DNA of 64,000 nt from an uncultured cyanobacterium (GTDB lineage: Bacteria > Cyanobacteriota > Cyanobacteriia > Phormidesmidales > Phormidesmidaceae): contig CAWCAI010000003.1 of NCBI GenBank assembly GCA_963793495.1, positions 626,124 to 690,123 of the forward strand, written 5' to 3'. This document shows positions 1 to 64,000 of this stretch, in pieces; the stretch's first letter is position 1, and every line of letters starts with the position of its first letter. Position numbers and translations under genes: made by a program. The notes under the pieces were generated by a model. The model was given only the letters and a program-made list of their open reading frames with translations, made no database searches and was not told the DNA's origin.

Positions 1-1
1 C

Positions 2-493
2 GTCGCTTTTGACCTTGAGGAATACGGATTAGTCGGCAGCGCGGCTTGCGCTCAGCAGTGGAGAGCACTGGGCAAATCACTGCATCTGATGCTGTCACTA
101 GAAATGCTGGGTTACTTTTCCAATCAGCCTAATTCGCAGCGATACCCACTGAACGTCCTTAGTCGAATTTATCCAGACGCCGGTAATTTCATCGCGCTCG
201 TTGGTAATACAGGGACACTCTTTAAAATGAGAACGCTCAAACGCCATCTAAGGCGGGCAGGTGCTCCGTGCGAATGGCTGCCTGTGATTAACCAGGGTAA
301 GCAGATCCCGGACACTCGAAACAGCGATCATGCGCCGTTTTGGGACGCAGGCTATCCGGCAGTAATGATGACCGATACAGCTCACTTGCGCAACCCGCAC
401 TATCACAAGGCCTCGGATCGAATTGAGACTCTGAACATTGAGATGATGGCAAAGATCACGCGGGGATTAGCAGCCTATTTGCAAGCAAGCTAG
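2..493 (+). CDS. M28 family peptidase, C-terminal part (5' truncated by window)
   Basis: Frame is open from the window edge: VAFDLEEYGLVGS...MLSLEMLGY...SDHAPFWDAGYPAVMMTDTA..RNPHYHKASD, typical of M28 aminopeptidases. Confidence 0.85.
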   Translation, partial: VAFDLEEYGLVGSAACAQQWRALGKSLHLMLSLEMLGYFSNQPNSQRYPLNVLSRIYPDAGNFIALVGNTGTLFKMRTLKRHLRRAGAPCEWLPVINQGKQIPDTRNSDHAPFWDAGYPAVMMTDTAHLRNPHYHKASDRIETLNIEMMAKITRGLAAYLQAS

Positions 494-533
494 AGTTAGT
501 AGGATCTAAGTTGCGGTTGAAAAAATTAGGCAG

Positions 534-1862
534 ATGACTGCGAAAAGTGTGATCCCAAACCCTGTTCTTCAAAAATTAGCTTCAGCTTTGGGCTTTGGTC
601 TGTTAGCGGCTGGGCTATCGTCCTGTCAATTGGTTGAACAGGCTATGTCCTCTGACTTTGGGCAGGTGGCAAGGAAAGTGCTTGCTGTTGATGCCTATGG
701 CTTTGAAGATAGCTATACGCGCAACTTCTACCTGAAAGACATTGAACTGCCTGCGGAAGCTGATATCTACTTTGCCGCTGTGGCGGGTGGCGGAGCGCCT
801 AGCTACAACGAGGTAGCCCTAGAAAAGAACGTTCTGTACTTCCAGCGATCGCTCAGCGAACTCGGATTCTCTACAGAGGCGGCCAGTCTATTTTTTGCGA
901 GTGGCAACGACGGCCAAGAGACTGTTCGCTATCTAGATAACAACGGCGACGAACGGTTTAAAGCAGCCGAGATTCCGAACCTTGATGGGGGCGCAACGCT
1001 TAAGAATGCCTACGGCTGGTTTAGCGCTATTGCCAAGGCAGAAAAGCCCTGTCCGGCTTTCTTCTACTTCACAGGTCACGGAGCCTACAACAACAGCAAC
1101 GAAGACGATAACGCCCTGATTTTGTGGGAAGAAGACTTCTTGCCTGTGCAGGAATTCGCGAACTGGCTAGCGCCTTTACCGGCAGATCAGCCCTTTGTCA
1201 CAATGATGGCGCAGTGCTATTCAGGTGCTTTTGCCAACATGATCTACGAAAATGGCGACCCCGAACAGCCGGTTGCCCTGCAAACCCGCTGCGGATTCTT
1301 TGCGACGGTGGCATCTCGTCCTTCTGTTGGCTGTACCCCGGCAGTGAATGAGGCAGATTACAAGGACTATAGCTCTAGCTTTTTTGCTGGATTGACGGGA
1401 CGCGATCGCATCGGCAACCCAGTCAGCTCCGCCGACTACAACCAAGACAGCAAAGTCTCATACGCAGAAGCCCACGCCTTTGCCAAGGTAGACGAGGAAA
1501 CGACTGACTGGCCCATTTCGACAGTAGAAGCGTGGCTACAGCGACAGGTTTCGGAAGCAGAAGCTGAGGAAATGCTGTCGGTACCGATAGAGGAGCTAAT
1601 TGCGATCGCCCGCCCAGAGCAGCAGTACGTCATCACAGAGCTCAGCAAGCTAGTTGGATTTGACCCCAGGCTTCCTTACACAGATAGCTACAGCAGTGCT
1701 CCTCCTGAGCTAGACACCGTGGACGAAGCCTATCAAATGCGGCTACAGATGGAGCTGATTAATGTCAGCGCAGAAAAATCAATCAGAGAGAGTCAAGACT
1801 CAGCGCAAATAGCCATCTTGAACAAAATCTTGCGCTGCGAAGCTGGAAGCTGGAAAGGGTAA
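534..1862 (+). CDS. Putative lipoprotein, clan CD cysteine peptidase (C13 legumain/caspase-like)
   Basis: Signal peptide with lipobox-like LAAGLSSC; catalytic-dyad-like FTGHG and AQCYSGAF motifs. Confidence 0.65.
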   Translation: MTAKSVIPNPVLQKLASALGFGLLAAGLSSCQLVEQAMSSDFGQVARKVLAVDAYGFEDSYTRNFYLKDIELPAEADIYFAAVAGGGAPSYNEVALEKNVLYFQRSLSELGFSTEAASLFFASGNDGQETVRYLDNNGDERFKAAEIPNLDGGATLKNAYGWFSAIAKAEKPCPAFFYFTGHGAYNNSNEDDNALILWEEDFLPVQEFANWLAPLPADQPFVTMMAQCYSGAFANMIYENGDPEQPVALQTRCGFFATVASRPSVGCTPAVNEADYKDYSSSFFAGLTGRDRIGNPVSSADYNQDSKVSYAEAHAFAKVDEETTDWPISTVEAWLQRQVSEAEAEEMLSVPIEELIAIARPEQQYVITELSKLVGFDPRLPYTDSYSSAPPELDTVDEAYQMRLQMELINVSAEKSIRESQDSAQIAILNKILRCEAGSWKG

Positions 1863-1905
1863 GCGATGGCATCTGGACTTTTTAGACGCAGCCTATGGGT
1901 TTCTT

Positions 1906-2358
1906 CTATAAAGTTTCTAGAAACGACAGCAGATCAGCCATGTCCCTTTGATTCGGCTGGAACTGAGGCATAGGTGGGGTTTGACCGCTAGTGACCTGTG
2001 TGATTAACGCTGAGCGCGATCGCCGCTCAGATACATAGTGTAGATCGGGGCCTACTTCACCAGAAGCTTCTAGGCCGTGGCAGGTCGCACAGTTCAGCTG
2101 AAATATATCGTGGCCTCTGTCAGCGTCGCCAGTCAGCTGTAAGACGCTCTGCACGTAAGGATCGTTTGGCGTTAGCGCGTACACGCCACCTAAGGAAAAG
2201 CACAGCAAAAACATCAGACCTACCACCACCGTGACTGCTCGCCGCCTTGGTCTACCAAAGGATTGTGCCGAATCCTTCTCATTCTCGATTTGACTGTTGA
2301 CGGTTTGATTCGACACTGTTGGTTTCTGAAAAACTTCTGTCACTACAGCTTTGACCAC
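1906..2358 (-). CDS. cytM: Cytochrome cM
   Basis: One TM helix, CATCH heme motif, GPDL...GQTPPMPQF; divergent from petG. Confidence 0.85.
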   Translation of the reverse strand: MVKAVVTEVFQKPTVSNQTVNSQIENEKDSAQSFGRPRRRAVTVVVGLMFLLCFSLGGVYALTPNDPYVQSVLQLTGDADRGHDIFQLNCATCHGLEASGEVGPDLHYVSERRSRSALITQVTSGQTPPMPQFQPNQRDMADLLSFLETL

Positions 2359-2801
2359 TTAGCTCACTACATCGATTGTCGATAGAACCGCTTCTGTCGC
2401 AGGTTGAGTGATGCACGAACGTATAAACGCATCTGTACACTCGCTACACACTCAGCATCTCGCAATAAACCGTTACTTGTATATTAAGATTCTTTGAGAG
2501 AATAAGACAACCCGGATGCAGTGGGGATCACAGCAATTTACTAATGTTGGGTTTTGAGCCATACAAACCTGGCCGAAATAAGGGGGAGAGTACTGGATCT
2601 GGAGATGCGATCGCACACTACTCAGACAGGTAGCAGCTAAGACGGTTAGTAAACTTGGGTATATTTTTTCTATTCAGCTGGCCTATTCACATTAAGATTA
2701 GATAAGGGTTAGCCAACCAAGGCGGTAATTAAAACTTGCAAGAGATAACCAGCAGAACTAGCTAGCCAAACGAAATTTTCATTCAAATTAGGAGAGTCAT
2801 T

Positions 2802-2915
2802 GTGGTAGAGCCTTTACTATCAGGCATCGTTCTAGGTCTCATTCCCGCTACACTAGCGGGCCTGTTCGTTGCAGCCTACATGCAGTATCGCCGGGGCAAT
2901 CAGCTCGGCGGTTAA
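2802..2915 (+). CDS. petG: Cytochrome b6f subunit V (37 aa, missing from the ORF track)
   Basis: Hand translation from GTG: [37 protein letters not shown]; AGGAG upstream. Confidence 0.95.
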
Positions 2916-2951
2916 ACCCGAGCTTCTATACTTTGGATTGCAGATGAGCAT

Positions 2952-2994
2952 AGCCTCGCTGAACTTAAAGAAGTTCGGCGAGGCTTTTAGTTTT
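2952..2994. terminator. Intrinsic terminator between convergent petG and FGGY kinase
   Basis: AGCCTCGCTGAACTT-aaag-AAGTTCGGCGAGGCT followed by T runs. Confidence 0.75.
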
Positions 2995-3002
2995 AGCGCC
3001 GC

Positions 3003-4280
3003 TTAGCCTGCACGGAAGTTATCTAACCCTGCTAGCGCCAGTTTTGCGGTTCCATAGGCGGCTTCTGTCTGCAGAGCTTTCGTCACATTGACGCCTAGGT
3101 ACTTTTGCCGAACAGCTTGCCACGTCTGGTTTTGGGCACCGCCGCCTGCTGTGTAAACCTGCTGAACCTTCGGTGCGCCTAGCGTTTCTAGCTTCTGATA
3201 GCCTTCGGATTCTATGCGAGCGATTGCATCCAAAATCCCATGCAAAAAGTCAACATCCTCTTCAGGTCTAGGCGTCAGCCGGGGCAGATAGTCTGGATCG
3301 TTGATAGGAAAGCGCTCTCCTGGCTGAGTCAGCGGATAGTAAGCCAAATCGCAGGGTTTAGACAGGTTGATTTTAGCGCTGAGCTTGGCAATTTGTTCAG
3401 CGGAAAAGTATTGCTTGAGCACTGCGCCGCCTGTGTTAGAAGCGCCTCCCACAAGCCACAGATCGCCTAGCCTGTGGCTGTAGATACCGAATGCCTGGCT
3501 AGAAATAGCAGTTGGGCTCAGAAGCTTGAGTACGAGGGTGGAGCCTAGTGAGGTCACTGCCTCTCCAGGATGGCTGGCTCCGCTGGCGAGGAAGGCAGCG
3601 ATGCTATCAGTGGTACCAGCGCAGATTTGGCAGGTAGGCGGTAGGTTGAAACGAGCGGCTAGTTCTGGGCGGATGGGGGCGATCGCGCTTCCTGGCTCCA
3701 GCACCGCCGGTAGCCAGTCGGCAATGGGTAAGTTCAGCAGCCAGCTAGGATAAGCCAATTCTTCCACGTCATAGCCTAGCTTCAGGGCGTTGTGATAGTC
3801 GCTGATAGGAAGCTGACCGTGAAGTTTAGACGCTATCCAATCGGACTGATGCGCGATGCGGCTGTCCTCGTATGAGCCAGAATTTTTGCTGTGCAGCCAC
3901 ATGGCTTTAGCTAGGGTGGAGGTGGCGCTGAGCGTTGGGCTCTCAGGTGGTGCAATAACAGCGAGATCTGAAAGGATAGGGCGGGCGATCGCATCGTTGT
4001 ACATCAGCGCCTTGGTTAGGGGTTGTCCGCTGTCATCGCACAGCAGCATGGTAGCAGAGGTGCCATTGACGGCAATGCGGTGGATTTGAGCGCGGGTTTG
4101 GGGTGCGATCGCCTCGATCAACTGCCACAGCATTTGCTCCCACACCGTTGGAGAGGCGACTTCCTCTACAGTCAAGAACCGATAGTTAGACTGAGTCACA
4201 ATCGATTCTTTAGCGCTCTCCCCATCGATAACGACCGCCCTAGCTCCAGACGTTCCAAAATCAATCCCCAAAGCATACAT
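3003..4280 (-). CDS. FGGY-family carbohydrate kinase (xylulose/ribulose kinase-like)
   Basis: LGIDFGTSGAR, GTTDSIAA, SLGSTLV, GGASNTGG, TAGGGA motifs. Confidence 0.9.
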   Translation of the reverse strand: MYALGIDFGTSGARAVVIDGESAKESIVTQSNYRFLTVEEVASPTVWEQMLWQLIEAIAPQTRAQIHRIAVNGTSATMLLCDDSGQPLTKALMYNDAIARPILSDLAVIAPPESPTLSATSTLAKAMWLHSKNSGSYEDSRIAHQSDWIASKLHGQLPISDYHNALKLGYDVEELAYPSWLLNLPIADWLPAVLEPGSAIAPIRPELAARFNLPPTCQICAGTTDSIAAFLASGASHPGEAVTSLGSTLVLKLLSPTAISSQAFGIYSHRLGDLWLVGGASNTGGAVLKQYFSAEQIAKLSAKINLSKPCDLAYYPLTQPGERFPINDPDYLPRLTPRPEEDVDFLHGILDAIARIESEGYQKLETLGAPKVQQVYTAGGGAQNQTWQAVRQKYLGVNVTKALQTEAAYGTAKLALAGLDNFRAG

Positions 4281-4378
4281 AGATCGAAACTCACAAAAAA
4301 CAAAAAAGCCGCACTAAAACAGCACGGCTTTCTTCAAAACGTCAAACTTAGAGTCACAACAAACGGTCTGGACGAGCT

Positions 4379-4888
4379 CTAAACGCTAATCTCACTGACC
4401 TCTCTAGAAATAAAGTCAAATGGCTGATCGATAAAGGAGCTATCTTCAATTCCCATGTCTAAAGCCCGGTCTTTGACCATCTCTTTCATAATTTGGATGC
4501 CCTTCACCGTAGGCGCAATCGGTACGCCTAGTGAGTTGTAGGTTTCGCGCAGACCTTGCAGCACCCGTTCCATCAACACGTCGTTGTTGCCAGCAACTAG
4601 GGCATAGCTGCTGTAGCGCAGGTAGTAGTCCATATCGCGTAGGCAGGCAGCATAGCGACGAGTGGTATAGGCATTGCCGCCAGGACGAATCAGTTCAGGT
4701 ACAACCTCAAACAGCTTCTTCCCGGCCTCTCTAGAAATTTCAGCCGCATTCGCACTGATCATGGCCGCAACCTTGACCCGGTTAGCGCCGCTGTTGAAAT
4801 ACGACTGCAAGGAATCAATCGCATCGCGATCCAGGTAGCGACCGGTGGTGTCGTAGTTGCTAATTAAACTGGTGACCGTATCTCGCAT
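4379..4888 (-). CDS. apcF: Allophycocyanin beta-18 subunit
   Basis: 169 aa; MRDTVTSLISNYDTTGRYLD and GGNAYTTRRYAACLRDMDYYLRY (chromophore Cys). Confidence 0.93.
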   Translation of the reverse strand: MRDTVTSLISNYDTTGRYLDRDAIDSLQSYFNSGANRVKVAAMISANAAEISREAGKKLFEVVPELIRPGGNAYTTRRYAACLRDMDYYLRYSSYALVAGNNDVLMERVLQGLRETYNSLGVPIAPTVKGIQIMKEMVKDRALDMGIEDSSFIDQPFDFISREVSEISV

Positions 4889-5298
4889 GAAAATCTCCCA
4901 ACGTTTGGCGACTATTTAGATGAACGCCTCTAAAATGAACGTCTCTAAGGTTGTGTGCTTGTGGTTACGTGCTTGTAAAGCTTCTCACAGAAGTCTTTTG
5001 CCCTGCCTGTTTCAGCCATAGTTTTAAGAAAACTTATCGCTTGCAAAGCAAGAATATCAGTGGATTCAGCCATTTGACCGTCCGCTTCTTAGTCTACCAC
5101 GCGAGCTAATTGAGCTCACTGGCTCGCTTCGGTAGATGAGTGTTATCGAAGGAAAAGTTTACAATTCGACTTCTTAGTTACGCTCAGCTCAACTCATATA
5201 GTTTTCGTATGGACAGCTTCACATGTATAGAGTTTTCGATAGGATTCGGGCTTTGCGGCCCGTAGAAAGCAGGCTCGACAAAACTTGTTGGATGTTCC

Positions 5299-5340
5299 GT
5301 ATAGGCGGATACAAAATCTATCAATGGGTATTCATACGAT
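5299..5340 (+). promoter_or_regulatory. NtcA-activated promoter of glnN
   Basis: GTA-TAGGCGGA-TAC (5299-5312), 22-nt spacer, then TACGAT (5335-5340): the canonical GTA-N8-TAC-N22-TAN3T layout. Confidence 0.85.
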
Positions 5341-5420
5341 CGGTATCGTTCTAGATGGCCTTTTGGTAATTTCACGCCTCCATCTCAATAGGCAAATCTG
5401 AAAAACTTAGGAAAGACGAC

Positions 5421-7604
5421 ATGACTGGAAACGAGCCGCGCACACAAGCAATTTATGAGATCACTAACAGAGAGCCAATTGAGGCTAAAGCCCCCGAAAA
5501 GTTAGAAGATATCTGGGCCTCGCATGTCTTTAGCCTAAGTAAGATGCAGGCAACCCTACCCAAAAATGTCTTCAAATCGCTCAAAGAGACTATCAAAACC
5601 GGAAAGAAGCTAGATCCTTCCGTCGCTGATGCGGTCGCTGGCGCTATGCGTGACTGGGCGATGTCGATGGGTGCTATGTACTACGCTCACGTCTTTTACC
5701 CGCTAACCGGTGGAACCGCCGAGAAGCATGATGGTTTCATCTCTCCACAGAGCGACGGCGGCGTTATTTCTGAATTCTCTGGCAAGCTGCTGATTCAAGG
5801 CGAGCCTGACGGGTCTTCTTTTCCAAACGGCGGTATTCGCGACACTTTTGAAGCACGCGGCTACACCGGTTGGGATGTGACTAGCCCTGCCTATATTTTA
5901 GAAAATGAGATGGGGGCAACGCTCTGCATTCCCACCGTCTTCGTCTCTTGGACAGGCGAAGCCTTAGATAAGAAAACGCCTTTACTACGCTCTATCGCTG
6001 TGGTCGACAAGGCCGCAAACCGAGTGCTGAAGCTTTTGGGCAATACCGATGTTGCCTCCGTAAACTCTAGCTGCGGCGCGGAGCAAGAGTACTTCTTAAT
6101 AGATGCCAACTTCGCTAATGCTCGCCCTGATCTGCTGCTAGCAGGCCGTTCCCTGTTCGGTAAAGCGCCAGCCAAAGGTCAGCAGTTTGACGACCATTAC
6201 TTTGGGGCAATCCCACCGCGCGTGCAGGCATACATGCACGACGTTGAAACCAGGCTGTATAAGCTTGGCATTCCAGCCAAGACTAGCCACAACGAGGTCG
6301 CGCCCGGTCAGTTTGAAATTGCGCCTGTCTACGAATCTGCCAACGTCGCTAGCGACCATCAGCAGCAGATCATGACTACGCTACGCGATACTGCGGCTGA
6401 CCATGGCTTCTTGTGCCTGCTGCACGAAAAGCCCTTCGCAGGCATCAATGGTTCTGGTAAGCACGTAAACTGGTCGATTGGTAATTCTACTCAGGGAAAC
6501 TTACTAGATCCTGGCGACACGCCTGAAGAGAATCTCCAGTTCCTGGCGTTCTGTGGGGCGGTTATTCGCGGCGTTCATCTCTATGGTCCGCTGATGCGAG
6601 CTGTCATTGCCACGGCTAGTAATGACCATCGTTTGGGTGCAAACGAAGCGCCACCAGCGATCATGTCTGTCTATCTGGGTAGCCAGCTAGAGGATATTTT
6701 CAATCAGATCAAGGATGGTAAGCTGACTGGCTCTAGTCACAAGGGTGAGATGAATCTAGGGGTGGATGTACTGCCGCCTTTGACGAAGGATGCGGGCGAT
6801 CGCAACCGAACTTCGCCTTTTGCCTTCACCGGTAACCGCTTCGAATTCCGCGCAGTCGGATCTAGCCAGTCTGTTTCTGGTCCATTAATTGCTTTAAACA
6901 CAATGATGGCGGATTCTCTTAGCTGGGTTGCCGACCAGCTAGAGGCGAAGGTTAGTGGCGATTCTAGCGCTGAAGACATTGGCAGCGCAGTGCAGTCAGT
7001 CCTCAAAGACGTTATGGATAAGCACGGCGCGGCTGTCTTTGGCGGTAACGGCTACTCTGATGAATGGCACAAAGAAGCTGTCGAGCAGCGTGGGCTGTTG
7101 AACATTCCTACCACAGCCGATGCGCTTCCCTACCTCAAAGATTCCAGCATCACCGAGCTGTTCAAGAACACTGGCGTGCTGTCACCTACTGAGCTAGAAA
7201 GCCGGTTCGAAGTATATGCCGAGCAGTACGTTCTCTCGATTGAAGTTGAAGCGAAGCTAGTCGTGGATATGACGAAAACGCTGATCTATCCCGCAGTAAT
7301 GCGTCACCTTAGCGAGGCGGCTGGCGCAGTAGCCAATCTCAGCGACATCGGCATCGATATCGACAAATCGCCGGTTGAAAAAGTGGCAGGTCTAGCAAAG
7401 ACTTTGCTAAATGGGGCTAATGAGCTAGAAGGTGCGATCGCCAAGCACGACTTTGGATCGACCGAAGAGCACATGTCCTATTGCGCCAAGACCATTCGCG
7501 GCATGATGGACTCCATTCGTGAAGCTGCGGACACCCTCGAAGGTGAAATCGCCGATGACCTATGGCCACTGCCAACCTATGAAGAGATGCTCTTCATCAA
7601 GTAA
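5421..7604 (+). CDS. glnN: Glutamine synthetase type III
   Basis: 727 aa; [94 protein letters not shown]. Confidence 0.95.
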
Positions 7605-7644
7605 ACCAAGCTGAGCTTGTAAAACCGAAACCTCACAGAACAAC

Positions 7645-7671
7645 AGCCATCTTTTATAGGTGGCTTTTTTT
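7645..7671 (+). terminator. glnN intrinsic terminator
   Basis: AGCCATCT/AGGTGGCT stem followed by T6. Confidence 0.7.
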
Positions 7672-7792
7672 ATTGCCTGCGCTTTTCCCACCTTTCCTCA
7701 TTTATCCCTATAGAAACACACACGTTCCGTAACATTCTTTTACAATAGAGGTAATTCTTCTATCTAGAAACAGCTTAGCCAGCACAAGTTCT

Positions 7793-8872
7793 ATGCCAGA
7801 TACACTTACCAAGACCGCTTATCAGACCCTTCAAGAGGGCAAGAAGTACTTCGGCGTTGCCCACAAAACGCTTAGCACTCAGCTTCTCAATGTCCTCTCA
7901 AACACCAAAAGAGAAGAGCCTCACCCACCCGATCCACAGCTACTCATGCTGATGCAGAGCAAAATCAATGAGTTATTAGAAGCTGACTGGCAGGATGCAG
8001 AAGATGGGATTTATCCCAAGCAGGCACTTTTCGATAACCGCTGGGACGATTTCTTTCGCTACTACCCAGAGCTTTGGCTAGATCTGCCAGGAATTTGGGA
8101 TAGAGCCAACAGCAAGCGCCATCAAGACTTTAGTGAAGGCATCGACACCAGTGGCTACCCAAGCTACTACGTTCAGAATTTTCATCATCAGACAGACGGC
8201 TACTTTAGCGATACCTCTGCCAAGATGTACGACCTGCAAGTTGAGGTTCTATTCAACGGTACTGCTGCTCCTATGCGTCGTCGCATATTAGCCCCGCTAA
8301 AACAGCACATTGCTCAAATGGAGATACCGGTTGACACCACAGCTCAGCCTGTCAAAATTCTAGATATCGCCTGTGGTACAGGCAACAGCCTGACGCTAAT
8401 CAACCAGGCAATTCCCGAAGCCTCTCTGTACGGCGTAGATCTTTCACCTGCTTATCTACGCAAGGCCAATGAGAACCTAACCAACATCAAAGGCAGGATG
8501 CCCGCTCAGCTGATTCAGGCCAACGCAGAGGCGCTTCCTTTTGTAGATAATTTCTTTGCGGCGACTACCAGCACTTTCCTTTTCCACGAGCTGCCAGCTG
8601 AGGCACGTCAAAATGTGATTGACGAAGCCTTCCGGGTGACTCAGCCCGGTGGTGTTTTTGTGATCTGTGACTCTATTCAGAAGATAGACGCACCCGAGTT
8701 TGAACCGCTGATGGACAACTTTCCAGCTATGTTTCACGAACCTTACTACCGTCATTATGTTGGGGACGATTTGGTCGCTCGTCTAGAATCGGCAGGCTTT
8801 GAGGATGTGACGACAACGACTCATTTTATGAGTAAGTATTGGGTTGCGATCAAGCCTGCTGCATCAGCCTGA
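7793..8872 (+). CDS. Class I SAM-dependent methyltransferase (conserved cyanobacterial family)
   Basis: ILDIACGTG, GVDLS, FLFHELP; YYVQNFHHQTDGY. Confidence 0.88.
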   Translation: MPDTLTKTAYQTLQEGKKYFGVAHKTLSTQLLNVLSNTKREEPHPPDPQLLMLMQSKINELLEADWQDAEDGIYPKQALFDNRWDDFFRYYPELWLDLPGIWDRANSKRHQDFSEGIDTSGYPSYYVQNFHHQTDGYFSDTSAKMYDLQVEVLFNGTAAPMRRRILAPLKQHIAQMEIPVDTTAQPVKILDIACGTGNSLTLINQAIPEASLYGVDLSPAYLRKANENLTNIKGRMPAQLIQANAEALPFVDNFFAATTSTFLFHELPAEARQNVIDEAFRVTQPGGVFVICDSIQKIDAPEFEPLMDNFPAMFHEPYYRHYVGDDLVARLESAGFEDVTTTTHFMSKYWVAIKPAASA

Positions 8873-8910
8873 CGCTATAGGCCTATAGGCCGTTGCACAT
8901 AGACTGCTAA

Positions 8911-8948
8911 AAGGATTGCCTCCATTAGAAATGGGGCAGTCCTTTTTT
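8911..8948 (+). terminator. Intrinsic terminator
   Basis: AAGGATTGCC.CCAT / ATGGGGCAGTCCTT stem plus T tract. Confidence 0.7.
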
Positions 8949-9075
8949 ACGCTGTAGTCTTTGAAGGAAAAGCTGATATGCGACCTACTCATCAATAAGA
9001 TGAGGGCTAGTTTTTGTAGCAAATTTTACAGTTGATTAGACTTGATTCAGTTGTGAAATCAAGGAATCGCTACTA

Positions 9076-9363
9076 ATGAAATCTGTATCTACTTACCCGC
9101 TGCAAAACAACCAGGCCTATTGGCCTCTGCGCTCAAACAACGCTCAGAAATCAACTCAAAAGCGCTTATCAAGCAGACTCAAAGATCTGTTTCGTTCGCT
9201 GATTTCTCAGCTTAGCAGTGAGGCCGATCCTGCTGTATGGCAGACTCATGACGCTACAGGCCGAGCGGTCTGGAGTGCTGAAGACCGTGCTTCTGGTAGA
9301 AGCATTCGCGGTGTGTCGGAAGCAGAGCTGCGTGTTTGGCTAGAAGCGCGATACCAGTTCTAG
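9076..9363 (+). CDS. Conserved cyanobacterial hypothetical protein
   Basis: C-terminal WQ..D..G...W...D..SG...SEAELRVWLEARY pattern of a small cyanobacterial family. Confidence 0.7.
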   Translation: MKSVSTYPLQNNQAYWPLRSNNAQKSTQKRLSSRLKDLFRSLISQLSSEADPAVWQTHDATGRAVWSAEDRASGRSIRGVSEAELRVWLEARYQF

Positions 9364-10023
9364 CTGATCGAATAGCTGACGGACCTTCGATAAGTCTTTG
9401 TCACCTGGCGACTTCTCTACTCCACTAGAGAGGTCGATTCCGTTTGGGGAGAGTTCCGCGAGCGCAGTGAGGATGTTGACAGGAGTAAGCCCACCAGCTA
9501 AAAACCAGGGCCGACCGGGCGAAAAGGTTTTGAGCGATCGCCAGTCTAAGGTTTTACCGGTGCCGCCTAGCTGCTCAGGGTGATAGGCATCTAGCAGTAG
9601 GCGATCGACGTAAGGTTCGTAGCCGAGCGCGGTTTCTAAGTCCTCATTGGTGCGAACTCTAATAGCTTTGACAAGCTTCACTGTAGACAAGTCCGCATGG
9701 TCTAGGGCATCGCGCAGTCGCTGACAGGTGGCTGGGCTCTCATCGCCGTGAAGCTGAATCACGCTGAGGCCTGCTGTCTTAGTGACGCCAAGGATTTCTG
9801 ATAGCGGCGCGTTAGCAAAGACACCAAAGTGTTCCAGATCCGGAGCGAATTTGGCAACAGCAGAGACAATCGAGGCGATATTTTGAGGGGTGATGTAGCG
9901 GGGCGATCGCACCACACAGATATAACCTAGTGCCGTTGCGCCGAGCTGTGCGATCGCCTCCGCCTGTTCCACCTGCGTAATCCCACAAATCTTCACCTGC
10001 AACATCGCGTTCCTCTGCTTCAA
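9340..10023 (-). CDS. trpF: Phosphoribosylanthranilate isomerase (start may be ATG 10005)
   Basis: VKICGIT, IQLHGDES, LLDAY...GGTGKTLDW, FLAGGL, IDLSSGVE..PGDKD. Confidence 0.95.
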   Translation of the reverse strand: MKQRNAMLQVKICGITQVEQAEAIAQLGATALGYICVVRSPRYITPQNIASIVSAVAKFAPDLEHFGVFANAPLSEILGVTKTAGLSVIQLHGDESPATCQRLRDALDHADLSTVKLVKAIRVRTNEDLETALGYEPYVDRLLLDAYHPEQLGGTGKTLDWRSLKTFSPGRPWFLAGGLTPVNILTALAELSPNGIDLSSGVEKSPGDKDLSKVRQLFDQLELVSRF

Positions 10024-10163
10024 TCCTCAATAAATAGACGGTTATCCCCAACCGCACTGGCCCCGGTCAAACCGTCATGTTCAGTACAATAGAAGCACGT
10101 CAAACAGGCTTCAGAGCTTGTTTTCACTGATATTAGGCTATTAACACCGAAGGATAACACCTC

Positions 10164-11375
10164 ATGCAGACAGGCTGGCGAGTAGGCTCCCTCTTCAACA
10201 TCCCATTATTTATCGACAACTCCTGGTTCCTCATCGTGCTCTTCATTACCTTCACCCAGGGAAATGATCCGAGCCGAGTCGAGCTATTAGGAACGAGTGG
10301 CGCATGGGCAGTTGGCCTGATATATGCGCTGTTGCTCTTTGGCTCAGTTTTACTGCATGAGCTAGGTCATAGCCTGGTGGCACAGTCGCAAGGAATCACC
10401 GTCAAATCAATCAAGCTCTTCTTGTTTGGTGGCGTCGCTTCTATTGAGCGCGAATCCAAGACACCCGGTGGCGCGTTCAAAGTAGCCGCTGCTGGACCGG
10501 CGGTTAGCCTTGTTCTGTTCGTGCTGCTCACTCTACTAGGTGGCACCAGTATCCTACCGCCAGTAGCTGTCGGACTAGTTAAAGAGATAGCGCAGCTCAA
10601 CCTAGTCCTTGCTCTATTCAACCTGCTGCCGGGGCTACCGCTAGATGGTGGTCAGATCTTCAAAGCTGCCGTTTGGAAAATCACGAACAGCCGGACTACG
10701 GGCGTGCGATGGGCGGCCAAATCCGGTCAGGTTGTGGGCTGGGCTGGGCTGGCGTTAGGTGCGATCGCCTTCTCCGTCACTGGTAGTCTACTTGCGGCTC
10801 TTTGGCCAGTTCTCATCGGTCTCTTCATCTTGCGCAATGCTGGTGCCTACAACCGCATGAACACCCTGCAAGAAGAGCTTTCCAAACTCAATACAGGCGA
10901 TGCAGCCGTCCGTGACTTCCGCGTACTCGATGCCAACATGACATTGCGCCAGTTCGCTGACGAATACCTACTCGAAGACAAGAAAGCAGCTCCCGTTTAC
11001 TTCGCATCCTCAGATGGTCGCTATCGAGGAATGGTCACCATCGAAGACTTGCGACAGGTAGAACGCAGCGAGTGGGAATACCGCAACCTGCACAGCATCG
11101 CCCGTCCTCTGCTAGAGATTCCTCACGTTGGCGAAAACACTCCACTGACCGAAGCCATTCAGCTCCTAGAAGACAAGCAGATTTCTCGTCTTACCGTCCT
11201 AACGCCAGCTGATGCCGTTGCCGGTACGCTAGATCGCGGTGACATTGTCCGCTCCGTTGCCAGACAGCTTAAGCTACCGATTACTGAACCTATCATTGAG
11301 AAAATTAAGCAGGATGGCGTTTATCCGGCTGGCCTACAGCTTGGGGCGATCGTCCAGTCAATCGAGAAAGCCTAA
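10164..11375 (+). CDS. Site-2 protease (M50) with CBS domains
   Basis: HELGH zinc motif, FNLLPGLPLDGG, C-terminal CBS pair. Confidence 0.92.
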   Translation: MQTGWRVGSLFNIPLFIDNSWFLIVLFITFTQGNDPSRVELLGTSGAWAVGLIYALLLFGSVLLHELGHSLVAQSQGITVKSIKLFLFGGVASIERESKTPGGAFKVAAAGPAVSLVLFVLLTLLGGTSILPPVAVGLVKEIAQLNLVLALFNLLPGLPLDGGQIFKAAVWKITNSRTTGVRWAAKSGQVVGWAGLALGAIAFSVTGSLLAALWPVLIGLFILRNAGAYNRMNTLQEELSKLNTGDAAVRDFRVLDANMTLRQFADEYLLEDKKAAPVYFASSDGRYRGMVTIEDLRQVERSEWEYRNLHSIARPLLEIPHVGENTPLTEAIQLLEDKQISRLTVLTPADAVAGTLDRGDIVRSVARQLKLPITEPIIEKIKQDGVYPAGLQLGAIVQSIEKA

Positions 11376-11430
11376 AACAAGAAAGCCTGGAATGGACATA
11401 GCCTTCTGAGACATTGCACGGAGTTTTTTG

Positions 11431-12018
11431 ATGACAGTCACCACTCGACAATTCACTTTCGAGGAATACCTGTCGTATGAAGATGGTACCGACACCTGTT
11501 ACGAACTGGTAAACGGGGGGTTAGTTGCTATGAGCTTATGTACTGGGTTACAGGCATTCATCATCAAGTTTCTAGCGGCTCAGATTGCTGCGGTCTTAGC
11601 TGGCTGGGAAGCGAATTATGAGGTTTTCTCTGGATCTGTTGGAGTGCGATCGCCCAGAGGAGGACGCCTGAATACTTCCAGAGTTCCTGATATCACCGTC
11701 CTTCCACTTGAACAGGCAAAGCAGCTACTCAGCCGAGAAGCCGTCATCGGATTTGATGAGCCGCCTTTGCTAGTGATTGAAGTCGTCAGTCCTTCAACAA
11801 AGAAGGAAGATTACAAGGCTAAGTGGTCTGAGTACAGCGTTCGTGATATTCCAGAGTATTGGATAGTCGATCCGCTCATTAATATCATCACCGTCGGCGT
11901 TTTAGAAGATGGAGCGTATACGCCGTACGAATTTCAAGGAACAGAGCTGATTCAATCGCCGAGGCTACCCAGCTTCGATATGACTGCGGAACGGTTGCTC
12001 AGTGCTGGATTATCCTGA
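11431..12018 (+). CDS. Uma2 (DUF820) family endonuclease-fold protein
   Basis: FEEYL, YELVNG, RVPDITV, VIEVVSPST, IPEYWIVDP. Confidence 0.88.
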   Translation: MTVTTRQFTFEEYLSYEDGTDTCYELVNGGLVAMSLCTGLQAFIIKFLAAQIAAVLAGWEANYEVFSGSVGVRSPRGGRLNTSRVPDITVLPLEQAKQLLSREAVIGFDEPPLLVIEVVSPSTKKEDYKAKWSEYSVRDIPEYWIVDPLINIITVGVLEDGAYTPYEFQGTELIQSPRLPSFDMTAERLLSAGLS

Positions 12019-12737
12019 TTTGCTCGCAGCGCGGACTTGATTTCTGTGGGTGAAAGCGGCTCGGCCATGAAGCTGGTACCAAAGTACGAAACAGCCGCCT
12101 TTACCAAAGCAGCGATGATCCGTGCTGTATCTTGGACAATAGACTGTTGTTTTGATGAGTCAAGCAGCGGTTCTCCAAAGACCGTTTCAAACAGCTCACT
12201 ATCTGGCTGCAATCGCATAGAGCCATGCTGCAACACGCAGCCCTCTCGATAGACTTGAGCGCTGCCGATGAGCTTGTAGCCATCGTTCGTCACTAGATCG
12301 GCGGCGGTAGCAGTGCCAAAACAGTTTGGATTCTTGATGTATCCTCGTCCGGCATTGCCAAAGCTGAGATCGACGCCTAGCTCCCGCCAGCCCTCGATCA
12401 AAAACTGGCAGAGCTGGCGATATGTCTCTTTCCGCGAGTCTTTGTAGCCGGAAGTCACCAGAGCATACGTCAAATCACCCTGATGCAAAACGGCTCTACC
12501 GCCCGTAGGTCGACGCACGATATCTACAGGCTGACTTTTGTAGCGCAAATTGTTCCAATGGTCTGGAAACTGGCGCTGATGGTAGCCAAGGGAAATGGTG
12601 GGCGATCGCCACGTATAAAACCGTAAGCACGATGGCTGTAATCCTCTCACATGCTGGTCTAGCAGCCAGCTATCGACTGCCATTTGCTCAGCGCCCGTCG
12701 CGCTCATCAGCGGCATCATTCGCCAGGGCTTGGTCAC
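11952..12737 (-). CDS. Lipoate-protein ligase A / octanoyltransferase family protein
   Basis: QMAVD, LRFYTW..PTISLGYHQ, VRRPTGGRAVLH, KLIGSAQ, LQHGS. Confidence 0.88.
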   Translation of the reverse strand: MTKPWRMMPLMSATGAEQMAVDSWLLDQHVRGLQPSCLRFYTWRSPTISLGYHQRQFPDHWNNLRYKSQPVDIVRRPTGGRAVLHQGDLTYALVTSGYKDSRKETYRQLCQFLIEGWRELGVDLSFGNAGRGYIKNPNCFGTATAADLVTNDGYKLIGSAQVYREGCVLQHGSMRLQPDSELFETVFGEPLLDSSKQQSIVQDTARIIAALVKAAVSYFGTSFMAEPLSPTEIKSALRANQDNPALSNRSAVISKLGSLGD

Positions 12738-12742
12738 GAGCC

Positions 12743-13219
12743 TTAGGCGGCGGGATAGTTTTTCAGCAGTTCTTCATCATTGTCATCTGCGATAGAAGCC
12801 ACGATCGTCATCAGCCGAGAAATCTCACTGGGATTGATATCCATCAGCGTTCGCGCTGAGAATACGACGACACTATCGTCCAATAGGCCAAAACAAGCTT
12901 CGAACGTATTGCCGCAGTTCAGCTCTAGCAGCTTGCGCATCATGTCAGACTCGTTCTGCACTGGTAGCTTATGCACTGGCGACCAAACCGTTAGCGTGTC
13001 ATCATCAGTCTCACCCGTCAGCTGGACGAACACATCCACAGAGCCATACTTAAACTTCCACAGATGACCATCGTCAGAATGGTTCACCATGGCTGTTCCT
13101 TCCTGCTCCAAACTAGAAATGACCGTTTCAATCACTTCTAAAGGAGTAGAGCCCATAGCGTCTTCCTCGTCGGAATTGCTTTGAAGGTCTGCAAGCGTTT
13201 CAGCAGGCGCAGTAGTCAT
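12743..13219 (-). CDS. YbjN / CesT-like chaperone domain protein
   Basis: WKFKYGSVDVFVQL...EISRLMTIVASIADDND, recognised cyanobacterial YbjN-like family. Confidence 0.7.
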   Translation of the reverse strand: MTTAPAETLADLQSNSDEEDAMGSTPLEVIETVISSLEQEGTAMVNHSDDGHLWKFKYGSVDVFVQLTGETDDDTLTVWSPVHKLPVQNESDMMRKLLELNCGNTFEACFGLLDDSVVVFSARTLMDINPSEISRLMTIVASIADDNDEELLKNYPAA

Positions 13220-13330
13220 ATCAATAACTTCAAGTACGAACGGTTATCACAACTCTATCGCTGGTCTTCCGAAAAGGAAAGCCATCTCTTTCTTATTAGT
13301 TAGTCTCAGCAACTATCTGCAATCGCTAGT

Positions 13331-14071
13331 CTAATAGTTCGCGAATCCAGGCTGATGGCGAATTAAGCTCAAAAACTCTTCGCGGGTCTTGATGTCTTCA
13401 TCAAATACGCCGACCATAGCGCTGGTCACAGTCCACGATCCCGGCTTTTGCACCCCCCGCATAGCCATACACATATGGCTCGCTTCCATCACCACTGCCA
13501 CCCCTAGAGGATCGAGAACTTCCTGAACGGCTTCGGCGATCTGACGATTCAGGCGCTCTTGCACCTGTAGCCGACGAGCATACATTTCCACAATGCGGGC
13601 TAGTTTACTCAAGCCGACTACGCGCTGGTTGGGAATATAGGCAACGTGAGCGCGGCCCATGAAGGGCAGCATGTGATGCTCACACAGACTAAAAAAGTTG
13701 ATGTCACGAACCAGCACCATCTCATTGTGACCCTCGTCAAAGATGGCATCGTTAACGATGGTTTCTAGTGACTGCGAATAGCCTTGGGTCAAGAAGCGCA
13801 TGGCTTCAGCAACGCGGTGAGGCGTTTTGAGTAGACCTTCGCGTTCTGGATCTTCGCCGACAGCGAGTAGCATCGTGCGCACGGCGTCCATCATGGGCCC
13901 ATTGTCTTCTTCGGGGCTGATTGTAGAAGGGCGACGAGGAATCGCTTTGCCATGCTTGGTCTGGCGATCGGGACGCACCTGATGGGCAGAGATCTTGCTG
14001 GCGCTATTGCCAAGTACGCTTTCGCTGAGGTCGCGGCCGTTTGTGCCTGGAATCCCGTCGGAGATAGTCAT
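13331..14071 (-). CDS. folE: GTP cyclohydrolase I
   Basis: [46 protein letters not shown]. Confidence 0.96.
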
Positions 14072-14169
14072 AAAAAAGGTCCTCTTTAAGCCCGAAGTGA
14101 AATCAAGTAGTGAAATTTAACAGTTGGATATGACGTTGGTTTGGAAGACTAACGTCAACGAACGAGTCG

Positions 14170-14958
14170 TCACATAGCTCCCGCACTCGGTTGAATCGTC
14201 AGGTGAGAGATGACTGCGCTAGGGGGGAGCAGGGCAATGTTTAATATGGTTTGGGCAATAGTCTGTGGAGTGAGCATGGCAGAACGGTCAAAGTCGGCTT
14301 GAACAGTGTCGGTATTCCAGATAGGTGTGTCGACGGAGCCTGGTGACAATATGGTGACCCGAATACCGTTGGCGGACTCTTCAACCGCGATCGCATCCGA
14401 GAGCTGCACCAGCGCCGCCTTACTCACGCCATATGCCCCCCAGTTCGGAAAAGCTTGCTGTGCTGCAATCGAGGCAATATTGATAATCAACCCACTAGAG
14501 CGAGCCCGCATTCCTGGCAGTACCGCCTGCACCATCTGAAAAACGCTGGTCACATTCAGCGCCATTACCCGCTGCCAATCAGCCAGCGGCATTTCACCAA
14601 TGGGGCCGGTATAGCCAATGCCCGCACTGTTGACTAGGATGTCGATTGGGCCGAAACGCGCGATCGCCTCTTCCACCTGTCTCTTCACTTGCTCACAGTC
14701 AGCCAAGTCAATCACCGCTATCTTTGCGTTCACTCCCAACGCAGCCAATTCCTGTGCTATGGCAGATAGTTTAGTCTCTGATCGAGCCACCAACAGGAGA
14801 TCAAACCCCGCCTGGGCAAACGCCACAGCTGTTGCTTCCCCAATTCCGGAGCTGGCCCCGGTAATCAACGCACTGCCGATTGCTGGCCTTGAGTCTTGTT
14901 GTGGGGTTCGACCTGACGAAGAGACTTCCTGATTAGCTGGCATAGTCTGCGAAACCAA
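14170..14958 (-). CDS. Short-chain dehydrogenase/reductase
   Basis: ITGASSGIG, NSAG, YGVSK catalytic YxxxK. Confidence 0.92.
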   Translation of the reverse strand: MVSQTMPANQEVSSSGRTPQQDSRPAIGSALITGASSGIGEATAVAFAQAGFDLLLVARSETKLSAIAQELAALGVNAKIAVIDLADCEQVKRQVEEAIARFGPIDILVNSAGIGYTGPIGEMPLADWQRVMALNVTSVFQMVQAVLPGMRARSSGLIINIASIAAQQAFPNWGAYGVSKAALVQLSDAIAVEESANGIRVTILSPGSVDTPIWNTDTVQADFDRSAMLTPQTIAQTILNIALLPPSAVISHLTIQPSAGAM

Positions 14959-15069
14959 CCAATCGCCTTCTCAGCGATTAGCCGTGAAAGATGAGAAAAA
15001 TTGATGCTACCGTTAATAAATGTTAACCGGTATTCGACCAGAATGGCGACTCAAAGCTCGGCCGAAAGA

Positions 15070-16038
15070 TTAGCCGGAAAATACGCCAATCCGACGGAAC
15101 TTGTCGTAGCGCTGATTGCGGCGCTGCTCTGAGCTCATTTCTAAAAGAACGTTCAGATTCTGCGTTAGCGCCTGCTGCAAAGTATCCGCAGCTTCAATCG
15201 GCGCAGCGTGAGCACCACCAATCGGTTCCGGTAACAGCTGATCGAGAATACCGAGCTGCTTAAGATCCCAGGCAGTGACTTTCAGCGCATCGGCAGCCTG
15301 AGGCGATCGCGCCGCATCTTTCCACAAGATAGACGCGCAGGCTTCTGGGCTCGCCACGTAATAAACCGAGTGCTCAAACATCATCAGGCGATCGCCCACA
15401 CCGATACCCAAAGCCCCACCCGAGCCGCCTTCTCCGATTACAGTGCAGATAATCGGCACATCTAGGCGAAACATTTCGCGCAGGTTGTATGCGATCGCCT
15501 CCCCCTGCCCCATTTCTTCTGCCTCAAACCCTGGCCAAGCGCCCGGTGTATCAATAAAGCTGAAAATCGGCATACCAAAACGATCGGCATGTTCCATCAG
15601 ACGCATTGCCTTTCGATAGCCACCCGGCACTGGCATGCCAAAGTTACGCGCCACGTTGTCTTTGGTGTCGCGCCCTTTTTGATGACCCATCATCATCACC
15701 GGACGACCCTGGAAGCGGGCAATCCCACCGACTAGAGCCAAATCGTCTTTGCCAGATCTGCGATCGCCATGCAGCTCTACCCACTCATCGCTAATCGCCT
15801 GAATATAGTCCAACGTGCTTGGTCTGCGGGGATGGCGCGCCACCTGGATGCGCTGAGCAGGTGAGAGACTCGTAAAAATTTCCTGACGCAGCTGCTGGGC
15901 CCGCGACTCTAGCTGGTGAATCTGGTCGGAGACATCGACATCATTGTCCTCAGCCAGCTCACGAATCTGAGTGATCCGCGACTCCAGCTCAGCTAGCGGC
16001 TTCTCAAAATCCAGTAAAATCGGCCTGCGTTCAGTCAT
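15070..16038 (-). CDS. accA: Acetyl-CoA carboxylase carboxyltransferase alpha subunit (ATG 16038 or 16044)
   Basis: [39 protein letters not shown]. Confidence 0.96.
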
Positions 16039-16158
16039 TACCATGGGGGTTAAGAGCTCGAGGAAGGGTTCAGTCAGCAGCTGAACCAAGCGCTCAGCCA
16101 ATCATGCAGAATCTAGTAACGGTAGATCTAGCGTATCGCATTTGTAGCGACCACTACA

Positions 16159-17178
16159 TTACGTCAGCAGCGGTTTAAACCCATGCCGTCTAGACGCCTC
16201 ACCGATCAAATCCATCTTCTCTAGCGTGATTTGATTACGGCCCCAAGAGAAATTAGTATGCAGCTTTTCAAACTCCAGCAGCATCGACTCTGCAAAACAG
16301 GCAAACAGCTGACGACCCGGCACGTCCATATTCACGATGTTCATGATGTGCCAGTCGATATCTAGCATATGCTCCACAATGCCACCTTTTAGCACCGTGA
16401 TACCCGGATGAGCAAACGTTACGTCCATGTTCTTGGGATATCCGCCGTCCACCATCAAACACGGTTGCTTCAGCGTGTCTAAATTCACCTCTACCCCCTT
16501 AGGCATACTGGCAACCCAGACTACAACATCCGCTTGAGGCAGCGCTTCGTCTAGTGTCTGGACCCGACCAAACTTTAGCTCTGCTTGCAGATTTTCCAAG
16601 CGCTCTTGATTACGCGCCACTAGCAGCAGATCTTTTACGCCCGTTCTAGCCGTCAGCCAGCGGCAAACAGCGCTGCCAATATCACCCGTTGCACCACACA
16701 CGGCCACTGTTGCCCGCGTTAGATCGATACCGAGCTGGGGGGCGACTTCTTCCACCTGCTTGCAAATCACATAGGCAGTATGCGTGTTGCCAGTAGTAAA
16801 TTTGCTGAAGTCCAGATCCAAATTACGCACGCGCCTGATCTGCTCTAGCTTGAAGTTTTCAAAGATAATAGACGAAAAGCCACCCAAGGCCGTAATGTTG
16901 ATTCCCTCTTTTTGGGCATGGGCCATCGCGTTAAGGATTTTACGAGTAGCCGCTTTGATTCGTCTGTTTGCTAGCATCTCGGGTAAAAAGCAGGACTCGA
17001 CGTATTTTCCTTCGATTGTCTGCCCGGTAGCGCTGACTACTTTGAAATGATCTACAGTTTGCGGTGGGGCGCTACACCAAAAATCTAAGTCCTGCTCTGC
17101 GTATTCGGGGTAGCCAAGCTTGTGCGCAACGGACTTGGCGTGTTCTAGGCTGGTGAGATGACCAATTAAACCAAACAT
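16159..17178 (-). CDS. aar: Long-chain acyl-ACP reductase (alkane pathway)
   Basis: [55 protein letters not shown]. Confidence 0.97.
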
Positions 17179-17434
17179 TCAGGAGTTACTAACGTCTTGT
17201 GCGTTAAAAGAAAAAGGATACTTCGTCGTATGCATCCCGTTTTGATTCCATCCCGCTGGTTAGAAGCTTTGGGCACAAAGAGCGCAGCCTCGGAAGGAAA
17301 GCAAAGGAAAGCAATGCTAGAGATCAGTTCTAGAGATAGACAGTGAGTGATGATGGCAAGCAAACTATGGGCGAACAGGCCAAGTGCTGACAGCGGCCCC
17401 ATTGCTGAAGTCGCTGCCAGCACTCATATAAAAG

Positions 17435-18133
17435 CTAAGCTATAGAAGCTAGACCTTGAGCAGATAGCCTCATCACATCACGAGCGCTAAAGCCGATGTT
17501 AGAAAGTGCTTCACCGTAAGTGATCATGAAGTCCTCAATCAGGGCGTCTTTCTCCATGCCTAGAACCGCCGCATCGTCTTCTACCTGGTTCAGCATCTTC
17601 CAGATTAGCGGCAAGTTAGCGCGGTTTGCAGTTTCTAGCTCAGCCTTCGATTCCTCGAAATTCGCCTTCAGCCACTCTTCGCCAAAGTTCAGGTGCATGT
17701 ACTCATCTTTGACAACGCCTTCAGTGATTTTGCGAGCAAAGTCATCGGCTACTGGGATGTAGATGTTGTAAGCAGAGATAGCAAAGGTCTCGATGATCAA
17801 AGACTGAATCAGTAGGCAGGTGACGATCTTGTCGTCGGCTAGAGCTGTTTGAAAATTGTCATGGAGCTGAGCGAAAAACTCTTTGGCAAAGGGCATGTCT
17901 GGAGTGACATTGAGGTTTTTGCCGCAGGCTTGAAACCCTTTCATGTGGCGATTTTCCATGCGAGCGAGCTTGAGTAGCTCTTCCTTTGAGTCGCCGAGAT
18001 GCTCTGATAGGTGCTTGTAGTTGTTATTCGCTTCTAGCTCACCCTCGATTACAATTGCGTTGATGCGACTGTAAGCATCTTTGTAGGTCTCACTTTGGAA
18101 ATCCATTACTGGGCTAACTTCAAGGGTTTGCAT
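17435..18133 (-). CDS. ado: Aldehyde-deformylating oxygenase (alkane pathway)
   Basis: [16 protein letters not shown], diiron motifs ENRH and DEYMH. Confidence 0.97.
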
Positions 18134-18368
18134 AGCTGTATTATCCTGGGTTGCATTAAATTTAGTCTGATCTATTAGACCCCTGATTGCGATCGTTCAA
18201 GGGTTCTTAATAGTTCTTACCAATTTGTGTTTCTACTAGCCTATCAGAATCATCCTAGATAAAGAGTAGCCCAGGGTAGGAAATCTGGTATGAGAATCAT
18301 TGATTAGTTGTGACAGTTACGCAAATAGCAGCCGTTCGGCTTGGATCTGACAAGTTTTCTGCTAGTGA

Positions 18369-19502
18369 CTAGGTTGCTGGCACTGACTCCACTATCTCTT
18401 CTATTGCCATTTCATCAGAAAGCATTCTCAATCTTATCTGTCTGGCAGTGGTGCTATTGGTCTCGCCTAGCTGCACTTCGATTAGTTCGCTGCACAGAGG
18501 ACTTAGCGCTGCTAGAAGCGATCGCAAGTTCGGCGTACTTTCTCCACTATCGACAAACACCCGGTCTGAAAGCTTGTTCATCCGCTTCCAGGCGGTGTAT
18601 AGCCTAACGGCGGCTTGCTCCAGCTGAGTTGCCTGATTCATAAGGTCAGCTGTGGAGTTTAGACAGCCGACTCTTAGCGCCTCGTCTAACGCCAGCTCTA
18701 GATTTACCTGGTCAGGGTCTAGGCTCTGTACCTGTCCGGCTGCTTCGATGTAGCGAGATAGGTATCTGGCCTCGGCGGTAACTTGCTTGAGGGTGTCGAC
18801 GTTTGGGTTCTCGTCAATTTCATTTTTAAGGGACTGCTGATGGCTGGGCGGCAGCTTTTGCATTTCCCGGACCATCGGGGTCAGATAGCGAGTTGGGATG
18901 GTTTGGTCGGATACTTTTTTGCGGACGGAGTCAGGCACTAGGTCCGATGTCATAGCGGTCCATTCATCGGTTAGATCGCGAACTTCTTTGCGGGTGATCT
19001 GATCGCCTCGGCGGGCGGCTTCACTGACAATTTGCTGAACTTCTGGGGAGGCCTGGGCGGTCTCGATGAAGGCACGTTTGCTAAATCGATTGACGTCTTG
19101 AGTTTCGATCAGGCCATCTTCTAGCATCTGATCGGCGCTGTTTGCCAGATCGATTAATACATAGGCTTGGCTTTTGCTGACGTCTCTGTCTTTTAGCCAG
19201 TTGAGAAAGCCAGATCCGCTGCCTTTTGACTCCAAAGCTTTGGTATCGGTGTCGCCGCTAGAGGTGCTGTTGGTGCTTTTGGGACCGCCTATTTTTTCGC
19301 GATCGCGCACCGCCCGCAAAATTCGTCCGCGCCAGATGTCAGTTTGCAGATCGAACCGGTCGCACACCTGCCAAGCAACTTCCACCCGCTGATGAAACTC
19401 GTAGTCAGACAGATTGCTATCCGCCGCTGGTACCGCAATCCCTAAATCTACCGACTGATCGGACTCAGAAATATCTACGGTAAATTGCTCGGCGGTTGTC
19501 AT
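18369..19502 (-). CDS. Conserved cyanobacterial hypothetical protein (DUF3102-like N-terminal segment)
   Basis: Long ORF with host-like codon use; GFLNWLKDRDVSKSQAYVLI resembles DUF3102. Confidence 0.65.
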   Translation of the reverse strand: MTTAEQFTVDISESDQSVDLGIAVPAADSNLSDYEFHQRVEVAWQVCDRFDLQTDIWRGRILRAVRDREKIGGPKSTNSTSSGDTDTKALESKGSGSGFLNWLKDRDVSKSQAYVLIDLANSADQMLEDGLIETQDVNRFSKRAFIETAQASPEVQQIVSEAARRGDQITRKEVRDLTDEWTAMTSDLVPDSVRKKVSDQTIPTRYLTPMVREMQKLPPSHQQSLKNEIDENPNVDTLKQVTAEARYLSRYIEAAGQVQSLDPDQVNLELALDEALRVGCLNSTADLMNQATQLEQAAVRLYTAWKRMNKLSDRVFVDSGESTPNLRSLLAALSPLCSELIEVQLGETNSTTARQIRLRMLSDEMAIEEIVESVPAT

Positions 19503-19608
19503 CAAAATACCTTAGCGGAAAAAGAAGCGACCAGAATAGAGAGCGCTCAGTCAAAAAGAAGTCGAATCATTATGACACAGTGCTACCGGCCTATCGAAGC
19601 AGTACTGC

Positions 19609-20109
19609 CTATCGAAACAGCAACGCCACGAGCTGAGCGACAACCCATACAGACAGCGCGGCCATACCGATAACCAGCGCAATGAGCCCTGTAATCACCA
19701 GAATCGAAAACGCTTTATCCGCCGCACGACTAGGCGTAGGCGCAGCCACATGCTTTTCTATCAAGGCCACGTTCTGACTGTTTGCCTTCCACCCGACATC
19801 GAATATATCACCTAGTACTGGCACCGTCCCACTCAGTACATCGAGCAAGATATTGAAGCCCATACGCCCTAATGTTGGCGCAGGCAGTCCCATTTTTGCC
19901 GCCTCAAACACGATATAAACAGAAAGCAGACCAGTCACCACGTCTCCGCCGCCAGGCAACAATCCCAAAATCGGATCGAGGCCCACTCGAATATCTGATC
20001 CAGGAATTGCGATCGCTTTATCTAGAACATGGCTCATCCGCTGCAAGCGCTTAAGCGAAGCGGGCGCTGTACCGGGCTGTTTATAGGGCTTATCTAGACG
20101 CGAAGACAT
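19609..20109 (-). CDS. DUF4112 domain protein
   Basis: LDKAIAIPG...VGLDPILGLLPGGGD...GDIFDVGWKAN. Confidence 0.88.
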   Translation of the reverse strand: MSSRLDKPYKQPGTAPASLKRLQRMSHVLDKAIAIPGSDIRVGLDPILGLLPGGGDVVTGLLSVYIVFEAAKMGLPAPTLGRMGFNILLDVLSGTVPVLGDIFDVGWKANSQNVALIEKHVAAPTPSRAADKAFSILVITGLIALVIGMAALSVWVVAQLVALLFR

Positions 20110-20274
20110 AGCAAGTCGGTTTTAGTATGGGCGGTTAGCTTCGCACAATAGCGTAGCGGACCTTTGTAAATCGTCACTCAGAAGAGAGGCAATGTTAAAG
20201 CCATGTACAAAGTTCTTAAATAATGGTTTAGCCTCCGTTTGCTACGCTAGACGACAAATCATTTTATCCGCATC

Positions 20275-20505
20275 ATGGCAGACCCTACTACTCAAACATG
20301 TCCCATTTGCAGCGTCAAAATTACGGTTGGCGCAGCAGGGGGCGATCGCGTCATCTTCTCCACCGGACCTCAAGGCAGCCGAGCCAAATTATGGGCTAGA
20401 GTCTGTCAATACAACAAAAAGTCTGGATGCATCAACGAGCAGGGGAAGAATGAAACCATCAGCACTGATGATTACTATAAAGACGCTCCTTCTACTTCCA
20501 CTTAA
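20275..20505 (+). CDS. Small conserved Cys-containing hypothetical protein
   Basis: CPIC...GDRVIFSTG...ARVCQY...GCIN. Confidence 0.7.
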   Translation: MADPTTQTCPICSVKITVGAAGGDRVIFSTGPQGSRAKLWARVCQYNKKSGCINEQGKNETISTDDYYKDAPSTST

Positions 20506-20584
20506 CTTCTCATTAAATTCTGGCTCTTAGCAAAACTAGCCGTAACTACTGTCAACTTGATCTAACGCTATTCAGCTAAATTCT

Positions 20585-21025
20585 ATGAAACCAAGTAAAT
20601 TCTTAGCGATCGCAGTTCCGGCTTTTCTATTCACCACTGCTTTTGGCACAGGTAAAGCTTCTGCCGAACTCTACAACCCACCTACTCTAGGTGGACAAGA
20701 AGTCAACGATACCCTTTCTACTAGCGATATTCCTACTGGCCTCGGCGGTTTTGCCAAGGACTACGTTGTCGATTTAGAAGCTGGCGACCAGATCACTGTC
20801 GACGCTATCTCAGAAGAATTTGATACCTTAGTGATGCTGATGGACGCCAACGGTATCACCGTTAGTGAAAACGACGACGGCCCTGACGGCAGCACCAATT
20901 CACTCCTGTTCGCCCGGATCAGTGAAGGTGGTAAGTACACCATCCGCGTTCGCTCCTATGCGGGAGAGGGGTCTGGCCCTTTCTCAATCAAAGTCGCCCG
21001 TCTGCGTCCGGTTGAAGGCTTCTAA
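20585..21025 (+). CDS. Secreted PPC (pre-peptidase C-terminal) domain protein
   Basis: Signal peptide; FDTLVML...ENDDG...NSLL...GKYTIRVRSY. Confidence 0.8.
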   Translation: MKPSKFLAIAVPAFLFTTAFGTGKASAELYNPPTLGGQEVNDTLSTSDIPTGLGGFAKDYVVDLEAGDQITVDAISEEFDTLVMLMDANGITVSENDDGPDGSTNSLLFARISEGGKYTIRVRSYAGEGSGPFSIKVARLRPVEGF

Positions 21026-21167
21026 ACAAAGACAAATCATTCAGACGGGTTGACAATAAAGACATTTCAAGGGGTGGCCTCTCTGCAAAGATGTAGTCGA
21101 ACACCCCAAAAAATGCCTTGCTACCGTTACCCTATTTTGTTAACTTAGATAGGCGCAAAACGCGCAA

Positions 21168-21240
21168 GCCGGGATAGCTCAGCTGGTAGAGCAGTGGATT
21201 GAAAATCCTCGTGTCGGCGGTTCAAGTCCGCCTCCTGGCA
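21168..21240 (+). tRNA. trnF: tRNA-Phe (GAA)
   Basis: GCCGGGATAGCTCAGCTGGTAGAGC...TT-GAA-AA...GGTTCAAGTCC...CCTGGCA; CCA not encoded. Confidence 0.95.
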
Positions 21241-21258
21241 TATTAAATAATCAAATTA

Positions 21259-21288
21259 CCTCTGTCCATATAGGTCAGAGGATTTTTT
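21259..21288 (+). terminator. Terminator after tRNA-Phe
   Basis: CCTCTG/CAGAGG stem plus T run. Confidence 0.55.
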
Positions 21289-21319
21289 ATTCGGAGAACA
21301 TAGAGTCAGCTTTCAGCAA

Positions 21320-22160
21320 ATGGATTCAATAGCAAGCACCCTAATTGAGCAGGTCAACGATAATTTGCTTTCCATTGCGACCTTTTTAGCTTGTGTCGCC
21401 TGGCTCTGTCAACAAAATGGATGGATAAGAGCAGTCACACTTTGGTATACAGAAAGAACTACTGACAATCACAAGATCGTAGTTCCAGCGTTAGCAACAC
21501 TAGTGTTGCCTTTTGTCGTACCTGCATTCACTAGGCTCGTTCAACCTTTCTGGCATCAGACAACTAGCTACCTAATCCCATCTGTCACTACTTTATCGAC
21601 TTTTGTATTAGCCCAGTACCTTCTCGAGAAAAGAGAGCTTATCAAAGCAGAGAAAGTGACACAGAAAGTTAGAAACCAGGTAGTTTCTTATATATATCTA
21701 GATTTCTCTGTAGCTCAGAAATACTATCGAGAGAATAAGTTGAACACTCCAGATCACTTCCTCATAGAGAGAGATGATATATTACGATCCCAAACCCCTA
21801 AGAACCTACGCTGGCAGCATACAAGATACGACTAGAGATTTCTCTCTACTTCTCGTAGAGATGGACTTATTTGAGGAGTTATATAGCCTAGCAAGGTGTT
21901 TAGATAGATCCAATAGGATTGTAGGAGATCGGCAGTCAATCATCTCAAATGATAAGCAACAATACAGCAACAAATCTAATGTCGCTTATGGAATGACTGC
22001 ATTATGTAAGGAACGTTTACGCCCATTACACGAAGAGCTGCACGCTCTACACATTCAAATAGGAGGAATCAATAAGAAAATTGATTCAAAGCTTATTAGA
22101 CTACGCGAGACTGATACGTTACCTCAATACAAATCTGAAGATCAGAAGTTACCGTTCTAG
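21320..22160 (+). pseudogene. AT-rich hypothetical membrane protein gene, apparently split into two ORFs (21320-21835 and 21774-22160)
   Basis: ORFs overlap in different frames at an (AG)4A tract (21766-21774); N-terminal hydrophobic helices; no HIP1 seen. Confidence 0.5.
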
Positions 22161-22170
22161 ACTCTCAAAG

Positions 22171-22217
22171 GTATTAAAAGGCTGTTTTAGAAGCTCTTCG
22201 AAACAGCCTTTTAATAC
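22171..22217. terminator. Bidirectional terminator-like inverted repeat
   Basis: Perfect 17-bp IR GTATTAAAAGGCTGTTT / AAACAGCCTTTTAATAC between convergent genes. Confidence 0.7.
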
Positions 22218-22274
22218 ACGCAATAACTACTAAATAACCAACCCGACATAATCTGAAATGAACTTGCGAGCCAT

Positions 22275-22796
22275 CTAAGGAATGGCTTTGAGGGTCACGC
22301 CTAGCTGCTGAGAGATCCAGAATTCGGTGCTGCGTAGGAGGTTTCTAGGATCTTTTGAGTTGGGTTCTAGCATGGGTGCAACCAGGATAGTGAATAAGCC
22401 CAGTCGATTGCCTGCTAGTACGTCTGTGAATAGGCGATCGCCCACCATCGCAATCTGCTCAAACGGTAGATCCATCGCATTTGCCGCCGTACGGAGTTTA
22501 CGACGGGAAGGCTTGCTTGCGCTAGCGACAAACGGCACCTGCAAGCTGTCAGCGATTTGACGAATGCGCACCTGACCGGTGTTGTTACTCACAAGGGCCA
22601 AAGGCACGGTTTCTTTGATGCTTTGGGCCCAAGATAGGACATCGGCGTCCAGCATCTTTTTGCCGATTGGCACGATAGTTTCATCCACATCTAGCACTAG
22701 TCCTCTTAATCTTCTTTGCTGGAGAAGTTCGGGGGTAATGCCTAGCACAGACTGGCCTAGAACCAAGTCTGGCTGCAAAAGTTCAATCCAGCTCAT
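22275..22796 (-). CDS. YqeG-family HAD IIIA phosphatase
   Basis: LDVDETIV, LVSNN, ASKP, MVGDRLFTDVLAGNRLG. Confidence 0.92.
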   Translation of the reverse strand: MSWIELLQPDLVLGQSVLGITPELLQQRRLRGLVLDVDETIVPIGKKMLDADVLSWAQSIKETVPLALVSNNTGQVRIRQIADSLQVPFVASASKPSRRKLRTAANAMDLPFEQIAMVGDRLFTDVLAGNRLGLFTILVAPMLEPNSKDPRNLLRSTEFWISQQLGVTLKAIP

Positions 22797-22826
22797 AGTA
22801 ATTTCATAGGGTGTTTTGGCGATTGA

Positions 22827-23888
22827 TTAGTCGAATTCAGCTTCGACGCGATCGCGAATCTGATCTTGCGCCTGCAAATGTTCGTCAATAGTACGACTGA
22901 ACACATGGGTGCCATCGTAGCGAGCGACAAAGAATAGAAAATCGGTTGGCCCAGGGTCAAGCGAGGCAGTTAGACTGGCCGCGCCTGGACTAGCGATCGG
23001 GGTCGGTGTCAGTCCCGGATTGATGTACGTGTTGTAAGGGTCGGGCGTTTCTACCTGAGCAAAGGTGAGGGGCGTCTCTGGCGTTTGGATGATGTTGAAC
23101 GCATACTCTACCGTTGGATCAGAGCCGAAAGGAATGCCTTCTTCTAAGCGGCGAGCAAAAACGCTGGCAATCTGATCACGCTCGTCGGCAACGACGGCCT
23201 CTTTCTCGACAATGCTGGCCAAGGTCACCCAGTCTAAGAGGCTATAGTCGCTAGGCTCCGAGTCGTATATCGGCAGCGCTACAGCTTCAAACTGGCTGAG
23301 CATAGCGTCTACCAAACTTTCAGCGGTAATGATGTCGCTGCCGATCTGATAGGTATCTGGATAGAGAAAGCCTTCTAGATGAGGAATCCCATCTGGCAGC
23401 CAGGGATATTTTTCATAGGGAATATTTTCGGTCGCAGCCAGGAATTCATCGGCGGTAGTGAAGCCTCTAGCTTCAAAGCGCTCTGCCATTTGGGTGCGTC
23501 GCCAGCCTTCTGGAATCGTAAAGCTGACTTGAACTACATCACCGTCCCAGATCGTGTTAGCGATTTCATTCAGGCTTTGAGTCGGTGAAATGATGTAGCT
23601 GCCCGCCTGAAAGCCGCCTTCTTTGCCTCGAAATGATTTCCATCTGGCAAGCAGCTTCCAGGCGGTGGTGGATTTGATCAGACCGGCGGCTTCTAGATCC
23701 TGACCTATTTGGTTAGAGGCTGTGCCAGGTGGAATCTGGACCTGCATGAAGCTTTCTTCAGTAGCGGCCTCTTCGGTCTCTAGTACAGGAGACTTGGCCC
23801 AGCTCCACCAAAGCCAGCTCTGACTAGCTGCGCCCGCGGCTAAGGCGATCAGCACAATTGGAAATAGACGACGCTTCAAACCGGGCAT
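22827..23888 (-). CDS. mltG: Endolytic transglycosylase MltG
   Basis: TIPEG, LEGFLYPDTY, LASIVEKE, SDPTVEY, YNTY..PGLTPTPIASPG, FLFFVA. Confidence 0.95.
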   Translation of the reverse strand: MPGLKRRLFPIVLIALAAGAASQSWLWWSWAKSPVLETEEAATEESFMQVQIPPGTASNQIGQDLEAAGLIKSTTAWKLLARWKSFRGKEGGFQAGSYIISPTQSLNEIANTIWDGDVVQVSFTIPEGWRRTQMAERFEARGFTTADEFLAATENIPYEKYPWLPDGIPHLEGFLYPDTYQIGSDIITAESLVDAMLSQFEAVALPIYDSEPSDYSLLDWVTLASIVEKEAVVADERDQIASVFARRLEEGIPFGSDPTVEYAFNIIQTPETPLTFAQVETPDPYNTYINPGLTPTPIASPGAASLTASLDPGPTDFLFFVARYDGTHVFSRTIDEHLQAQDQIRDRVEAEFD

Positions 23889-23999
23889 ATCAAGATGAGC
23901 ATATCAAGAAGGGCTTATCAGAACAGGCATAAGGGACGTGCGCCTTGCTTTTGCATTAGGATTTTGCACCAGGAAGGGCAAAACGTCCAGTCCAAGCCT

Positions 24000-24659
24000 C
24001 TAGTCTAAAACGTCAAAGAGTTTGTCTTCTAGCTGCGATCGCATCTTCTGAAAATCCTCTGGGTCGACTAGCTCGATCGAGCCATCACTGGCCCGCTGAG
24101 CAAAGAACAAGAGCGGATCAAGCGGCGTACATAGGGTGTACTGAGCATCTTCATGAAAGAAAGTTGCCAGCATCTGAAACTCTTCAGTCACCGGATGCGA
24201 GTCGCCTTCTTCACTGATATCTAGAGAAAAGCAGTCGTCTTCGTCCGCTTCAGGCAAATCGCCCGCCGCCGTCAAGGTATGAGCAGAGCGCTCCAAAATT
24301 AAGTCAAGTTCAGCCAGCACCGCCCTCGCCGAAGGAAACAGAGCGTCAATCGCCTCATCTTCAACATCGACAAGGATTTCGGTGGCATCTTCACCATCCG
24401 CCTCATCGTCGGGCTCCCAGACAAAAATTTCAATTGGCAGATTGACAGGCAGTAGCAGCAAAAATTCTGAGCCTTCTACCTCAATACTTTTTTCTACATA
24501 GCAAGCTAGCTGTCGCCCGTCCTCATCTTTGAGACTAATGACCGGATATTCAGTAGGTTCATCTAGCATATTGGAATCAATGGCCACAGTCTTTCCTCCT
24601 AACTTTGTTGTCGCGTACGTTGTTGCGTAGCTGCCCGTTTGATCACCGCTTTGAGCCAC
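24000..24659 (-). CDS. DUF3727 domain protein
   Basis: Acidic; LKDEDGRQLACYVE, ARAVLAELDL.L...A.TLT, YTLCTPLDPLLFFA; usual position between ruvX and mltG. Confidence 0.8.
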   Translation of the reverse strand: MAQSGDQTGSYATTYATTKLGGKTVAIDSNMLDEPTEYPVISLKDEDGRQLACYVEKSIEVEGSEFLLLLPVNLPIEIFVWEPDDEADGEDATEILVDVEDEAIDALFPSARAVLAELDLILERSAHTLTAAGDLPEADEDDCFSLDISEEGDSHPVTEEFQMLATFFHEDAQYTLCTPLDPLLFFAQRASDGSIELVDPEDFQKMRSQLEDKLFDVLD

Positions 24660-24681
24660 TTACACCGTTTGCTTCGAGCTG

Positions 24682-24723
24682 CTCACTCCAAGGCTACTCA
24701 CTCCAAGGCTACTCACTCCAAGG
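24682..24723. repeat. 15-nt tandem repeat, about 2.8 copies
   Basis: CTCACTCCAAGGCTA x2 plus CTCACTCCAAGG. Confidence 0.9.
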
Positions 24724-24742
24724 TTGTTCGCTTCAAGCTACT

Positions 24743-25174
24743 CTAGGTGAGCAGGTTATGGGTTCGTCTTTCGTCTAGCCACTGCTGCAGAATGATGGCA
24801 GCCGCTTTTCGATCGATCAGTTCTTTGTGTTTAGAGAGCGAACGCCTTTGCGCTAGTAGCATTTGCTCAGCTTCAACAGAAGTCATCCGTTCGTCTACAA
24901 ACTCCACCGGTAGTCCTAGCGATTGTGACAGCCTGTGGGCAAACTTCTGAATCTTTTTGGCCTGAAAGCCAATCTGCCCCTCCATAGTGTACGGCAGACC
25001 GACCACCAAAATTTCGACCGATCGCTCTTGAATGAGCGCTTGGAGCGGACCAAGAATGCTCTCAAAGCTGGTCTTGTGAAGGGTAGTTAGACCCGTGGCG
25101 ATTAGACCGGTGCGATCGCAGCCAGCAACTCCGATTCGCTTTGCCCCCAAATCTAATCCCAGTGCAGAAACCAT
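24743..25174 (-). CDS. ruvX: YqgF/RuvX RNase H-like nuclease
   Basis: LGLDLGAKRIGVA, VVGLP, VDERMTS, IDRKAAAIILQ. Confidence 0.93.
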   Translation of the reverse strand: MVSALGLDLGAKRIGVAGCDRTGLIATGLTTLHKTSFESILGPLQALIQERSVEILVVGLPYTMEGQIGFQAKKIQKFAHRLSQSLGLPVEFVDERMTSVEAEQMLLAQRRSLSKHKELIDRKAAAIILQQWLDERRTHNLLT

Positions 25175-25210
25175 AGTCCCATTAACAGTCCCACTAACAG
25201 TTCCATCAAC
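25175..25210. repeat. 12-nt imperfect tandem repeat x3
   Basis: AGTCCCATTAAC / AGTCCCACTAAC / AGTTCCATCAAC just upstream of the ruvX start. Confidence 0.8.
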
Positions 25211-25291
25211 AAGCGCCGTCTCAAGAATGCTAACGCTGCTTGCCCTTATCTTCTGCCTTTCTTATCTAGCCTTCTTATTGGGTCTTCTTAT

Positions 25292-26644
25292 TTAGCCTTC
25301 TTTCTTTGTGTCAAAGCCATCCATATCAGACTCAGCCGAGCGCTGATCTGCTGACAGCCGCGACATTTTCTCTAGGGAGAACCGGTCCCAAGCCAATCCG
25401 TCCCAGGTCAACCCATCGCTAGAAGGCTCCTCAATCGCTGGTCCTAAATTTGCTTCTCGCCAAGAAAACCGGCCTGGCAAAGGTGATCCTGTCGGCTGTA
25501 ACCCCGGCAATACGTCCGGCATCTTCAATCCTTCTAAAGCTCCGGCCTTGGACTCGCGCACCTTATGCCACACAGAACGAGACATCATCAGCGTATGGTC
25601 GATTTCTAGCGCTCCGATCTGACGCAAGTACACCTCTCGCTCTGTCTGGTAGTCCAAAGACAAAATTCGCAGCGGCTGATTCGGGAACTTCTGGACGACA
25701 CCCGCCATCTGCGCCATCAGCTCCGGGTAGAGCCATGTATAGGCCGGATGCACCGTCAGTTTTGCGTTGTGGGCTCCCATACCGTCTCGGCATAGCTTCA
25801 GCTCAAAATAGCCAATTGCCGTCTTCCGCTGCGGTTCAAATACATAGGCAGACACCGTTTCTTTCTTGTACATCCAGCGCACGAATCGTTTCTTTAGTTT
25901 GCCCGAGAGCGTCGTCCTAAAGTCGTGAATCTGATAGTCCAGCACCTGACGCACGAGCGGCGGAATCGATACGGTCTCTAGCTGATAGATCAGCTGAGCG
26001 TCAGCATTGCTCACTGGCAATAGGTTGGGCAGGTCAGGATCGTGCTCTGACAAACTAGCTAGCTGCTCAGGCTGAATAGACCAGTAGGTCGCTTTTGCCA
26101 GCGGCTGAAAACCATTCTGACGGTACAGCGCTAGACCAAACTGGTCATTCACATCCGTTTCACTAATCCAGTACTGCGCCTCGCGAATATGCTCAAAACA
26201 GTAGCGCAGTAGCTGTGAGCCCACATCCATCGCCAAGTGCAGCTTTGGCTCACCGCCTGCGGTTTCTTCCTTAGCTGCTTTTGCATTGCTCTTTGCTGTC
26301 TTGTTCTTTATCGCCTTGTCTTTCGCTAGGTTCACCAGAATTCGATCAACTTTCCAGGTGCTTAGAGTTTGGTTGAATGGAGTCACCTGAATCATGCCCT
26401 GAGGGGAACCGTTTGCCTCTGCCACAAAAGCGGAGAACAGGTGCTTCAAGGGGTTAGGGAACAGCGTCAGTGCCTTCATCGGTCCATACCAACGGCGCAT
26501 CTGCTGGACGTATTCTTCTACAGCCTGTGCGTTCGTATCATGAGAGCCCACCTCTGTGGAGCCTTCGCTCACAAAAGTATCTAGATCACGCAGATGCACG
26601 GAGCGGATGGAGAGCTCTGTGTTTTGGGAGTTACTGCGAGCCAT
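25292..26644 (-). CDS. GNAT-family N-acetyltransferase-like protein
   Basis: GSQLLRYCFE, LALYRQNGFQPLA; conserved cyanobacterial neighbour of ruvX. Confidence 0.75.
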   Translation of the reverse strand: MARSNSQNTELSIRSVHLRDLDTFVSEGSTEVGSHDTNAQAVEEYVQQMRRWYGPMKALTLFPNPLKHLFSAFVAEANGSPQGMIQVTPFNQTLSTWKVDRILVNLAKDKAIKNKTAKSNAKAAKEETAGGEPKLHLAMDVGSQLLRYCFEHIREAQYWISETDVNDQFGLALYRQNGFQPLAKATYWSIQPEQLASLSEHDPDLPNLLPVSNADAQLIYQLETVSIPPLVRQVLDYQIHDFRTTLSGKLKKRFVRWMYKKETVSAYVFEPQRKTAIGYFELKLCRDGMGAHNAKLTVHPAYTWLYPELMAQMAGVVQKFPNQPLRILSLDYQTEREVYLRQIGALEIDHTLMMSRSVWHKVRESKAGALEGLKMPDVLPGLQPTGSPLPGRFSWREANLGPAIEEPSSDGLTWDGLAWDRFSLEKMSRLSADQRSAESDMDGFDTKKEG

Positions 26645-26733
26645 GGTGAACCTAGTGAAAGACGTGGAATTAAAGGTGTAAGAGGCGGAATGAGAGATAG
26701 GGAACGGGGGCAGAAGCTTGTGGAGGAGCTAGA

Positions 26734-27900
26734 TTAAGCTTTGGGTCGAATTAGGACGACAGGGGTCTGCTCATCAGCGTTGCCTGCTGGATTGTCAATC
26801 AGTGCCTGAATCAGCAGCTGCTCGTCTGTATTTGCGCTCTTGGCTAGTATTTTAACCGCTTTTAAATCGTTGACATCAACGATGGCGGCTTTGAGTCCGG
26901 TTTCTTGAAAAATTTGGTCGACTAGCTGCTGAGAGTGATTGGGTCCGAGCACAATGAATTGGTCAAATGGGGGCAGGGTGCCAGTAACATCGTCGATCAA
27001 CCTAGCCTGCTCGCCAGCCAAGCGATAGAACATACCTGGACTGCCGAAGATTTTGGCGATCGCACCCAAGACAAAAGCACCCCCCACCTGCCACGGACCC
27101 GACACATCGATCAAGGTTTGCATACCGCAGGCCGTCGCCAGACTCGATGTCGGCATAAAGTAGTAGCACAGTCGCTTAGCTAGCCAGCCTGGTTTTACCG
27201 TGGTGGGGTGGCGCAGGCGGTTCTGCATAATCGCAACGGGCGTTTCACCAATAGTGACAATATCGCCGGGCTTAGCACAAGGAGCAACGTACTTTTTGAC
27301 GACCTCTACGGTGTCATCCAGATTAGTGAGCAGGTGCGTTGGAATAGGCAGAATATGAGCAACGCTATTTTCTCGCCAGCTGGTAGCCTCTTCTGGATTA
27401 GGAAACTTTAGCGGGACGATTAGGTGGCCCGTCTTGGGAATGCGACCTTCAGGTCCGTAGGTGAGATAGTTGACCTTTAGCCACAGAGATTTGAGCTGGC
27501 TAAGGTTAGCACCGGTAATCTCTACTTTGATTTTGGCCTGGGTCGTTTTACCGACTTTGACGATATAGGCAAACCAGTAGTTGTCATCGCGGGCAGGAAA
27601 ATCTGTATGCGCTGGCGTGATCTCTGTTTTGACGGTGATGCCGTCTAGACTGCTGCTAGAGAGTAGTTCGTAGTCAAGGCTGACTTCTGGAATGAAGATT
27701 TCGAGTGCGGGAGTGCGATTGGTGAAGACGGTGTCTAAGGAAAAGACATAATGATCGCTATCGTAGGTATCAAATCGCCAGTCGGTAGCGCTGAGCACCA
27801 GGTCGTTGCCAGGACGCTGACGGTATTGCCACTCTATAAGTAGGTAGCCAACGATGCCGAACATCACCAGCAATAGCACTAACGAACCTAATAGCTCCAT
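26734..27900 (-). CDS. F420-0:gamma-glutamyl ligase (CofE-like) family protein with N-terminal membrane anchor
   Basis: GDIVTIGETPVAIMQ, IDDVTGTLPPFD, AIVDVNDL, DNPAGNADEQTPVVLIRP. Confidence 0.8.
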   Translation of the reverse strand: MELLGSLVLLLVMFGIVGYLLIEWQYRQRPGNDLVLSATDWRFDTYDSDHYVFSLDTVFTNRTPALEIFIPEVSLDYELLSSSSLDGITVKTEITPAHTDFPARDDNYWFAYIVKVGKTTQAKIKVEITGANLSQLKSLWLKVNYLTYGPEGRIPKTGHLIVPLKFPNPEEATSWRENSVAHILPIPTHLLTNLDDTVEVVKKYVAPCAKPGDIVTIGETPVAIMQNRLRHPTTVKPGWLAKRLCYYFMPTSSLATACGMQTLIDVSGPWQVGGAFVLGAIAKIFGSPGMFYRLAGEQARLIDDVTGTLPPFDQFIVLGPNHSQQLVDQIFQETGLKAAIVDVNDLKAVKILAKSANTDEQLLIQALIDNPAGNADEQTPVVLIRPKA

Positions 27901-27978
27901 GTAACCTCTGCGTCCCAACTAGCTGAACAAACCGAATTCCTTACGCCCCAGATTGTATAGCAAAGTTCGGTATCTGCT

Positions 27979-28056
27979 GCTAGCTGAGCGCAGCCGCCTT
28001 TCGACTACGCTCAAGGCTCGGTCGCTGACACTACCGCTAGCTGAGCGCAGCCGAAG
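27979..28056. repeat. REP-like palindromic element, three copies
   Basis: GCTAGCTGAGCGCAGCCG at 27979-27996 and 28036-28053, with an inverted variant TTCGACTACGCTCAAG between them. Confidence 0.7.
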
Positions 28057-28557
28057 CTACAGCAAACCAAACAGTCCGTCATCGAGTTCGTAGCCCAGCA
28101 TCTGAGTCATAAACTTTAGCCGGGAGCGGCCATCAATGCCGTTTTGCTTGAGCCAGCGATCGAGAACGAACACCTTTCCCATCACGAAAATTTCTAGAGC
28201 CTCAGGGTTGTAGCGGATGCCGTCAATCGGGCTGAACTGGTGGGGCACTAGCATAGCAGTGTAGCGGCTCAGCTCACCGGATTCCCAGTCTAAGTACAGC
28301 GGTAGCCAGGGGTAGAGGGTATCTAGGCGAATGAACCACAGGCGAATTTCTGGAACTTCAGAAAGTTCGCGCGGATCGCTGGCTTCGCGGGGGAAGTCGA
28401 TCTCGAAGCTGAAGCGGAATTTGGGATCGCGCAGGCGGCTCTGGTCTGGAGCGATCGCATCAATCACTGCTTGGGCAGGCGTAAGATCGAGGGTTTGGAA
28501 ATAGATGGGACTAAGGGCGATCGCAGGCTTCATTGGGTCTGTTAGTTGGTCAGGCAT
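28057..28557 (-). CDS. CRR6-family NdhI maturation factor
   Basis: EIDFPREASDPRELSEVPEIRLWFIRLD..YPWLP, RYTAMLVPHQF, NPEALEIFVM. Confidence 0.9.
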   Translation of the reverse strand: MPDQLTDPMKPAIALSPIYFQTLDLTPAQAVIDAIAPDQSRLRDPKFRFSFEIDFPREASDPRELSEVPEIRLWFIRLDTLYPWLPLYLDWESGELSRYTAMLVPHQFSPIDGIRYNPEALEIFVMGKVFVLDRWLKQNGIDGRSRLKFMTQMLGYELDDGLFGLL

Positions 28558-28712
28558 AAGGCAAAATCTTTATCTGGGTTCTAACGGGGCTATTAGATAA
28601 TGGCGGAGCTGACGATAGCAAACTTCATCTACTGTCGAAAAATGACAGCGAAGAGACAGGCTATTGTGAATTATCCCGTCTTTTTTCCTTCAGGTTTCGC
28701 CCTCCGATCGCT

Positions 28713-29852
28713 ATGGTTGACTCTTCAACTTCTTCCTCAGACGCTCCCTTGCGCATCTGCATCACGCTAGGCACTCGCCCTGAAGCCATCAAACTTGCCC
28801 CCGTCATTCAAACCTTCCAAAAGCTCTCCCAGTTTGACACCAAAGTTGTCCTGACCGGACAGCATCGCGAGATGGTTGCTCAGGTGATGTCCCTGTTCGA
28901 TCTAAAAGCTGACTACAACCTAGACATCATGCAGCCGAAGCAGACTCTAGGCGATATTACCTGCCGCTGCCTTCAAGGACTAGAAAAACTGTTTGTTGCC
29001 ATGAAGCCTGACATGGTTATCTCTCAAGGCGACACTACCACTGCCTTCGCTGCGGCGCTCGCTGCCTTCTACCAGCAAATTCCTGTCGGCCATGTCGAAG
29101 CTGGACTGCGCACCGACAACATTTTGGACCCTTTCCCCGAAGAAGCCAATCGCCGCCTAGTTTCCCAGATTGCGACTCTCCACTTTGCGCCCACAGAAAC
29201 CTCAGTGGCCAATCTCAAAGCCTCCGGCGTCACAACCGGCATTCATCAAACTGGCAATACCGTCATCGACGCGCTGCTGAGGGTTGCAGATCGATCGCCC
29301 GACTGCGATATTCCTGGACTCGACTGGTCCAAACATCGCGTTGTTCTCTCCACCGTTCACCGCCGAGAGAACTGGGGCGCGCCTCTTCAGAACATTGCTC
29401 AAAGCTTTTCACAAATTCTAGACAAGTTTCCAGATACGGCTCTACTGCTGCCGCTGCACCGCAATCCGACCGTACGAGACCCGCTCAAGGCGCTGTTAGA
29501 TGATCATCCTCGGACCTTCTTAGTCGAGCCGCTAGACTACGCGCAGCTAGTTGGTGCGATGAAACGGGCCTATTTACTGCTGACCGACTCGGGCGGCCTC
29601 CAAGAAGAAGCGCCAGGACTCGGGAAACCGGTACTGGTCTTGAGGGAAACGACAGAGCGACCCGAAGCCGTCACTGCCGGTACTGCCAAGCTAGTCGGGA
29701 CTAATCCAACCCGTGTAGTCGCCGCTGCCTCAGAGCTGTTGGGCAGTGACGAAGCCTACGCAGTGATGGCAAAAGCAGTCAATCCGTTTGGCGATGGCCG
29801 CGCTTCTGAACGCATAGCTGGCATCGTCACAGATTATCTAATGAAATCATGA
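28713..29852 (+). CDS. wecB: UDP-N-acetylglucosamine 2-epimerase (non-hydrolysing)
   Basis: GTRPEAIKLAP, QGDTTT, HVEAGLR, TDSGGLQEEAP. Confidence 0.95.
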   Translation: MVDSSTSSSDAPLRICITLGTRPEAIKLAPVIQTFQKLSQFDTKVVLTGQHREMVAQVMSLFDLKADYNLDIMQPKQTLGDITCRCLQGLEKLFVAMKPDMVISQGDTTTAFAAALAAFYQQIPVGHVEAGLRTDNILDPFPEEANRRLVSQIATLHFAPTETSVANLKASGVTTGIHQTGNTVIDALLRVADRSPDCDIPGLDWSKHRVVLSTVHRRENWGAPLQNIAQSFSQILDKFPDTALLLPLHRNPTVRDPLKALLDDHPRTFLVEPLDYAQLVGAMKRAYLLLTDSGGLQEEAPGLGKPVLVLRETTERPEAVTAGTAKLVGTNPTRVVAAASELLGSDEAYAVMAKAVNPFGDGRASERIAGIVTDYLMKS

Positions 29853-29879
29853 CCTTACGATCGATGTCAGCTTAAGCCG

Positions 29880-30152
29880 TTACTCGTCTTTGGTCTTTCT
29901 GACTAGGTTTTTTTTCGATGCCTTTAGCTCTTTCCATAGCTTTTTGATGTTGTCGTACGCTTCACTGCTGCTGACCTTGCCTCCAGTTTCCAAATTACAG
30001 ATCAGAGATACTCGCTGAGCAAACTCCTGCAAGTTGGCATTGAAAGCCAAATTTTGGGGCGTAAAGTCTCCCTGATACTTACTTTTCGGTGTTAGAAAGT
30101 TATCTAGCTGTCTTTTCTTATCTGACTGCTCTTTGTCATCTTTTTTTGGCAT
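29880..30152 (-). CDS. Conserved small cyanobacterial hypothetical protein
   Basis: YQGDFTPQNLAFNANLQEFAQRVSLICNLETGGK. Confidence 0.8.
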   Translation of the reverse strand: MPKKDDKEQSDKKRQLDNFLTPKSKYQGDFTPQNLAFNANLQEFAQRVSLICNLETGGKVSSSEAYDNIKKLWKELKASKKNLVRKTKDE

Positions 30153-30491
30153 TGAGTGCGCTCCTGAGTCTCACGTTGAGCATAGTTTACTCAAGCTACT
30201 CTTAATTCTAGGCTACGGGCTTTGGCTTGTCTGCTGGCGTCGTTAGCAAAACGGGCGGATTGGGCGGTGAACTGTGGCAGCGTGAGCAATTGTCATTGAC
30301 TTCTCAACTAATGATGAAGTGAATGGGTAAGATACTAGTATCAAATCTTTTTTGTGCATGTCTTTCTTTGCGCAGTTTACGCCGATGAAGCTTATGCGCC
30401 CAAGAGCCGTGCAGGTGCGTCTTGCCCTCCGGTGCGCTTTGCCTGGGCGCTTTGCTCTGTAAACAAGCCGTCGTTTATCTCTCCTGTATTC

Positions 30492-32291
30492 ATGAGTTTT
30501 GTCCAACAGATGCGATTACGAGCGGCCTGTTTAGGGTTGGGACTGGTGGCACTAGCGGCGACCCCTGGTGTGGCCGCAGAAAGAGTGCGTATCCGACTAG
30601 GACCGTTGAGTCAGTCGATTGAGCTTAGCGATCTAGAAACCTTTGCTGAGACCGGGGAAGTCCCCGACCGGCTCAAGCTTTATCAGCGGTTTCTGTCGCC
30701 TTCTTTGCAGCAGTCTTTGCGGCAGGAGCTGGATCTCGATCCACGGATGAGCGATCGCATTATCGATGACGTTCTCGCTTCTTCCAACGGCGAGCTGTTG
30801 CTGAGCACGCTGGCTCAAGTTGCACCCAACGTAACGATTCCTCAGATTCAGGCGGCTATCCGCCTAGCCGCTAGTCAGGCGGATGGGCTCAGTATGTTAG
30901 ACATCCTGCGAGCTATCCCGCAAGAAACGCTAGAAGTAGATGTCACTCAGGCGATCGCGCTAGCCTCTCAGCTCAATCTCTCCACCTTAGAAAGTCGTTC
31001 GCTCAGCGGCGTTTTGGACAAAGAGCTGCGGGTAAACAATCCAACGCCTATCCTTAGCGACTTGAAACCCGAAGAAACTGGGGATAAAACTGTTTTTCAG
31101 CAGGCCGTTAGTTTTGAAGATCGTGAACGCGATCGCACCATCCCTGTAGAGCTGTACTGGACCGGTAAAACCAAAGGCCCACTCGTCGTGCTCTCACATG
31201 GCTTTGGCGCAGACCGGTATTTTCTCGACTACATCGGCAAACATTTGGCATCCCATGGTCTCACGGTTGTCTCCGTCGAGCACCCTGGTAGCAATCTAAG
31301 TGCCCTAGTCGATCTTCCTATCGATCCAGAGATTGCCGAGAACCCTAGCCGCATCCTACCCGCCCAAGAATTTCTAGATCGGCCTCGAGATGTCAGCTTT
31401 GTGCTTGACCAGCTAGAGCAGCTGAACGAACGCAGCGTTTTCTACAGCGAACGATTCGATACCGAAGAAGTCACTATTATCGGTCATTCGCTAGGTGGCT
31501 ATACCGGACTGGCACTCGCGGGTGCCAAGCTAGACCTGCGATCGCTCAAAAGCTTCTGTCAAAACATTCAGCCTCTAGGCGTCTCTCCGGCCGACTGGCT
31601 TCAGTGCGCCGCCGTAGAGCTAGAAGAGCAGCAGGCAGATCTCACAGACAGCCGCATCAAGCAGGTGATCGCCATGAACACGCTGACCGGTCAGCTCTTT
31701 GGCGATGTGGGCCTCTCCGAAGTGACCGTGCCAACCCTGCTGCTCACTGGCACCAAAGACAGCGTCACTCCAACCTTAGACCAGCAGCTCAAGGCTTTCG
31801 ACCAGCTTGCCGGGGAGAAATACCTGCTGGCGGTGATTGGCGGAACGCATCTTAGCGTCGGCGATCCGGGCAATGTCAATCCGGCTCTGACTGAGCTGCC
31901 GTTTATGGCGGAACTCAAAGTAGAAGAAACTGCTAATTTGCGATCGCTTCTAAAGGGCGTTTCCTTGAGCTTCATCCGACAGCAAACAGACGAAGCCGCT
32001 GTGTACAAGCCCTTCCTCAGCTCTGCCTACGTTCAATCTTTTTCTACATCGGATCTACCGCTGCGACTTGTCGAAACTTTACCTGAGAGCGTTCGCAGCT
32101 GGCTAACCTTTTCTGAGCGCATCTCAGCCGACACGGCTTCACCGACGCTTACCAGCAGACTGATGGCACTAGGCTACTTAAGCTCTCTTGGACAGAGAGA
32201 AGGATGGCAAAGGGCGATGGTCGCGCAGCTACAGGCGAATCAAATCGTGACGGTGTTGCGATCGCCTCTTCCCTTCTTAATTGGCTGGTAG
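30492..32291 (+). CDS. Alpha/beta hydrolase with N-terminal DUF1400 domain
   Basis: SHGFG, DRPRDVSFVLD, GHSLGG nucleophile elbow, GGTHLS; ATG 30492 preferred to the track start. Confidence 0.85.
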   Translation: MSFVQQMRLRAACLGLGLVALAATPGVAAERVRIRLGPLSQSIELSDLETFAETGEVPDRLKLYQRFLSPSLQQSLRQELDLDPRMSDRIIDDVLASSNGELLLSTLAQVAPNVTIPQIQAAIRLAASQADGLSMLDILRAIPQETLEVDVTQAIALASQLNLSTLESRSLSGVLDKELRVNNPTPILSDLKPEETGDKTVFQQAVSFEDRERDRTIPVELYWTGKTKGPLVVLSHGFGADRYFLDYIGKHLASHGLTVVSVEHPGSNLSALVDLPIDPEIAENPSRILPAQEFLDRPRDVSFVLDQLEQLNERSVFYSERFDTEEVTIIGHSLGGYTGLALAGAKLDLRSLKSFCQNIQPLGVSPADWLQCAAVELEEQQADLTDSRIKQVIAMNTLTGQLFGDVGLSEVTVPTLLLTGTKDSVTPTLDQQLKAFDQLAGEKYLLAVIGGTHLSVGDPGNVNPALTELPFMAELKVEETANLRSLLKGVSLSFIRQQTDEAAVYKPFLSSAYVQSFSTSDLPLRLVETLPESVRSWLTFSERISADTASPTLTSRLMALGYLSSLGQREGWQRAMVAQLQANQIVTVLRSPLPFLIGW

Positions 32292-32428
32292 ATCACTCTT
32301 CTTCCTAATCGCTTCTTTTAGGAAGAACAGATCAATTGAACTTTATTTGATTGATTTTTAGTCTGCAAGGTCGGTTGTTCTGCCAGAATGGAAACCTGCT
32401 ACATCAAGTTTCCAATGGAGAAGATCGA

Positions 32429-34144
32429 ATGCCGGATAATCGCAAAAGTCAGGTAGTCACCCAGGGCGTACAGCGGGCTCCTAACCGAGCGATGCTGCGA
32501 GCTGTCGGCTTTCAAGATGACGATTTCAAGAAGCCAATTATCGGCTTAGCTAACGGCTACAGCACGATCACGCCCTGCAATATGGGCATCAACACCCTGG
32601 CTATTCGAGGTGAAGCGGCGCTTAGAGAAGCGGGTGCGATGCCAGCGATGTTTGGCACTATTACTATCAGCGACGGTATTTCGATGGGCACTGAAGGGAT
32701 GAAATATTCCTTGGTTTCTCGCGAGGTGATTGCGGACTCGATTGAGACGGCCTGCACGGGTCAAAGTATGGATGCGGTGCTGGCCATTGGCGGCTGCGAT
32801 AAGAATATGCCAGGTGCGGTGATTGCGATCGCCCGCATGAATATCCCCGCCATCTTCGTCTACGGCGGCACCATCAAACCCGGTCATCTTGACGGTGAAG
32901 ACCTCACCGTGGTCAGCGCCTTTGAAGCCGTTGGTCAGTACAGCGCTGGGAAAATCAGCAAAGAACGCCTTGACGCGGTAGAGCGACATTCCTGCCCAGG
33001 CGCAGGCTCGTGCGGCGGCATGTTCACCGCCAACACGATGTCTTCTGCGATTGAAGCAATGGGATTGAGCCTGCCTGGTTCTTCGACAATGGCAGCTGAA
33101 GATGAGGAAAAGGCAGTCAGTACTGAGAAGTCTGCGTTTGCGCTGGTAGAAGCCGTTCAGAAGCAGATTTTACCCAAGGATATTTTGACGCGAGAGGCGT
33201 TTGAGAATGCGATCGCGGTGATCATGGCTGTCGGCGGTTCGACTAATTCGGTATTGCATCTGCTTGCGATCGCCCACACTATAGGCGTCGACCTCACCAT
33301 CGACGACTTCGAAATCATCCGCAACAAAGTCCCCGTCTTCTGCGACCTCAAACCCTCAGGCCGCTACGTCGCTACCGACCTCCACCAAGCAGGCGGCATC
33401 CCTCAAGTCATGAAAATGCTCCTCAACGAAGGACTCCTCCACGGCGACGCCCTCACCATCAGCGGCCAAACCATCGCCGAAACCCTAGCCGACGTTCCCG
33501 ATCAGCCCTCCCCCGATCAAGATGTCATTCGCCCCTTCAGCCAGCCCATGTATCCCCAAGGACACCTCGGCATCCTCAAAGGCAACCTCGCCCCCGAAGG
33601 CGCAGTCGCTAAACTCACTGGTATCAAAAACCGCAGCATCACTGGCCCCGCCCGCGTCTTTGAATCCGAGGAAGATTGTCTAGACGCAATATTGGCGGGC
33701 AAAATCAAAGCAGGTGATGTGATTGTTGTTCGCTACGAGGGTCCAAAAGGTGGACCGGGAATGCGCGAAATGCTCGCCCCTACTTCGGCCATTATTGGCG
33801 CAGGCTTAGGCGATTCAGTCGGCTTAATTACTGACGGCAGATTCTCCGGCGGCACCTACGGTATGGTCGTCGGACACGTCGCCCCCGAAGCCGCAGTCGG
33901 TGGAACGATTGGCCTTGTCAAAGAAGGCGACACCATCACCATTGACGCTGACAAACTGCTGCTGCAAGTCAATGTCTCTGATGATGAGCTAGCAGAACGT
34001 AAAACTCAGTGGAGTCCGCCAAAGCCCCGCTATGAACGCGGCGTATTGGCGAAATATGCCAAGCTGGTCTCTTCGAGTAGCAAAGGCGCGGTAACTGATC
34101 TCGACTCAGTTCTAGAAAGTTACAATTATTTACGAGCTAGCTAG
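32429..34144 (+). CDS. ilvD: Dihydroxy-acid dehydratase
   Basis: [63 protein letters not shown]. Confidence 0.97.
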
Positions 34145-34213
34145 AGACTATCAACGGATTTCTCTAGCTAGCTGTTTATAAGTTACTAGGCAACGGATAC
34201 TAGCGAATCAGCT

Positions 34214-34474
34214 ATGTCAGTTAGCTCAGAAACTATCAAGCGGGATATCGATTTACTTACTGGCGATCAGCTCCGACAGATTGCTGATTTTATTGCTTTT
34301 TTAAGGTTTCGAGATCAGCGCCGACGCACCGTCTTAGAGCCTGAACAGTTAGCTTTGCTGGCGACTGAGTTTGCTGATGAGGATAGAGCGATCGCTGAAG
34401 AAGGCATGGACGACTATGCTGCGGCGCTCTCTCAAGAAGAAGGAGACAATCTCTCAACTAGAAGAAATGATTAG
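34214..34474 (+). CDS. Small hypothetical protein, DUF2281/antitoxin-like
   Basis: LRQIADFIAFLRFR...AEEGMDDY; overlaps the next start by 8 nt. Confidence 0.6.
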   Translation: MSVSSETIKRDIDLLTGDQLRQIADFIAFLRFRDQRRRTVLEPEQLALLATEFADEDRAIAEEGMDDYAAALSQEEGDNLSTRRND

Positions 34475-35267
34475 AGTGACTTTTGATTCCAACGTTTGGG
34501 AGCAAGCGATCTCAACAGAATCAGACAAACCAATACAGTACAGAAAACTACGACAGGAGATACAAGAACGCAAAATAGAACCGTACATTTGTGAGATAGC
34601 TTTGACTCTCGACTCGTCTATTCCCAAGAAGAATAGACCAGCCTTTTGGCAGTCTCACCAACCCAAAATGAAAACGAACATTCTGTCTATCTACAATAAC
34701 GAGCTGTCTGTAGAGCTATCAATAGCACCTGATAACTTAAAACATCCAGGCATTCATCCAAAACTGCAACCAAAGCTCATTGAAGCCAAAAAACTCGGGT
34801 TCAAAGCTCTCAGAATGACAAATATAGGGACTGTTAGGTGCTTAGAAATTCCGACTGATATGTTGGTACCTTCAGACGAGATGCTGAAACCAAACGAAGA
34901 GAAAGAATTTCACAAATACTTTGAAAGAGTCGGCGAATGCTCAGAATTCATCACTAACAAAGGGTGGGGGTTCGCTCATTATAGAAACTTTCGGGATAGG
35001 TACAATTTGATGGGTGTGTCGGTATATGATGCCCCAAGCAAAACACCATCTGAAAAACACAGAGCCTTTTCTGAGTCAATTGCCGAGTGGGTAGATGGAG
35101 ATGCGCTCGCAGCTCACTTCGGCTATCAGAATGATTATTTCTGTACTGAAGATAGAGGGCGTAGTGCTGGTTCTCAATCAGTCTTTTATCCTGAAAACAA
35201 GACCGAAGTTGAGAATGCATTTGGTTTAAAAATCCTTTCTGTTTCCGAACTGCTTGCAGTGCTATGA
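34467..35267 (+). CDS. AT-rich hypothetical protein with PIN-like acidic motifs
   Basis: ATG 34467; VTFDSNVWE, CEIA, DGDALAAH...DYFCTED. Confidence 0.55.
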   Translation: MIRVTFDSNVWEQAISTESDKPIQYRKLRQEIQERKIEPYICEIALTLDSSIPKKNRPAFWQSHQPKMKTNILSIYNNELSVELSIAPDNLKHPGIHPKLQPKLIEAKKLGFKALRMTNIGTVRCLEIPTDMLVPSDEMLKPNEEKEFHKYFERVGECSEFITNKGWGFAHYRNFRDRYNLMGVSVYDAPSKTPSEKHRAFSESIAEWVDGDALAAHFGYQNDYFCTEDRGRSAGSQSVFYPENKTEVENAFGLKILSVSELLAVL

Positions 35268-35452
35268 GTACAAAATCGAGCTGCTGCGGTGAAATTGAAG
35301 TAGTGCAAACTATAAGGGAATATCACGCTGTTCCTACAACTAGTCTGTGAAGAACGCGCTAAAGCATAACAATTTCTGGACTCGTGGGTAAATCTGATGC
35401 TTTTCTTAGCTAGAGTTCTTGTAAGGAGAATTTTTACACTAGAGGACTACCT

Positions 35453-35680
35453 ATGGCTACTTCTATATCGCCTGTCATTCATAGTGATCCCAACGTCTTA
35501 GGAGGAACCTCCGTTTTCGTAGGTACTCGTGTTCCTGTGAAAATCTTATTTGATTATCTCGAATCTGGAGACTCACTCAGCGAGTTTTTAGATCATTTTC
35601 CTAGTGTTAGCAATGAACAGGCCATTGCAGTCCTTGAACTAGCTAAGGAGATGTTGACTGCCTATGCGTATCCTGCTTGA
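35453..35680 (+). CDS. DUF433 family antitoxin
   Basis: IHSDPNVLGGTSVFVGTRVPV...FLDHFPSV. Confidence 0.88.
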   Translation: MATSISPVIHSDPNVLGGTSVFVGTRVPVKILFDYLESGDSLSEFLDHFPSVSNEQAIAVLELAKEMLTAYAYPA

Positions 35681-35981
35681 TGAGTGTGTTCCGCGACCAC
35701 TAAAGCGTGAACTCGCCGGATACGATGTCCAGACAGTTGTGGAAATGGGCTGGGCTGGAACAAAAAATGGTGCGTTACTTGAGCGAATGTCCGCTGAAGG
35801 ATTTACCATTTTGCTAACCGCTGATCAGAATTTGCGCTATGAGCAAAACTTGAGACAGGCAGATGTGGCGGTAGTTGTGTTGGTCGCACCTAGCAATCGG
35901 CTGTCTGATTTGGTTCCATTGATGGCCGAGGCTCGCAAGGTATTGAGTAATATTGCACCGGGCGAAATTATTGAGCTCTGA
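35664..35981 (+). CDS. DUF5615 PIN-like toxin
   Basis: MRILLDECVP...GWAGTKNG.LL...LTADQNL; overlaps the DUF433 gene. Confidence 0.88.
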   Translation: MRILLDECVPRPLKRELAGYDVQTVVEMGWAGTKNGALLERMSAEGFTILLTADQNLRYEQNLRQADVAVVVLVAPSNRLSDLVPLMAEARKVLSNIAPGEIIEL

Positions 35982-36030
35982 GTTTTCTCCGCCTATTCAA
36001 CTTCACGAATCAATTACGCAGATCAATTAG

Positions 36031-36060
36031 TTGACGCTTTCTAAAGCGTACTGATAGGGT
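36031..36060 (+). promoter_or_regulatory. Sigma70-type promoter candidate
   Basis: TTGACG-18 nt-TAGGGT. Confidence 0.5.
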
Positions 36061-36206
36061 GATTTCTATGGCTGTTGCGATCGCACACCGAGCAACAGCC
36101 CGAACGCCCGAAAAATTTAGCCGCTACCGGCATTGGCTGGCACCAATACCGATAGCTCGCCCCTAACACTGATCAACCCAGTGAGAGGGGTTGTGGTCAT
36201 GATCAC

Positions 36207-36250
36207 AGCCCCCCTGACTTTTGGCAAGTTAGGGGGGCTAAGTTTTTCTG
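36207..36250 (+). terminator. GC-rich hairpin plus T-rich tail upstream of the 36284 ORF (terminator/attenuator-like)
   Basis: AGCCCCCCTGACTT-ttggc-AAGTTAGGGGGGCT then AAGTTTTTCT. Confidence 0.6.
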
Positions 36251-36283
36251 GGTTTTCCTGCCCCGTTAAACGAAGGAAAAACC

Positions 36284-36598
36284 ATGAAAACGACCATGTT
36301 TATGACCGCTCAGCCTCTAGCAGAGAGCGCTAAGCCAAAGAGTGCTGAGACAAATACTCTAATCCTGCCGACCTCTGCGCTGCCAACCGGACCCAATCTA
36401 GGCAGCCCGGTACCTGGTGAGACAGTAAGGCATATTTTGCTAGGCTCGCCCGGTGCGATTCGGCAGACAATCTATCTGCTGCATACGCTGCGCTACTCGG
36501 AAACGGTGCTGTGGAGCCCGGTGCTGCAAGTGGAAGAACCGCTGGTAATTACGCCTGAGCAAGGGGAGGCGATGAGTTTGTTGCGAAGGATGGTGTAG
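36284..36598 (+). CDS. Small cyanobacterial hypothetical protein
   Basis: AAGGA RBS; VRHILLGSPGAIRQTI.LLH.L.Y....WSP...GEAMSLL pattern recalled from multicopy cyanobacterial ORFs. Confidence 0.65.
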   Translation: MKTTMFMTAQPLAESAKPKSAETNTLILPTSALPTGPNLGSPVPGETVRHILLGSPGAIRQTIYLLHTLRYSETVLWSPVLQVEEPLVITPEQGEAMSLLRRMV

Positions 36599-36865
36599 AC
36601 GTTGGATCAATTCCCTTCAGATAAGGACTAAGGGTGGGTTTCGGTGGGTTGGCAGCTTGCACCACACACCGAAACCTAAAGTCAAAGTCGCGTTCGAGCA
36701 GTCACCACTCTTGTTTCAATGGTCTTTCCCCAAACCCACCTCATAGCCATCTAGCCGTCTCTTCCCAATCCTCTTAAATCTTGTGAAAAGTCAGCGCAAA
36801 ACGCCCGTCCACCGCTTATCCTACAGACTTGAGCTAAACGCTTCCTCCGGCGGCGAACATCCCAC

Positions 36866-38515
36866 ATGAACACCGCTCGTAACGTCCAAATCTACGACAC
36901 CACCCTCAGAGACGGCATCCAGCGCCACGGCATCGCCTGCACCCTCGCAGACAAAATAAAAATCATTCAGCGACTCGACCAGCTCGGCATTCCCTTCATC
37001 GAGGGCGGCTGGCCCGGAGCCAACACCATCGACACCCAACTCTTTGACTACCTACAAAAAGAGCCCTTAGCAACTGCTCAAGTCGTTGCCTTTGGCTCCA
37101 CTCGCCGCCCTCACCAGGCCGCCTCAGAAAACCCCACCCTAAAAGCCTTATTAGCCGCAAACACCCATTGGATTACTATCTTCGGCAAATCCTGGGACTT
37201 GCATGTTACCGACGCGCTCAAAGTCAGCCTGGGTGAAAATCTCGCCATGATTCAAGACTCTGTGGAGTTCCTACGAGCTAACGGCAGACACGTTATCTAC
37301 GACGCAGAGCATTGGTTCGATGGCTACAAAGCCAACCCCGAATATGCCCTCAAGACGCTTAATGCTGCCGTACTTGGTGGCGCTGACTGGCTAGTGCTAT
37401 GTGATACCAATGGTGGCATTCTGCCAAAAGAAGTCGAAACTATCGTTACCGACGTTCAAGCTTGGCTACAGGAGAATCACTCAGACTCAGCAGACTTACC
37501 GCAAATTGGCATTCACACTCACAACGATAGCGGGACGGCAGTAGCTAGCTCGCTAGCGGCGATTGATGCTGGCGCTAGAATGGTCCACGGCACAATCAAT
37601 GGCTACGGAGAGCGGTGCGGTAACGCTGATCTGTGCAGCGTGATTCCAGATCTTCAGCTCAAAATGGACTACAACTGCCTGACTTCCAGCCAGCTCAAAA
37701 CCCTAACCGAGACCAGCCGATTCATTAGCGAAATCGTTAACCTCGCCGCAGACGATCATGCACCCTATGTGGGCCGCTCTGCCTTTGCTCACAAGGGCGG
37801 CATTCACATTAGCGCGGTAGAGCGAAACCCCAAGACTTACGAACACATAGAGCCTGATGCGGTTGGCAACAATCGCCATATTGTCGTTTCTAGTTCTTCA
37901 GGCGCTAGCACGGTGCTTTCTAGAGCCAAAGGCTACAACATCGACCTCAAAAAAGACGATCCGGTCACACGCAGAATTATTGATCGCGTCAAAGAATTAG
38001 AAGGCAAGGGCTATCAGTTTGAAGCAGCCGAAGCCAGCTTTGAACTGCTGATGTTGACAGAATTAGGACGGCATCAGCCTATGTTTCAGCTACGCGGCTT
38101 TGAAGTGAATTACAACGTGATTCAGTCAGATGTACAGTGCAATATCGGCGCTCGCGCGATGATTAAAGCCGCAGTGCAAGGACAAGAGGTTTTAGAGGTA
38201 GCTGAATGTATGGGACCAGTTTCTGCACTTGATAAAGCGTTGCACAAAGCGCTGGTCCGCTTTTTCCCGGCAGTGGAAACGTTCTATCTGACCGACTACA
38301 AGGTTCGCATTCTCAACAGCGAAGCGGGGACAGCAGCGAAGGTCCGAGTCCTGGTGGAATCTAGCAACGGAGAGCAACGCTGGTCCACAATCGGCGTATC
38401 CGTCAATATTCTAGAAGCGTCTTATCAGGCGGTGGCAGCTGGAATCGAGTACGGACTATACCAATCGGCTAAAAGCCGATCAGCCAAAACAAGCACAGAG
38501 ACACTGCCTGTATAA
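36866..38515 (+). CDS. cimA: Citramalate synthase (LeuA/CimA family)
   Basis: YDTTLRDG, IEGGWPG, HTHND.G.A, GYGERCGNA, AFAHKGGIH, TDYKVRIL, WSTIGVS.NILEAS. Confidence 0.88.
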   Translation: MNTARNVQIYDTTLRDGIQRHGIACTLADKIKIIQRLDQLGIPFIEGGWPGANTIDTQLFDYLQKEPLATAQVVAFGSTRRPHQAASENPTLKALLAANTHWITIFGKSWDLHVTDALKVSLGENLAMIQDSVEFLRANGRHVIYDAEHWFDGYKANPEYALKTLNAAVLGGADWLVLCDTNGGILPKEVETIVTDVQAWLQENHSDSADLPQIGIHTHNDSGTAVASSLAAIDAGARMVHGTINGYGERCGNADLCSVIPDLQLKMDYNCLTSSQLKTLTETSRFISEIVNLAADDHAPYVGRSAFAHKGGIHISAVERNPKTYEHIEPDAVGNNRHIVVSSSSGASTVLSRAKGYNIDLKKDDPVTRRIIDRVKELEGKGYQFEAAEASFELLMLTELGRHQPMFQLRGFEVNYNVIQSDVQCNIGARAMIKAAVQGQEVLEVAECMGPVSALDKALHKALVRFFPAVETFYLTDYKVRILNSEAGTAAKVRVLVESSNGEQRWSTIGVSVNILEASYQAVAAGIEYGLYQSAKSRSAKTSTETLPV

Positions 38516-38561
38516 GCAGGCGATATCCCGGCACTCACTTAGGCTGACTAGTCTGAGCCAG

Positions 38562-39005
38562 TTAGTCTAGGTAGCCCATCAACGTACCAGGATCTTCATC
38601 AATATCGTTGCTGGCAATGGGTCTATGACCGGGCAGTGAGTCGATATCGGAAAAATCTATAGTATCTACAGCAACAGGGCGATGGCCAGGTAGCGAGTTA
38701 GTAGTAGAGATCTCAAAGGCACCAGACATTACTGGGCGAATACCCGCAGAGGACAATGAATCGACCACCTCTACGCTGCTAAGTTCAATCGGACGGTGGT
38801 TGGGCAACGAATCAGACTCGAACACGCGAGAATGATCCGACAGCTCCATTACTTCATGTTGAGGAGCTTTGACTAAACCGCCCTTCTTAGCAGTTTCGTC
38901 CTTTGCCGTTTCAGGTTTGGATTCAGCAGTCACAGCTACTTTTTTACGGCTGCGGTTACTGCTGGCGGCACTTTTAGTAGTGCCGTTCTCGTCGGAGGTG
39001 CTCAT
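38562..39005 (-). CDS. Conserved hypothetical protein with internal LP-x-(H/I)RP repeats
   Basis: LPNHRPI, GIRPV, LPGHRPV, LPGHRPI; ends TLMGYLD. Confidence 0.7.
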   Translation of the reverse strand: MSTSDENGTTKSAASSNRSRKKVAVTAESKPETAKDETAKKGGLVKAPQHEVMELSDHSRVFESDSLPNHRPIELSSVEVVDSLSSAGIRPVMSGAFEISTTNSLPGHRPVAVDTIDFSDIDSLPGHRPIASNDIDEDPGTLMGYLD

Positions 39006-39244
39006 GGCGTTGACCTTGTTTTCTTATGATTGGAGACCGGCTGAGCCCGTTGACTTTGGGGCTTCAGAATGGGCCAAGTGCAGAGGTTTGCAGATGAATA
39101 ACTATGAGATGCTATTCACTAAACTTAAGAAAATATTATAGGTGAAAACCTGACCAATTCAGTTTACGAAAGGTGATGATGCGCATAAAAGGGCTGGCCT
39201 TGTGTGCAGCAACACAGTGTCAGCGCTATAATGATTATCCGCAT

Positions 39245-39636
39245 GGGGCTGAAACGGTTTCGACGTTTTAACGAAAGTCGCAGTGTGATTCAGGTCAAGA
39301 GTGAGTCAACTCTTGTAAATAAAGGCTCAAACTTAAAGATACATGCAAACAACATCGTACCTTTTGCTCGTAAGCGCGCTCTTGTAGCTGCCGCCTAACA
39401 ACCTCTTATAGGTTCGAGCGTCCGAACTGTGACTCCGTTAATCAGTAAGGACTAAACCCCCAACGGGTGCTCTGGCAAACTTCCTTCGGTGGGTGCGCCA
39501 GCTAAGACTTTCATCGAAGCATCCTGTTTCCGGGACAATGGAAAACTCCCGCCTTGAGGATTAGAGAGGCTATACCTGTGAATGAGCGATGCGTGATTAC
39601 TTAGAGCGGACACGGGTTCGACTCCCGTCAGCTCCA
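39245..39636 (+). ncRNA. ssrA: tmRNA
   Basis: 5' GGGGCTGAAACGGTTTCGAC, 3' GGGTTCGACTCCCGTCAGCTCCA; tag ANNIVPFARKRALVAAA* at 39345-39398; TATAAT at 39227-39232. Confidence 0.96.
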
Positions 39637-39639
39637 TTG

Positions 39640-39673
39640 AGAGAGGCTCAGCCATAACTGGCTGAGCCTCTCT
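39640..39673. terminator. Bidirectional terminator between ssrA and mraY
   Basis: Perfect 15-bp stem AGAGAGGCTCAGCCA-taac-TGGCTGAGCCTCTCT. Confidence 0.8.
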
Positions 39674-39713
39674 TGTGTGTACCTTTGTGTGGAGCTTGGT
39701 TTTGCGGTCTAAC

Positions 39714-40823
39714 TTAGTGGAGGGTACCGATTGCTACTGACGCTAGAATTGCGCTGATAGCGTAGAAAACGCCGACTACCTGTAGTTCCGACCAGCCAGA
39801 AAGCTCGAAGTGATGGTGTAAAGGGGCCATTCTAAACAGGCGCTTGCCTTTGCCATCGGGCCCTTTAGTTGCTTTGTAATAGCCAACTTGCAGAAGGACG
39901 GAAAGGGTTTCGGCAAAAAATAGAGAGGTGACTATTAGTAGGCCAAAAAGGTTGTGGCTGAGGATGCCGACGGCTGCAAGTGCACCGCCCAGGGCCAAAG
40001 AACCAGTGTCACCCATGAATACTTTGGCAGGGTTGCGGTTGTGAGCAAGAAAGCCTAGGCACGAACCGCTAAGGGCGGCGCAAAAGACCATCAGATCGGG
40101 GTGAGTAGGACCGACAAGTGCGCCAAGACCAAAGAGGGCGATCGCACCCGCCCCGCCCATCAACCCATCGACACCATCTGTCAAGTTAGTCGCATTACTT
40201 TCAGCGACCAGTACAAAGCCTGCTAGAGGCCAAAAGAGCAGACCTAAAGGAATCGCAATCCCAAAAGGCAAGGCCACAGTCGTGATTTCAATCGGCTGGG
40301 TTGCGAATGCCCAAAGACAAAATGCGATCGCAAATCCAACCTGCAGAATAAGCTTCGCCTTCGGAGAAATACCTTTATTAGAGCGCTTGCGCATCACCTG
40401 CCAGTCATCTATCCAACCGATCAGACCATAGGCCAGCGTGATCACACTCACCGCCATTGTCAGCGGAGAAAACCCAGTCCATACCAACGCAGTCAAAATA
40501 GCAACCGGGACAAAAAAGATGCCGCCCATAGTGGGCGTACCCGCTTTCTTCAAGTGAGCGCTTGGTCCATCCTCTCTAATGAACTGACCCGCTTTTACCT
40601 GCTTCAAAATGGGTAGAGCAACTCCACCTGCCAGCGCCGATAGCACCGCACCTACAACTAAGGGCCCAGTCAGTTGAGCCCCCCAGTTCGCAATATCTAA
40701 ACCAAACGTTCGCCCCGCAGACAAATCCAACCCCACTGAGGAAACCAACAGGCATCCCGCCAGCAGAATCGAAAGCTTTACCCCAGATAGACCTACAGAC
40801 TTTGCCGAAAACCTTGCATCCAC
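39714..40823 (-). CDS. mraY: Phospho-N-acetylmuramoyl-pentapeptide transferase
   Basis: KKAGTPTMGG, IGWIDD, SNATNLTDGVDGL, FMGDTGSLALG, RMAPLHHHFEL; GTG 40823 with GGAGG upstream. Confidence 0.95.
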   Translation of the reverse strand: MDARFSAKSVGLSGVKLSILLAGCLLVSSVGLDLSAGRTFGLDIANWGAQLTGPLVVGAVLSALAGGVALPILKQVKAGQFIREDGPSAHLKKAGTPTMGGIFFVPVAILTALVWTGFSPLTMAVSVITLAYGLIGWIDDWQVMRKRSNKGISPKAKLILQVGFAIAFCLWAFATQPIEITTVALPFGIAIPLGLLFWPLAGFVLVAESNATNLTDGVDGLMGGAGAIALFGLGALVGPTHPDLMVFCAALSGSCLGFLAHNRNPAKVFMGDTGSLALGGALAAVGILSHNLFGLLIVTSLFFAETLSVLLQVGYYKATKGPDGKGKRLFRMAPLHHHFELSGWSELQVVGVFYAISAILASVAIGTLH

Positions 40824-41164
40824 AACATTAATTCCTCCACTTACCACACACCTTTCCCAATTTCTACCGAAATTTGACGCGCCGCGTGAATCTATTGCTA
40901 GTAACACTACAGCTGACTACTATTTCAGCCTTTTGGACGAGTTGAGAGGACTCGCCACTACATCGCTGTCTTTCTAGATATGAAGAACTCTCACCTGCAC
41001 CAAACTTGTACGCAGCCAATGGAGCTCCATACCCAGCCTTTCGAGCGCTGACAATCCACTAATAGGTTAGACGAACAACAAGAGAAGGTCAGACCATTAC
41101 GCATAGACCAGCCAATCTTGCTCAAACACCTCAGATTCAGCTGAGAGAATCTCTAGTCAAAAGA

Positions 41165-41428
41165 CTAGTCCTCGTCTAGTGACATCTCATCATCGTCATC
41201 GTCGTCGTCAGTCTCAGCGGCATCGTCGTCGTCTTTGTCCTCGGTGCCCATGAGATCCGCCAGTTCCTCAGGCTCAGGCTCGTCGCCTATACTGTCAACG
41301 GGTTCGCGCGGGATCAAGCGACCGGTCCCTTCTAACCATTTGAGAATGGAGGAATCTCTTTGAAGTGGGATCACTTCAGCAGTGTCTTTGCGAGGAATTT
41401 GACGAACAGACGGATTGTAATTGCTCAT
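41165..41428 (-). CDS. DUF3134 family protein
   Basis: YNPSVRQIPR...SILKWLEGTGRLIPR with an acidic tail. Confidence 0.8.
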   Translation of the reverse strand: MSNYNPSVRQIPRKDTAEVIPLQRDSSILKWLEGTGRLIPREPVDSIGDEPEPEELADLMGTEDKDDDDAAETDDDDDDDEMSLDED

Positions 41429-41647
41429 TAAGTGACGTCAACTAAAGCGGATGAGTAAATAATTAGGAAGTTGTCTACAGTAGATCAGCCGCTGGTTTCC
41501 AAGCGCCATAATTCAGTGGTTGAAGCTCGGTAAGCTGGCTACAAAGAAGCAACATAATTACTTTACCATCGCATTAATTACATCTAATGGTGAACAGTGT
41601 CAATCGCTAAAGTATATTTCTTCGTATAAGCAGGCCAGACAAATCCT

Positions 41648-42301
41648 ATGTTGAACAAGACTGATCTGAGAAACGCGATCGCCAAAACCAACCGAGGCAT
41701 CTCTACGACAGACAGCGACCGTCAGGCAATTGCTAGCATCATCGCCCGTGTAGAAGACCTCAACCCCACCCCAAATCCTCTCTCCGCGCCCGATCTATTA
41801 GCAGGCGACTGGCGACTGCTCTATACCACCAGCCAAGAGCTGCTAGGTCTCGATCGCATTCCCTTCGCGACGCTGCGAAATATCTATCAGTGCGTGCGCC
41901 CAGAAGTATCGCGGATCTACAACATCGCGGAAATCGATAGCCTGCCTTTCTGTGAGGGTCTTGTCTCAGTAGTCGCCGACTTTACTCCAGCGCCGTTAGA
42001 AGAATTAGCCCCTACCAAAGACTCCATAGCGGTCGCTACTAGAACCCTGTCTCAGCGCCGCGTCAACGTCAAATTCAATCGAGCCGTTTTTGGATTACAG
42101 CGCGCTTTGGGCTATCAATCACCTGCGCAATACATTGGGCAGCTACAGTCCACCGAAAAGTTCACGCTCCTACAAGGTGTAGATTTCGCTATCAATTCAG
42201 ACAGACAGCAAGGCTGGCTAGAAATCACCTACCTAGACAAAGACCTACGCATCGGACGGGGCAACCAAGGAAGTCTGTTTGTACTAACAAAGGACACTTA
42301 G
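41648..42301 (+). CDS. PAP/fibrillin family protein
   Basis: LEDLNPTPNP, LAGDWRLLYTTS, WLEITYLDKDLRIGRGNQGSLFVL. Confidence 0.92.
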   Translation: MLNKTDLRNAIAKTNRGISTTDSDRQAIASIIARVEDLNPTPNPLSAPDLLAGDWRLLYTTSQELLGLDRIPFATLRNIYQCVRPEVSRIYNIAEIDSLPFCEGLVSVVADFTPAPLEELAPTKDSIAVATRTLSQRRVNVKFNRAVFGLQRALGYQSPAQYIGQLQSTEKFTLLQGVDFAINSDRQQGWLEITYLDKDLRIGRGNQGSLFVLTKDT

Positions 42302-42343
42302 AGTCAATGACTAAGACGCTGAGCAGCCGTTTATCCTTCTGAT

Positions 42344-43198
42344 TTGCCTATGCTCCCTCTCTCCCAAAGTCATCTCACGATTTTTGAAGTCTGCCCTCGC
42401 AGGTACCAGCATGTTTTCTTCGATGCGCTGTCTACGCCGTCGACATACGAGCAGCACACAAAAACTCAGTGGGGAAGTCAGTTCCACTTGCTGATGCAGC
42501 AAAAGGCGTTGAATTTGCCCATTCGATCGGTTTCGAGCGCTGACGTAGATATGGCAGCAAGTTTGGATGCCCTAGCAAAAGCAGCCCCCGAGGTGTTTGC
42601 CAATCTGCCGACGCTGCAATCGTCAGGTACGTTCAGCCAAAGCGAGCATCGTCGGACGTTAGCGTTCAACGACTACCTGCTAACGGTGGTTTATGACCTG
42701 GTAGTGTTCCGAGACCAGCAAGGTCAGGGGCAAAGAAAAGGGCAAATATTTGACTGGAAGACACATCAAAGCCCACCACCAAAAGCGCAACTGGCGGCAG
42801 ATTGGCAAACGCGGCTCTATCAGTACGTGCTGTGTGAGACGACTGAGCTGGCACCAGAGCAGATTTCTATGACTTATTGGTTCGTGCGATTAAATGCACC
42901 TAAGCGCCCAGATGCGGAGTTACCGGCAGAACCCAGCTCATATCGGTTCGACTACGATTTGGCAAAACACGATCAAACTCGCCGGGATCTGCTGTCGCTA
43001 ACGGACAAGCTAACGAAAATGCAGCGGACACAGACCTTTCCGAAGGTAGATATTGAGAAGGGGGTGTGCGATCGCTGCCCTTTTGCCGTGAGATGCGATC
43101 GCCTTCCCCTCACATCACCGCAGCCCAAAACTACCCAGCAGTTCCTCAAAGCGGCCAGTCAGCTCACTGCTGATAGCGTCGCAGAAGTCCCTCTATGA
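42344..43198 (+). CDS. PD-(D/E)XK nuclease family protein (AddB/Cas4-like)
   Basis: CPRRY, WGSQFH, YDL...IFDWKT, QTRLY, CDRCPFAVRC. Confidence 0.8.
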   Translation: MPMLPLSQSHLTIFEVCPRRYQHVFFDALSTPSTYEQHTKTQWGSQFHLLMQQKALNLPIRSVSSADVDMAASLDALAKAAPEVFANLPTLQSSGTFSQSEHRRTLAFNDYLLTVVYDLVVFRDQQGQGQRKGQIFDWKTHQSPPPKAQLAADWQTRLYQYVLCETTELAPEQISMTYWFVRLNAPKRPDAELPAEPSSYRFDYDLAKHDQTRRDLLSLTDKLTKMQRTQTFPKVDIEKGVCDRCPFAVRCDRLPLTSPQPKTTQQFLKAASQLTADSVAEVPL

Positions 43199-43290
43199 AG
43201 ATCTCATGTCCGTAGCGGCATACGAATAGGCCGAGGCTCGCAGAGGTTCGCTTAAGGCGCTATGCTTGATGATCTGGCGGTAACCCGATA

Positions 43291-45357
43291 ATGGAAGCAC
43301 CCTTCGAAATCACGCTGCAAATCGTTCTGACCGTCCTAGCAGGCATCGCTGCTCAGGTCGTTGCAGCCTATCTAAAGGTTCCTAGCATCATTTTGCTGTT
43401 GGTCTTCGGGATCGCATTGGGGACAGACGGCCTGAGCTGGATCGCGCCACAGACCCTAGGCGTCGGCTTGGAGGTAATTGTCTCACTCTGCGTAGCGCTG
43501 ATCCTCTTTGAGGGCGGCCTGAACTTAGAGCTAAAAGAAGTTGGTAAGGTATCGGGCAGTCTGCGAAATCTAATCACCATTGGTACCTTCATCACGCTAG
43601 TTGGGGGAGGAATGGCGGCCCACTGGCTCGCAGAGTTTCCCTGGTCAATTGCGTTTCTATATGCCTCGCTAATCGTTGTCACTGGACCGACAGTCATCAC
43701 CCCCCTGCTCAAGCAGGTCGGCGCAGAGCGTAAGGTCGCCACGCTATTGGAGGGCGAAGGCGTTTTGATTGATCCAGTAGGTGCCATTCTAGCGGTCGTC
43801 GTCCTCGATATTATTCTCAACGGAGACGCCGACCCGGTAGCTGTGCTAGGCGGACTGCTCGCCAGGCTCGGAATTGGAATTATCATTGGCGGCGGTGGCG
43901 CGGCGCTGATGGCGCTATTTTTGCGCAGTGCGGACTTCTTGTCAGAAGAATTGCGTAACCTGGTTGTCTTAGCTGGAATATGGGGGCTATATGGCCTAGC
44001 TCAAAGTGTCAGGGGAGAGTCGGGGCTGATGGCAGCAGTAGCAGCGGGCATTGTGGTCCGGGCGATCTCAATTCCCGAAGAGCGCTTGCTCAGACGATTC
44101 AAAGGCCAGCTAACGATCTTTTCGGTGTCGGTACTGTTTATCTTACTGGCAGCGGATTTGTCGATTGCTAGTGTGTTCGAGCTGGGTTCAGGATCGGTGC
44201 TGACGGTGCTGGTGCTGATGTTTGTCGTCCGCCCGGTCAATATCTGGGCCTGTACGCTCAATAGCGATCTCAACTGGCGACAGAAAGTGTTTATGAGCTG
44301 GATTTCACCTCGGGGTATTGTCTCGGCTTCGGTGGCTTCTTTATTCGCAATTTTGCTGACAGAGCGAGGAATCAACGGCGGCGACTCAATTAAGGCGCTG
44401 GTCTTTTTGACCATTATTATGACCGTTTTTGCTCAGGGTCTGACAGCGCGTAGCCTGGCTCAGGCGCTGGGTGTGACCTCCAGTAGCGCGACAGGCGTAG
44501 TGATCGTAGGCTGCAATCCGCTAGGTCTAAAGATTGGTCGATTGTTTAAGGCGAGAGGTGAATCGGTGGTGATTATCGATACCGATAAGGCTGCCTGCGA
44601 CAAAGCTGCAGAAGAAGGCTTCGAAGTCTTTGTAGGCTCAGCGATGAATGAAGAAATCTTGGAAGAGGCTGGCCTCAGCTCTATGGGGACTTTTCTAGCG
44701 GTGACCAGCAACGGGGAAGTAAATTCCGTAATCGCAGAACGAGCGCGAGAGGAGTTTCAGCCGCCTAGAGTATTTGCAGTGCTGCCTCGGAGTAAAACCG
44801 GAGACGCTACCACGCAAAATAGAGGAGAGATCAAAACGCCCCGGCTGCCGGTAAAAAAGTGGAACACCTATATTACTGACGATGCCGTACAGACGGGGAC
44901 GTACGACTTTACAGAGGATGCGATTACACCTCAAAGAGAACAGGTCAACAAGCTAATCACCGACGGCGACGTGATCCCACTCGTGATCGAACAGGCTGAA
45001 AAACTAGAAGTCGCGCTAGGCGAAACCGAATGGCCATCAGGTAGCCAGCTCACTTATTTAATCCACGATCCCACCCCTCAACTGCTCAAGCGGCTCTCCG
45101 GTGCGCGCAAGCCGTCACGCCAAATCATCAAACCAATATCAGAAGACCCAAAGGAAGACGCCAAACCGGAGGTCACGAAGTCAGGCCCTGCTAAAAAGCC
45201 ATCTGCAAAATCGACCAGCAAGTCATCCACCCCCAAAGTCGCAGGCAGCGAAAGCGCCAAGCTTAATCAGCCTCAGCAAACGTCCTCTAAACCCGAAAGT
45301 TCCGAATCCAAAAGCACAGAGTTACCCAAACTCGACCAGCTGATTGAGGAGCCATAG
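43291..45357 (+). CDS. Cation:proton antiporter (NhaP/CPA1) with TrkA-N domain and low-complexity tail
   Basis: ILFEGGL, TGPTVI, LEGEGVLIDPVG, PRGIVSAS, IVGCNPLG. Confidence 0.9.
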   Translation: MEAPFEITLQIVLTVLAGIAAQVVAAYLKVPSIILLLVFGIALGTDGLSWIAPQTLGVGLEVIVSLCVALILFEGGLNLELKEVGKVSGSLRNLITIGTFITLVGGGMAAHWLAEFPWSIAFLYASLIVVTGPTVITPLLKQVGAERKVATLLEGEGVLIDPVGAILAVVVLDIILNGDADPVAVLGGLLARLGIGIIIGGGGAALMALFLRSADFLSEELRNLVVLAGIWGLYGLAQSVRGESGLMAAVAAGIVVRAISIPEERLLRRFKGQLTIFSVSVLFILLAADLSIASVFELGSGSVLTVLVLMFVVRPVNIWACTLNSDLNWRQKVFMSWISPRGIVSASVASLFAILLTERGINGGDSIKALVFLTIIMTVFAQGLTARSLAQALGVTSSSATGVVIVGCNPLGLKIGRLFKARGESVVIIDTDKAACDKAAEEGFEVFVGSAMNEEILEEAGLSSMGTFLAVTSNGEVNSVIAERAREEFQPPRVFAVLPRSKTGDATTQNRGEIKTPRLPVKKWNTYITDDAVQTGTYDFTEDAITPQREQVNKLITDGDVIPLVIEQAEKLEVALGETEWPSGSQLTYLIHDPTPQLLKRLSGARKPSRQIIKPISEDPKEDAKPEVTKSGPAKKPSAKSTSKSSTPKVAGSESAKLNQPQQTSSKPESSESKSTELPKLDQLIEEP

Positions 45358-45359
45358 CA

Positions 45360-46124
45360 ATGGCAGATTCGTTCAGGCACGAGCCAGTTGCTCCATCGGG
45401 TCCACGGGCAGACCCTCTGTCAAAAACAGGCACGCTCTACGGACTCGGCGTCGGCCCTGGCGATCCAGAGCTAATCACCATCAAAGCGCTTAACTACTTG
45501 CGCTCAGCGCCTGTAGTCGCGTTCCCAGCCGGACTGCACGGTCAACCTGGCGTTGCAGAGAGAATTGTAGAATCGTGGCTATTGGCGAAGCAAATAAAGC
45601 TGCCTTTACAGTTTCCCTATGTGCAGGATGCAGACCAGCTAAGCACCGCCTGGCAGCAGGCGGCTGAAAAGGTCTGGCCCTATCTAAAGACGGGAGATGT
45701 AGCCTTCGCCTGCGAGGGTGATATCAGTTTTTATAGTACGTTTACTTATCTAGCGCAAAGCTTGCAGCAACTACACCCCGATGCAACGGTAAAAGCGATC
45801 GCAGGCATTTCTTCTCCAATGGCTGCTGCCGCCGCAGTTGGCATACCGCTCACCTACCAGCACCAGAGGCTAACCGTCCTGCCCGTACTCTACAGCGCTG
45901 AACAGCTAGAAACCGCACTCCGCTCGGCAGAAGTCATCGTCTTGATGAAAGTCAGCAGCGTCTATAGCCAAGTGTGGAAAATACTAGCTAACCATCAGTT
46001 GCTAGGGCGCAGCCATATCGTCCAAAATGCCACTAGATCAAATCAGATTGTCTACTCTGATTTACAGCATCATCCTGATCTGAAGCTGCCGTACTTTTCG
46101 ATCATGATCGTGCAAAACGACTGA
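45360..46124 (+). CDS. cobI: Precorrin-2 C20-methyltransferase
   Basis: LYGLGVGPGDPELIT, CEGDISFYSTF, AGISS, VLMKV, PYFS. Confidence 0.88.
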   Translation: MADSFRHEPVAPSGPRADPLSKTGTLYGLGVGPGDPELITIKALNYLRSAPVVAFPAGLHGQPGVAERIVESWLLAKQIKLPLQFPYVQDADQLSTAWQQAAEKVWPYLKTGDVAFACEGDISFYSTFTYLAQSLQQLHPDATVKAIAGISSPMAAAAAVGIPLTYQHQRLTVLPVLYSAEQLETALRSAEVIVLMKVSSVYSQVWKILANHQLLGRSHIVQNATRSNQIVYSDLQHHPDLKLPYFSIMIVQND

Positions 46125-46378
46125 TCGAGTTAGTTAACCTACCGTACGTTAGCCATGTCCAGCTCCTTCAAAAAAACTAAAAAACCGGTTGTAGCATTGA
46201 CTAGCTTCTTAGAAGTGGCAGCCAGGATAGTGAAATTGGCATATACCAGAGATCGGCTTTCTACTCAAATCGCATACGCTAGATTCAGTCATACATAAAT
46301 TTAATCACAGCGCTTGATTACAAGAGTACGCATGTGAATAAGCACATATAGATAAACATCATTAATTTCCCCGAAGCT

Positions 46379-47623
46379 ATGGCCTTTCTACCTCGACTAA
46401 AATCAGCTGTTCGCCCTCTCTATCAAACGACTAAGTTTGTTAGTCCCACAGCTGTTGGGGTATTGCTCTCACTAGGGGCTCACGCTGTCTTTTTTGCGTT
46501 CGCTCCTCGCACCAATTTTTCCTTTGCAGCTCTCAGCGCAGTTGCGCAGCAAGAGGAAGCCGAAGAGACTATCGTCCCAATTGTGCAGCTAACGGATGCC
46601 GAACGGGGTCGATTGCCTGCCTTTGCCCAGCCTCGGGTTTTACCGCCCAGTCCAACTGGTCTCAGCGGAGGACTAGGATTACCCTTCAACTTGACCTCAC
46701 CTAGCAGCAGCCAGCTTCAGCGTAAGCCCGTTCCTGCTAATCGGCTACCTTCCCCGACGCTGCGGACCAATAGACCCGCACCAACTCCTACTTTCCGAGT
46801 GCCTAGAGCCACTACCCTCAACCCTTCTGTATTCAGAACTTTACCTGCACCCTCAGTCACACAGAGGCCTACAGTTTCTGTATTGCCGCTACCCACAACA
46901 GAGCTTCCCAACCTATCAACCGGAAACCTATCGATCAATCCAGGCACTGGTAGCCCTGGCACTCAGCCCATTCCTGACTTGTCAGGAACCCAGTCAACAC
47001 CTTCTGCAGAAGATTTACAAACATCACCACGATCTATTGGAGATGCGCTAGATGCAGCTGAAAATAGCTCATCTTCAGATAGCGCGTCGTCGTCGGGGTC
47101 GCAATCGCCTAGTCAAACCGACAGCCCCAACACGCAAACAGGCGTGTCAGAATCAGAAGTCATCGCCGTTCAGCCGCCAAATCCCATTGACGTAGCACCG
47201 GCTCAAGGCGACCCTAGCCGCCTGTTAGATGCATTTATCTATGATTCAACTGATGTCTCGCAGGAGGCCGCAAACGCCAACTTGCAGGCATGGTTAGTAG
47301 AAACTGCCGAGAACAAAGGCGAGATAGACACTCAGCAAGCCACTATTACTATCGATTCAAACTTCAAAGTCTGCAAAGACAATCCACCGACCGACGGCTT
47401 AATCGGAGTTATCGTCAACTCTGATGGCACTCAGGAATCGGCCAAAGTGCTCAAAAGCATCGGCTATGATCTGCTCAATCGTCAGGCATTAGATGCAGTT
47501 GAGCGGAATGATTTTGGTCAACCGGCTACACCCACCCAGTATCAAGTTGCTGTGGAAGTCCTCTACCAACCTGCTGGCTGTGTAGAAGAGTTACCAGCAG
47601 CCACCGAAGATATTGACGGATAG
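46379..47623 (+). CDS. TonB-like protein (TM anchor, Pro-rich linker, TonB_C-like domain)
   Basis: SLGAH in the TM helix; Pro/Ser/Thr-rich middle; KSIGYDLLNRQALDAV. Confidence 0.6.
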   Translation: MAFLPRLKSAVRPLYQTTKFVSPTAVGVLLSLGAHAVFFAFAPRTNFSFAALSAVAQQEEAEETIVPIVQLTDAERGRLPAFAQPRVLPPSPTGLSGGLGLPFNLTSPSSSQLQRKPVPANRLPSPTLRTNRPAPTPTFRVPRATTLNPSVFRTLPAPSVTQRPTVSVLPLPTTELPNLSTGNLSINPGTGSPGTQPIPDLSGTQSTPSAEDLQTSPRSIGDALDAAENSSSSDSASSSGSQSPSQTDSPNTQTGVSESEVIAVQPPNPIDVAPAQGDPSRLLDAFIYDSTDVSQEAANANLQAWLVETAENKGEIDTQQATITIDSNFKVCKDNPPTDGLIGVIVNSDGTQESAKVLKSIGYDLLNRQALDAVERNDFGQPATPTQYQVAVEVLYQPAGCVEELPAATEDIDG

Positions 47624-47659
47624 ATACCGACGGAAGCCATCACCGACTCTAAGCCGGTA

Positions 47660-48409
47660 CTAAAGGCGTTTGGTCAGGATCTTACCGTGCGTATCCGTTC
47701 CGCAGCTACTGAGTAAGCTCAGCTCTTCGGCTAAAGCGGCGACTCGTTCAGTCTTACCCGGGCTAGGTCGCCACACTTTGGGATTGTCGTAAGCGTAGTA
47801 GGTCTCGACACCGTCAATATTAAGCTCGACAGCGGCGCGAATCAAGGTCTCTTCGTCAGTACGGTATCGCACTGGGTGGGCCAGCACAGCAATACCACCC
47901 GCAGAATGAATAGCTTGGATAACGTTCACAGCTTCGCGAGCCTGACCTCTGGGAGCGGCCCCCTTTAGATAAGGTCGAATGGCTTCATCTGTAGGCCTGA
48001 ATGCGTAACCGAGAATATGCACGTCTGTATCAGCTAGCAAAGAGGTAATTTCGACGCCAGTCCAGACTTTTGGCAGGGTTTTAATGCCGGGTTTGCGATC
48101 GCGTCTCCAGGTAGAAGGATTGTGCCAAAGCCAGTCCTCCATCCACGCCCGCGCTTGACGATAGCCCTTAATCGTGTGGTGGTCTGTAATAGCAATTCCA
48201 CGCAGGCCAATTTTGACAGCCTGCTCCATCAGCTCTGCGGGCGCTAGCTTGCCATCAGAGCAGAGAGTATGCATATGGAAGTTGTACGTTTTCGGGCAGC
48301 TACGCGCACTAATACTCTGTAATACTTCTCTGAGTAGCAAAGAATCCTGCGTCGCTGTCCGAGGGGACACCCGATCAATAGGTGCCCGATCAGCAGGACT
48401 TGCAGACAT
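47660..48409 (-). CDS. PHP domain metallophosphoesterase
   Basis: HMHTLCSDG, ITDH, GVEIT, HILGY, LAHP, GTDTHG. Confidence 0.9.
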   Translation of the reverse strand: MSASPADRAPIDRVSPRTATQDSLLLREVLQSISARSCPKTYNFHMHTLCSDGKLAPAELMEQAVKIGLRGIAITDHHTIKGYRQARAWMEDWLWHNPSTWRRDRKPGIKTLPKVWTGVEITSLLADTDVHILGYAFRPTDEAIRPYLKGAAPRGQAREAVNVIQAIHSAGGIAVLAHPVRYRTDEETLIRAAVELNIDGVETYYAYDNPKVWRPSPGKTERVAALAEELSLLSSCGTDTHGKILTKRL

Positions 48410-48635
48410 GGGGTGTCTAGCACTTGTGAGACGACTTAACTTACTATACCCAAATTGTCAAAATATGGGGAAATCTACCGGTTGACTGTAGACATACTGT
48501 CACCTGACGAATGCCGGGCTACCTGACGAATACCAAAGACTGTTGTCCGAAGAGCGCTTTTTGTTTGACTAGTCCTGATGAAAAGCTTTGAGCGATCAGT
48601 CTTGGCAGGCAGGTCGCTCCCAAGTCAGTAGGATT

Positions 48636-48842
48636 CTAATGAGCGTAGCCAAACAAGGTATCTAAATAGATCCGTGAGGGGGTGCGATCGCCTTCCTTCT
48701 GACCATTCTGCAACAAGAACAGAGACAACGCCGCTGCATACATTCTGTCCTGGTCCCAAGTCGGATGGGTTTCTAAGAAACCCTTTAGAGCGTTGTGAAG
48801 ATCTTCGGGAATTTCTGCTAAAACACTGACATTTAGCTGCAT
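48636..48842 (-). CDS. DUF2811 family protein (68 aa)
   Basis: VSVLAEIPEDLH...HPTWDQDRMYAAALSLFLLQNG; ATG 48842. Confidence 0.85.
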   Translation of the reverse strand: MQLNVSVLAEIPEDLHNALKGFLETHPTWDQDRMYAAALSLFLLQNGQKEGDRTPSRIYLDTLFGYAH

Positions 48843-49089
48843 GAGAACCTCTTTGTAGCGCCTGCTTTTCTCAGCAAGTCGTCGAATCATTTTGCGGATG
48901 AAGTCAGGCTTTGTCAATGATAAAAAAATCGATTGCCACTTTTTCCAAGTCATCGCTTCTGAACGAGATATCAAGATTTTCAGCTATTTTCTATTACAAA
49001 AGTTCATAATTTTTCTCAACTTTCTCATTTTAGTAGTCCTGACACAGCGTAATCCCAAGAAATCCCCGAACCCATTGATCTAGTGTAAA

Positions 49090-49146
49090 AACCTGTGGAA
49101 AACTTTCCGGAACCTGTGGAAAACTTTTGAGCGATCGGTGGAAAAC
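49090..49146. promoter_or_regulatory. Three phased DnaA-box-like motifs (TTTTCCACA on the minus strand)
   Basis: TGTGGAAAA at 49094 and 49115, GGTGGAAAA at 49137; 17-nt perfect direct repeat AACCTGTGGAAAACTTT. Confidence 0.6.
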
Positions 49147-49524
49147 TCTCGAAGGGCTTTCTGCAAAAATAAAAAATCAGCTAATTTTGAGTGTCGCCAA
49201 AAAACCTAACTTTGCAATTTGAGCTATTGCGCAAATGGGCACTTTGGCTTTAGACTGACGCGCTTAACCCTATACTTGTCAACGCTTTACGGTTAGCACA
49301 TCTACAATGAAAAATCATCTGACTCTAGATACTCCACAAAACCCAGTTCGACTTAGCTGTTAGAGAGCAGCATTTTCACCTTGCTCTAGACTTGCTTTTT
49401 TGCCGATTCTTTAGTCATTGGACTGCGATCGCGCCCTGGGGAAAACTTTTTGCTTATGCCCCTTGAAACTTGTTATTCTCATGAACCTGGTTTAACTAAG
49501 TGACTATTGAGTGGTTTTGGTCAG

Positions 49525-50463
49525 ATGGTATATTCCCGACGCTACCGAAGACGTTCCCTGCTGCTAGCCTGCTGTGGTCTAATCTTGTCAGCATCTATCG
49601 GCTGGAGCTGTACCCCTAGCCCGGAGGAAGGAGCTGCGAGTTCAGAAAAGATTTTGACGGTCGGCGCGATTCCCGATCAGGATCCGGAAAAGCTACAGCG
49701 GCTGTACGGCATCTTGTCTGAATATCTAAGCAATGAGCTCGGTGTCCCGGTCGTTTATCAAGCTGTGACAGACTACACTGCAGCGGTTACTGCATTTAAG
49801 GTTGGAGACTTAGATCTAGTTTGGTTTGGGGGACTCACAGGCGTACAGGCCCGGCTTCAGGTGCCAGCGGCAGAGGCGATCGCCCAGAGAGACATTGACG
49901 CCGAATTTCACACCGTCTTCATTGCCAACGCCGCTAGCGGTCTCGGACCGATTACAGAGGCCGCAGAGCTGACTGAGCTAAAGGGCAAAACTATCGCCTT
50001 CGGTTCAGAATCTTCTACTTCTGGCCGTCTGATGCCTCAATACTTTCTGGCGGAATCGGGGGTGAAGCTATCTGACTTTAAGAGCGAACCGGGTTTTTCG
50101 GGCTCTCATGATGCCACCATCAAGCTAGTTGAAGCAGGAACCTACGATGTGGGCGCTCTCAACGAGCAGGTGTGGCTAGACCGTTTGGCCGCAGGTGAAG
50201 TCGATGAAAATAAGGTACAGGCAATCTGGCAAACGCCTGCTTACTACGACTATCACTGGGTCGTCAACAGTGAGAAAGTAGACGCAGAATTTGGCGAAGG
50301 GTTTACACAGAAAATTCAGGCGGCACTGCTGAAGTTGGATAAGAGCGATCCCGATCAGGCTGCGATTCTAGAGCTGTTTGGGGCAGACCAGTTTATTCAG
50401 ACGACGAACGAAAATTACGCTCAAATCGAAGCGGTCGGTCGTGAAATTGGCAAGATTAAGTAG
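49525..50463 (+). CDS. PhnD-family ABC substrate-binding protein ('putative selenate' subfamily); TTG 49507 is an alternative start
   Basis: AIPDQD, DLVWFGGLTGVQAR, FGSESSTSGRLMP, FSGSHDAT, YYDYHW. Confidence 0.85.
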   Translation: MVYSRRYRRRSLLLACCGLILSASIGWSCTPSPEEGAASSEKILTVGAIPDQDPEKLQRLYGILSEYLSNELGVPVVYQAVTDYTAAVTAFKVGDLDLVWFGGLTGVQARLQVPAAEAIAQRDIDAEFHTVFIANAASGLGPITEAAELTELKGKTIAFGSESSTSGRLMPQYFLAESGVKLSDFKSEPGFSGSHDATIKLVEAGTYDVGALNEQVWLDRLAAGEVDENKVQAIWQTPAYYDYHWVVNSEKVDAEFGEGFTQKIQAALLKLDKSDPDQAAILELFGADQFIQTTNENYAQIEAVGREIGKIK

Positions 50464-50466
50464 CGG

Positions 50467-51219
50467 ATGAATGATGTTGCGCTGCGATTGAAGTCGGTGA
50501 GCTGTCGGTTTGGATCAGTAGTCGCTTTGCAGTCGGTAAGCATAGCGATCGCACCTGGTGAGAAAGTTGCCCTCGTCGGACCTAGCGGCGCGGGCAAAAG
50601 CACTTTACTCAGCTTGTTCAATGGTTCTCTCAGTCCAGATCAGGGCTCAGTACACGTTCTTGGAAAAGCAATCAGTACGCTGCGAGGCGCTCAGCGCAGA
50701 GAGCTGCAAAGGCAGGTCGGAACGGTTTATCAACAGCACCAGCTAGTTGAAAACCTAGCTGTGATTCACAATGTCAATGCTGGACACTTAGGCCAGTGGC
50801 CGCTGTGGAGAGCGATCTGGTCTTTGATCTGGCCGCAGCAGGTGAGCACCGCTAAACGAGCGCTGGACCAGCTAGGAATTGCGGACAAACTCTATGCGCG
50901 GACCGAGCGGCTTTCGGGTGGGCAGCAGCAGCGGGTGGCATTAGCGCGGGTGTTGGTTCAAGATCCGGCGATTGTCATAGCCGATGAGCCAGTAGCCAGC
51001 GTAGATCCGGCGCGATCGCACGACATGATGACCCTCTTAGCTCAGCTAGGAAAAAACAGAACGCTGGTGGTGAGCCTGCATGATGTAGCGCTAGCGCAGA
51101 CTTATTGCGATCGCATCATCGGCCTCAGACAGGGGCATGTTGTATTCGATCTGCCGAGTGGCAAAGTCAGTTCCGAGCGGCTAGCAGCTCTGTATGCTCT
51201 AGAGAGCAGCGCGGCATAG
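50467..51219 (+). CDS. PhnC-like ABC ATP-binding protein
   Basis: GPSGAGKST, VIHNVNAG, LSGGQQQRV, ADEPVASVDP. Confidence 0.9.
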   Translation: MNDVALRLKSVSCRFGSVVALQSVSIAIAPGEKVALVGPSGAGKSTLLSLFNGSLSPDQGSVHVLGKAISTLRGAQRRELQRQVGTVYQQHQLVENLAVIHNVNAGHLGQWPLWRAIWSLIWPQQVSTAKRALDQLGIADKLYARTERLSGGQQQRVALARVLVQDPAIVIADEPVASVDPARSHDMMTLLAQLGKNRTLVVSLHDVALAQTYCDRIIGLRQGHVVFDLPSGKVSSERLAALYALESSAA

Positions 51220-51231
51220 AGCTACAGAAAC

Positions 51232-52956
51232 TTGAAAAACCTTTCGGCTGACGTTATTTCTGATCTTGCTGACGCGCAATCGCTTCAGGCAGCACTCAGC
51301 AGAGACAAAGGCAGTCGAAAAAAGTTCTTTGCACTATTTTTGTGGCTCGCGCTGACAGTCTGGGCGCTGTGGCTATCGGGCATACCCGAGCTGAACTGGG
51401 GCGGACGCGATTCGATCTATCAGTTTCTATCGGCTAGCTTTCGCCCTGCTCTAGAACCGACCTTTCTTTGGGTAATGGCAAAGGCAGCGCTGACAACCTT
51501 TGCCTTTGCAGTCTGTGGAACGACGCTGAGTCTGGTCATCGGACTGATCTTCGGGATTATCTGTTCGCAGGTTTGGTGGCAAATATTCTTACCTGGCGCT
51601 GCTGGGCGCGGGTTGTGGAGGTCGCTGCGAGGTGGACTGGCGATACCTAGGGCTATCCATGAGGTAATTTGGGGATTGCTGCTGCTGAACGTGCTGGGAT
51701 TAGATCCAATTGTGGGTGTGTGCGCGATCGCCATTCCCTTTGGAGCTATCACCGCTAAAGTCTTCTCTGAAATCCTGGATGAAACGCCCGTCGGACCGCT
51801 GAAAGCCTTAGTCAACAGCGGCGTCAATCCGGTGACAGCTTTCTTGTACGCTCATCTGTCGCAGGCTTTACCCAATCTAATTTCTTACGGATTTTATCGG
51901 TTTGAGTGCTCGCTACGAGCGGCGGCGGTACTCGGCATCATCGGTGCGGGCGGTCTAGGCGAGCAAATTTTTCTGAGCTGGCAGTCGTTGAAATATGCGG
52001 AGGTATGGACAGGCTTCTATGCGCTGATACTGCTGAATGGACTGGTCGATGCCTGGAGTGCAAAGCTGCGGCGACAGATGGGCTTTGTCAGTCGGATGGA
52101 TCTCAGTAGTCAGACAGATAAAGGCAGCCTTAGAGAGGTAGCTGACCAGAATCGGCTGTTTGTCTGGAGTTCCTGGGGTGCGATCGCGCTTTCCATTCCC
52201 CTATGTTTCACCTACCTCAACATCGGCTGGTCTCGTGTCAGCCGATCTTCCCCTTTCCTGATGGACTTAGCTAGCCAGGTCACGCCAGATCAGGTTATAC
52301 CAGCGCTTTCATCTTCTCTCCTACCGCTAGCGCTGCAAACCATGGCGATGTCCATTCTGGCAATCACCTTGGCCGGCATAGGTGGCGTTCTATTTTCTTT
52401 TCCGGCAGCTCAGAACTTTTTCTTACCAGGTGGCTTGCTACAGAGCATTGGGACTTCTAGTCGCTGGAGTTGGGGACACGGCGTTCTTTTTCTCGCACGG
52501 CTGATCCTGCTGGCGGCTAGAGCAATTCCGGCTCCAATACTGGCGCTGATCGTTATCTTTGGGATGTATCCAGGTATCTGGCCTGGTGCCTTGGCGCTGG
52601 CTGTCCATAATTTTGGAATTCTGGGTCGATTGATGGCGGAGGTGAATGAAAATTTGCCAGATGGACCGCTGCGGGCACTGCGATCGCTAGGGGCTTCGGG
52701 CAGCGGCGTTGTGCTCTACGGCATTTTACCCGCAAATCTCTCTCGGTTTTTGGCCTATATTCTCTACCGTTGGGAAGTCTGCCTGCGAGAAACCGTCATC
52801 GTTGGTCTAGTCGGCGTCGGTGGACTAGGTCGGCTGATGACAGAGCAGCTCAGCAGTTTCGACTATGGCAGCTTGGCTGCCACTCTGCTTGTTTTTATGG
52901 GTTTAACTATCATCATCGATACGATTAGTGGATGGATGAGAACGGCGGTTCGCTGA
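51232..52956 (+). CDS. PhnE/PtxC-like permease, two fused domains
   Basis: Duplicated RAIHE/RAIP and YRFEC.LR/YRWEVCLRE...G.VG.GGLG motifs. Confidence 0.88.
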   Translation: MKNLSADVISDLADAQSLQAALSRDKGSRKKFFALFLWLALTVWALWLSGIPELNWGGRDSIYQFLSASFRPALEPTFLWVMAKAALTTFAFAVCGTTLSLVIGLIFGIICSQVWWQIFLPGAAGRGLWRSLRGGLAIPRAIHEVIWGLLLLNVLGLDPIVGVCAIAIPFGAITAKVFSEILDETPVGPLKALVNSGVNPVTAFLYAHLSQALPNLISYGFYRFECSLRAAAVLGIIGAGGLGEQIFLSWQSLKYAEVWTGFYALILLNGLVDAWSAKLRRQMGFVSRMDLSSQTDKGSLREVADQNRLFVWSSWGAIALSIPLCFTYLNIGWSRVSRSSPFLMDLASQVTPDQVIPALSSSLLPLALQTMAMSILAITLAGIGGVLFSFPAAQNFFLPGGLLQSIGTSSRWSWGHGVLFLARLILLAARAIPAPILALIVIFGMYPGIWPGALALAVHNFGILGRLMAEVNENLPDGPLRALRSLGASGSGVVLYGILPANLSRFLAYILYRWEVCLRETVIVGLVGVGGLGRLMTEQLSSFDYGSLAATLLVFMGLTIIIDTISGWMRTAVR

Positions 52957-53037
52957 TATAGTGCTGGTTCAAGATTTTCACGGAATCAGGGTCCGCAGCG
53001 CGGATGCCTCTGATGATAGCTTTTGTGAGGGATTATT

Positions 53038-54636
53038 TTGGGTAAGCGATCGCTAGCTGGAATTGCCGGGATTGTGGCGGCGGCGACACTGCTGAGTAAG
53101 GTGTTTGGACTGCTAAGAGAGACTGCGATCGCAGCCGCCTTTGGCACAGGACCAGTCACCGACGCCTACAGCATTTCGTATGTCATTCCTGGGTTCTTGC
53201 TGATTTTGCTCGGTGGCATTAATGGCCCGTTTCATAGTGCAATCGTCAGCGTCGTTGCCAAGCGCAAGAGAGAAGAAATTGCGCCGCTGGTAGAAACGGT
53301 CACCACCTTGATTGCAATTGTGCTAGCAGTGGTGACCGTGGCACTGATTGTGTTTGCCGAGCCGATTATCGGCTTTATTGGACAGGGCTTTAGTGCGACG
53401 GAAGTGGGGCTAGAGAGCCGCGCGATCGCAATCACTCAGCTCCGCATCATGGCCCCAATTACGCTCTTCGCCGGATTTATCGGCATCGGCTTTGGCACCC
53501 TCAACGCTGCCGATCAGTACTGGCTCCCCTCTATTAGTCCGCTGCTCTCTAGTTCGGCAGTGATGGTCAGTCTCGGAGTTCTATGGCTAGTGCTAGGTGG
53601 CGACATCAGCGACCCAAGCAACTTGATGATTGGGGGAATAGTGCTGGCGACAGGCTCACTAATTGGTGCTGTCTTACAGTGGCTGATTCAAGTTCCGGCC
53701 CTGTGGAAGTCTGGATTAGGTCGCCCTCAGCCAGGATTTAGGTTCAAAGACCAGGGCGTTCGTGACGTGCTCAAAGTGCTAGCACCTGCGACGTTCTCTT
53801 CTGGCAGCTTGCAGATCAACGTCTACACAGACCTGTATTTTGCGGCTAGAGTCCCCGGCACCCTGTCATCTTTGAACTTTGCTAACCTACTGATCCAAGC
53901 TCCGCTGGGCATCATTTCCAATATCGTCCTAGTCCCTTTCTTACCAATTTTTTCTCGCCTGACCTCGCCTGACCAGTGGCCTGAGCTTAAACAGCGCATT
54001 CGCCAGAGTCTGATTTTGGTGGCGCTGACAATGCTGCCACTAAGCGCTCTGATTGTGACATTGGCGAAGCCGATTGTCAGCGTGGTTTATGAACGGGGTG
54101 CGTTTGATGAAGACGCGGTTGTTCTAGTAACGTCGATGCTGATTGCTTACGGTGCGGGCATGTTCGTCTATCTGGCTAGAGATGTGATGGTGCGGGTGTT
54201 CTATGCACTAGGCGATGGTCAGACGCCGTTCAATATCAGCCTTGCTAATATCATCACTAACGCAGTTTTGGACTATGTGTTTTTTAATCTGATCGGTCCG
54301 CCGGGACTGGTAGTGGCGACGATTGGGGTCAATGTGGTTTCACTGATTGCGATGACTGTGCTGCTAGGTCGAAAGATCGATGGACTGCCAGTGGCGGACT
54401 GGGCTCGGAGCATTGCGATTATCACTGGCGCAAGTTTTCTCAGTGGCGTTTCTTGCTGGCTGACGCGGGGCGGACTGGCCAGCATCGTCGGCTCGGAAGG
54501 CTTTCTGGCAAACTTGATTCAGATGTGCGTGGCTGGGGGGATTGGGCTGGTGACCTTTGCGCTGTTGACGATTGTGCTGAAAATTCCTGAAGCGGATTTA
54601 CTGGCACAGCGGATTCGGCAAAAGCTGGGTCGATAG
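53038..54636 (+). CDS. murJ: Lipid II flippase MurJ
   Basis: SKVFGLLRE, GGINGPFHSA, QINVYTDLYFA, ERGAF, RVFYALGD. Confidence 0.94.
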   Translation: MGKRSLAGIAGIVAAATLLSKVFGLLRETAIAAAFGTGPVTDAYSISYVIPGFLLILLGGINGPFHSAIVSVVAKRKREEIAPLVETVTTLIAIVLAVVTVALIVFAEPIIGFIGQGFSATEVGLESRAIAITQLRIMAPITLFAGFIGIGFGTLNAADQYWLPSISPLLSSSAVMVSLGVLWLVLGGDISDPSNLMIGGIVLATGSLIGAVLQWLIQVPALWKSGLGRPQPGFRFKDQGVRDVLKVLAPATFSSGSLQINVYTDLYFAARVPGTLSSLNFANLLIQAPLGIISNIVLVPFLPIFSRLTSPDQWPELKQRIRQSLILVALTMLPLSALIVTLAKPIVSVVYERGAFDEDAVVLVTSMLIAYGAGMFVYLARDVMVRVFYALGDGQTPFNISLANIITNAVLDYVFFNLIGPPGLVVATIGVNVVSLIAMTVLLGRKIDGLPVADWARSIAIITGASFLSGVSCWLTRGGLASIVGSEGFLANLIQMCVAGGIGLVTFALLTIVLKIPEADLLAQRIRQKLGR

Positions 54637-54672
54637 ATCCACTAAGCCTATCCAACCCAAAACAATTGCATT

Positions 54673-54957
54673 TTACTGGTGTGTTACCTCGCTCAGTGCG
54701 GCTTGAATGACTTCATCGTCAACGCCGCGACGTTTCAGACTATCGATCAACGCTAAAACCGTGTCATTGTCTATACGCTCAAGATCGGCGCGAAGACCTT
54801 GGCCAATATATGCACGGGCTAGCGGCTGGTAGCCCGAAAATCCAAGGGCAGGGGCTACTCGCTTTAAATCCTCTATGACATCTTCGGGCATCCGAATTGT
54901 CACTGTGGTCATCGGACGGGTGCGACTTAATCGTTTTTTCAAGGCTTCAGGCTTCAT
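54673..54957 (-). CDS. CopG/BrnA-like antitoxin
   Basis: VTIRMPEDVIEDLK...GYQPLARAYI; ATG 54957 overlaps the toxin stop. Confidence 0.75.
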   Translation of the reverse strand: MKPEALKKRLSRTRPMTTVTIRMPEDVIEDLKRVAPALGFSGYQPLARAYIGQGLRADLERIDNDTVLALIDSLKRRGVDDEVIQAALSEVTHQ

Positions 54958-55243
54958 ATGCTTCACGCTCCTTGCGAGTATCTTTGCGGGCGAAGATAAT
55001 CCGAATGCTGTCGTTTTCACGCTCGATGTAGACAACGGATAGCAAGCTCCAGCGCTTGTCCAATCCGATTACGGCATCTCTGGCTTCATCATTACGACTC
55101 GCGTCTACAACCACCAGCAAGGGATCGAAAAAGGCTTCCGCTGCTTGCTGGAAAGTCACTCCATCGTGCTTGATTGGGTTGAGCTGCGCCTTTGCCTCAT
55201 TCCAAACGAAGGTAATCCCGTTTAGTGAGAAATACACATCCAT
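54947..55243 (-). CDS. BrnT family toxin
   Basis: FVWNEAKAQLN..KH.GVTF..A..AF.DP...IRIIFARK...ER. Confidence 0.85.
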   Translation of the reverse strand: MDVYFSLNGITFVWNEAKAQLNPIKHDGVTFQQAAEAFFDPLLVVVDASRNDEARDAVIGLDKRWSLLSVVYIERENDSIRIIFARKDTRKEREAYEA

Positions 55244-55317
55244 CGTTTTAGTGTAGAGACAACGTATTTACATCGTCAATACGTTACGCTGCTTTCCTAA
55301 ACCGCATGTTAGTTGCT

Positions 55318-57387
55318 TTAGCTTTTTTCCCGCTGCCAGATGGAGATCACTTCGTCGGTGCTAGCGGTAATTAACGTTTGGCCGTCTGGGGAGAATGCGA
55401 TCGCCTCTATCCCCCAGTCATGAGCTAGCTTCGCAACGCACTCGCCTGTTTCCATATCCCAAAGGGTCAAGTTGCGATCTTCGCTGCCTACGGCAAGATA
55501 GCCGTTTTGACTAAGTGCGATCGCGCTAATCAAATACTTAGAGCGATAGAGCGTGACCGGCGCAGCGGTTTCTAACTGCCTGTCAAGGCTGTACAAGAGC
55601 ACTTCACTGGGGGTCGCCACAATCAGTCGATACCCGGCTTCAGCAGAAGTCTGGTCAGAAAGTTGGTTGGCAGTTGAACTGTAAGGCTGTAAAGCAAGGG
55701 CGATCGCATCCACTGGTTTTCCATCTTGCGGCTGCGCTATAGACAAGCTCCTAGCCAGTTGAAATCGCCATTTTCCTCTTGCTTTCTGGCGTTTCCACAG
55801 CTTCACTGTGCCATCGTCGCTGGCACTCACCAGCAGATTACCGCTTGGGGAGATCACCACCGCGCTCACTCGCTTCTGATGCTGAGTTAGCCGCTCAGAC
55901 GGTAGCAGCGTCTCAATGTCCCAAACCACGATCTGACCATCGCTATTAGGACTAATTAGCTGAGTTCCGTCAGGCGTCACTAGCAAACCCGTCGATGTCC
56001 AGCCCGAGGTCGACATCGTATTAAGCAGACAGCGCTGCATACTGTCCCATTCCTTCATCGTGCCATCTTCGCTAGCACTGTAGAGCGCTCGGCCATCTGG
56101 GTGGAACGCCAACGCAGTCACCGCTGCCGCATGTCCTGTGCCCACCAACAGCCGACGAGCAAAAGAATGCACCAGCTGTCCGGTAGACATTTGCCAGAGC
56201 CGTACAGCACTATCCACGCCACCACTAGCAAAGGTTTGACCCGACGAGTTAGTAGCAAGCGACTTTACCAGCCCAATGTCTGGCGCGAGCCGATGCTGCC
56301 GCCGCCAACCCTGAGGACGAGTCACCATAGCCGGTAGAGAGGTCTCAGAAAAGGCTTCTAAAAACCGCTTTTGGCCCGCAGACCACAAGCGATTAAGAGC
56401 AGTGCTACCTTCTGCGCTCAGGATATTTTTGAGGGCTGGAACGGACTCCTTGGCGCGGGTAATAATTTCCTGAGAGCCTTTAACCAGCAGATTCTGAGAG
56501 AACTGCAAGTCGAGGGTGACCTGTTCCATGCTGCTGTAGCGCTGCTGTAAAGATCGCTCCACCATTTGATCTAGCACCTGCGCAAATCGACCTTCTACCG
56601 GCGTCGATAGATAGTCTTGCCACACCCACCGATCTTCAACGGCAGAGTACAGCTCAAAAGGATGCAGTCCCGTTAATAAGTACAGGCAGGTCAATCCCAA
56701 GCTATATACGTCGCTAGCAAAGGTTGCTTGTCCCATTGACTGTTCTGGAGCGGCGTAGCCAGCGCTGCCAATCACGGTTTTAGCCTCGCTGTGACGAACA
56801 GATTTAGCTGCACCAAAATCGACTAGCATTGGCGACACTATCTTGTCTTGATCGCTACGGCTGACAATATTGGCGGGCTTGATATCGCGATGAATGATTT
56901 GAAAGCTGTGAACGTATTGCAGCACGTTGAGTAGCGATTTGAGCAGCGATCGCACCTGATCTTCCGCCCACGGTCCGGCAGCATCTACCTGCTCTTGTAA
57001 GGTCTGACCCGGCGCATATTCCTGCACCAAAAAATGACCCTGTTTGGACGCGATCGCCTCTAGTAGTCGCGGAATCTGAGGATGTTCGCCGAGCTTGCGT
57101 AACTGCTCAGCCTCAGCTCTGAAGCTAGAAGTATAGTTATCAGGCTGTAGTCCAGGCAGGCGTCGATAACTCTGCTTAACCACGCACAAAGTGGCTTTGC
57201 CCTGGCCTGCTTGCGCATCACCGGTTGAGGTCGTAGCCAAAAAAGTCCGACCGAATCCACCTTGACCCAGCAGTGCCGTCAGCCGGTAGCGATTGCCCAC
57301 CGCCAGCAGACTTCCACAAGCCTGACAAAAGTTGGCAGCGGCAGGATTTTGGGGATCAAGGCAAACAGGATTGGGACAATAAACCAT
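55318..57387 (-). CDS. Ser/Thr protein kinase with N-terminal Cys motif and WD40 repeats
   Basis: CPNPVC..NFCQACG, LGQGGFG, HRDIKPANI, DFG, GYAAPEQ; WD40 repeats. Confidence 0.92.
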   Translation of the reverse strand: MVYCPNPVCLDPQNPAAANFCQACGSLLAVGNRYRLTALLGQGGFGRTFLATTSTGDAQAGQGKATLCVVKQSYRRLPGLQPDNYTSSFRAEAEQLRKLGEHPQIPRLLEAIASKQGHFLVQEYAPGQTLQEQVDAAGPWAEDQVRSLLKSLLNVLQYVHSFQIIHRDIKPANIVSRSDQDKIVSPMLVDFGAAKSVRHSEAKTVIGSAGYAAPEQSMGQATFASDVYSLGLTCLYLLTGLHPFELYSAVEDRWVWQDYLSTPVEGRFAQVLDQMVERSLQQRYSSMEQVTLDLQFSQNLLVKGSQEIITRAKESVPALKNILSAEGSTALNRLWSAGQKRFLEAFSETSLPAMVTRPQGWRRQHRLAPDIGLVKSLATNSSGQTFASGGVDSAVRLWQMSTGQLVHSFARRLLVGTGHAAAVTALAFHPDGRALYSASEDGTMKEWDSMQRCLLNTMSTSGWTSTGLLVTPDGTQLISPNSDGQIVVWDIETLLPSERLTQHQKRVSAVVISPSGNLLVSASDDGTVKLWKRQKARGKWRFQLARSLSIAQPQDGKPVDAIALALQPYSSTANQLSDQTSAEAGYRLIVATPSEVLLYSLDRQLETAAPVTLYRSKYLISAIALSQNGYLAVGSEDRNLTLWDMETGECVAKLAHDWGIEAIAFSPDGQTLITASTDEVISIWQREKS

Positions 57388-57429
57388 AGCCCTACCAGCA
57401 TCCCATGTATCTTCGTGGGCGTTGCTCTC

Positions 57430-57464
57430 TATCCTGTCCGTAATTCTATATCCTGTCCGTAATT
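57430..57464. repeat. 16-nt direct repeat with 19-nt period
   Basis: TATCCTGTCCGTAATT at 57430 and 57449. Confidence 0.85.
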
Positions 57465-57744
57465 AGGTTGGAATTGTTTCACCGGGCCGCAGCCTAGCCC
57501 ATTTTCCCATGTCTTTGGCAAAGCTGTCACAGCCAACAACGTCGTACTCAAAGCCAAACTCATTGTCTTGGATGAATTGCTCATCCTTTACTTCCACCTT
57601 TGGCAGCGTAATATTAGCGTTTATCGTCGGATTGTTCGGCTCAAAGCTGGGGCGATCGCTCAGATGAGGCTGCTGGTGATTGGTTTCCACCGCATGGTAG
57701 GTAATGCAGCTATCAACGTACTGACAGTTAACGCAAATACACAT
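57463..57744 (-). CDS. ycf34: Ycf34 family protein
   Basis: MCICVNC.YVD.C.TYHAVE..HQQ...YDVVGCDSF. Confidence 0.9.
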   Translation of the reverse strand: MCICVNCQYVDSCITYHAVETNHQQPHLSDRPSFEPNNPTINANITLPKVEVKDEQFIQDNEFGFEYDVVGCDSFAKDMGKWARLRPGETIPT

Positions 57745-57871
57745 AGGCCTAACCCTTTGATCGCTTTGTTTTACTGTAGCGTAAGATTTTTAGAGGTGAC
57801 CGATAGAGATCTTTTGACGATGCGACTAAACCTACCCAACTAATCACCTCTCTGCATAGTTGTACTTTTGA

Positions 57872-59158
57872 ATGTCTCCTTTTCTTCCTAGTAGCTGGCC
57901 TTTTTCAATCGAAAAGCTGCCGCAAACAGCTTATCTCGTCGGCGGTAGCGTGCGCGATCAGCTACTACAGAGGCGCTCTAGCCATCTCGATTTAGATTTC
58001 GTACTACCGGATTGCGCTGTTGAAACGGCGTCGGAGATTGCCGCCGATTACAACGCAGGATTTGTTGTGCTAGATAAAGCAAGACAGATTGCACGTGTAG
58101 TCTTCGAGCAGGTAACGGTTGACTTTGCGCAGCAGCAGGGCGATCGTATCGAAGACGACTTGCAACGACGCGATTTTACTGTCAACGCGATTGCCTTCCA
58201 TCCCCACAGCCAAACCCTGATCGATCCACTCCGGGGTCAGGCCGATCTTCACGCCAAAATCATCCGCATGATCAGCTACCAGAACCTAGCTAGCGATCCG
58301 CTGCGGCTGATGAGAGCCTACCGTCAGGCAGCGCAGTTAGACTTCACCTTAGAAGGTAAGACTCAAGCTGCCATCAGAGAACTCGCACCTAAGCTTCAGA
58401 AGATATCGGTGGAGCGGATTCGTAGCGAGCTAGATGCTTTGCTGAGTAGCGCTGCTGGCAGCGCCCAGCTTGATTCTATTGAGCAAAACCAGCTATTGGC
58501 GTTTTGTCTGCCTCGATTCAACCGCGAAAGTGTTGAGCAGATTCGGGCTGTTGACGATGCGATCGCCCAGCTCCAATCCACCTATCCAACCTATGCTCAA
58601 GCCCTGCGCGGATGGACTAAACCGGTCCCCTCGAACTGCCACCGCAGCTGGATCAAAGCCACTAAACTCAGCTATCTACTCAGCTCAAACGTTACCGCTG
58701 CCGCCCAAGAACTCACCCAGCTCAAGTACAGCCGATCCGAGGTGCAAGTTGTCCTTAAGTTAATCAAGACGCAGCCTGCCATCGACAAAATGCGTAGCAG
58801 CTCGCCGGACCGGGCGCAGCAATTTTTTCTGTTTAAGGCAGCGGGTAGCGCTTTTCTGACAATTGCGTTGCTCGCTTTAGCCGAAGGCGTAGAGATGTCG
58901 GTATTAGAACCGATGATCGAGCGTTTTCTAGATCCAGAGGATGCGATCGCCCACGCCGAGCCCTTACTCAGCGGCACGCTCTTGATGCAGGTGCTAGACA
59001 TCGCACCTGGGCCGGAAATCGGCCAGCTATTAGCCGCTGTCGAGCAGGCTCAAGCAGAAGGCAAAGTCAAGACCCAGGCGGATGCGATCGCCTGGGTCGA
59101 AAAACAGTATTCCAAAGACAATTCCAAGCAGAACAATCCCTACATCGCTGAGCGATGA
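57872..59158 (+). CDS. Class II tRNA nucleotidyltransferase, probably CC-adding
   Basis: LVGGSVRD, DLDF, RRDFTVNA, DPLRLMRAYR, ERIRSEL; short loop before motif B. Confidence 0.88.
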   Translation: MSPFLPSSWPFSIEKLPQTAYLVGGSVRDQLLQRRSSHLDLDFVLPDCAVETASEIAADYNAGFVVLDKARQIARVVFEQVTVDFAQQQGDRIEDDLQRRDFTVNAIAFHPHSQTLIDPLRGQADLHAKIIRMISYQNLASDPLRLMRAYRQAAQLDFTLEGKTQAAIRELAPKLQKISVERIRSELDALLSSAAGSAQLDSIEQNQLLAFCLPRFNRESVEQIRAVDDAIAQLQSTYPTYAQALRGWTKPVPSNCHRSWIKATKLSYLLSSNVTAAAQELTQLKYSRSEVQVVLKLIKTQPAIDKMRSSSPDRAQQFFLFKAAGSAFLTIALLALAEGVEMSVLEPMIERFLDPEDAIAHAEPLLSGTLLMQVLDIAPGPEIGQLLAAVEQAQAEGKVKTQADAIAWVEKQYSKDNSKQNNPYIAER

Positions 59159-60219
59159 GGACGTACATCCATCTGATGTGCCAGGCTCTCCTCGTGCCAG
59201 TCCAACGCATGAGATTCATTAGCAGGCACAACACTCACCACCGGCAAATCTGAGGGTGAGCGCATTGGGTGCCGCCGTCTACTAGCCGCTCGGATCGCAC
59301 CTTTTCTAAACCGAGTCTGAGCCTGCCCAGACGGCACACCAGAACGCAGTGCCGTCGCCCGAGAGGCCAGTAACTTGCGACCATTCGCCGCCGTTCGAAC
59401 CGGAGGCGCAATCTTAGAATGCCGTCGCCGTTTCTTGGCACGAAGCTCGGAAGGTGAATGGCGAGGCTCGAGAGTGAGCTTGTGGACCAGTGCTTTTCTA
59501 ACCGGACGAACAGAGTCAGCAGTGCTAACCGTTTCACGAGCGCTAACAACCTTACGACCGTTGGCTTTACTGCTGCTCGCCTTGGATGCTACCGCTTTAG
59601 GTCTGGCAGTCGTGTTTATAGTCAAACCACCACGAGCTTTGCGAACCCGAGCTCTAGCAGCTATCATCTTCATCGCCCGTCGCCTTGAAATGATAAAGCA
59701 GCCTACCGCACAAGCGCTAACTAGTAAGAACATCGGTAGGGCTAAAGTCAGCCCGCTATTGTTCGTCGCGCCAGTGGTTGTTGCGGTAGTACTCGCCGCA
59801 TCAGCATTCTCTACAGCGGTGCTTTCGCCGGATTCATTAGTATCAATTGCAGCGGGCGTCTCTGCTAACTGACTGGCATTGGCTACCGGGACATCGACAG
59901 TAGGTTCTGGTAAGGCCGTAGTCAGCTTTCTAGGGCTTAGCATGCCGCCTAGTGCCAACGTGCCAATTCCCATTGAAAATATCCAAAAGCCCAGCACTAG
60001 CACCCAAGGACGAACCAGCAATAGCGTCATTGCAATTCGAGGCGCACTCTTTCCTTTCTGGACGCGGGTGAATTTTTGGGTGCGGGCAAAGCGAGCCTTT
60101 TCCAAAGAAGACAGCTTTTTAGCGAGTTCTTTGAGAGGCTTGAGGCTCTGAAGCTTCACAGAGCTAAGTTTGGCTATCGGAAGCTTCATACTTTTCAATC
60201 TCTTTAGCTGCCAGGTCAT
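59140..60219 (-). CDS. Hypothetical two-TM protein with basic disordered tail (start uncertain)
   Basis: Two hydrophobic segments, K/R-rich tail, C-terminal VVPANESHALDW.E.SLAHQMD. Confidence 0.65.
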   Translation of the reverse strand: MTWQLKRLKSMKLPIAKLSSVKLQSLKPLKELAKKLSSLEKARFARTQKFTRVQKGKSAPRIAMTLLLVRPWVLVLGFWIFSMGIGTLALGGMLSPRKLTTALPEPTVDVPVANASQLAETPAAIDTNESGESTAVENADAASTTATTTGATNNSGLTLALPMFLLVSACAVGCFIISRRRAMKMIAARARVRKARGGLTINTTARPKAVASKASSSKANGRKVVSARETVSTADSVRPVRKALVHKLTLEPRHSPSELRAKKRRRHSKIAPPVRTAANGRKLLASRATALRSGVPSGQAQTRFRKGAIRAASRRRHPMRSPSDLPVVSVVPANESHALDWHEESLAHQMDVRPHRSAM

Positions 60220-60356
60220 CGTATAAAGAGTTCCTAATAAAGGGCCTCTTTTCCGAAAGTTATCGGAATTGTAGAGGCATATTGAACGGTTGGCTAGCTC
60301 TAATACAGGGTTTTCTTTGGAATAACATCAAAACCCGTTAAAACCGCTCCGTGAAA

Positions 60357-61235
60357 TTATCGGAGTTCTAACGCTGGCAGATACTCCCCAGGGTTTTGAG
60401 CAACCCACCCCGAAGGTGAATTGCGACGGACCTCAAAATATAGATAGGTAGGATCGCTACTCCCGACTTTTCCCACTGTTGTCCCGGTTGACACGCGCTG
60501 TCCTACAGAAACCGAAATCTCACTTAGATTGGCATATCTTGTTTGCAAGCCCTGTTCGTGGTTGATGACGAGCAGCCGCCCGTAGCCGTCTCGTTCCCCA
60601 ACAAAGGCCACAGTACCTGTACCTACAGCCTTTACTTCAGTAGGCAGGGGCACACCAAAGGCTAGGCCACTGTTGAAGACAACTTCGTCCCGGCTAGGAT
60701 GGGGCTGCCAGCCGTAGCTCAGTTGAATAGCAGCAGGCTGCGCTAAGGGATATCCAGGTAGCTGTGGCGCGATCGCATCACTATTGGCAATCGCCACGAT
60801 TCCACTAGCACTCGGAATAAAGACGCGATCAGGGACTTGACTAGCGCAGCCATTCACCTCGAATAAGAGGTCCGCGCGGCTGCTGTGTCGCTCGGCGAGA
60901 GTCTGCCAGCTATCTCCAGAAGCGGCAGCAACTACCTGACCATCAAAAGGGGGAATGACCACCTCATAGCCAGCGGGTACAGCAGCGCTTGCAAATGAAT
61001 TCAGTCCGCTGTTGAACCGGGAAAGGGTAGCTGAGCGCAGATTATAGCGGGTAGCGATAGTCTCTAGCGTCTCACCAGAAGTAGCCTGGTGACGCTCTAG
61101 TTGAGAGAGGGCTGCCGGACAGCTAGCGGCTGTAGCAGGCGAGGGGATCAAAGCGATCAACAGCGGCGCGATCGCAGTCAAAGAGGCAGTAGACAAAGAA
61201 GTAATAGGCAAAAAGATAGCAGGGAGATGCCGCAT
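60357..61235 (-). CDS. LysM + M23-fold protein, catalytically degenerate
   Basis: LysM-like ETLETIATRYN; M23 core GTVAFVGERDGYG, VSVGQRV; ATG 61235 followed by a signal peptide. Confidence 0.82.
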   Translation of the reverse strand: MRHLPAIFLPITSLSTASLTAIAPLLIALIPSPATAASCPAALSQLERHQATSGETLETIATRYNLRSATLSRFNSGLNSFASAAVPAGYEVVIPPFDGQVVAAASGDSWQTLAERHSSRADLLFEVNGCASQVPDRVFIPSASGIVAIANSDAIAPQLPGYPLAQPAAIQLSYGWQPHPSRDEVVFNSGLAFGVPLPTEVKAVGTGTVAFVGERDGYGRLLVINHEQGLQTRYANLSEISVSVGQRVSTGTTVGKVGSSDPTYLYFEVRRNSPSGWVAQNPGEYLPALELR

Positions 61236-61399
61236 AAACAGTTCAGTCAAACGCTGATAATAAACATAGGCGCTTTCTTCTTTTTGATGGTAGCTAATTC
61301 GAGTCGGTGAGTGGTCTTTAGAAGAGTTGACCGGCCATGGACCGATTGCAGAATCCATTGAGAGAGAAAGTTCATTTGCATTTTTCGCCTGGTCACCAC

Positions 61400-61427
61400 C
61401 AATATCAGGAAGTCAATATCAGGAAGT
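61400..61427. repeat. Perfect 14-nt tandem duplication in a divergent promoter region
   Basis: CAATATCAGGAAGT x2. Confidence 0.9.
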
Positions 61428-61543
61428 GTGAGCAGAAAATAAATATAGGCCACACACTGACGCTCAAAGCCAGCAGAACTCGTTAGAGTAGTGAAAGTGC
61501 TTTTAAGCTTTTGGCAGTCATTATTTTTATCTAAGGCGTAGAT

Positions 61544-62785
61544 ATGAGGATTTCTCCTAAACAGTTAGGGCTTGGTGGAATCCTAGTATTGCTGGGTACA
61601 GGCATAGGCTGGGTAGGCCACACCTACACTGCAGCTACAGGCTCTTTGCCTACTCAGCTTAGCGAGCGACCGCCGTCACCTACTGCCATTCAAACGGCTC
61701 AAGAGACTATCACACCAGCCCTTCTGCCTAATGCTCTACCGCTTGAATCCAACTTTATTGCCAGCGCTGTTGACCGAGTCGGGCCTAGCGTGGTCCGTAT
61801 TGATGCCTCTCGCTCGGTTAGCAGCCTCAGCGATCCTTTCGATCGTCGTCTATTCAAGCGATTCTTTGGTGAAGAGGACGACAGCAATTCTCAGGTACCT
61901 CGCCGCCCACAGATTCCAGAACGGCTAGAACAGGGAACGGGCTCTGGCTTTATTTTGAGTGCAGATGGCAAGCTGTTGACCAACGCTCACGTGATTGAAG
62001 ATGCTGACAAGGTAGAAGTCACCCTCAAGGACGGTCGAACATTCATCGGTGAGGTCGTCGGCGCAGATCCGGTCACAGACGTTGCAGTGATCAAAATTGA
62101 CGCGGAGAACCTGCCGATTGCACCTTTGGGAACGACGAAAGATCTATTGCCTGGGCAATGGGCGATCGCCATTGGCAATCCGCTCGGCCTAGACAATACG
62201 GTCACCGCAGGCATCATCAGCGCCCTAGATCGCTCAAGCACTCAAGTCGGCATCTCTGACAAGCGCGTTCAGTTTATTCAGACCGACGCAGCCATTAATC
62301 CGGGTAACTCTGGCGGTCCACTGCTTAATGCCAGCGGCGAAGTCATTGGGATGAACACCGCGATTCGAGCGAATGCGCAGGGACTAGGCTTTGCTATTCC
62401 GATTGAAACGGCTAAGCGAATTTCAGATCAGCTGTTTGAGACAGGTGAAGTGCAGCATCCCTATCTAGGAATTCAGATGGTGGATTTGAATGAGGAGATG
62501 CGCGATCGCCTCAACCAAGATGCGGAATTAGATGTCAACATCAAGGAAGACCAGGGTGTCGTAATCGTTCGAGTGATGCCTGATACTCCAGCTGAAATCG
62601 CTGGGCTAAGGCGAGGCGACCTGATCACCGAAGTCGGTGGCAATGTCGTAGAGAACGTCACCGATGTCCAGTCTCAAGTTGAAAATGGCGGGATTGATGA
62701 GGAGCTAGAAGTTAGTATTGTTCGCGCTGGAAAACCTCAAAGCATCAGCGTCAAGCCAACTGCCTTACCAGCAGATTTGCAGTAA
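61544..62785 (+). CDS. HtrA/Deg (HhoA/HhoB-like) serine protease with PDZ domain
   Basis: GTGSGF, TNAHV, DVAVIK, QTDAAINPGNSGGPL, C-terminal PDZ. Confidence 0.94.
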   Translation: MRISPKQLGLGGILVLLGTGIGWVGHTYTAATGSLPTQLSERPPSPTAIQTAQETITPALLPNALPLESNFIASAVDRVGPSVVRIDASRSVSSLSDPFDRRLFKRFFGEEDDSNSQVPRRPQIPERLEQGTGSGFILSADGKLLTNAHVIEDADKVEVTLKDGRTFIGEVVGADPVTDVAVIKIDAENLPIAPLGTTKDLLPGQWAIAIGNPLGLDNTVTAGIISALDRSSTQVGISDKRVQFIQTDAAINPGNSGGPLLNASGEVIGMNTAIRANAQGLGFAIPIETAKRISDQLFETGEVQHPYLGIQMVDLNEEMRDRLNQDAELDVNIKEDQGVVIVRVMPDTPAEIAGLRRGDLITEVGGNVVENVTDVQSQVENGGIDEELEVSIVRAGKPQSISVKPTALPADLQ

Positions 62786-62866
62786 GAGAGAGCTGCTTCA
62801 ACTTCGGCATAGATCGCTCGCACGTATCTGACACTTCACACCTAAGCGATCGTCTTCGTGCTTAGT

Positions 62867-63229
62867 TTAGTCTTCGGTCTCATCCACTGCATCCAAATCT
62901 AGACCTAAAGAACCAGACAGGTTAGCTTCTAGCTCCATCCGCTGCTCCATTTGCCGTAAGAAGTAGCCCGTCATCATAGCCGAAGCTAATAGACCCGCTA
63001 GGTTTTCTTTGTCAGTACTGACTTGTACATTGAAGCCATCCGTAGGCAGCACACCTACCAGTCCTTGAACGTTGTGAGAAATGATTTGCCGAATCTCACC
63101 GCTGACAGACTGCGCCACTCTGCTGAGCACTTCGGGAGGCTGATGCTGTAGATAATTCAGCAGCTCGTTCGTTTTACTATCTTCCGAGTTGAGATTGGTG
63201 AAGTCTGCGCTTTCGGGATTGAAAACCAT
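62867..63229 (-). CDS. DUF760 domain protein
   Basis: LLNYLQ...HNVQGLVG.LP...LAGLLASAMMTGYFLRQMEQRMELE. Confidence 0.9.
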   Translation of the reverse strand: MVFNPESADFTNLNSEDSKTNELLNYLQHQPPEVLSRVAQSVSGEIRQIISHNVQGLVGVLPTDGFNVQVSTDKENLAGLLASAMMTGYFLRQMEQRMELEANLSGSLGLDLDAVDETED

Positions 63230-63399
63230 AGAGATGATGAATAACTGACCTTAGCCTAGTCATGGAAGCCGTTCTTAGGATTGGTATGTTCCCCCAAAAA
63301 GGTACCCTTCGTCAGAGCTTCTGTAAATTATTAAGAAAGTCTGTGTTTGTAGACTGGCTACACACAGCTTAGCGAATAACACTACGCATCGACAGTCTC

Positions 63400-64000
63400 T
63401 CAAATTTCTGTAGCGATCTGTTCAGGAGGCGTCTCCTCTATAGGCGTCGCTTCTGGCATAACTTCTAAAGAAATATCACTATCGTTAATCTCTTCACCGG
63501 CACCAGCATCTTTGTTTACCTTGTGCTTTGGCAGTCGCAGCGTAGAAATCTGAGGCAGTTTGTCAATTTCAAAGTGCTGGTAGAATTTCTCGCTCACCTG
63601 TAGCCAAGAGGATCGGCCATCTGCCTGACGCCTTTTTTTTACAAAGCCTTGATCGACTAAATCTGGCACGTGCTGATACACGCCTGAGCCTCGAAGCTCG
63701 ACTAGTTCGCTCTGGGCAATCGGTCCCCGTAGGGCGATCGCAGCTAGCGTTCGCAGCGCTCCTAGTCCAATATCTAGAGGCACAATCGTATCTACCAGCG
63801 GCTTGTACACTTCTCGCAGCTGTAGCGCGTAGCCCTCCTCGGTTTCTGCGATTTCTAACGCTCCTTCACGATGGGCATATTCGCTCATAAGCGCAATCAA
63901 ACCTTCTTCTGCGGTCTCGCGATCGCAATGCGCAAACTCGGCGATCTGGCTAATTTTCAAAGGCTGAGCCTTCAGATACAGAATTGCCTCGATCGTGCTG
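63400..64000 (-). CDS. scpB: SMC-Scp complex subunit ScpB (5' end outside window)
   Basis: Frame open to the edge (STIEAILYLKAQPL); GYALQLR, LRTLAAIA..GPI.Q..L..LRG. Confidence 0.92.
   Translation of the reverse strand, partial: STIEAILYLKAQPLKISQIAEFAHCDRETAEEGLIALMSEYAHREGALEIAETEEGYALQLREVYKPLVDTIVPLDIGLGALRTLAAIALRGPIAQSELVELRGSGVYQHVPDLVDQGFVKKRRQADGRSSWLQVSEKFYQHFEIDKLPQISTLRLPKHKVNKDAGAGEEINDSDISLEVMPEATPIEETPPEQIATEI

Follow-up and report, generated by a model that had tools for sequence, protein, structure and literature searches.

The window, a stretch of 64,000 nt from an uncultured cyanobacterium (Phormidesmidaceae; GCA_963793495.1, CAWCAI010000003.1, positions 626,124-690,123 of the forward strand), contains 79 copies of the palindrome GCGATCGC (HIP1) against a chance expectation of 1.6, and at silent codon positions it is G-rich just 5' and C-rich just 3' of almost every copy. 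The plus-strand GC skew at 1-5, 6-10, 11-20, 21-30 and 31-50 nt from the octamer is +0.42, +0.21, +0.23, +0.15 and +0.13 upstream, and -0.40, -0.14, -0.19, -0.18 and -0.10 downstream. For G/C, the antisymmetric statistic amounts to 0.178 within 1-50 nt (z=11.9 versus random positions) and is positive at 82% of the sites; over 3-50 nt the asymmetry is 0.17 (z≈12; site-bootstrap 95% CI 0.137-0.200), with 82-84% of the 79 sites contributing, and it extends outward with z=8.5 at 11-30 nt, z=6.1 at 31-60 nt and z=3.0 at 101-200 nt. An earlier, sequence-only reading of this DNA had described a change from G/T-rich to C/A-rich sequence at HIP1. The G/C half of that description holds, but the T/A half does not: the bulk T/A asymmetry around the 79 window sites is about zero (0.00-0.04), and the rise of T upstream and of A downstream is confined to two-fold degenerate wobble positions. 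As that reading had also claimed, the polarity is the same whatever the direction of the gene, the skew before and after HIP1 (1-60 nt, crude ORF calls) being +0.23 and -0.16 in plus-strand genes and +0.15 and -0.16 in minus-strand genes. Its corollary, that the flip does not look coupled to transcription, is not warranted: with a palindromic site and a pattern symmetric under reverse complementation, the mRNA runs from G-rich through HIP1 to C-rich in either gene orientation.

The signal has a characteristic silent-site signature and shape. The GC3 skew within 10 nt of HIP1 reaches +0.57 on the upstream and -0.40 on the downstream side, and values of +0.26 and -0.31 persist at 31-60 nt, while codon positions 1 and 2 shift only close to the octamer. 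At four-fold degenerate sites the G fraction goes from.25 to.43 and that of C from.29 to.11-.16, while A and T stay level. For two-fold Y and R sites, the odds of the shift are ~1.4-1.6 in three of the four flank/class comparisons and 2.4 for Y in the 5' flank. The 5' and 3' deviations from baseline are almost equal in size, and a skew of 0.10-0.15 is present out to ~600 nt. Across inter-HIP1 intervals of 150-4000 nt the profile is a ramp from ~-0.45 to ~+0.45 that changes sign near the midpoint. The near-site amplitude is ~0.5 whatever the interval length, whereas farther out, at 61-400 nt, long intervals give a skew of 0.39/0.30/0.23 and short ones of 0.14/0.11. The same dependence of reach on interval length is seen in 29 other species, in which the near-site amplitude is smaller in short intervals; ratio-type and additive behaviour both fit. 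We found no published description of such a G/C sawtooth between HIP1 copies.

The flip needs an intact HIP1. In the window, the asymmetry is absent at GATC (n=252), at CGATCG outside HIP1 (n=20), at octamers with one (n=41) or two (n=290) mismatches and at 25 other palindromes, which bears out the specificity that the sequence-only reading had proposed to check against such controls. Comparison of matched ilvD codon columns gives 0.275±0.021 in species with HIP1 versus 0.038±0.015 in species without it. Likewise, at orthologous positions within the clade of the window the values are 0.43±0.04 for conserved sites, 0.27-0.32 for lineage-specific sites and 0.054±0.047 for positions without the site.

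To rank individual positions we used a flip score, namely the excess of G over C in the 60 nt upstream less the same excess in the 60 nt downstream, with strong flips defined as those scoring at least 20. Of the window's 44 strongest G→C flips, 23 fall within 20 nt of HIP1, although HIP1±20 nt makes up only ~5% of the window. The 32 strong C→G flips all lie elsewhere, and the remaining 21 G→C flips are about the background rate given by the C→G class. The sites singled out earlier at 3679, 4105, 40138, 48684 and 58559 are among the 44, but the one at 27056 is not; the latter is lineage-specific, with no HIP1 at the orthologous positions of two relatives (L001 and L002). Pfam supports the gene names used in the sequence-only reading, namely ilvD (PF00920) and mraY (PF00953 plus MraY_sig1). 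Around the HIP1 at 32825 in ilvD, the wobble bases change from 13 G and 7 C to 3 G and 19 C. The wobble switch reported after 33266 is likewise real: counts of C per 30 codons past this site are 24, 20, 20 and 17, as against 11-14 G and 3-5 C before it, and the wobble string of the first 90 nt on its 3' side reads CCTACCCCCCCCCACCCCACCCCCCCACAC. The mraY site also behaves as described (Table 1). The HIP1 copies at 43068 and 43095 sit in the two arms (43061-43075 and 43095-43109) of an inverted repeat. A flip near 36660, for which the absence of an intact HIP1 had been correctly remarked, was rejected as a case of this phenomenon, being an ordinary intergenic stem-loop with 13-nt arms (36637-36649 and 36664-36676; 92% complementarity) and a 14-nt loop, beginning ~40 nt past the stop of the ORF at 36284-36598.

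Table 1. HIP1 sites and related features in the window (coordinates count from its first nucleotide)
Feature	Coordinates	Strand	Observation
All 79 HIP1 octamers	845..63926	no strand	taken together, G-rich to C-rich flips centred on the octamer, alike on both strands
HIP1, quoted earlier	3679..3686	no strand	inside minus-strand ORF 3003-4280; flip score 23
HIP1, quoted earlier	4105..4112	no strand	flip score 29, second strongest in the window
HIP1, quoted earlier	27056..27063	no strand	not among flips of at least 20; nearest strong flip at 26981
HIP1 in ilvD, alignment column 363	32825..32832	no strand	flip score 27; in 30/50 cyanobacterial ilvD genes
HIP1 in ilvD, alignment column 747	33209..33216	no strand	in 10/50 species
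HIP1 in ilvD, alignment column 804	33266..33273	no strand	in 42/50 species; ~600 nt of C-rich wobble positions follow
HIP1 in mraY (minus-strand gene)	40138..40145	no strand	flip score 25; plus-strand polarity as in plus-strand genes
HIP1 pair, 43068 and 43095	43068..43102	no strand	strongest flip in the window, score 32 at 43102
HIP1, quoted earlier	48684..48691	no strand	flip score 21
HIP1 in Ser/Thr kinase-WD40 gene, minus strand (Pfam)	55397..55404	no strand	flip score 26
HIP1, quoted earlier	58559..58566	no strand	flip score 20
Intergenic stem-loop, outside the phenomenon	36637..36676	+	no HIP1; flip near 36660

The comparison across cyanobacteria, based on a single 20-kb neighbourhood (that of ilvD) per species, gave an asymmetry of 0.071±0.005 at 954 HIP1 sites and of 0.050±0.011 at a further 163; 47 of 51 independent loci are positive for the flip (p=2e-10). 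The comparison of HIP1-rich with HIP1-poor genomes that the sequence-only reading suggested separates the two: HIP1-poor loci (1.16 Mb, 75 chance occurrences of the octamer) give -0.005±0.015. Among HIP1-rich species the amplitude ranges from 0 to 0.35, with many near zero. In confidently non-coding DNA the skew is 0.13/0.10/0.08 within 60 nt, reduced but significant, and about zero beyond, as compared to 0.35/0.24/0.20/0.13/0.07 at third codon positions of the same species. Of the four-fold and intergenic skews that the sequence-only reading proposed to plot, the former is clear for G and C and the latter is weak. In 150 kb of plasmid alpha of Nostoc PCC 7120 only the component within 10 nt is present, a universal component that codon positions 1 and 2 show as well.

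The account that we favour, with a probability of roughly 0.5, is a HIP1-anchored, 5'→3' polar mismatch-processing step biased towards G and against C on the strand lying 5' of HIP1. HIP1 would anchor a DNA-level, strand-polar process moving from each copy 5'→3' on each strand, i.e. rightward on the top and leftward on the bottom strand, and because of this direction the two flanks would acquire opposite strand biases. Among the substitutions that survive 5' of HIP1 on a given strand, G would be favoured and C disfavoured with A and T neutral, and competition between neighbouring sites would produce the GC3-skew sawtooth with its sign change near the midpoint. The process might take either of two concrete forms with this geometry. 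In one, which follows Elhai's 2015 proposal of methyl-directed mismatch repair, a putative nickase would act at hemimethylated HIP1 and excision would run only 5'→3'; the replication errors of each strand would be best removed just 3' of HIP1, and the survivors would be those of the other strand. Elhai's model invokes GmC-directed repair at HIP1 with a range of ~1 kb and predicts a nick at the hemimethylated site (PMC4390886); cyanobacteria have no known counterpart of MutH (PMC5101192; 2026 preprint). This repair version predicts the side observed in half-sites of the form GCGATCGD (D being any base but C; n=240), where the flank of the intact G-C end gives 0.077±0.020 versus 0.027±0.020 for the other, a difference of only ~1.8σ. 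The chief difficulty of the favoured account is the weak flip in non-coding and plasmid DNA: acting on all DNA, the repair version should mark these equally, unless their faster turnover erases the mark. In the other version, heteroduplex would be corrected in a polar manner during recombination or natural transformation, with the 5' end of the processed or donor strand at HIP1 and the MutS recognition hierarchy (G/T over A/C, G/G over C/C) rendering that strand C-rich. HIP1 in homology arms raises transformation ~100-fold independently of addAB and promotes recombination in PCC 7002 (bioRxiv 10.1101/2024.09.10.611283).

The sequence-only reading had likewise viewed HIP1 as an entry or nicking site for strand-specific repair or recombination, and this class of explanation fits best; its idea of a mutational footprint that rewrites the flanks fares worse. 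In that literal form, a nick or break at HIP1 would expose single-stranded DNA or start error-prone resynthesis, and strand-specific mutations would accumulate in the flanks. Such a process would have the same geometry and HIP1 specificity as mismatch processing, and the T and A shifts at two-fold wobble positions are those expected of single-strand deamination. However, C→T and A→G enrichment would then be expected, and the four-fold exchange of G and C with A and T flat is not of the deamination type. Moreover, a skew of 0.5 built by added mutations would demand a large local rate increase, whereas synonymous divergence is not raised near HIP1, either in close pairs (third codon positions within 60 nt of shared sites, 0.119/0.080 versus 0.119 far away) or in the window clade (0.45/0.40 versus 0.47). 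The weakness of the flip in non-coding and plasmid DNA is also contrary to what a purely mutational model predicts. We therefore regard this form as unlikely; the flat A/T at four-fold sites and the unraised divergence point to biased correction or fixation behind the flip rather than added mutagenesis.

Selection for a functional context, which we hold to be about equally unlikely, would also look like a fixation bias. It supposes that a G-rich, C-poor 3'-ending strand improves the working of HIP1, e.g. in the loading of RecA or DprA, in DNA uptake or in the binding of a protein to that strand, comparable to E. coli Chi in GT-rich islands. The rise of G and fall of C with A/T neutral and broadly similar two-fold and four-fold odds, the G-richness of the strand with its 3' end at the site, the slightly lower divergence nearby and the recombination effect in PCC 7002 all agree with this. 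Nevertheless, hundreds of silent sites over at least 1 kb at each of thousands of HIP1 copies would leave implausibly weak selection per site, and a context of fixed size would be expected, whereas the observed reach grows with the spacing of neighbouring copies. It should apply to non-coding and plasmid DNA as well, many HIP1-rich species are nearly free of skew, and among the oriented oligomers searched near HIP1 none is enriched and none carries the skew.

Selection on codons at the RNA or translation level is somewhat less probable still. By symmetry every HIP1-carrying mRNA reads G3-rich → GCGAUCGC → C3-rich, and the concentration of the effect at third codon positions of chromosomal genes, with its weakness in non-coding DNA and plasmid genes, fits such a cause. 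Relative to a null of random positions, the skew shows no significant continuation into adjacent genes that run the other way, a negative outcome for the favoured account that leaves an RNA-level or coding-level cause some probability. Against it, site-specific pairing of the flanks was not found, their mirror complementarity equalling that of partner-shuffled flanks (z -1.9 to +0.5) and the mean folding energy being -22.2 kcal/mol versus -22.5 kcal/mol with swapped partners. Ramps of up to 2 kb have no known RNA rationale, the flip within 60 nt in non-coding DNA is significant, and the near-equal 5' and 3' deviations are those that a DNA-symmetric cause predicts. A role of HIP1 in RNA or peptide found no support in Xu et al. 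2018 (PMC5861425).

Reverse causation, wherein HIP1 arises or survives where a G-rich to C-rich change already exists, is comparably improbable. The halves of the octamer (GCGA and TCGC) are themselves such a flip, the universal component within 10 nt may mirror a preference in site formation or recognition, and the skew is larger at conserved sites. Yet it is absent at near-miss octamers and at orthologous positions lacking HIP1, G→C flips away from HIP1 occur only at the background rate, and no other maker of kb-scale ramps phased to the next HIP1 is known. Finally, the notion of HIP1 as the centre of longer inverted repeats (hairpins, cruciforms or REP-like elements), or of G-quadruplexes in its flanks, can practically be discarded: G-rich and C-rich arms could pair and a few sites lie in repeats (e.g. 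43061-43109), but the complementarity and folding tests contradict this, and G-runs are fewer than in mononucleotide shuffles.

Several known systems have elements in common with the HIP1 flip. Replication-associated GC skew changes sign at the origin and terminus, and mammalian 'N-domains' form a sawtooth. The HIP1 pattern resembles these in its abrupt sign change at a defined site, near-linear ramp and strength at silent positions, and resembles a terminus in that the G-rich strand enters 5'→3' from both sides. Unlike replication skew with its two flips per replicon, there are 79 flips in 64 kb (domains of ~0.8 kb), anchored on a methylated palindromic octamer, without bulk T/A skew and weak in non-coding DNA. 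Tracy, Chédin and Kowalczykowski reportedly described, in 1997, Chi hotspots within GT-rich islands of preferred RecA pairing sequence; HIP1 too is a repeated, recombination-linked octamer amid strand-biased sequence that is G-rich on the 3'-ending strand. However, Chi is non-palindromic, orientation-dependent and RecBCD/AddAB-dependent, whereas HIP1 is palindromic and methylated with an addAB-independent effect on transformation, and its flanks lack the T enrichment or an oriented oligomer. Hex/MutS marker-efficiency effects in pneumococcal transformation and GC-biased gene conversion at recombination hotspots offer parallels in mismatch-type-dependent heteroduplex correction, fixation bias without extra mutation and conversion that falls off from the initiation site. 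Biased gene conversion as known lacks strand polarity and prefers G and C alike to A and T, but at HIP1 G and C are driven oppositely on one strand, and for this the polarity of the strands must be fixed with respect to the site. Very-short-patch repair by Vsr/Dcm similarly couples a cytosine methyltransferase site to a nick and polar 5'→3' resynthesis, although its patches are ~10-20 nt as against an effect of at least 600 nt at HIP1. E. coli Dam/MutH at GATC and Elhai's model share with HIP1 a short methylated palindrome of ~kb spacing, a strand signal, a range of ~1 kb and an effect set by the distance to the nearest site; however, excision by Dam/MutH is bidirectional, cyanobacteria lack MutH (PMC5101192), and polarity and a compositional footprint are not part of the 2015 model (PMC4390886). 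Flank skew is absent at E. coli GATC (434 sites) and CCWGG (306 sites), and the proposed step thus has no precedent in Dam/MutH or Dcm/Vsr. The sawtooth itself points to repair or recombination that begins at HIP1 and proceeds in a single direction on each strand.

The octamer GCGATCGC (HIP1, highly iterated palindrome 1) occurs 79 times in the window, or 1.23 times per kb, against 1.61±1.33 copies expected, in DNA of 51% G+C. That the host is cyanobacterial is indicated by the nearest ilvD loci, which belong to uncultured cyanobacterial metagenome-assembled genomes with 96, 95 and 92% amino-acid identity; these three relatives carry 0.7-1.25 HIP1 per kb. Gene calls were ORF-based, and 75 of the 79 sites lie inside ORFs, with the frame GCG-ATC-GCN in 41 of the 75. 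Averaged over all 79 sites, the GC skew of the plus strand changes sign at HIP1. The antisymmetric statistic, in which the skew is opposite in sign on the two flanks, reaches 0.178 for the range 1-50 nt, where its z relative to random positions is 11.9, and is positive at 82% of the sites. It is still significant once the first 10 nt are omitted (z=8.5 at 11-30 nt, 6.1 at 31-60, 3.3 at 61-100 and 3.0 at 101-200), and the site-bootstrap 95% CI of the 3-50 nt asymmetry is 0.137-0.200. A sequence-only reading of this DNA had described a flip from G/T-rich to C/A-rich at HIP1; its G/C component is upheld by these values, whereas the T/A component vanishes in bulk (asymmetry 0.00-0.04).

GC skew on the two flanks of HIP1 in the window, for the plus strand (mean of 79 sites) and for third codon positions (GC3) of the coding strand
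Measure	Distance (nt)	5' flank	3' flank
Plus-strand GC skew	1-5	+0.42	-0.40
Plus-strand GC skew	6-10	+0.21	-0.14
Plus-strand GC skew	11-20	+0.23	-0.19
Plus-strand GC skew	21-30	+0.15	-0.18
Plus-strand GC skew	31-50	+0.13	-0.10
Coding-strand GC3 skew	1-10	+0.57	-0.40
Coding-strand GC3 skew	11-30	+0.47	-0.36
Coding-strand GC3 skew	31-60	+0.26	-0.31
Coding-strand GC3 skew	61-100	+0.12	-0.22
Coding-strand GC3 skew	101-200	+0.10	-0.13

The flip is located at third codon positions, where the coding-strand baseline is -0.03, and the other two codon positions shift only close to HIP1; plus- and minus-strand genes behave alike. At four-fold sites of the 5' flank G rises from.25 to.43 and C falls from.29 to.11-.16 with A and T unchanged, and these changes are mirrored in the 3' flank. 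Two-fold pyrimidine sites exchange C and T and two-fold purine sites G and A, the shifts equalling the four-fold odds (~1.4-1.6) in three of the four flank/class comparisons; the exception is the 5'-flank pyrimidine shift, which is larger (2.4 vs ~1.4). Hence, on the strand 5' of HIP1, G is favoured, C is disfavoured and A/T is neutral, and this accounts for the impression of wobble positions with G/T before and C/A after the site despite the nil bulk T/A skew. The gene names ilvD and mraY given in that reading are correct, and the wobble string 3' of the ilvD site at 33266, CCTACCCCCCCCCACCCCACCCCCCCACAC, is indeed C-rich for ~600 nt.

Among the 44 strongest G→C flips of the window, 23 fall within 20 nt of HIP1, a zone of ~5% of the window, whereas all 32 strong C→G flips lie outside it; G→C flips without HIP1 occur at the background rate. 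One such flip, near 36660, had been singled out as a case with no intact HIP1, and is there because of an ordinary intergenic stem-loop. This element is tabulated with an inverted repeat that forms the strongest flip of the window and with two RNA genes.

Inverted repeats and RNA genes in the window
Feature	Position	Strand	Description
tRNA-Phe (GAA) gene	21168-21240	+	
Intergenic stem-loop	36637-36676		arms GGTTTCGGTGGGT / ACACACCGAAACC, 14-nt loop, no obvious T-run; ~40 nt past the stop codon of ORF 36284-36598 and ahead of a leuA-like gene
tmRNA gene	39245-39639	+	tag peptide ANNIVPFARKRALVAAA; just upstream of mraY
Inverted repeat	43061-43109		15-nt arms GGGGTGTGCGATCGC / GCGATCGCCTTCCCC, one HIP1 copy per arm, 19 nt apart; near the 3' end of ORF 42344-43198

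When the GC3 skew is folded and followed from each site as far as the midpoint toward the next HIP1, it amounts to ~0.5 within 30 nt and ~0.3 at 31-60 nt, then forms a plateau of 0.10-0.15 to ~600 nt, and is 0.05-0.08 at 1-2 kb. In relative coordinates all intervals of 150-4000 nt show a ramp from ~-0.45 to ~+0.45 that crosses zero near the midpoint. Compared at equal distance from the site, intervals of 1.5-4 kb have a higher skew (0.39, 0.30 and 0.23 at 61-100, 101-200 and 201-400 nt) than those of 150-400 nt (0.14/0.11), while the near-site amplitude in the window clade, i.e. the window with comparison loci L001-L004, is ~0.5 whatever the interval length. The same trend with interval length, albeit weaker, is seen in 29 independent species, in which short intervals have a reduced near-site amplitude as well. 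This scaling means that neighbouring HIP1 sites compete, in either a ratio-like or an additive manner.

The asymmetry extends to other species, each represented by one genomic neighbourhood of ~20 kb around ilvD, these loci being phylogenetically related. Across 954 HIP1 sites in 80 genomic ilvD loci the G/C asymmetry is 0.071±0.005 and the T/A asymmetry 0.002; a second, metagenome set gives 0.050±0.011 (163 sites), and the asymmetry is positive in 47 of the 51 loci that have 8 or more sites (p=2e-10). The GC3 amplitude per species ranges from ~0 to 0.35, and across species no correlation of amplitude with GC3 or with HIP1 density was found. The skew depends on the site itself: the same ilvD codon columns give 0.275±0.021 where HIP1 is present and 0.038±0.015 where it is absent, and within the window clade the value is 0.43±0.04 at conserved sites, 0.27-0.32 at lineage-specific sites and 0.054±0.047 at orthologous positions without HIP1. 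The same-column control among ilvD orthologs rules out an artefact of protein context.

Certain ilvD sites are kept across the phylum, that at 33266 in 42 and that at 32825 in 30 of 50 cyanobacteria; a third site of the window's ilvD lies at 33209, and two more widely common HIP1 columns of this gene (25 and 20 species) are missing from the window. The flip is absent in some HIP1-rich species, namely those of comparison loci L016 (a Synechocystis-like metagenome-assembled genome), L055, L039, L014 and L061. In L016 the extended form GGCGATCGCC makes up 93% of HIP1 sites. Synechocystis PCC 6803 has been reported to lack recJ (PMC5101192), and the pairing of this absence with the zero skew of L016 is a single coincidence. 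Nucleotide identity between the window and its relatives is only 72-80%, which puts silent sites close to saturation, and synteny among the Nostoc loci is patchy. Exact-protein look-up returned no near-identical strains, and the best match of a metagenome scan had 81% amino-acid identity. Four sediment-metagenome runs of one study (X1-X4) yielded contigs 85-100% identical to window positions 30001-40000, which implies that several related strains or species co-occur there and would make these sediment samples, given access to raw reads, a possible source of polymorphism data; the assembled contigs, a mixture of relatives, show 1,304 differences, 40 of the 1,304 being listed.

The skew is specific to the complete octamer. 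No asymmetry was detected at GATC (n=252) or CGATCG (n=20) outside HIP1, at octamers with one mismatch (n=41, the number expected by chance) or two mismatches (n=290), or at 25 other palindromes; near-miss sites were among the controls that the sequence-only reading had in mind. Likewise, HIP1 octamers occurring by chance (75 in 1.16 Mb of loci that are poor in HIP1 and mostly not cyanobacterial) give -0.005±0.015, ruling out an artefact intrinsic to the octamer. In 39 HIP1-rich sequences, the window among them, one-mismatch octamers far from true HIP1 are most often changed at position 1 or 8, leaving the 7-mer GCGATCG (240, against 36-84 for other positions). The half-extended form GCGATCGD (D, any base but C; n=240) has a weak skew only on the flank at its intact G-C end (0.077±0.020 vs 0.027±0.020 on the other flank); this one-sidedness, a difference of only ~1.8σ, is on the side predicted by Elhai's GmC model with 5'→3' excision.

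With HIP1 palindromic and the pattern symmetric under reverse complementation, either strand runs from G-rich through HIP1 to C-rich. The independence of gene direction noted by the sequence-only reading stands, but its conclusion that the flip does not look transcription-coupled does not follow, since palindrome symmetry makes such independence compatible with a cause at the RNA level. We nevertheless consider an RNA-level cause unlikely: HIP1 flanks do not pair, a reduced yet significant flip is present in non-coding DNA, the ramps extend up to kilobases, and the deviations 5' and 3' of the site are nearly equal. A mutagenic hot zone is disfavoured by synonymous-type divergence, which is not raised near HIP1: at shared sites of close pairs it is 0.119±0.013 (1-30 nt) and 0.080±0.011 (31-60 nt) vs 0.119±0.005 far away, and in the window clade 0.45 and 0.40 near HIP1 vs 0.47 far away. 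Other candidates were rejected: a hairpin, cruciform or extended (REP-like) palindrome, as mirror complementarity equals that of partner-shuffled flanks and folding energy that of partner-swapped controls; G-quadruplex flanks, as runs of at least 3 G number 232, fewer than in mononucleotide shuffles (317±14); and an oriented Chi- or KOPS-like oligomer, none of which stands out against a synonymous-codon shuffle. In the same type of shuffle, applied to the coding flanks of the window and loci L001-L004, the words GCTG/CAGC, CTAG and AGCT are in excess whichever way they are read; this excess marks sequence context throughout the genome and has no relation to the flip.

The class of explanation that fits best, at roughly even odds (about 0.5), is a DNA-level process that starts from HIP1, runs 5'→3' along each strand and biases mismatch correction. 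The geometry is the better-supported part of this picture and the enzymology is conjectural; we infer polarity from the sign of the skew by assuming particular error and recognition hierarchies. As to the DNA affected, an initial 'non-coding' class resembled mixed codon positions, probably on account of unannotated short genes, and was replaced by a class scored by codon usage. Positions scored with confidence as non-coding give 0.13/0.10/0.08 up to 60 nt from the site and ~0 farther out, vs 0.35/0.24/0.20/0.13/0.07 at third codon positions of the same species, which counts against a process acting on all DNA. Plasmid alpha of Nostoc PCC 7120 (150 kb) is dense in HIP1, with 90 sites. It has only a component within 10 nt (0.36, then ~0.05), and the part at 11-200 nt, present in chromosomal Nostocales loci, is missing. 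The component within 10 nt is ubiquitous, extending even to the plasmid and to codon positions 1 and 2, and may partly reflect context preference in HIP1 formation or recognition. Continuation of the skew into neighbouring genes of opposite orientation appeared positive at first look and is not significant against a random-position null.

Among known systems, a replication origin or terminus shares with HIP1 the sign change of GC skew, but a replicon has a single origin and a single terminus, bounding domains of 10^5-10^6 bp with parallel T/A skew, unlike the 79 flips in 64 kb with practically no T/A asymmetry. In the Dam GATC/MutH system an endonuclease nicks the hemimethylated site. HIP1 is reported to be methylated in Synechocystis by CGATCG and GATC methyltransferases in a 2026 preprint, and mutH to be absent from all cyanobacteria, with no analogue identified, in that preprint and in PMC5101192. 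In contrast to HIP1, GATC in E. coli K-12 (434 sites in 100 kb) gives 0.045±0.025 within 10 nt and 0 farther out. A methyl-directed repair signal has a reach of ~1 kb and depends on the distance to the nearest site; the midpoint-crossing ramps and the interval scaling at HIP1 are consistent with, rather than proof of, repair of this kind. Chi is non-palindromic and orientation-dependent, whereas HIP1 is a perfect palindrome with no oriented oligomer enriched in its flanks; Chi-type hotspots moreover depend on RecBCD or AddAB, while the effect of HIP1 on transformation persists in ΔaddAB PCC 7002, according to bioRxiv 10.1101/2024.09.10.611283. A Vsr-type patch is limited to ~10-20 nt 3' of its site, as opposed to a skew that reaches 600 nt or more, and the Dcm sites (CCWGG, 306) of E. 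coli K-12, unlike HIP1, have no flank skew.

Polar mismatch processing anchored on HIP1 could take two forms. The first would combine the methyl-directed repair proposed by Elhai (PMC4390886) with polar excision. Near each HIP1, the replication errors that survive would then stem from one strand. The uncorrected nascent strand would gain G and lose C, with A/T flat, through known error asymmetries, namely G·T mispairs, 8-oxoG routes and G·G over C·C, which are established polymerase and oxidation biochemistry. The second form would be polar correction of heteroduplex during recombination or transformation, with the MutS recognition hierarchy serving as the fixation bias; it accounts more naturally for the weak non-coding and plasmid signal and fits the boost to recombination reported for HIP1 (bioRxiv 10.1101/2024.09.10.611283). 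It is possible, if somewhat short of an even chance, that HIP1 serves as the strand or entry signal, long sought, for a mismatch correction that is 5'→3'-polar and independent of MutH, of replication errors or of recombination/transformation heteroduplex, and that the kb-scale GC3 sawtooth is its evolutionary footprint.

Full-text literature searches and targeted reading of the main HIP1 papers (Xu 2018, PMC5861425; Elhai 2015, PMC4390886; the 2024 and 2026 preprints) turned up no account of skewed flanks or of asymmetry between strands at HIP1; Elhai 2015 looked at motif extensions of 1-3 nt only. Among known strand-asymmetry phenomena, a sawtooth on the kb scale whose anchor is a methylated palindromic octamer is a new form. 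HIP1 has been known for >30 years and has thousands of copies per genome. A strand-polar, site-anchored footprint directly constrains its function, as it implies a process that begins at HIP1 and handles the strands differently on each side over hundreds of bases. Within a single cyanobacterial gene codon usage can change between G-ending and C-ending at HIP1, which is relevant to measures of codon bias, detection of horizontal transfer and gene design, and local skew phased by HIP1 may mask replication skew in such genomes. If HIP1 is indeed the signal of such correction machinery, this machinery would set how dense HIP1 is and how it is spaced, together with much of the composition of cyanobacterial genes at silent sites.
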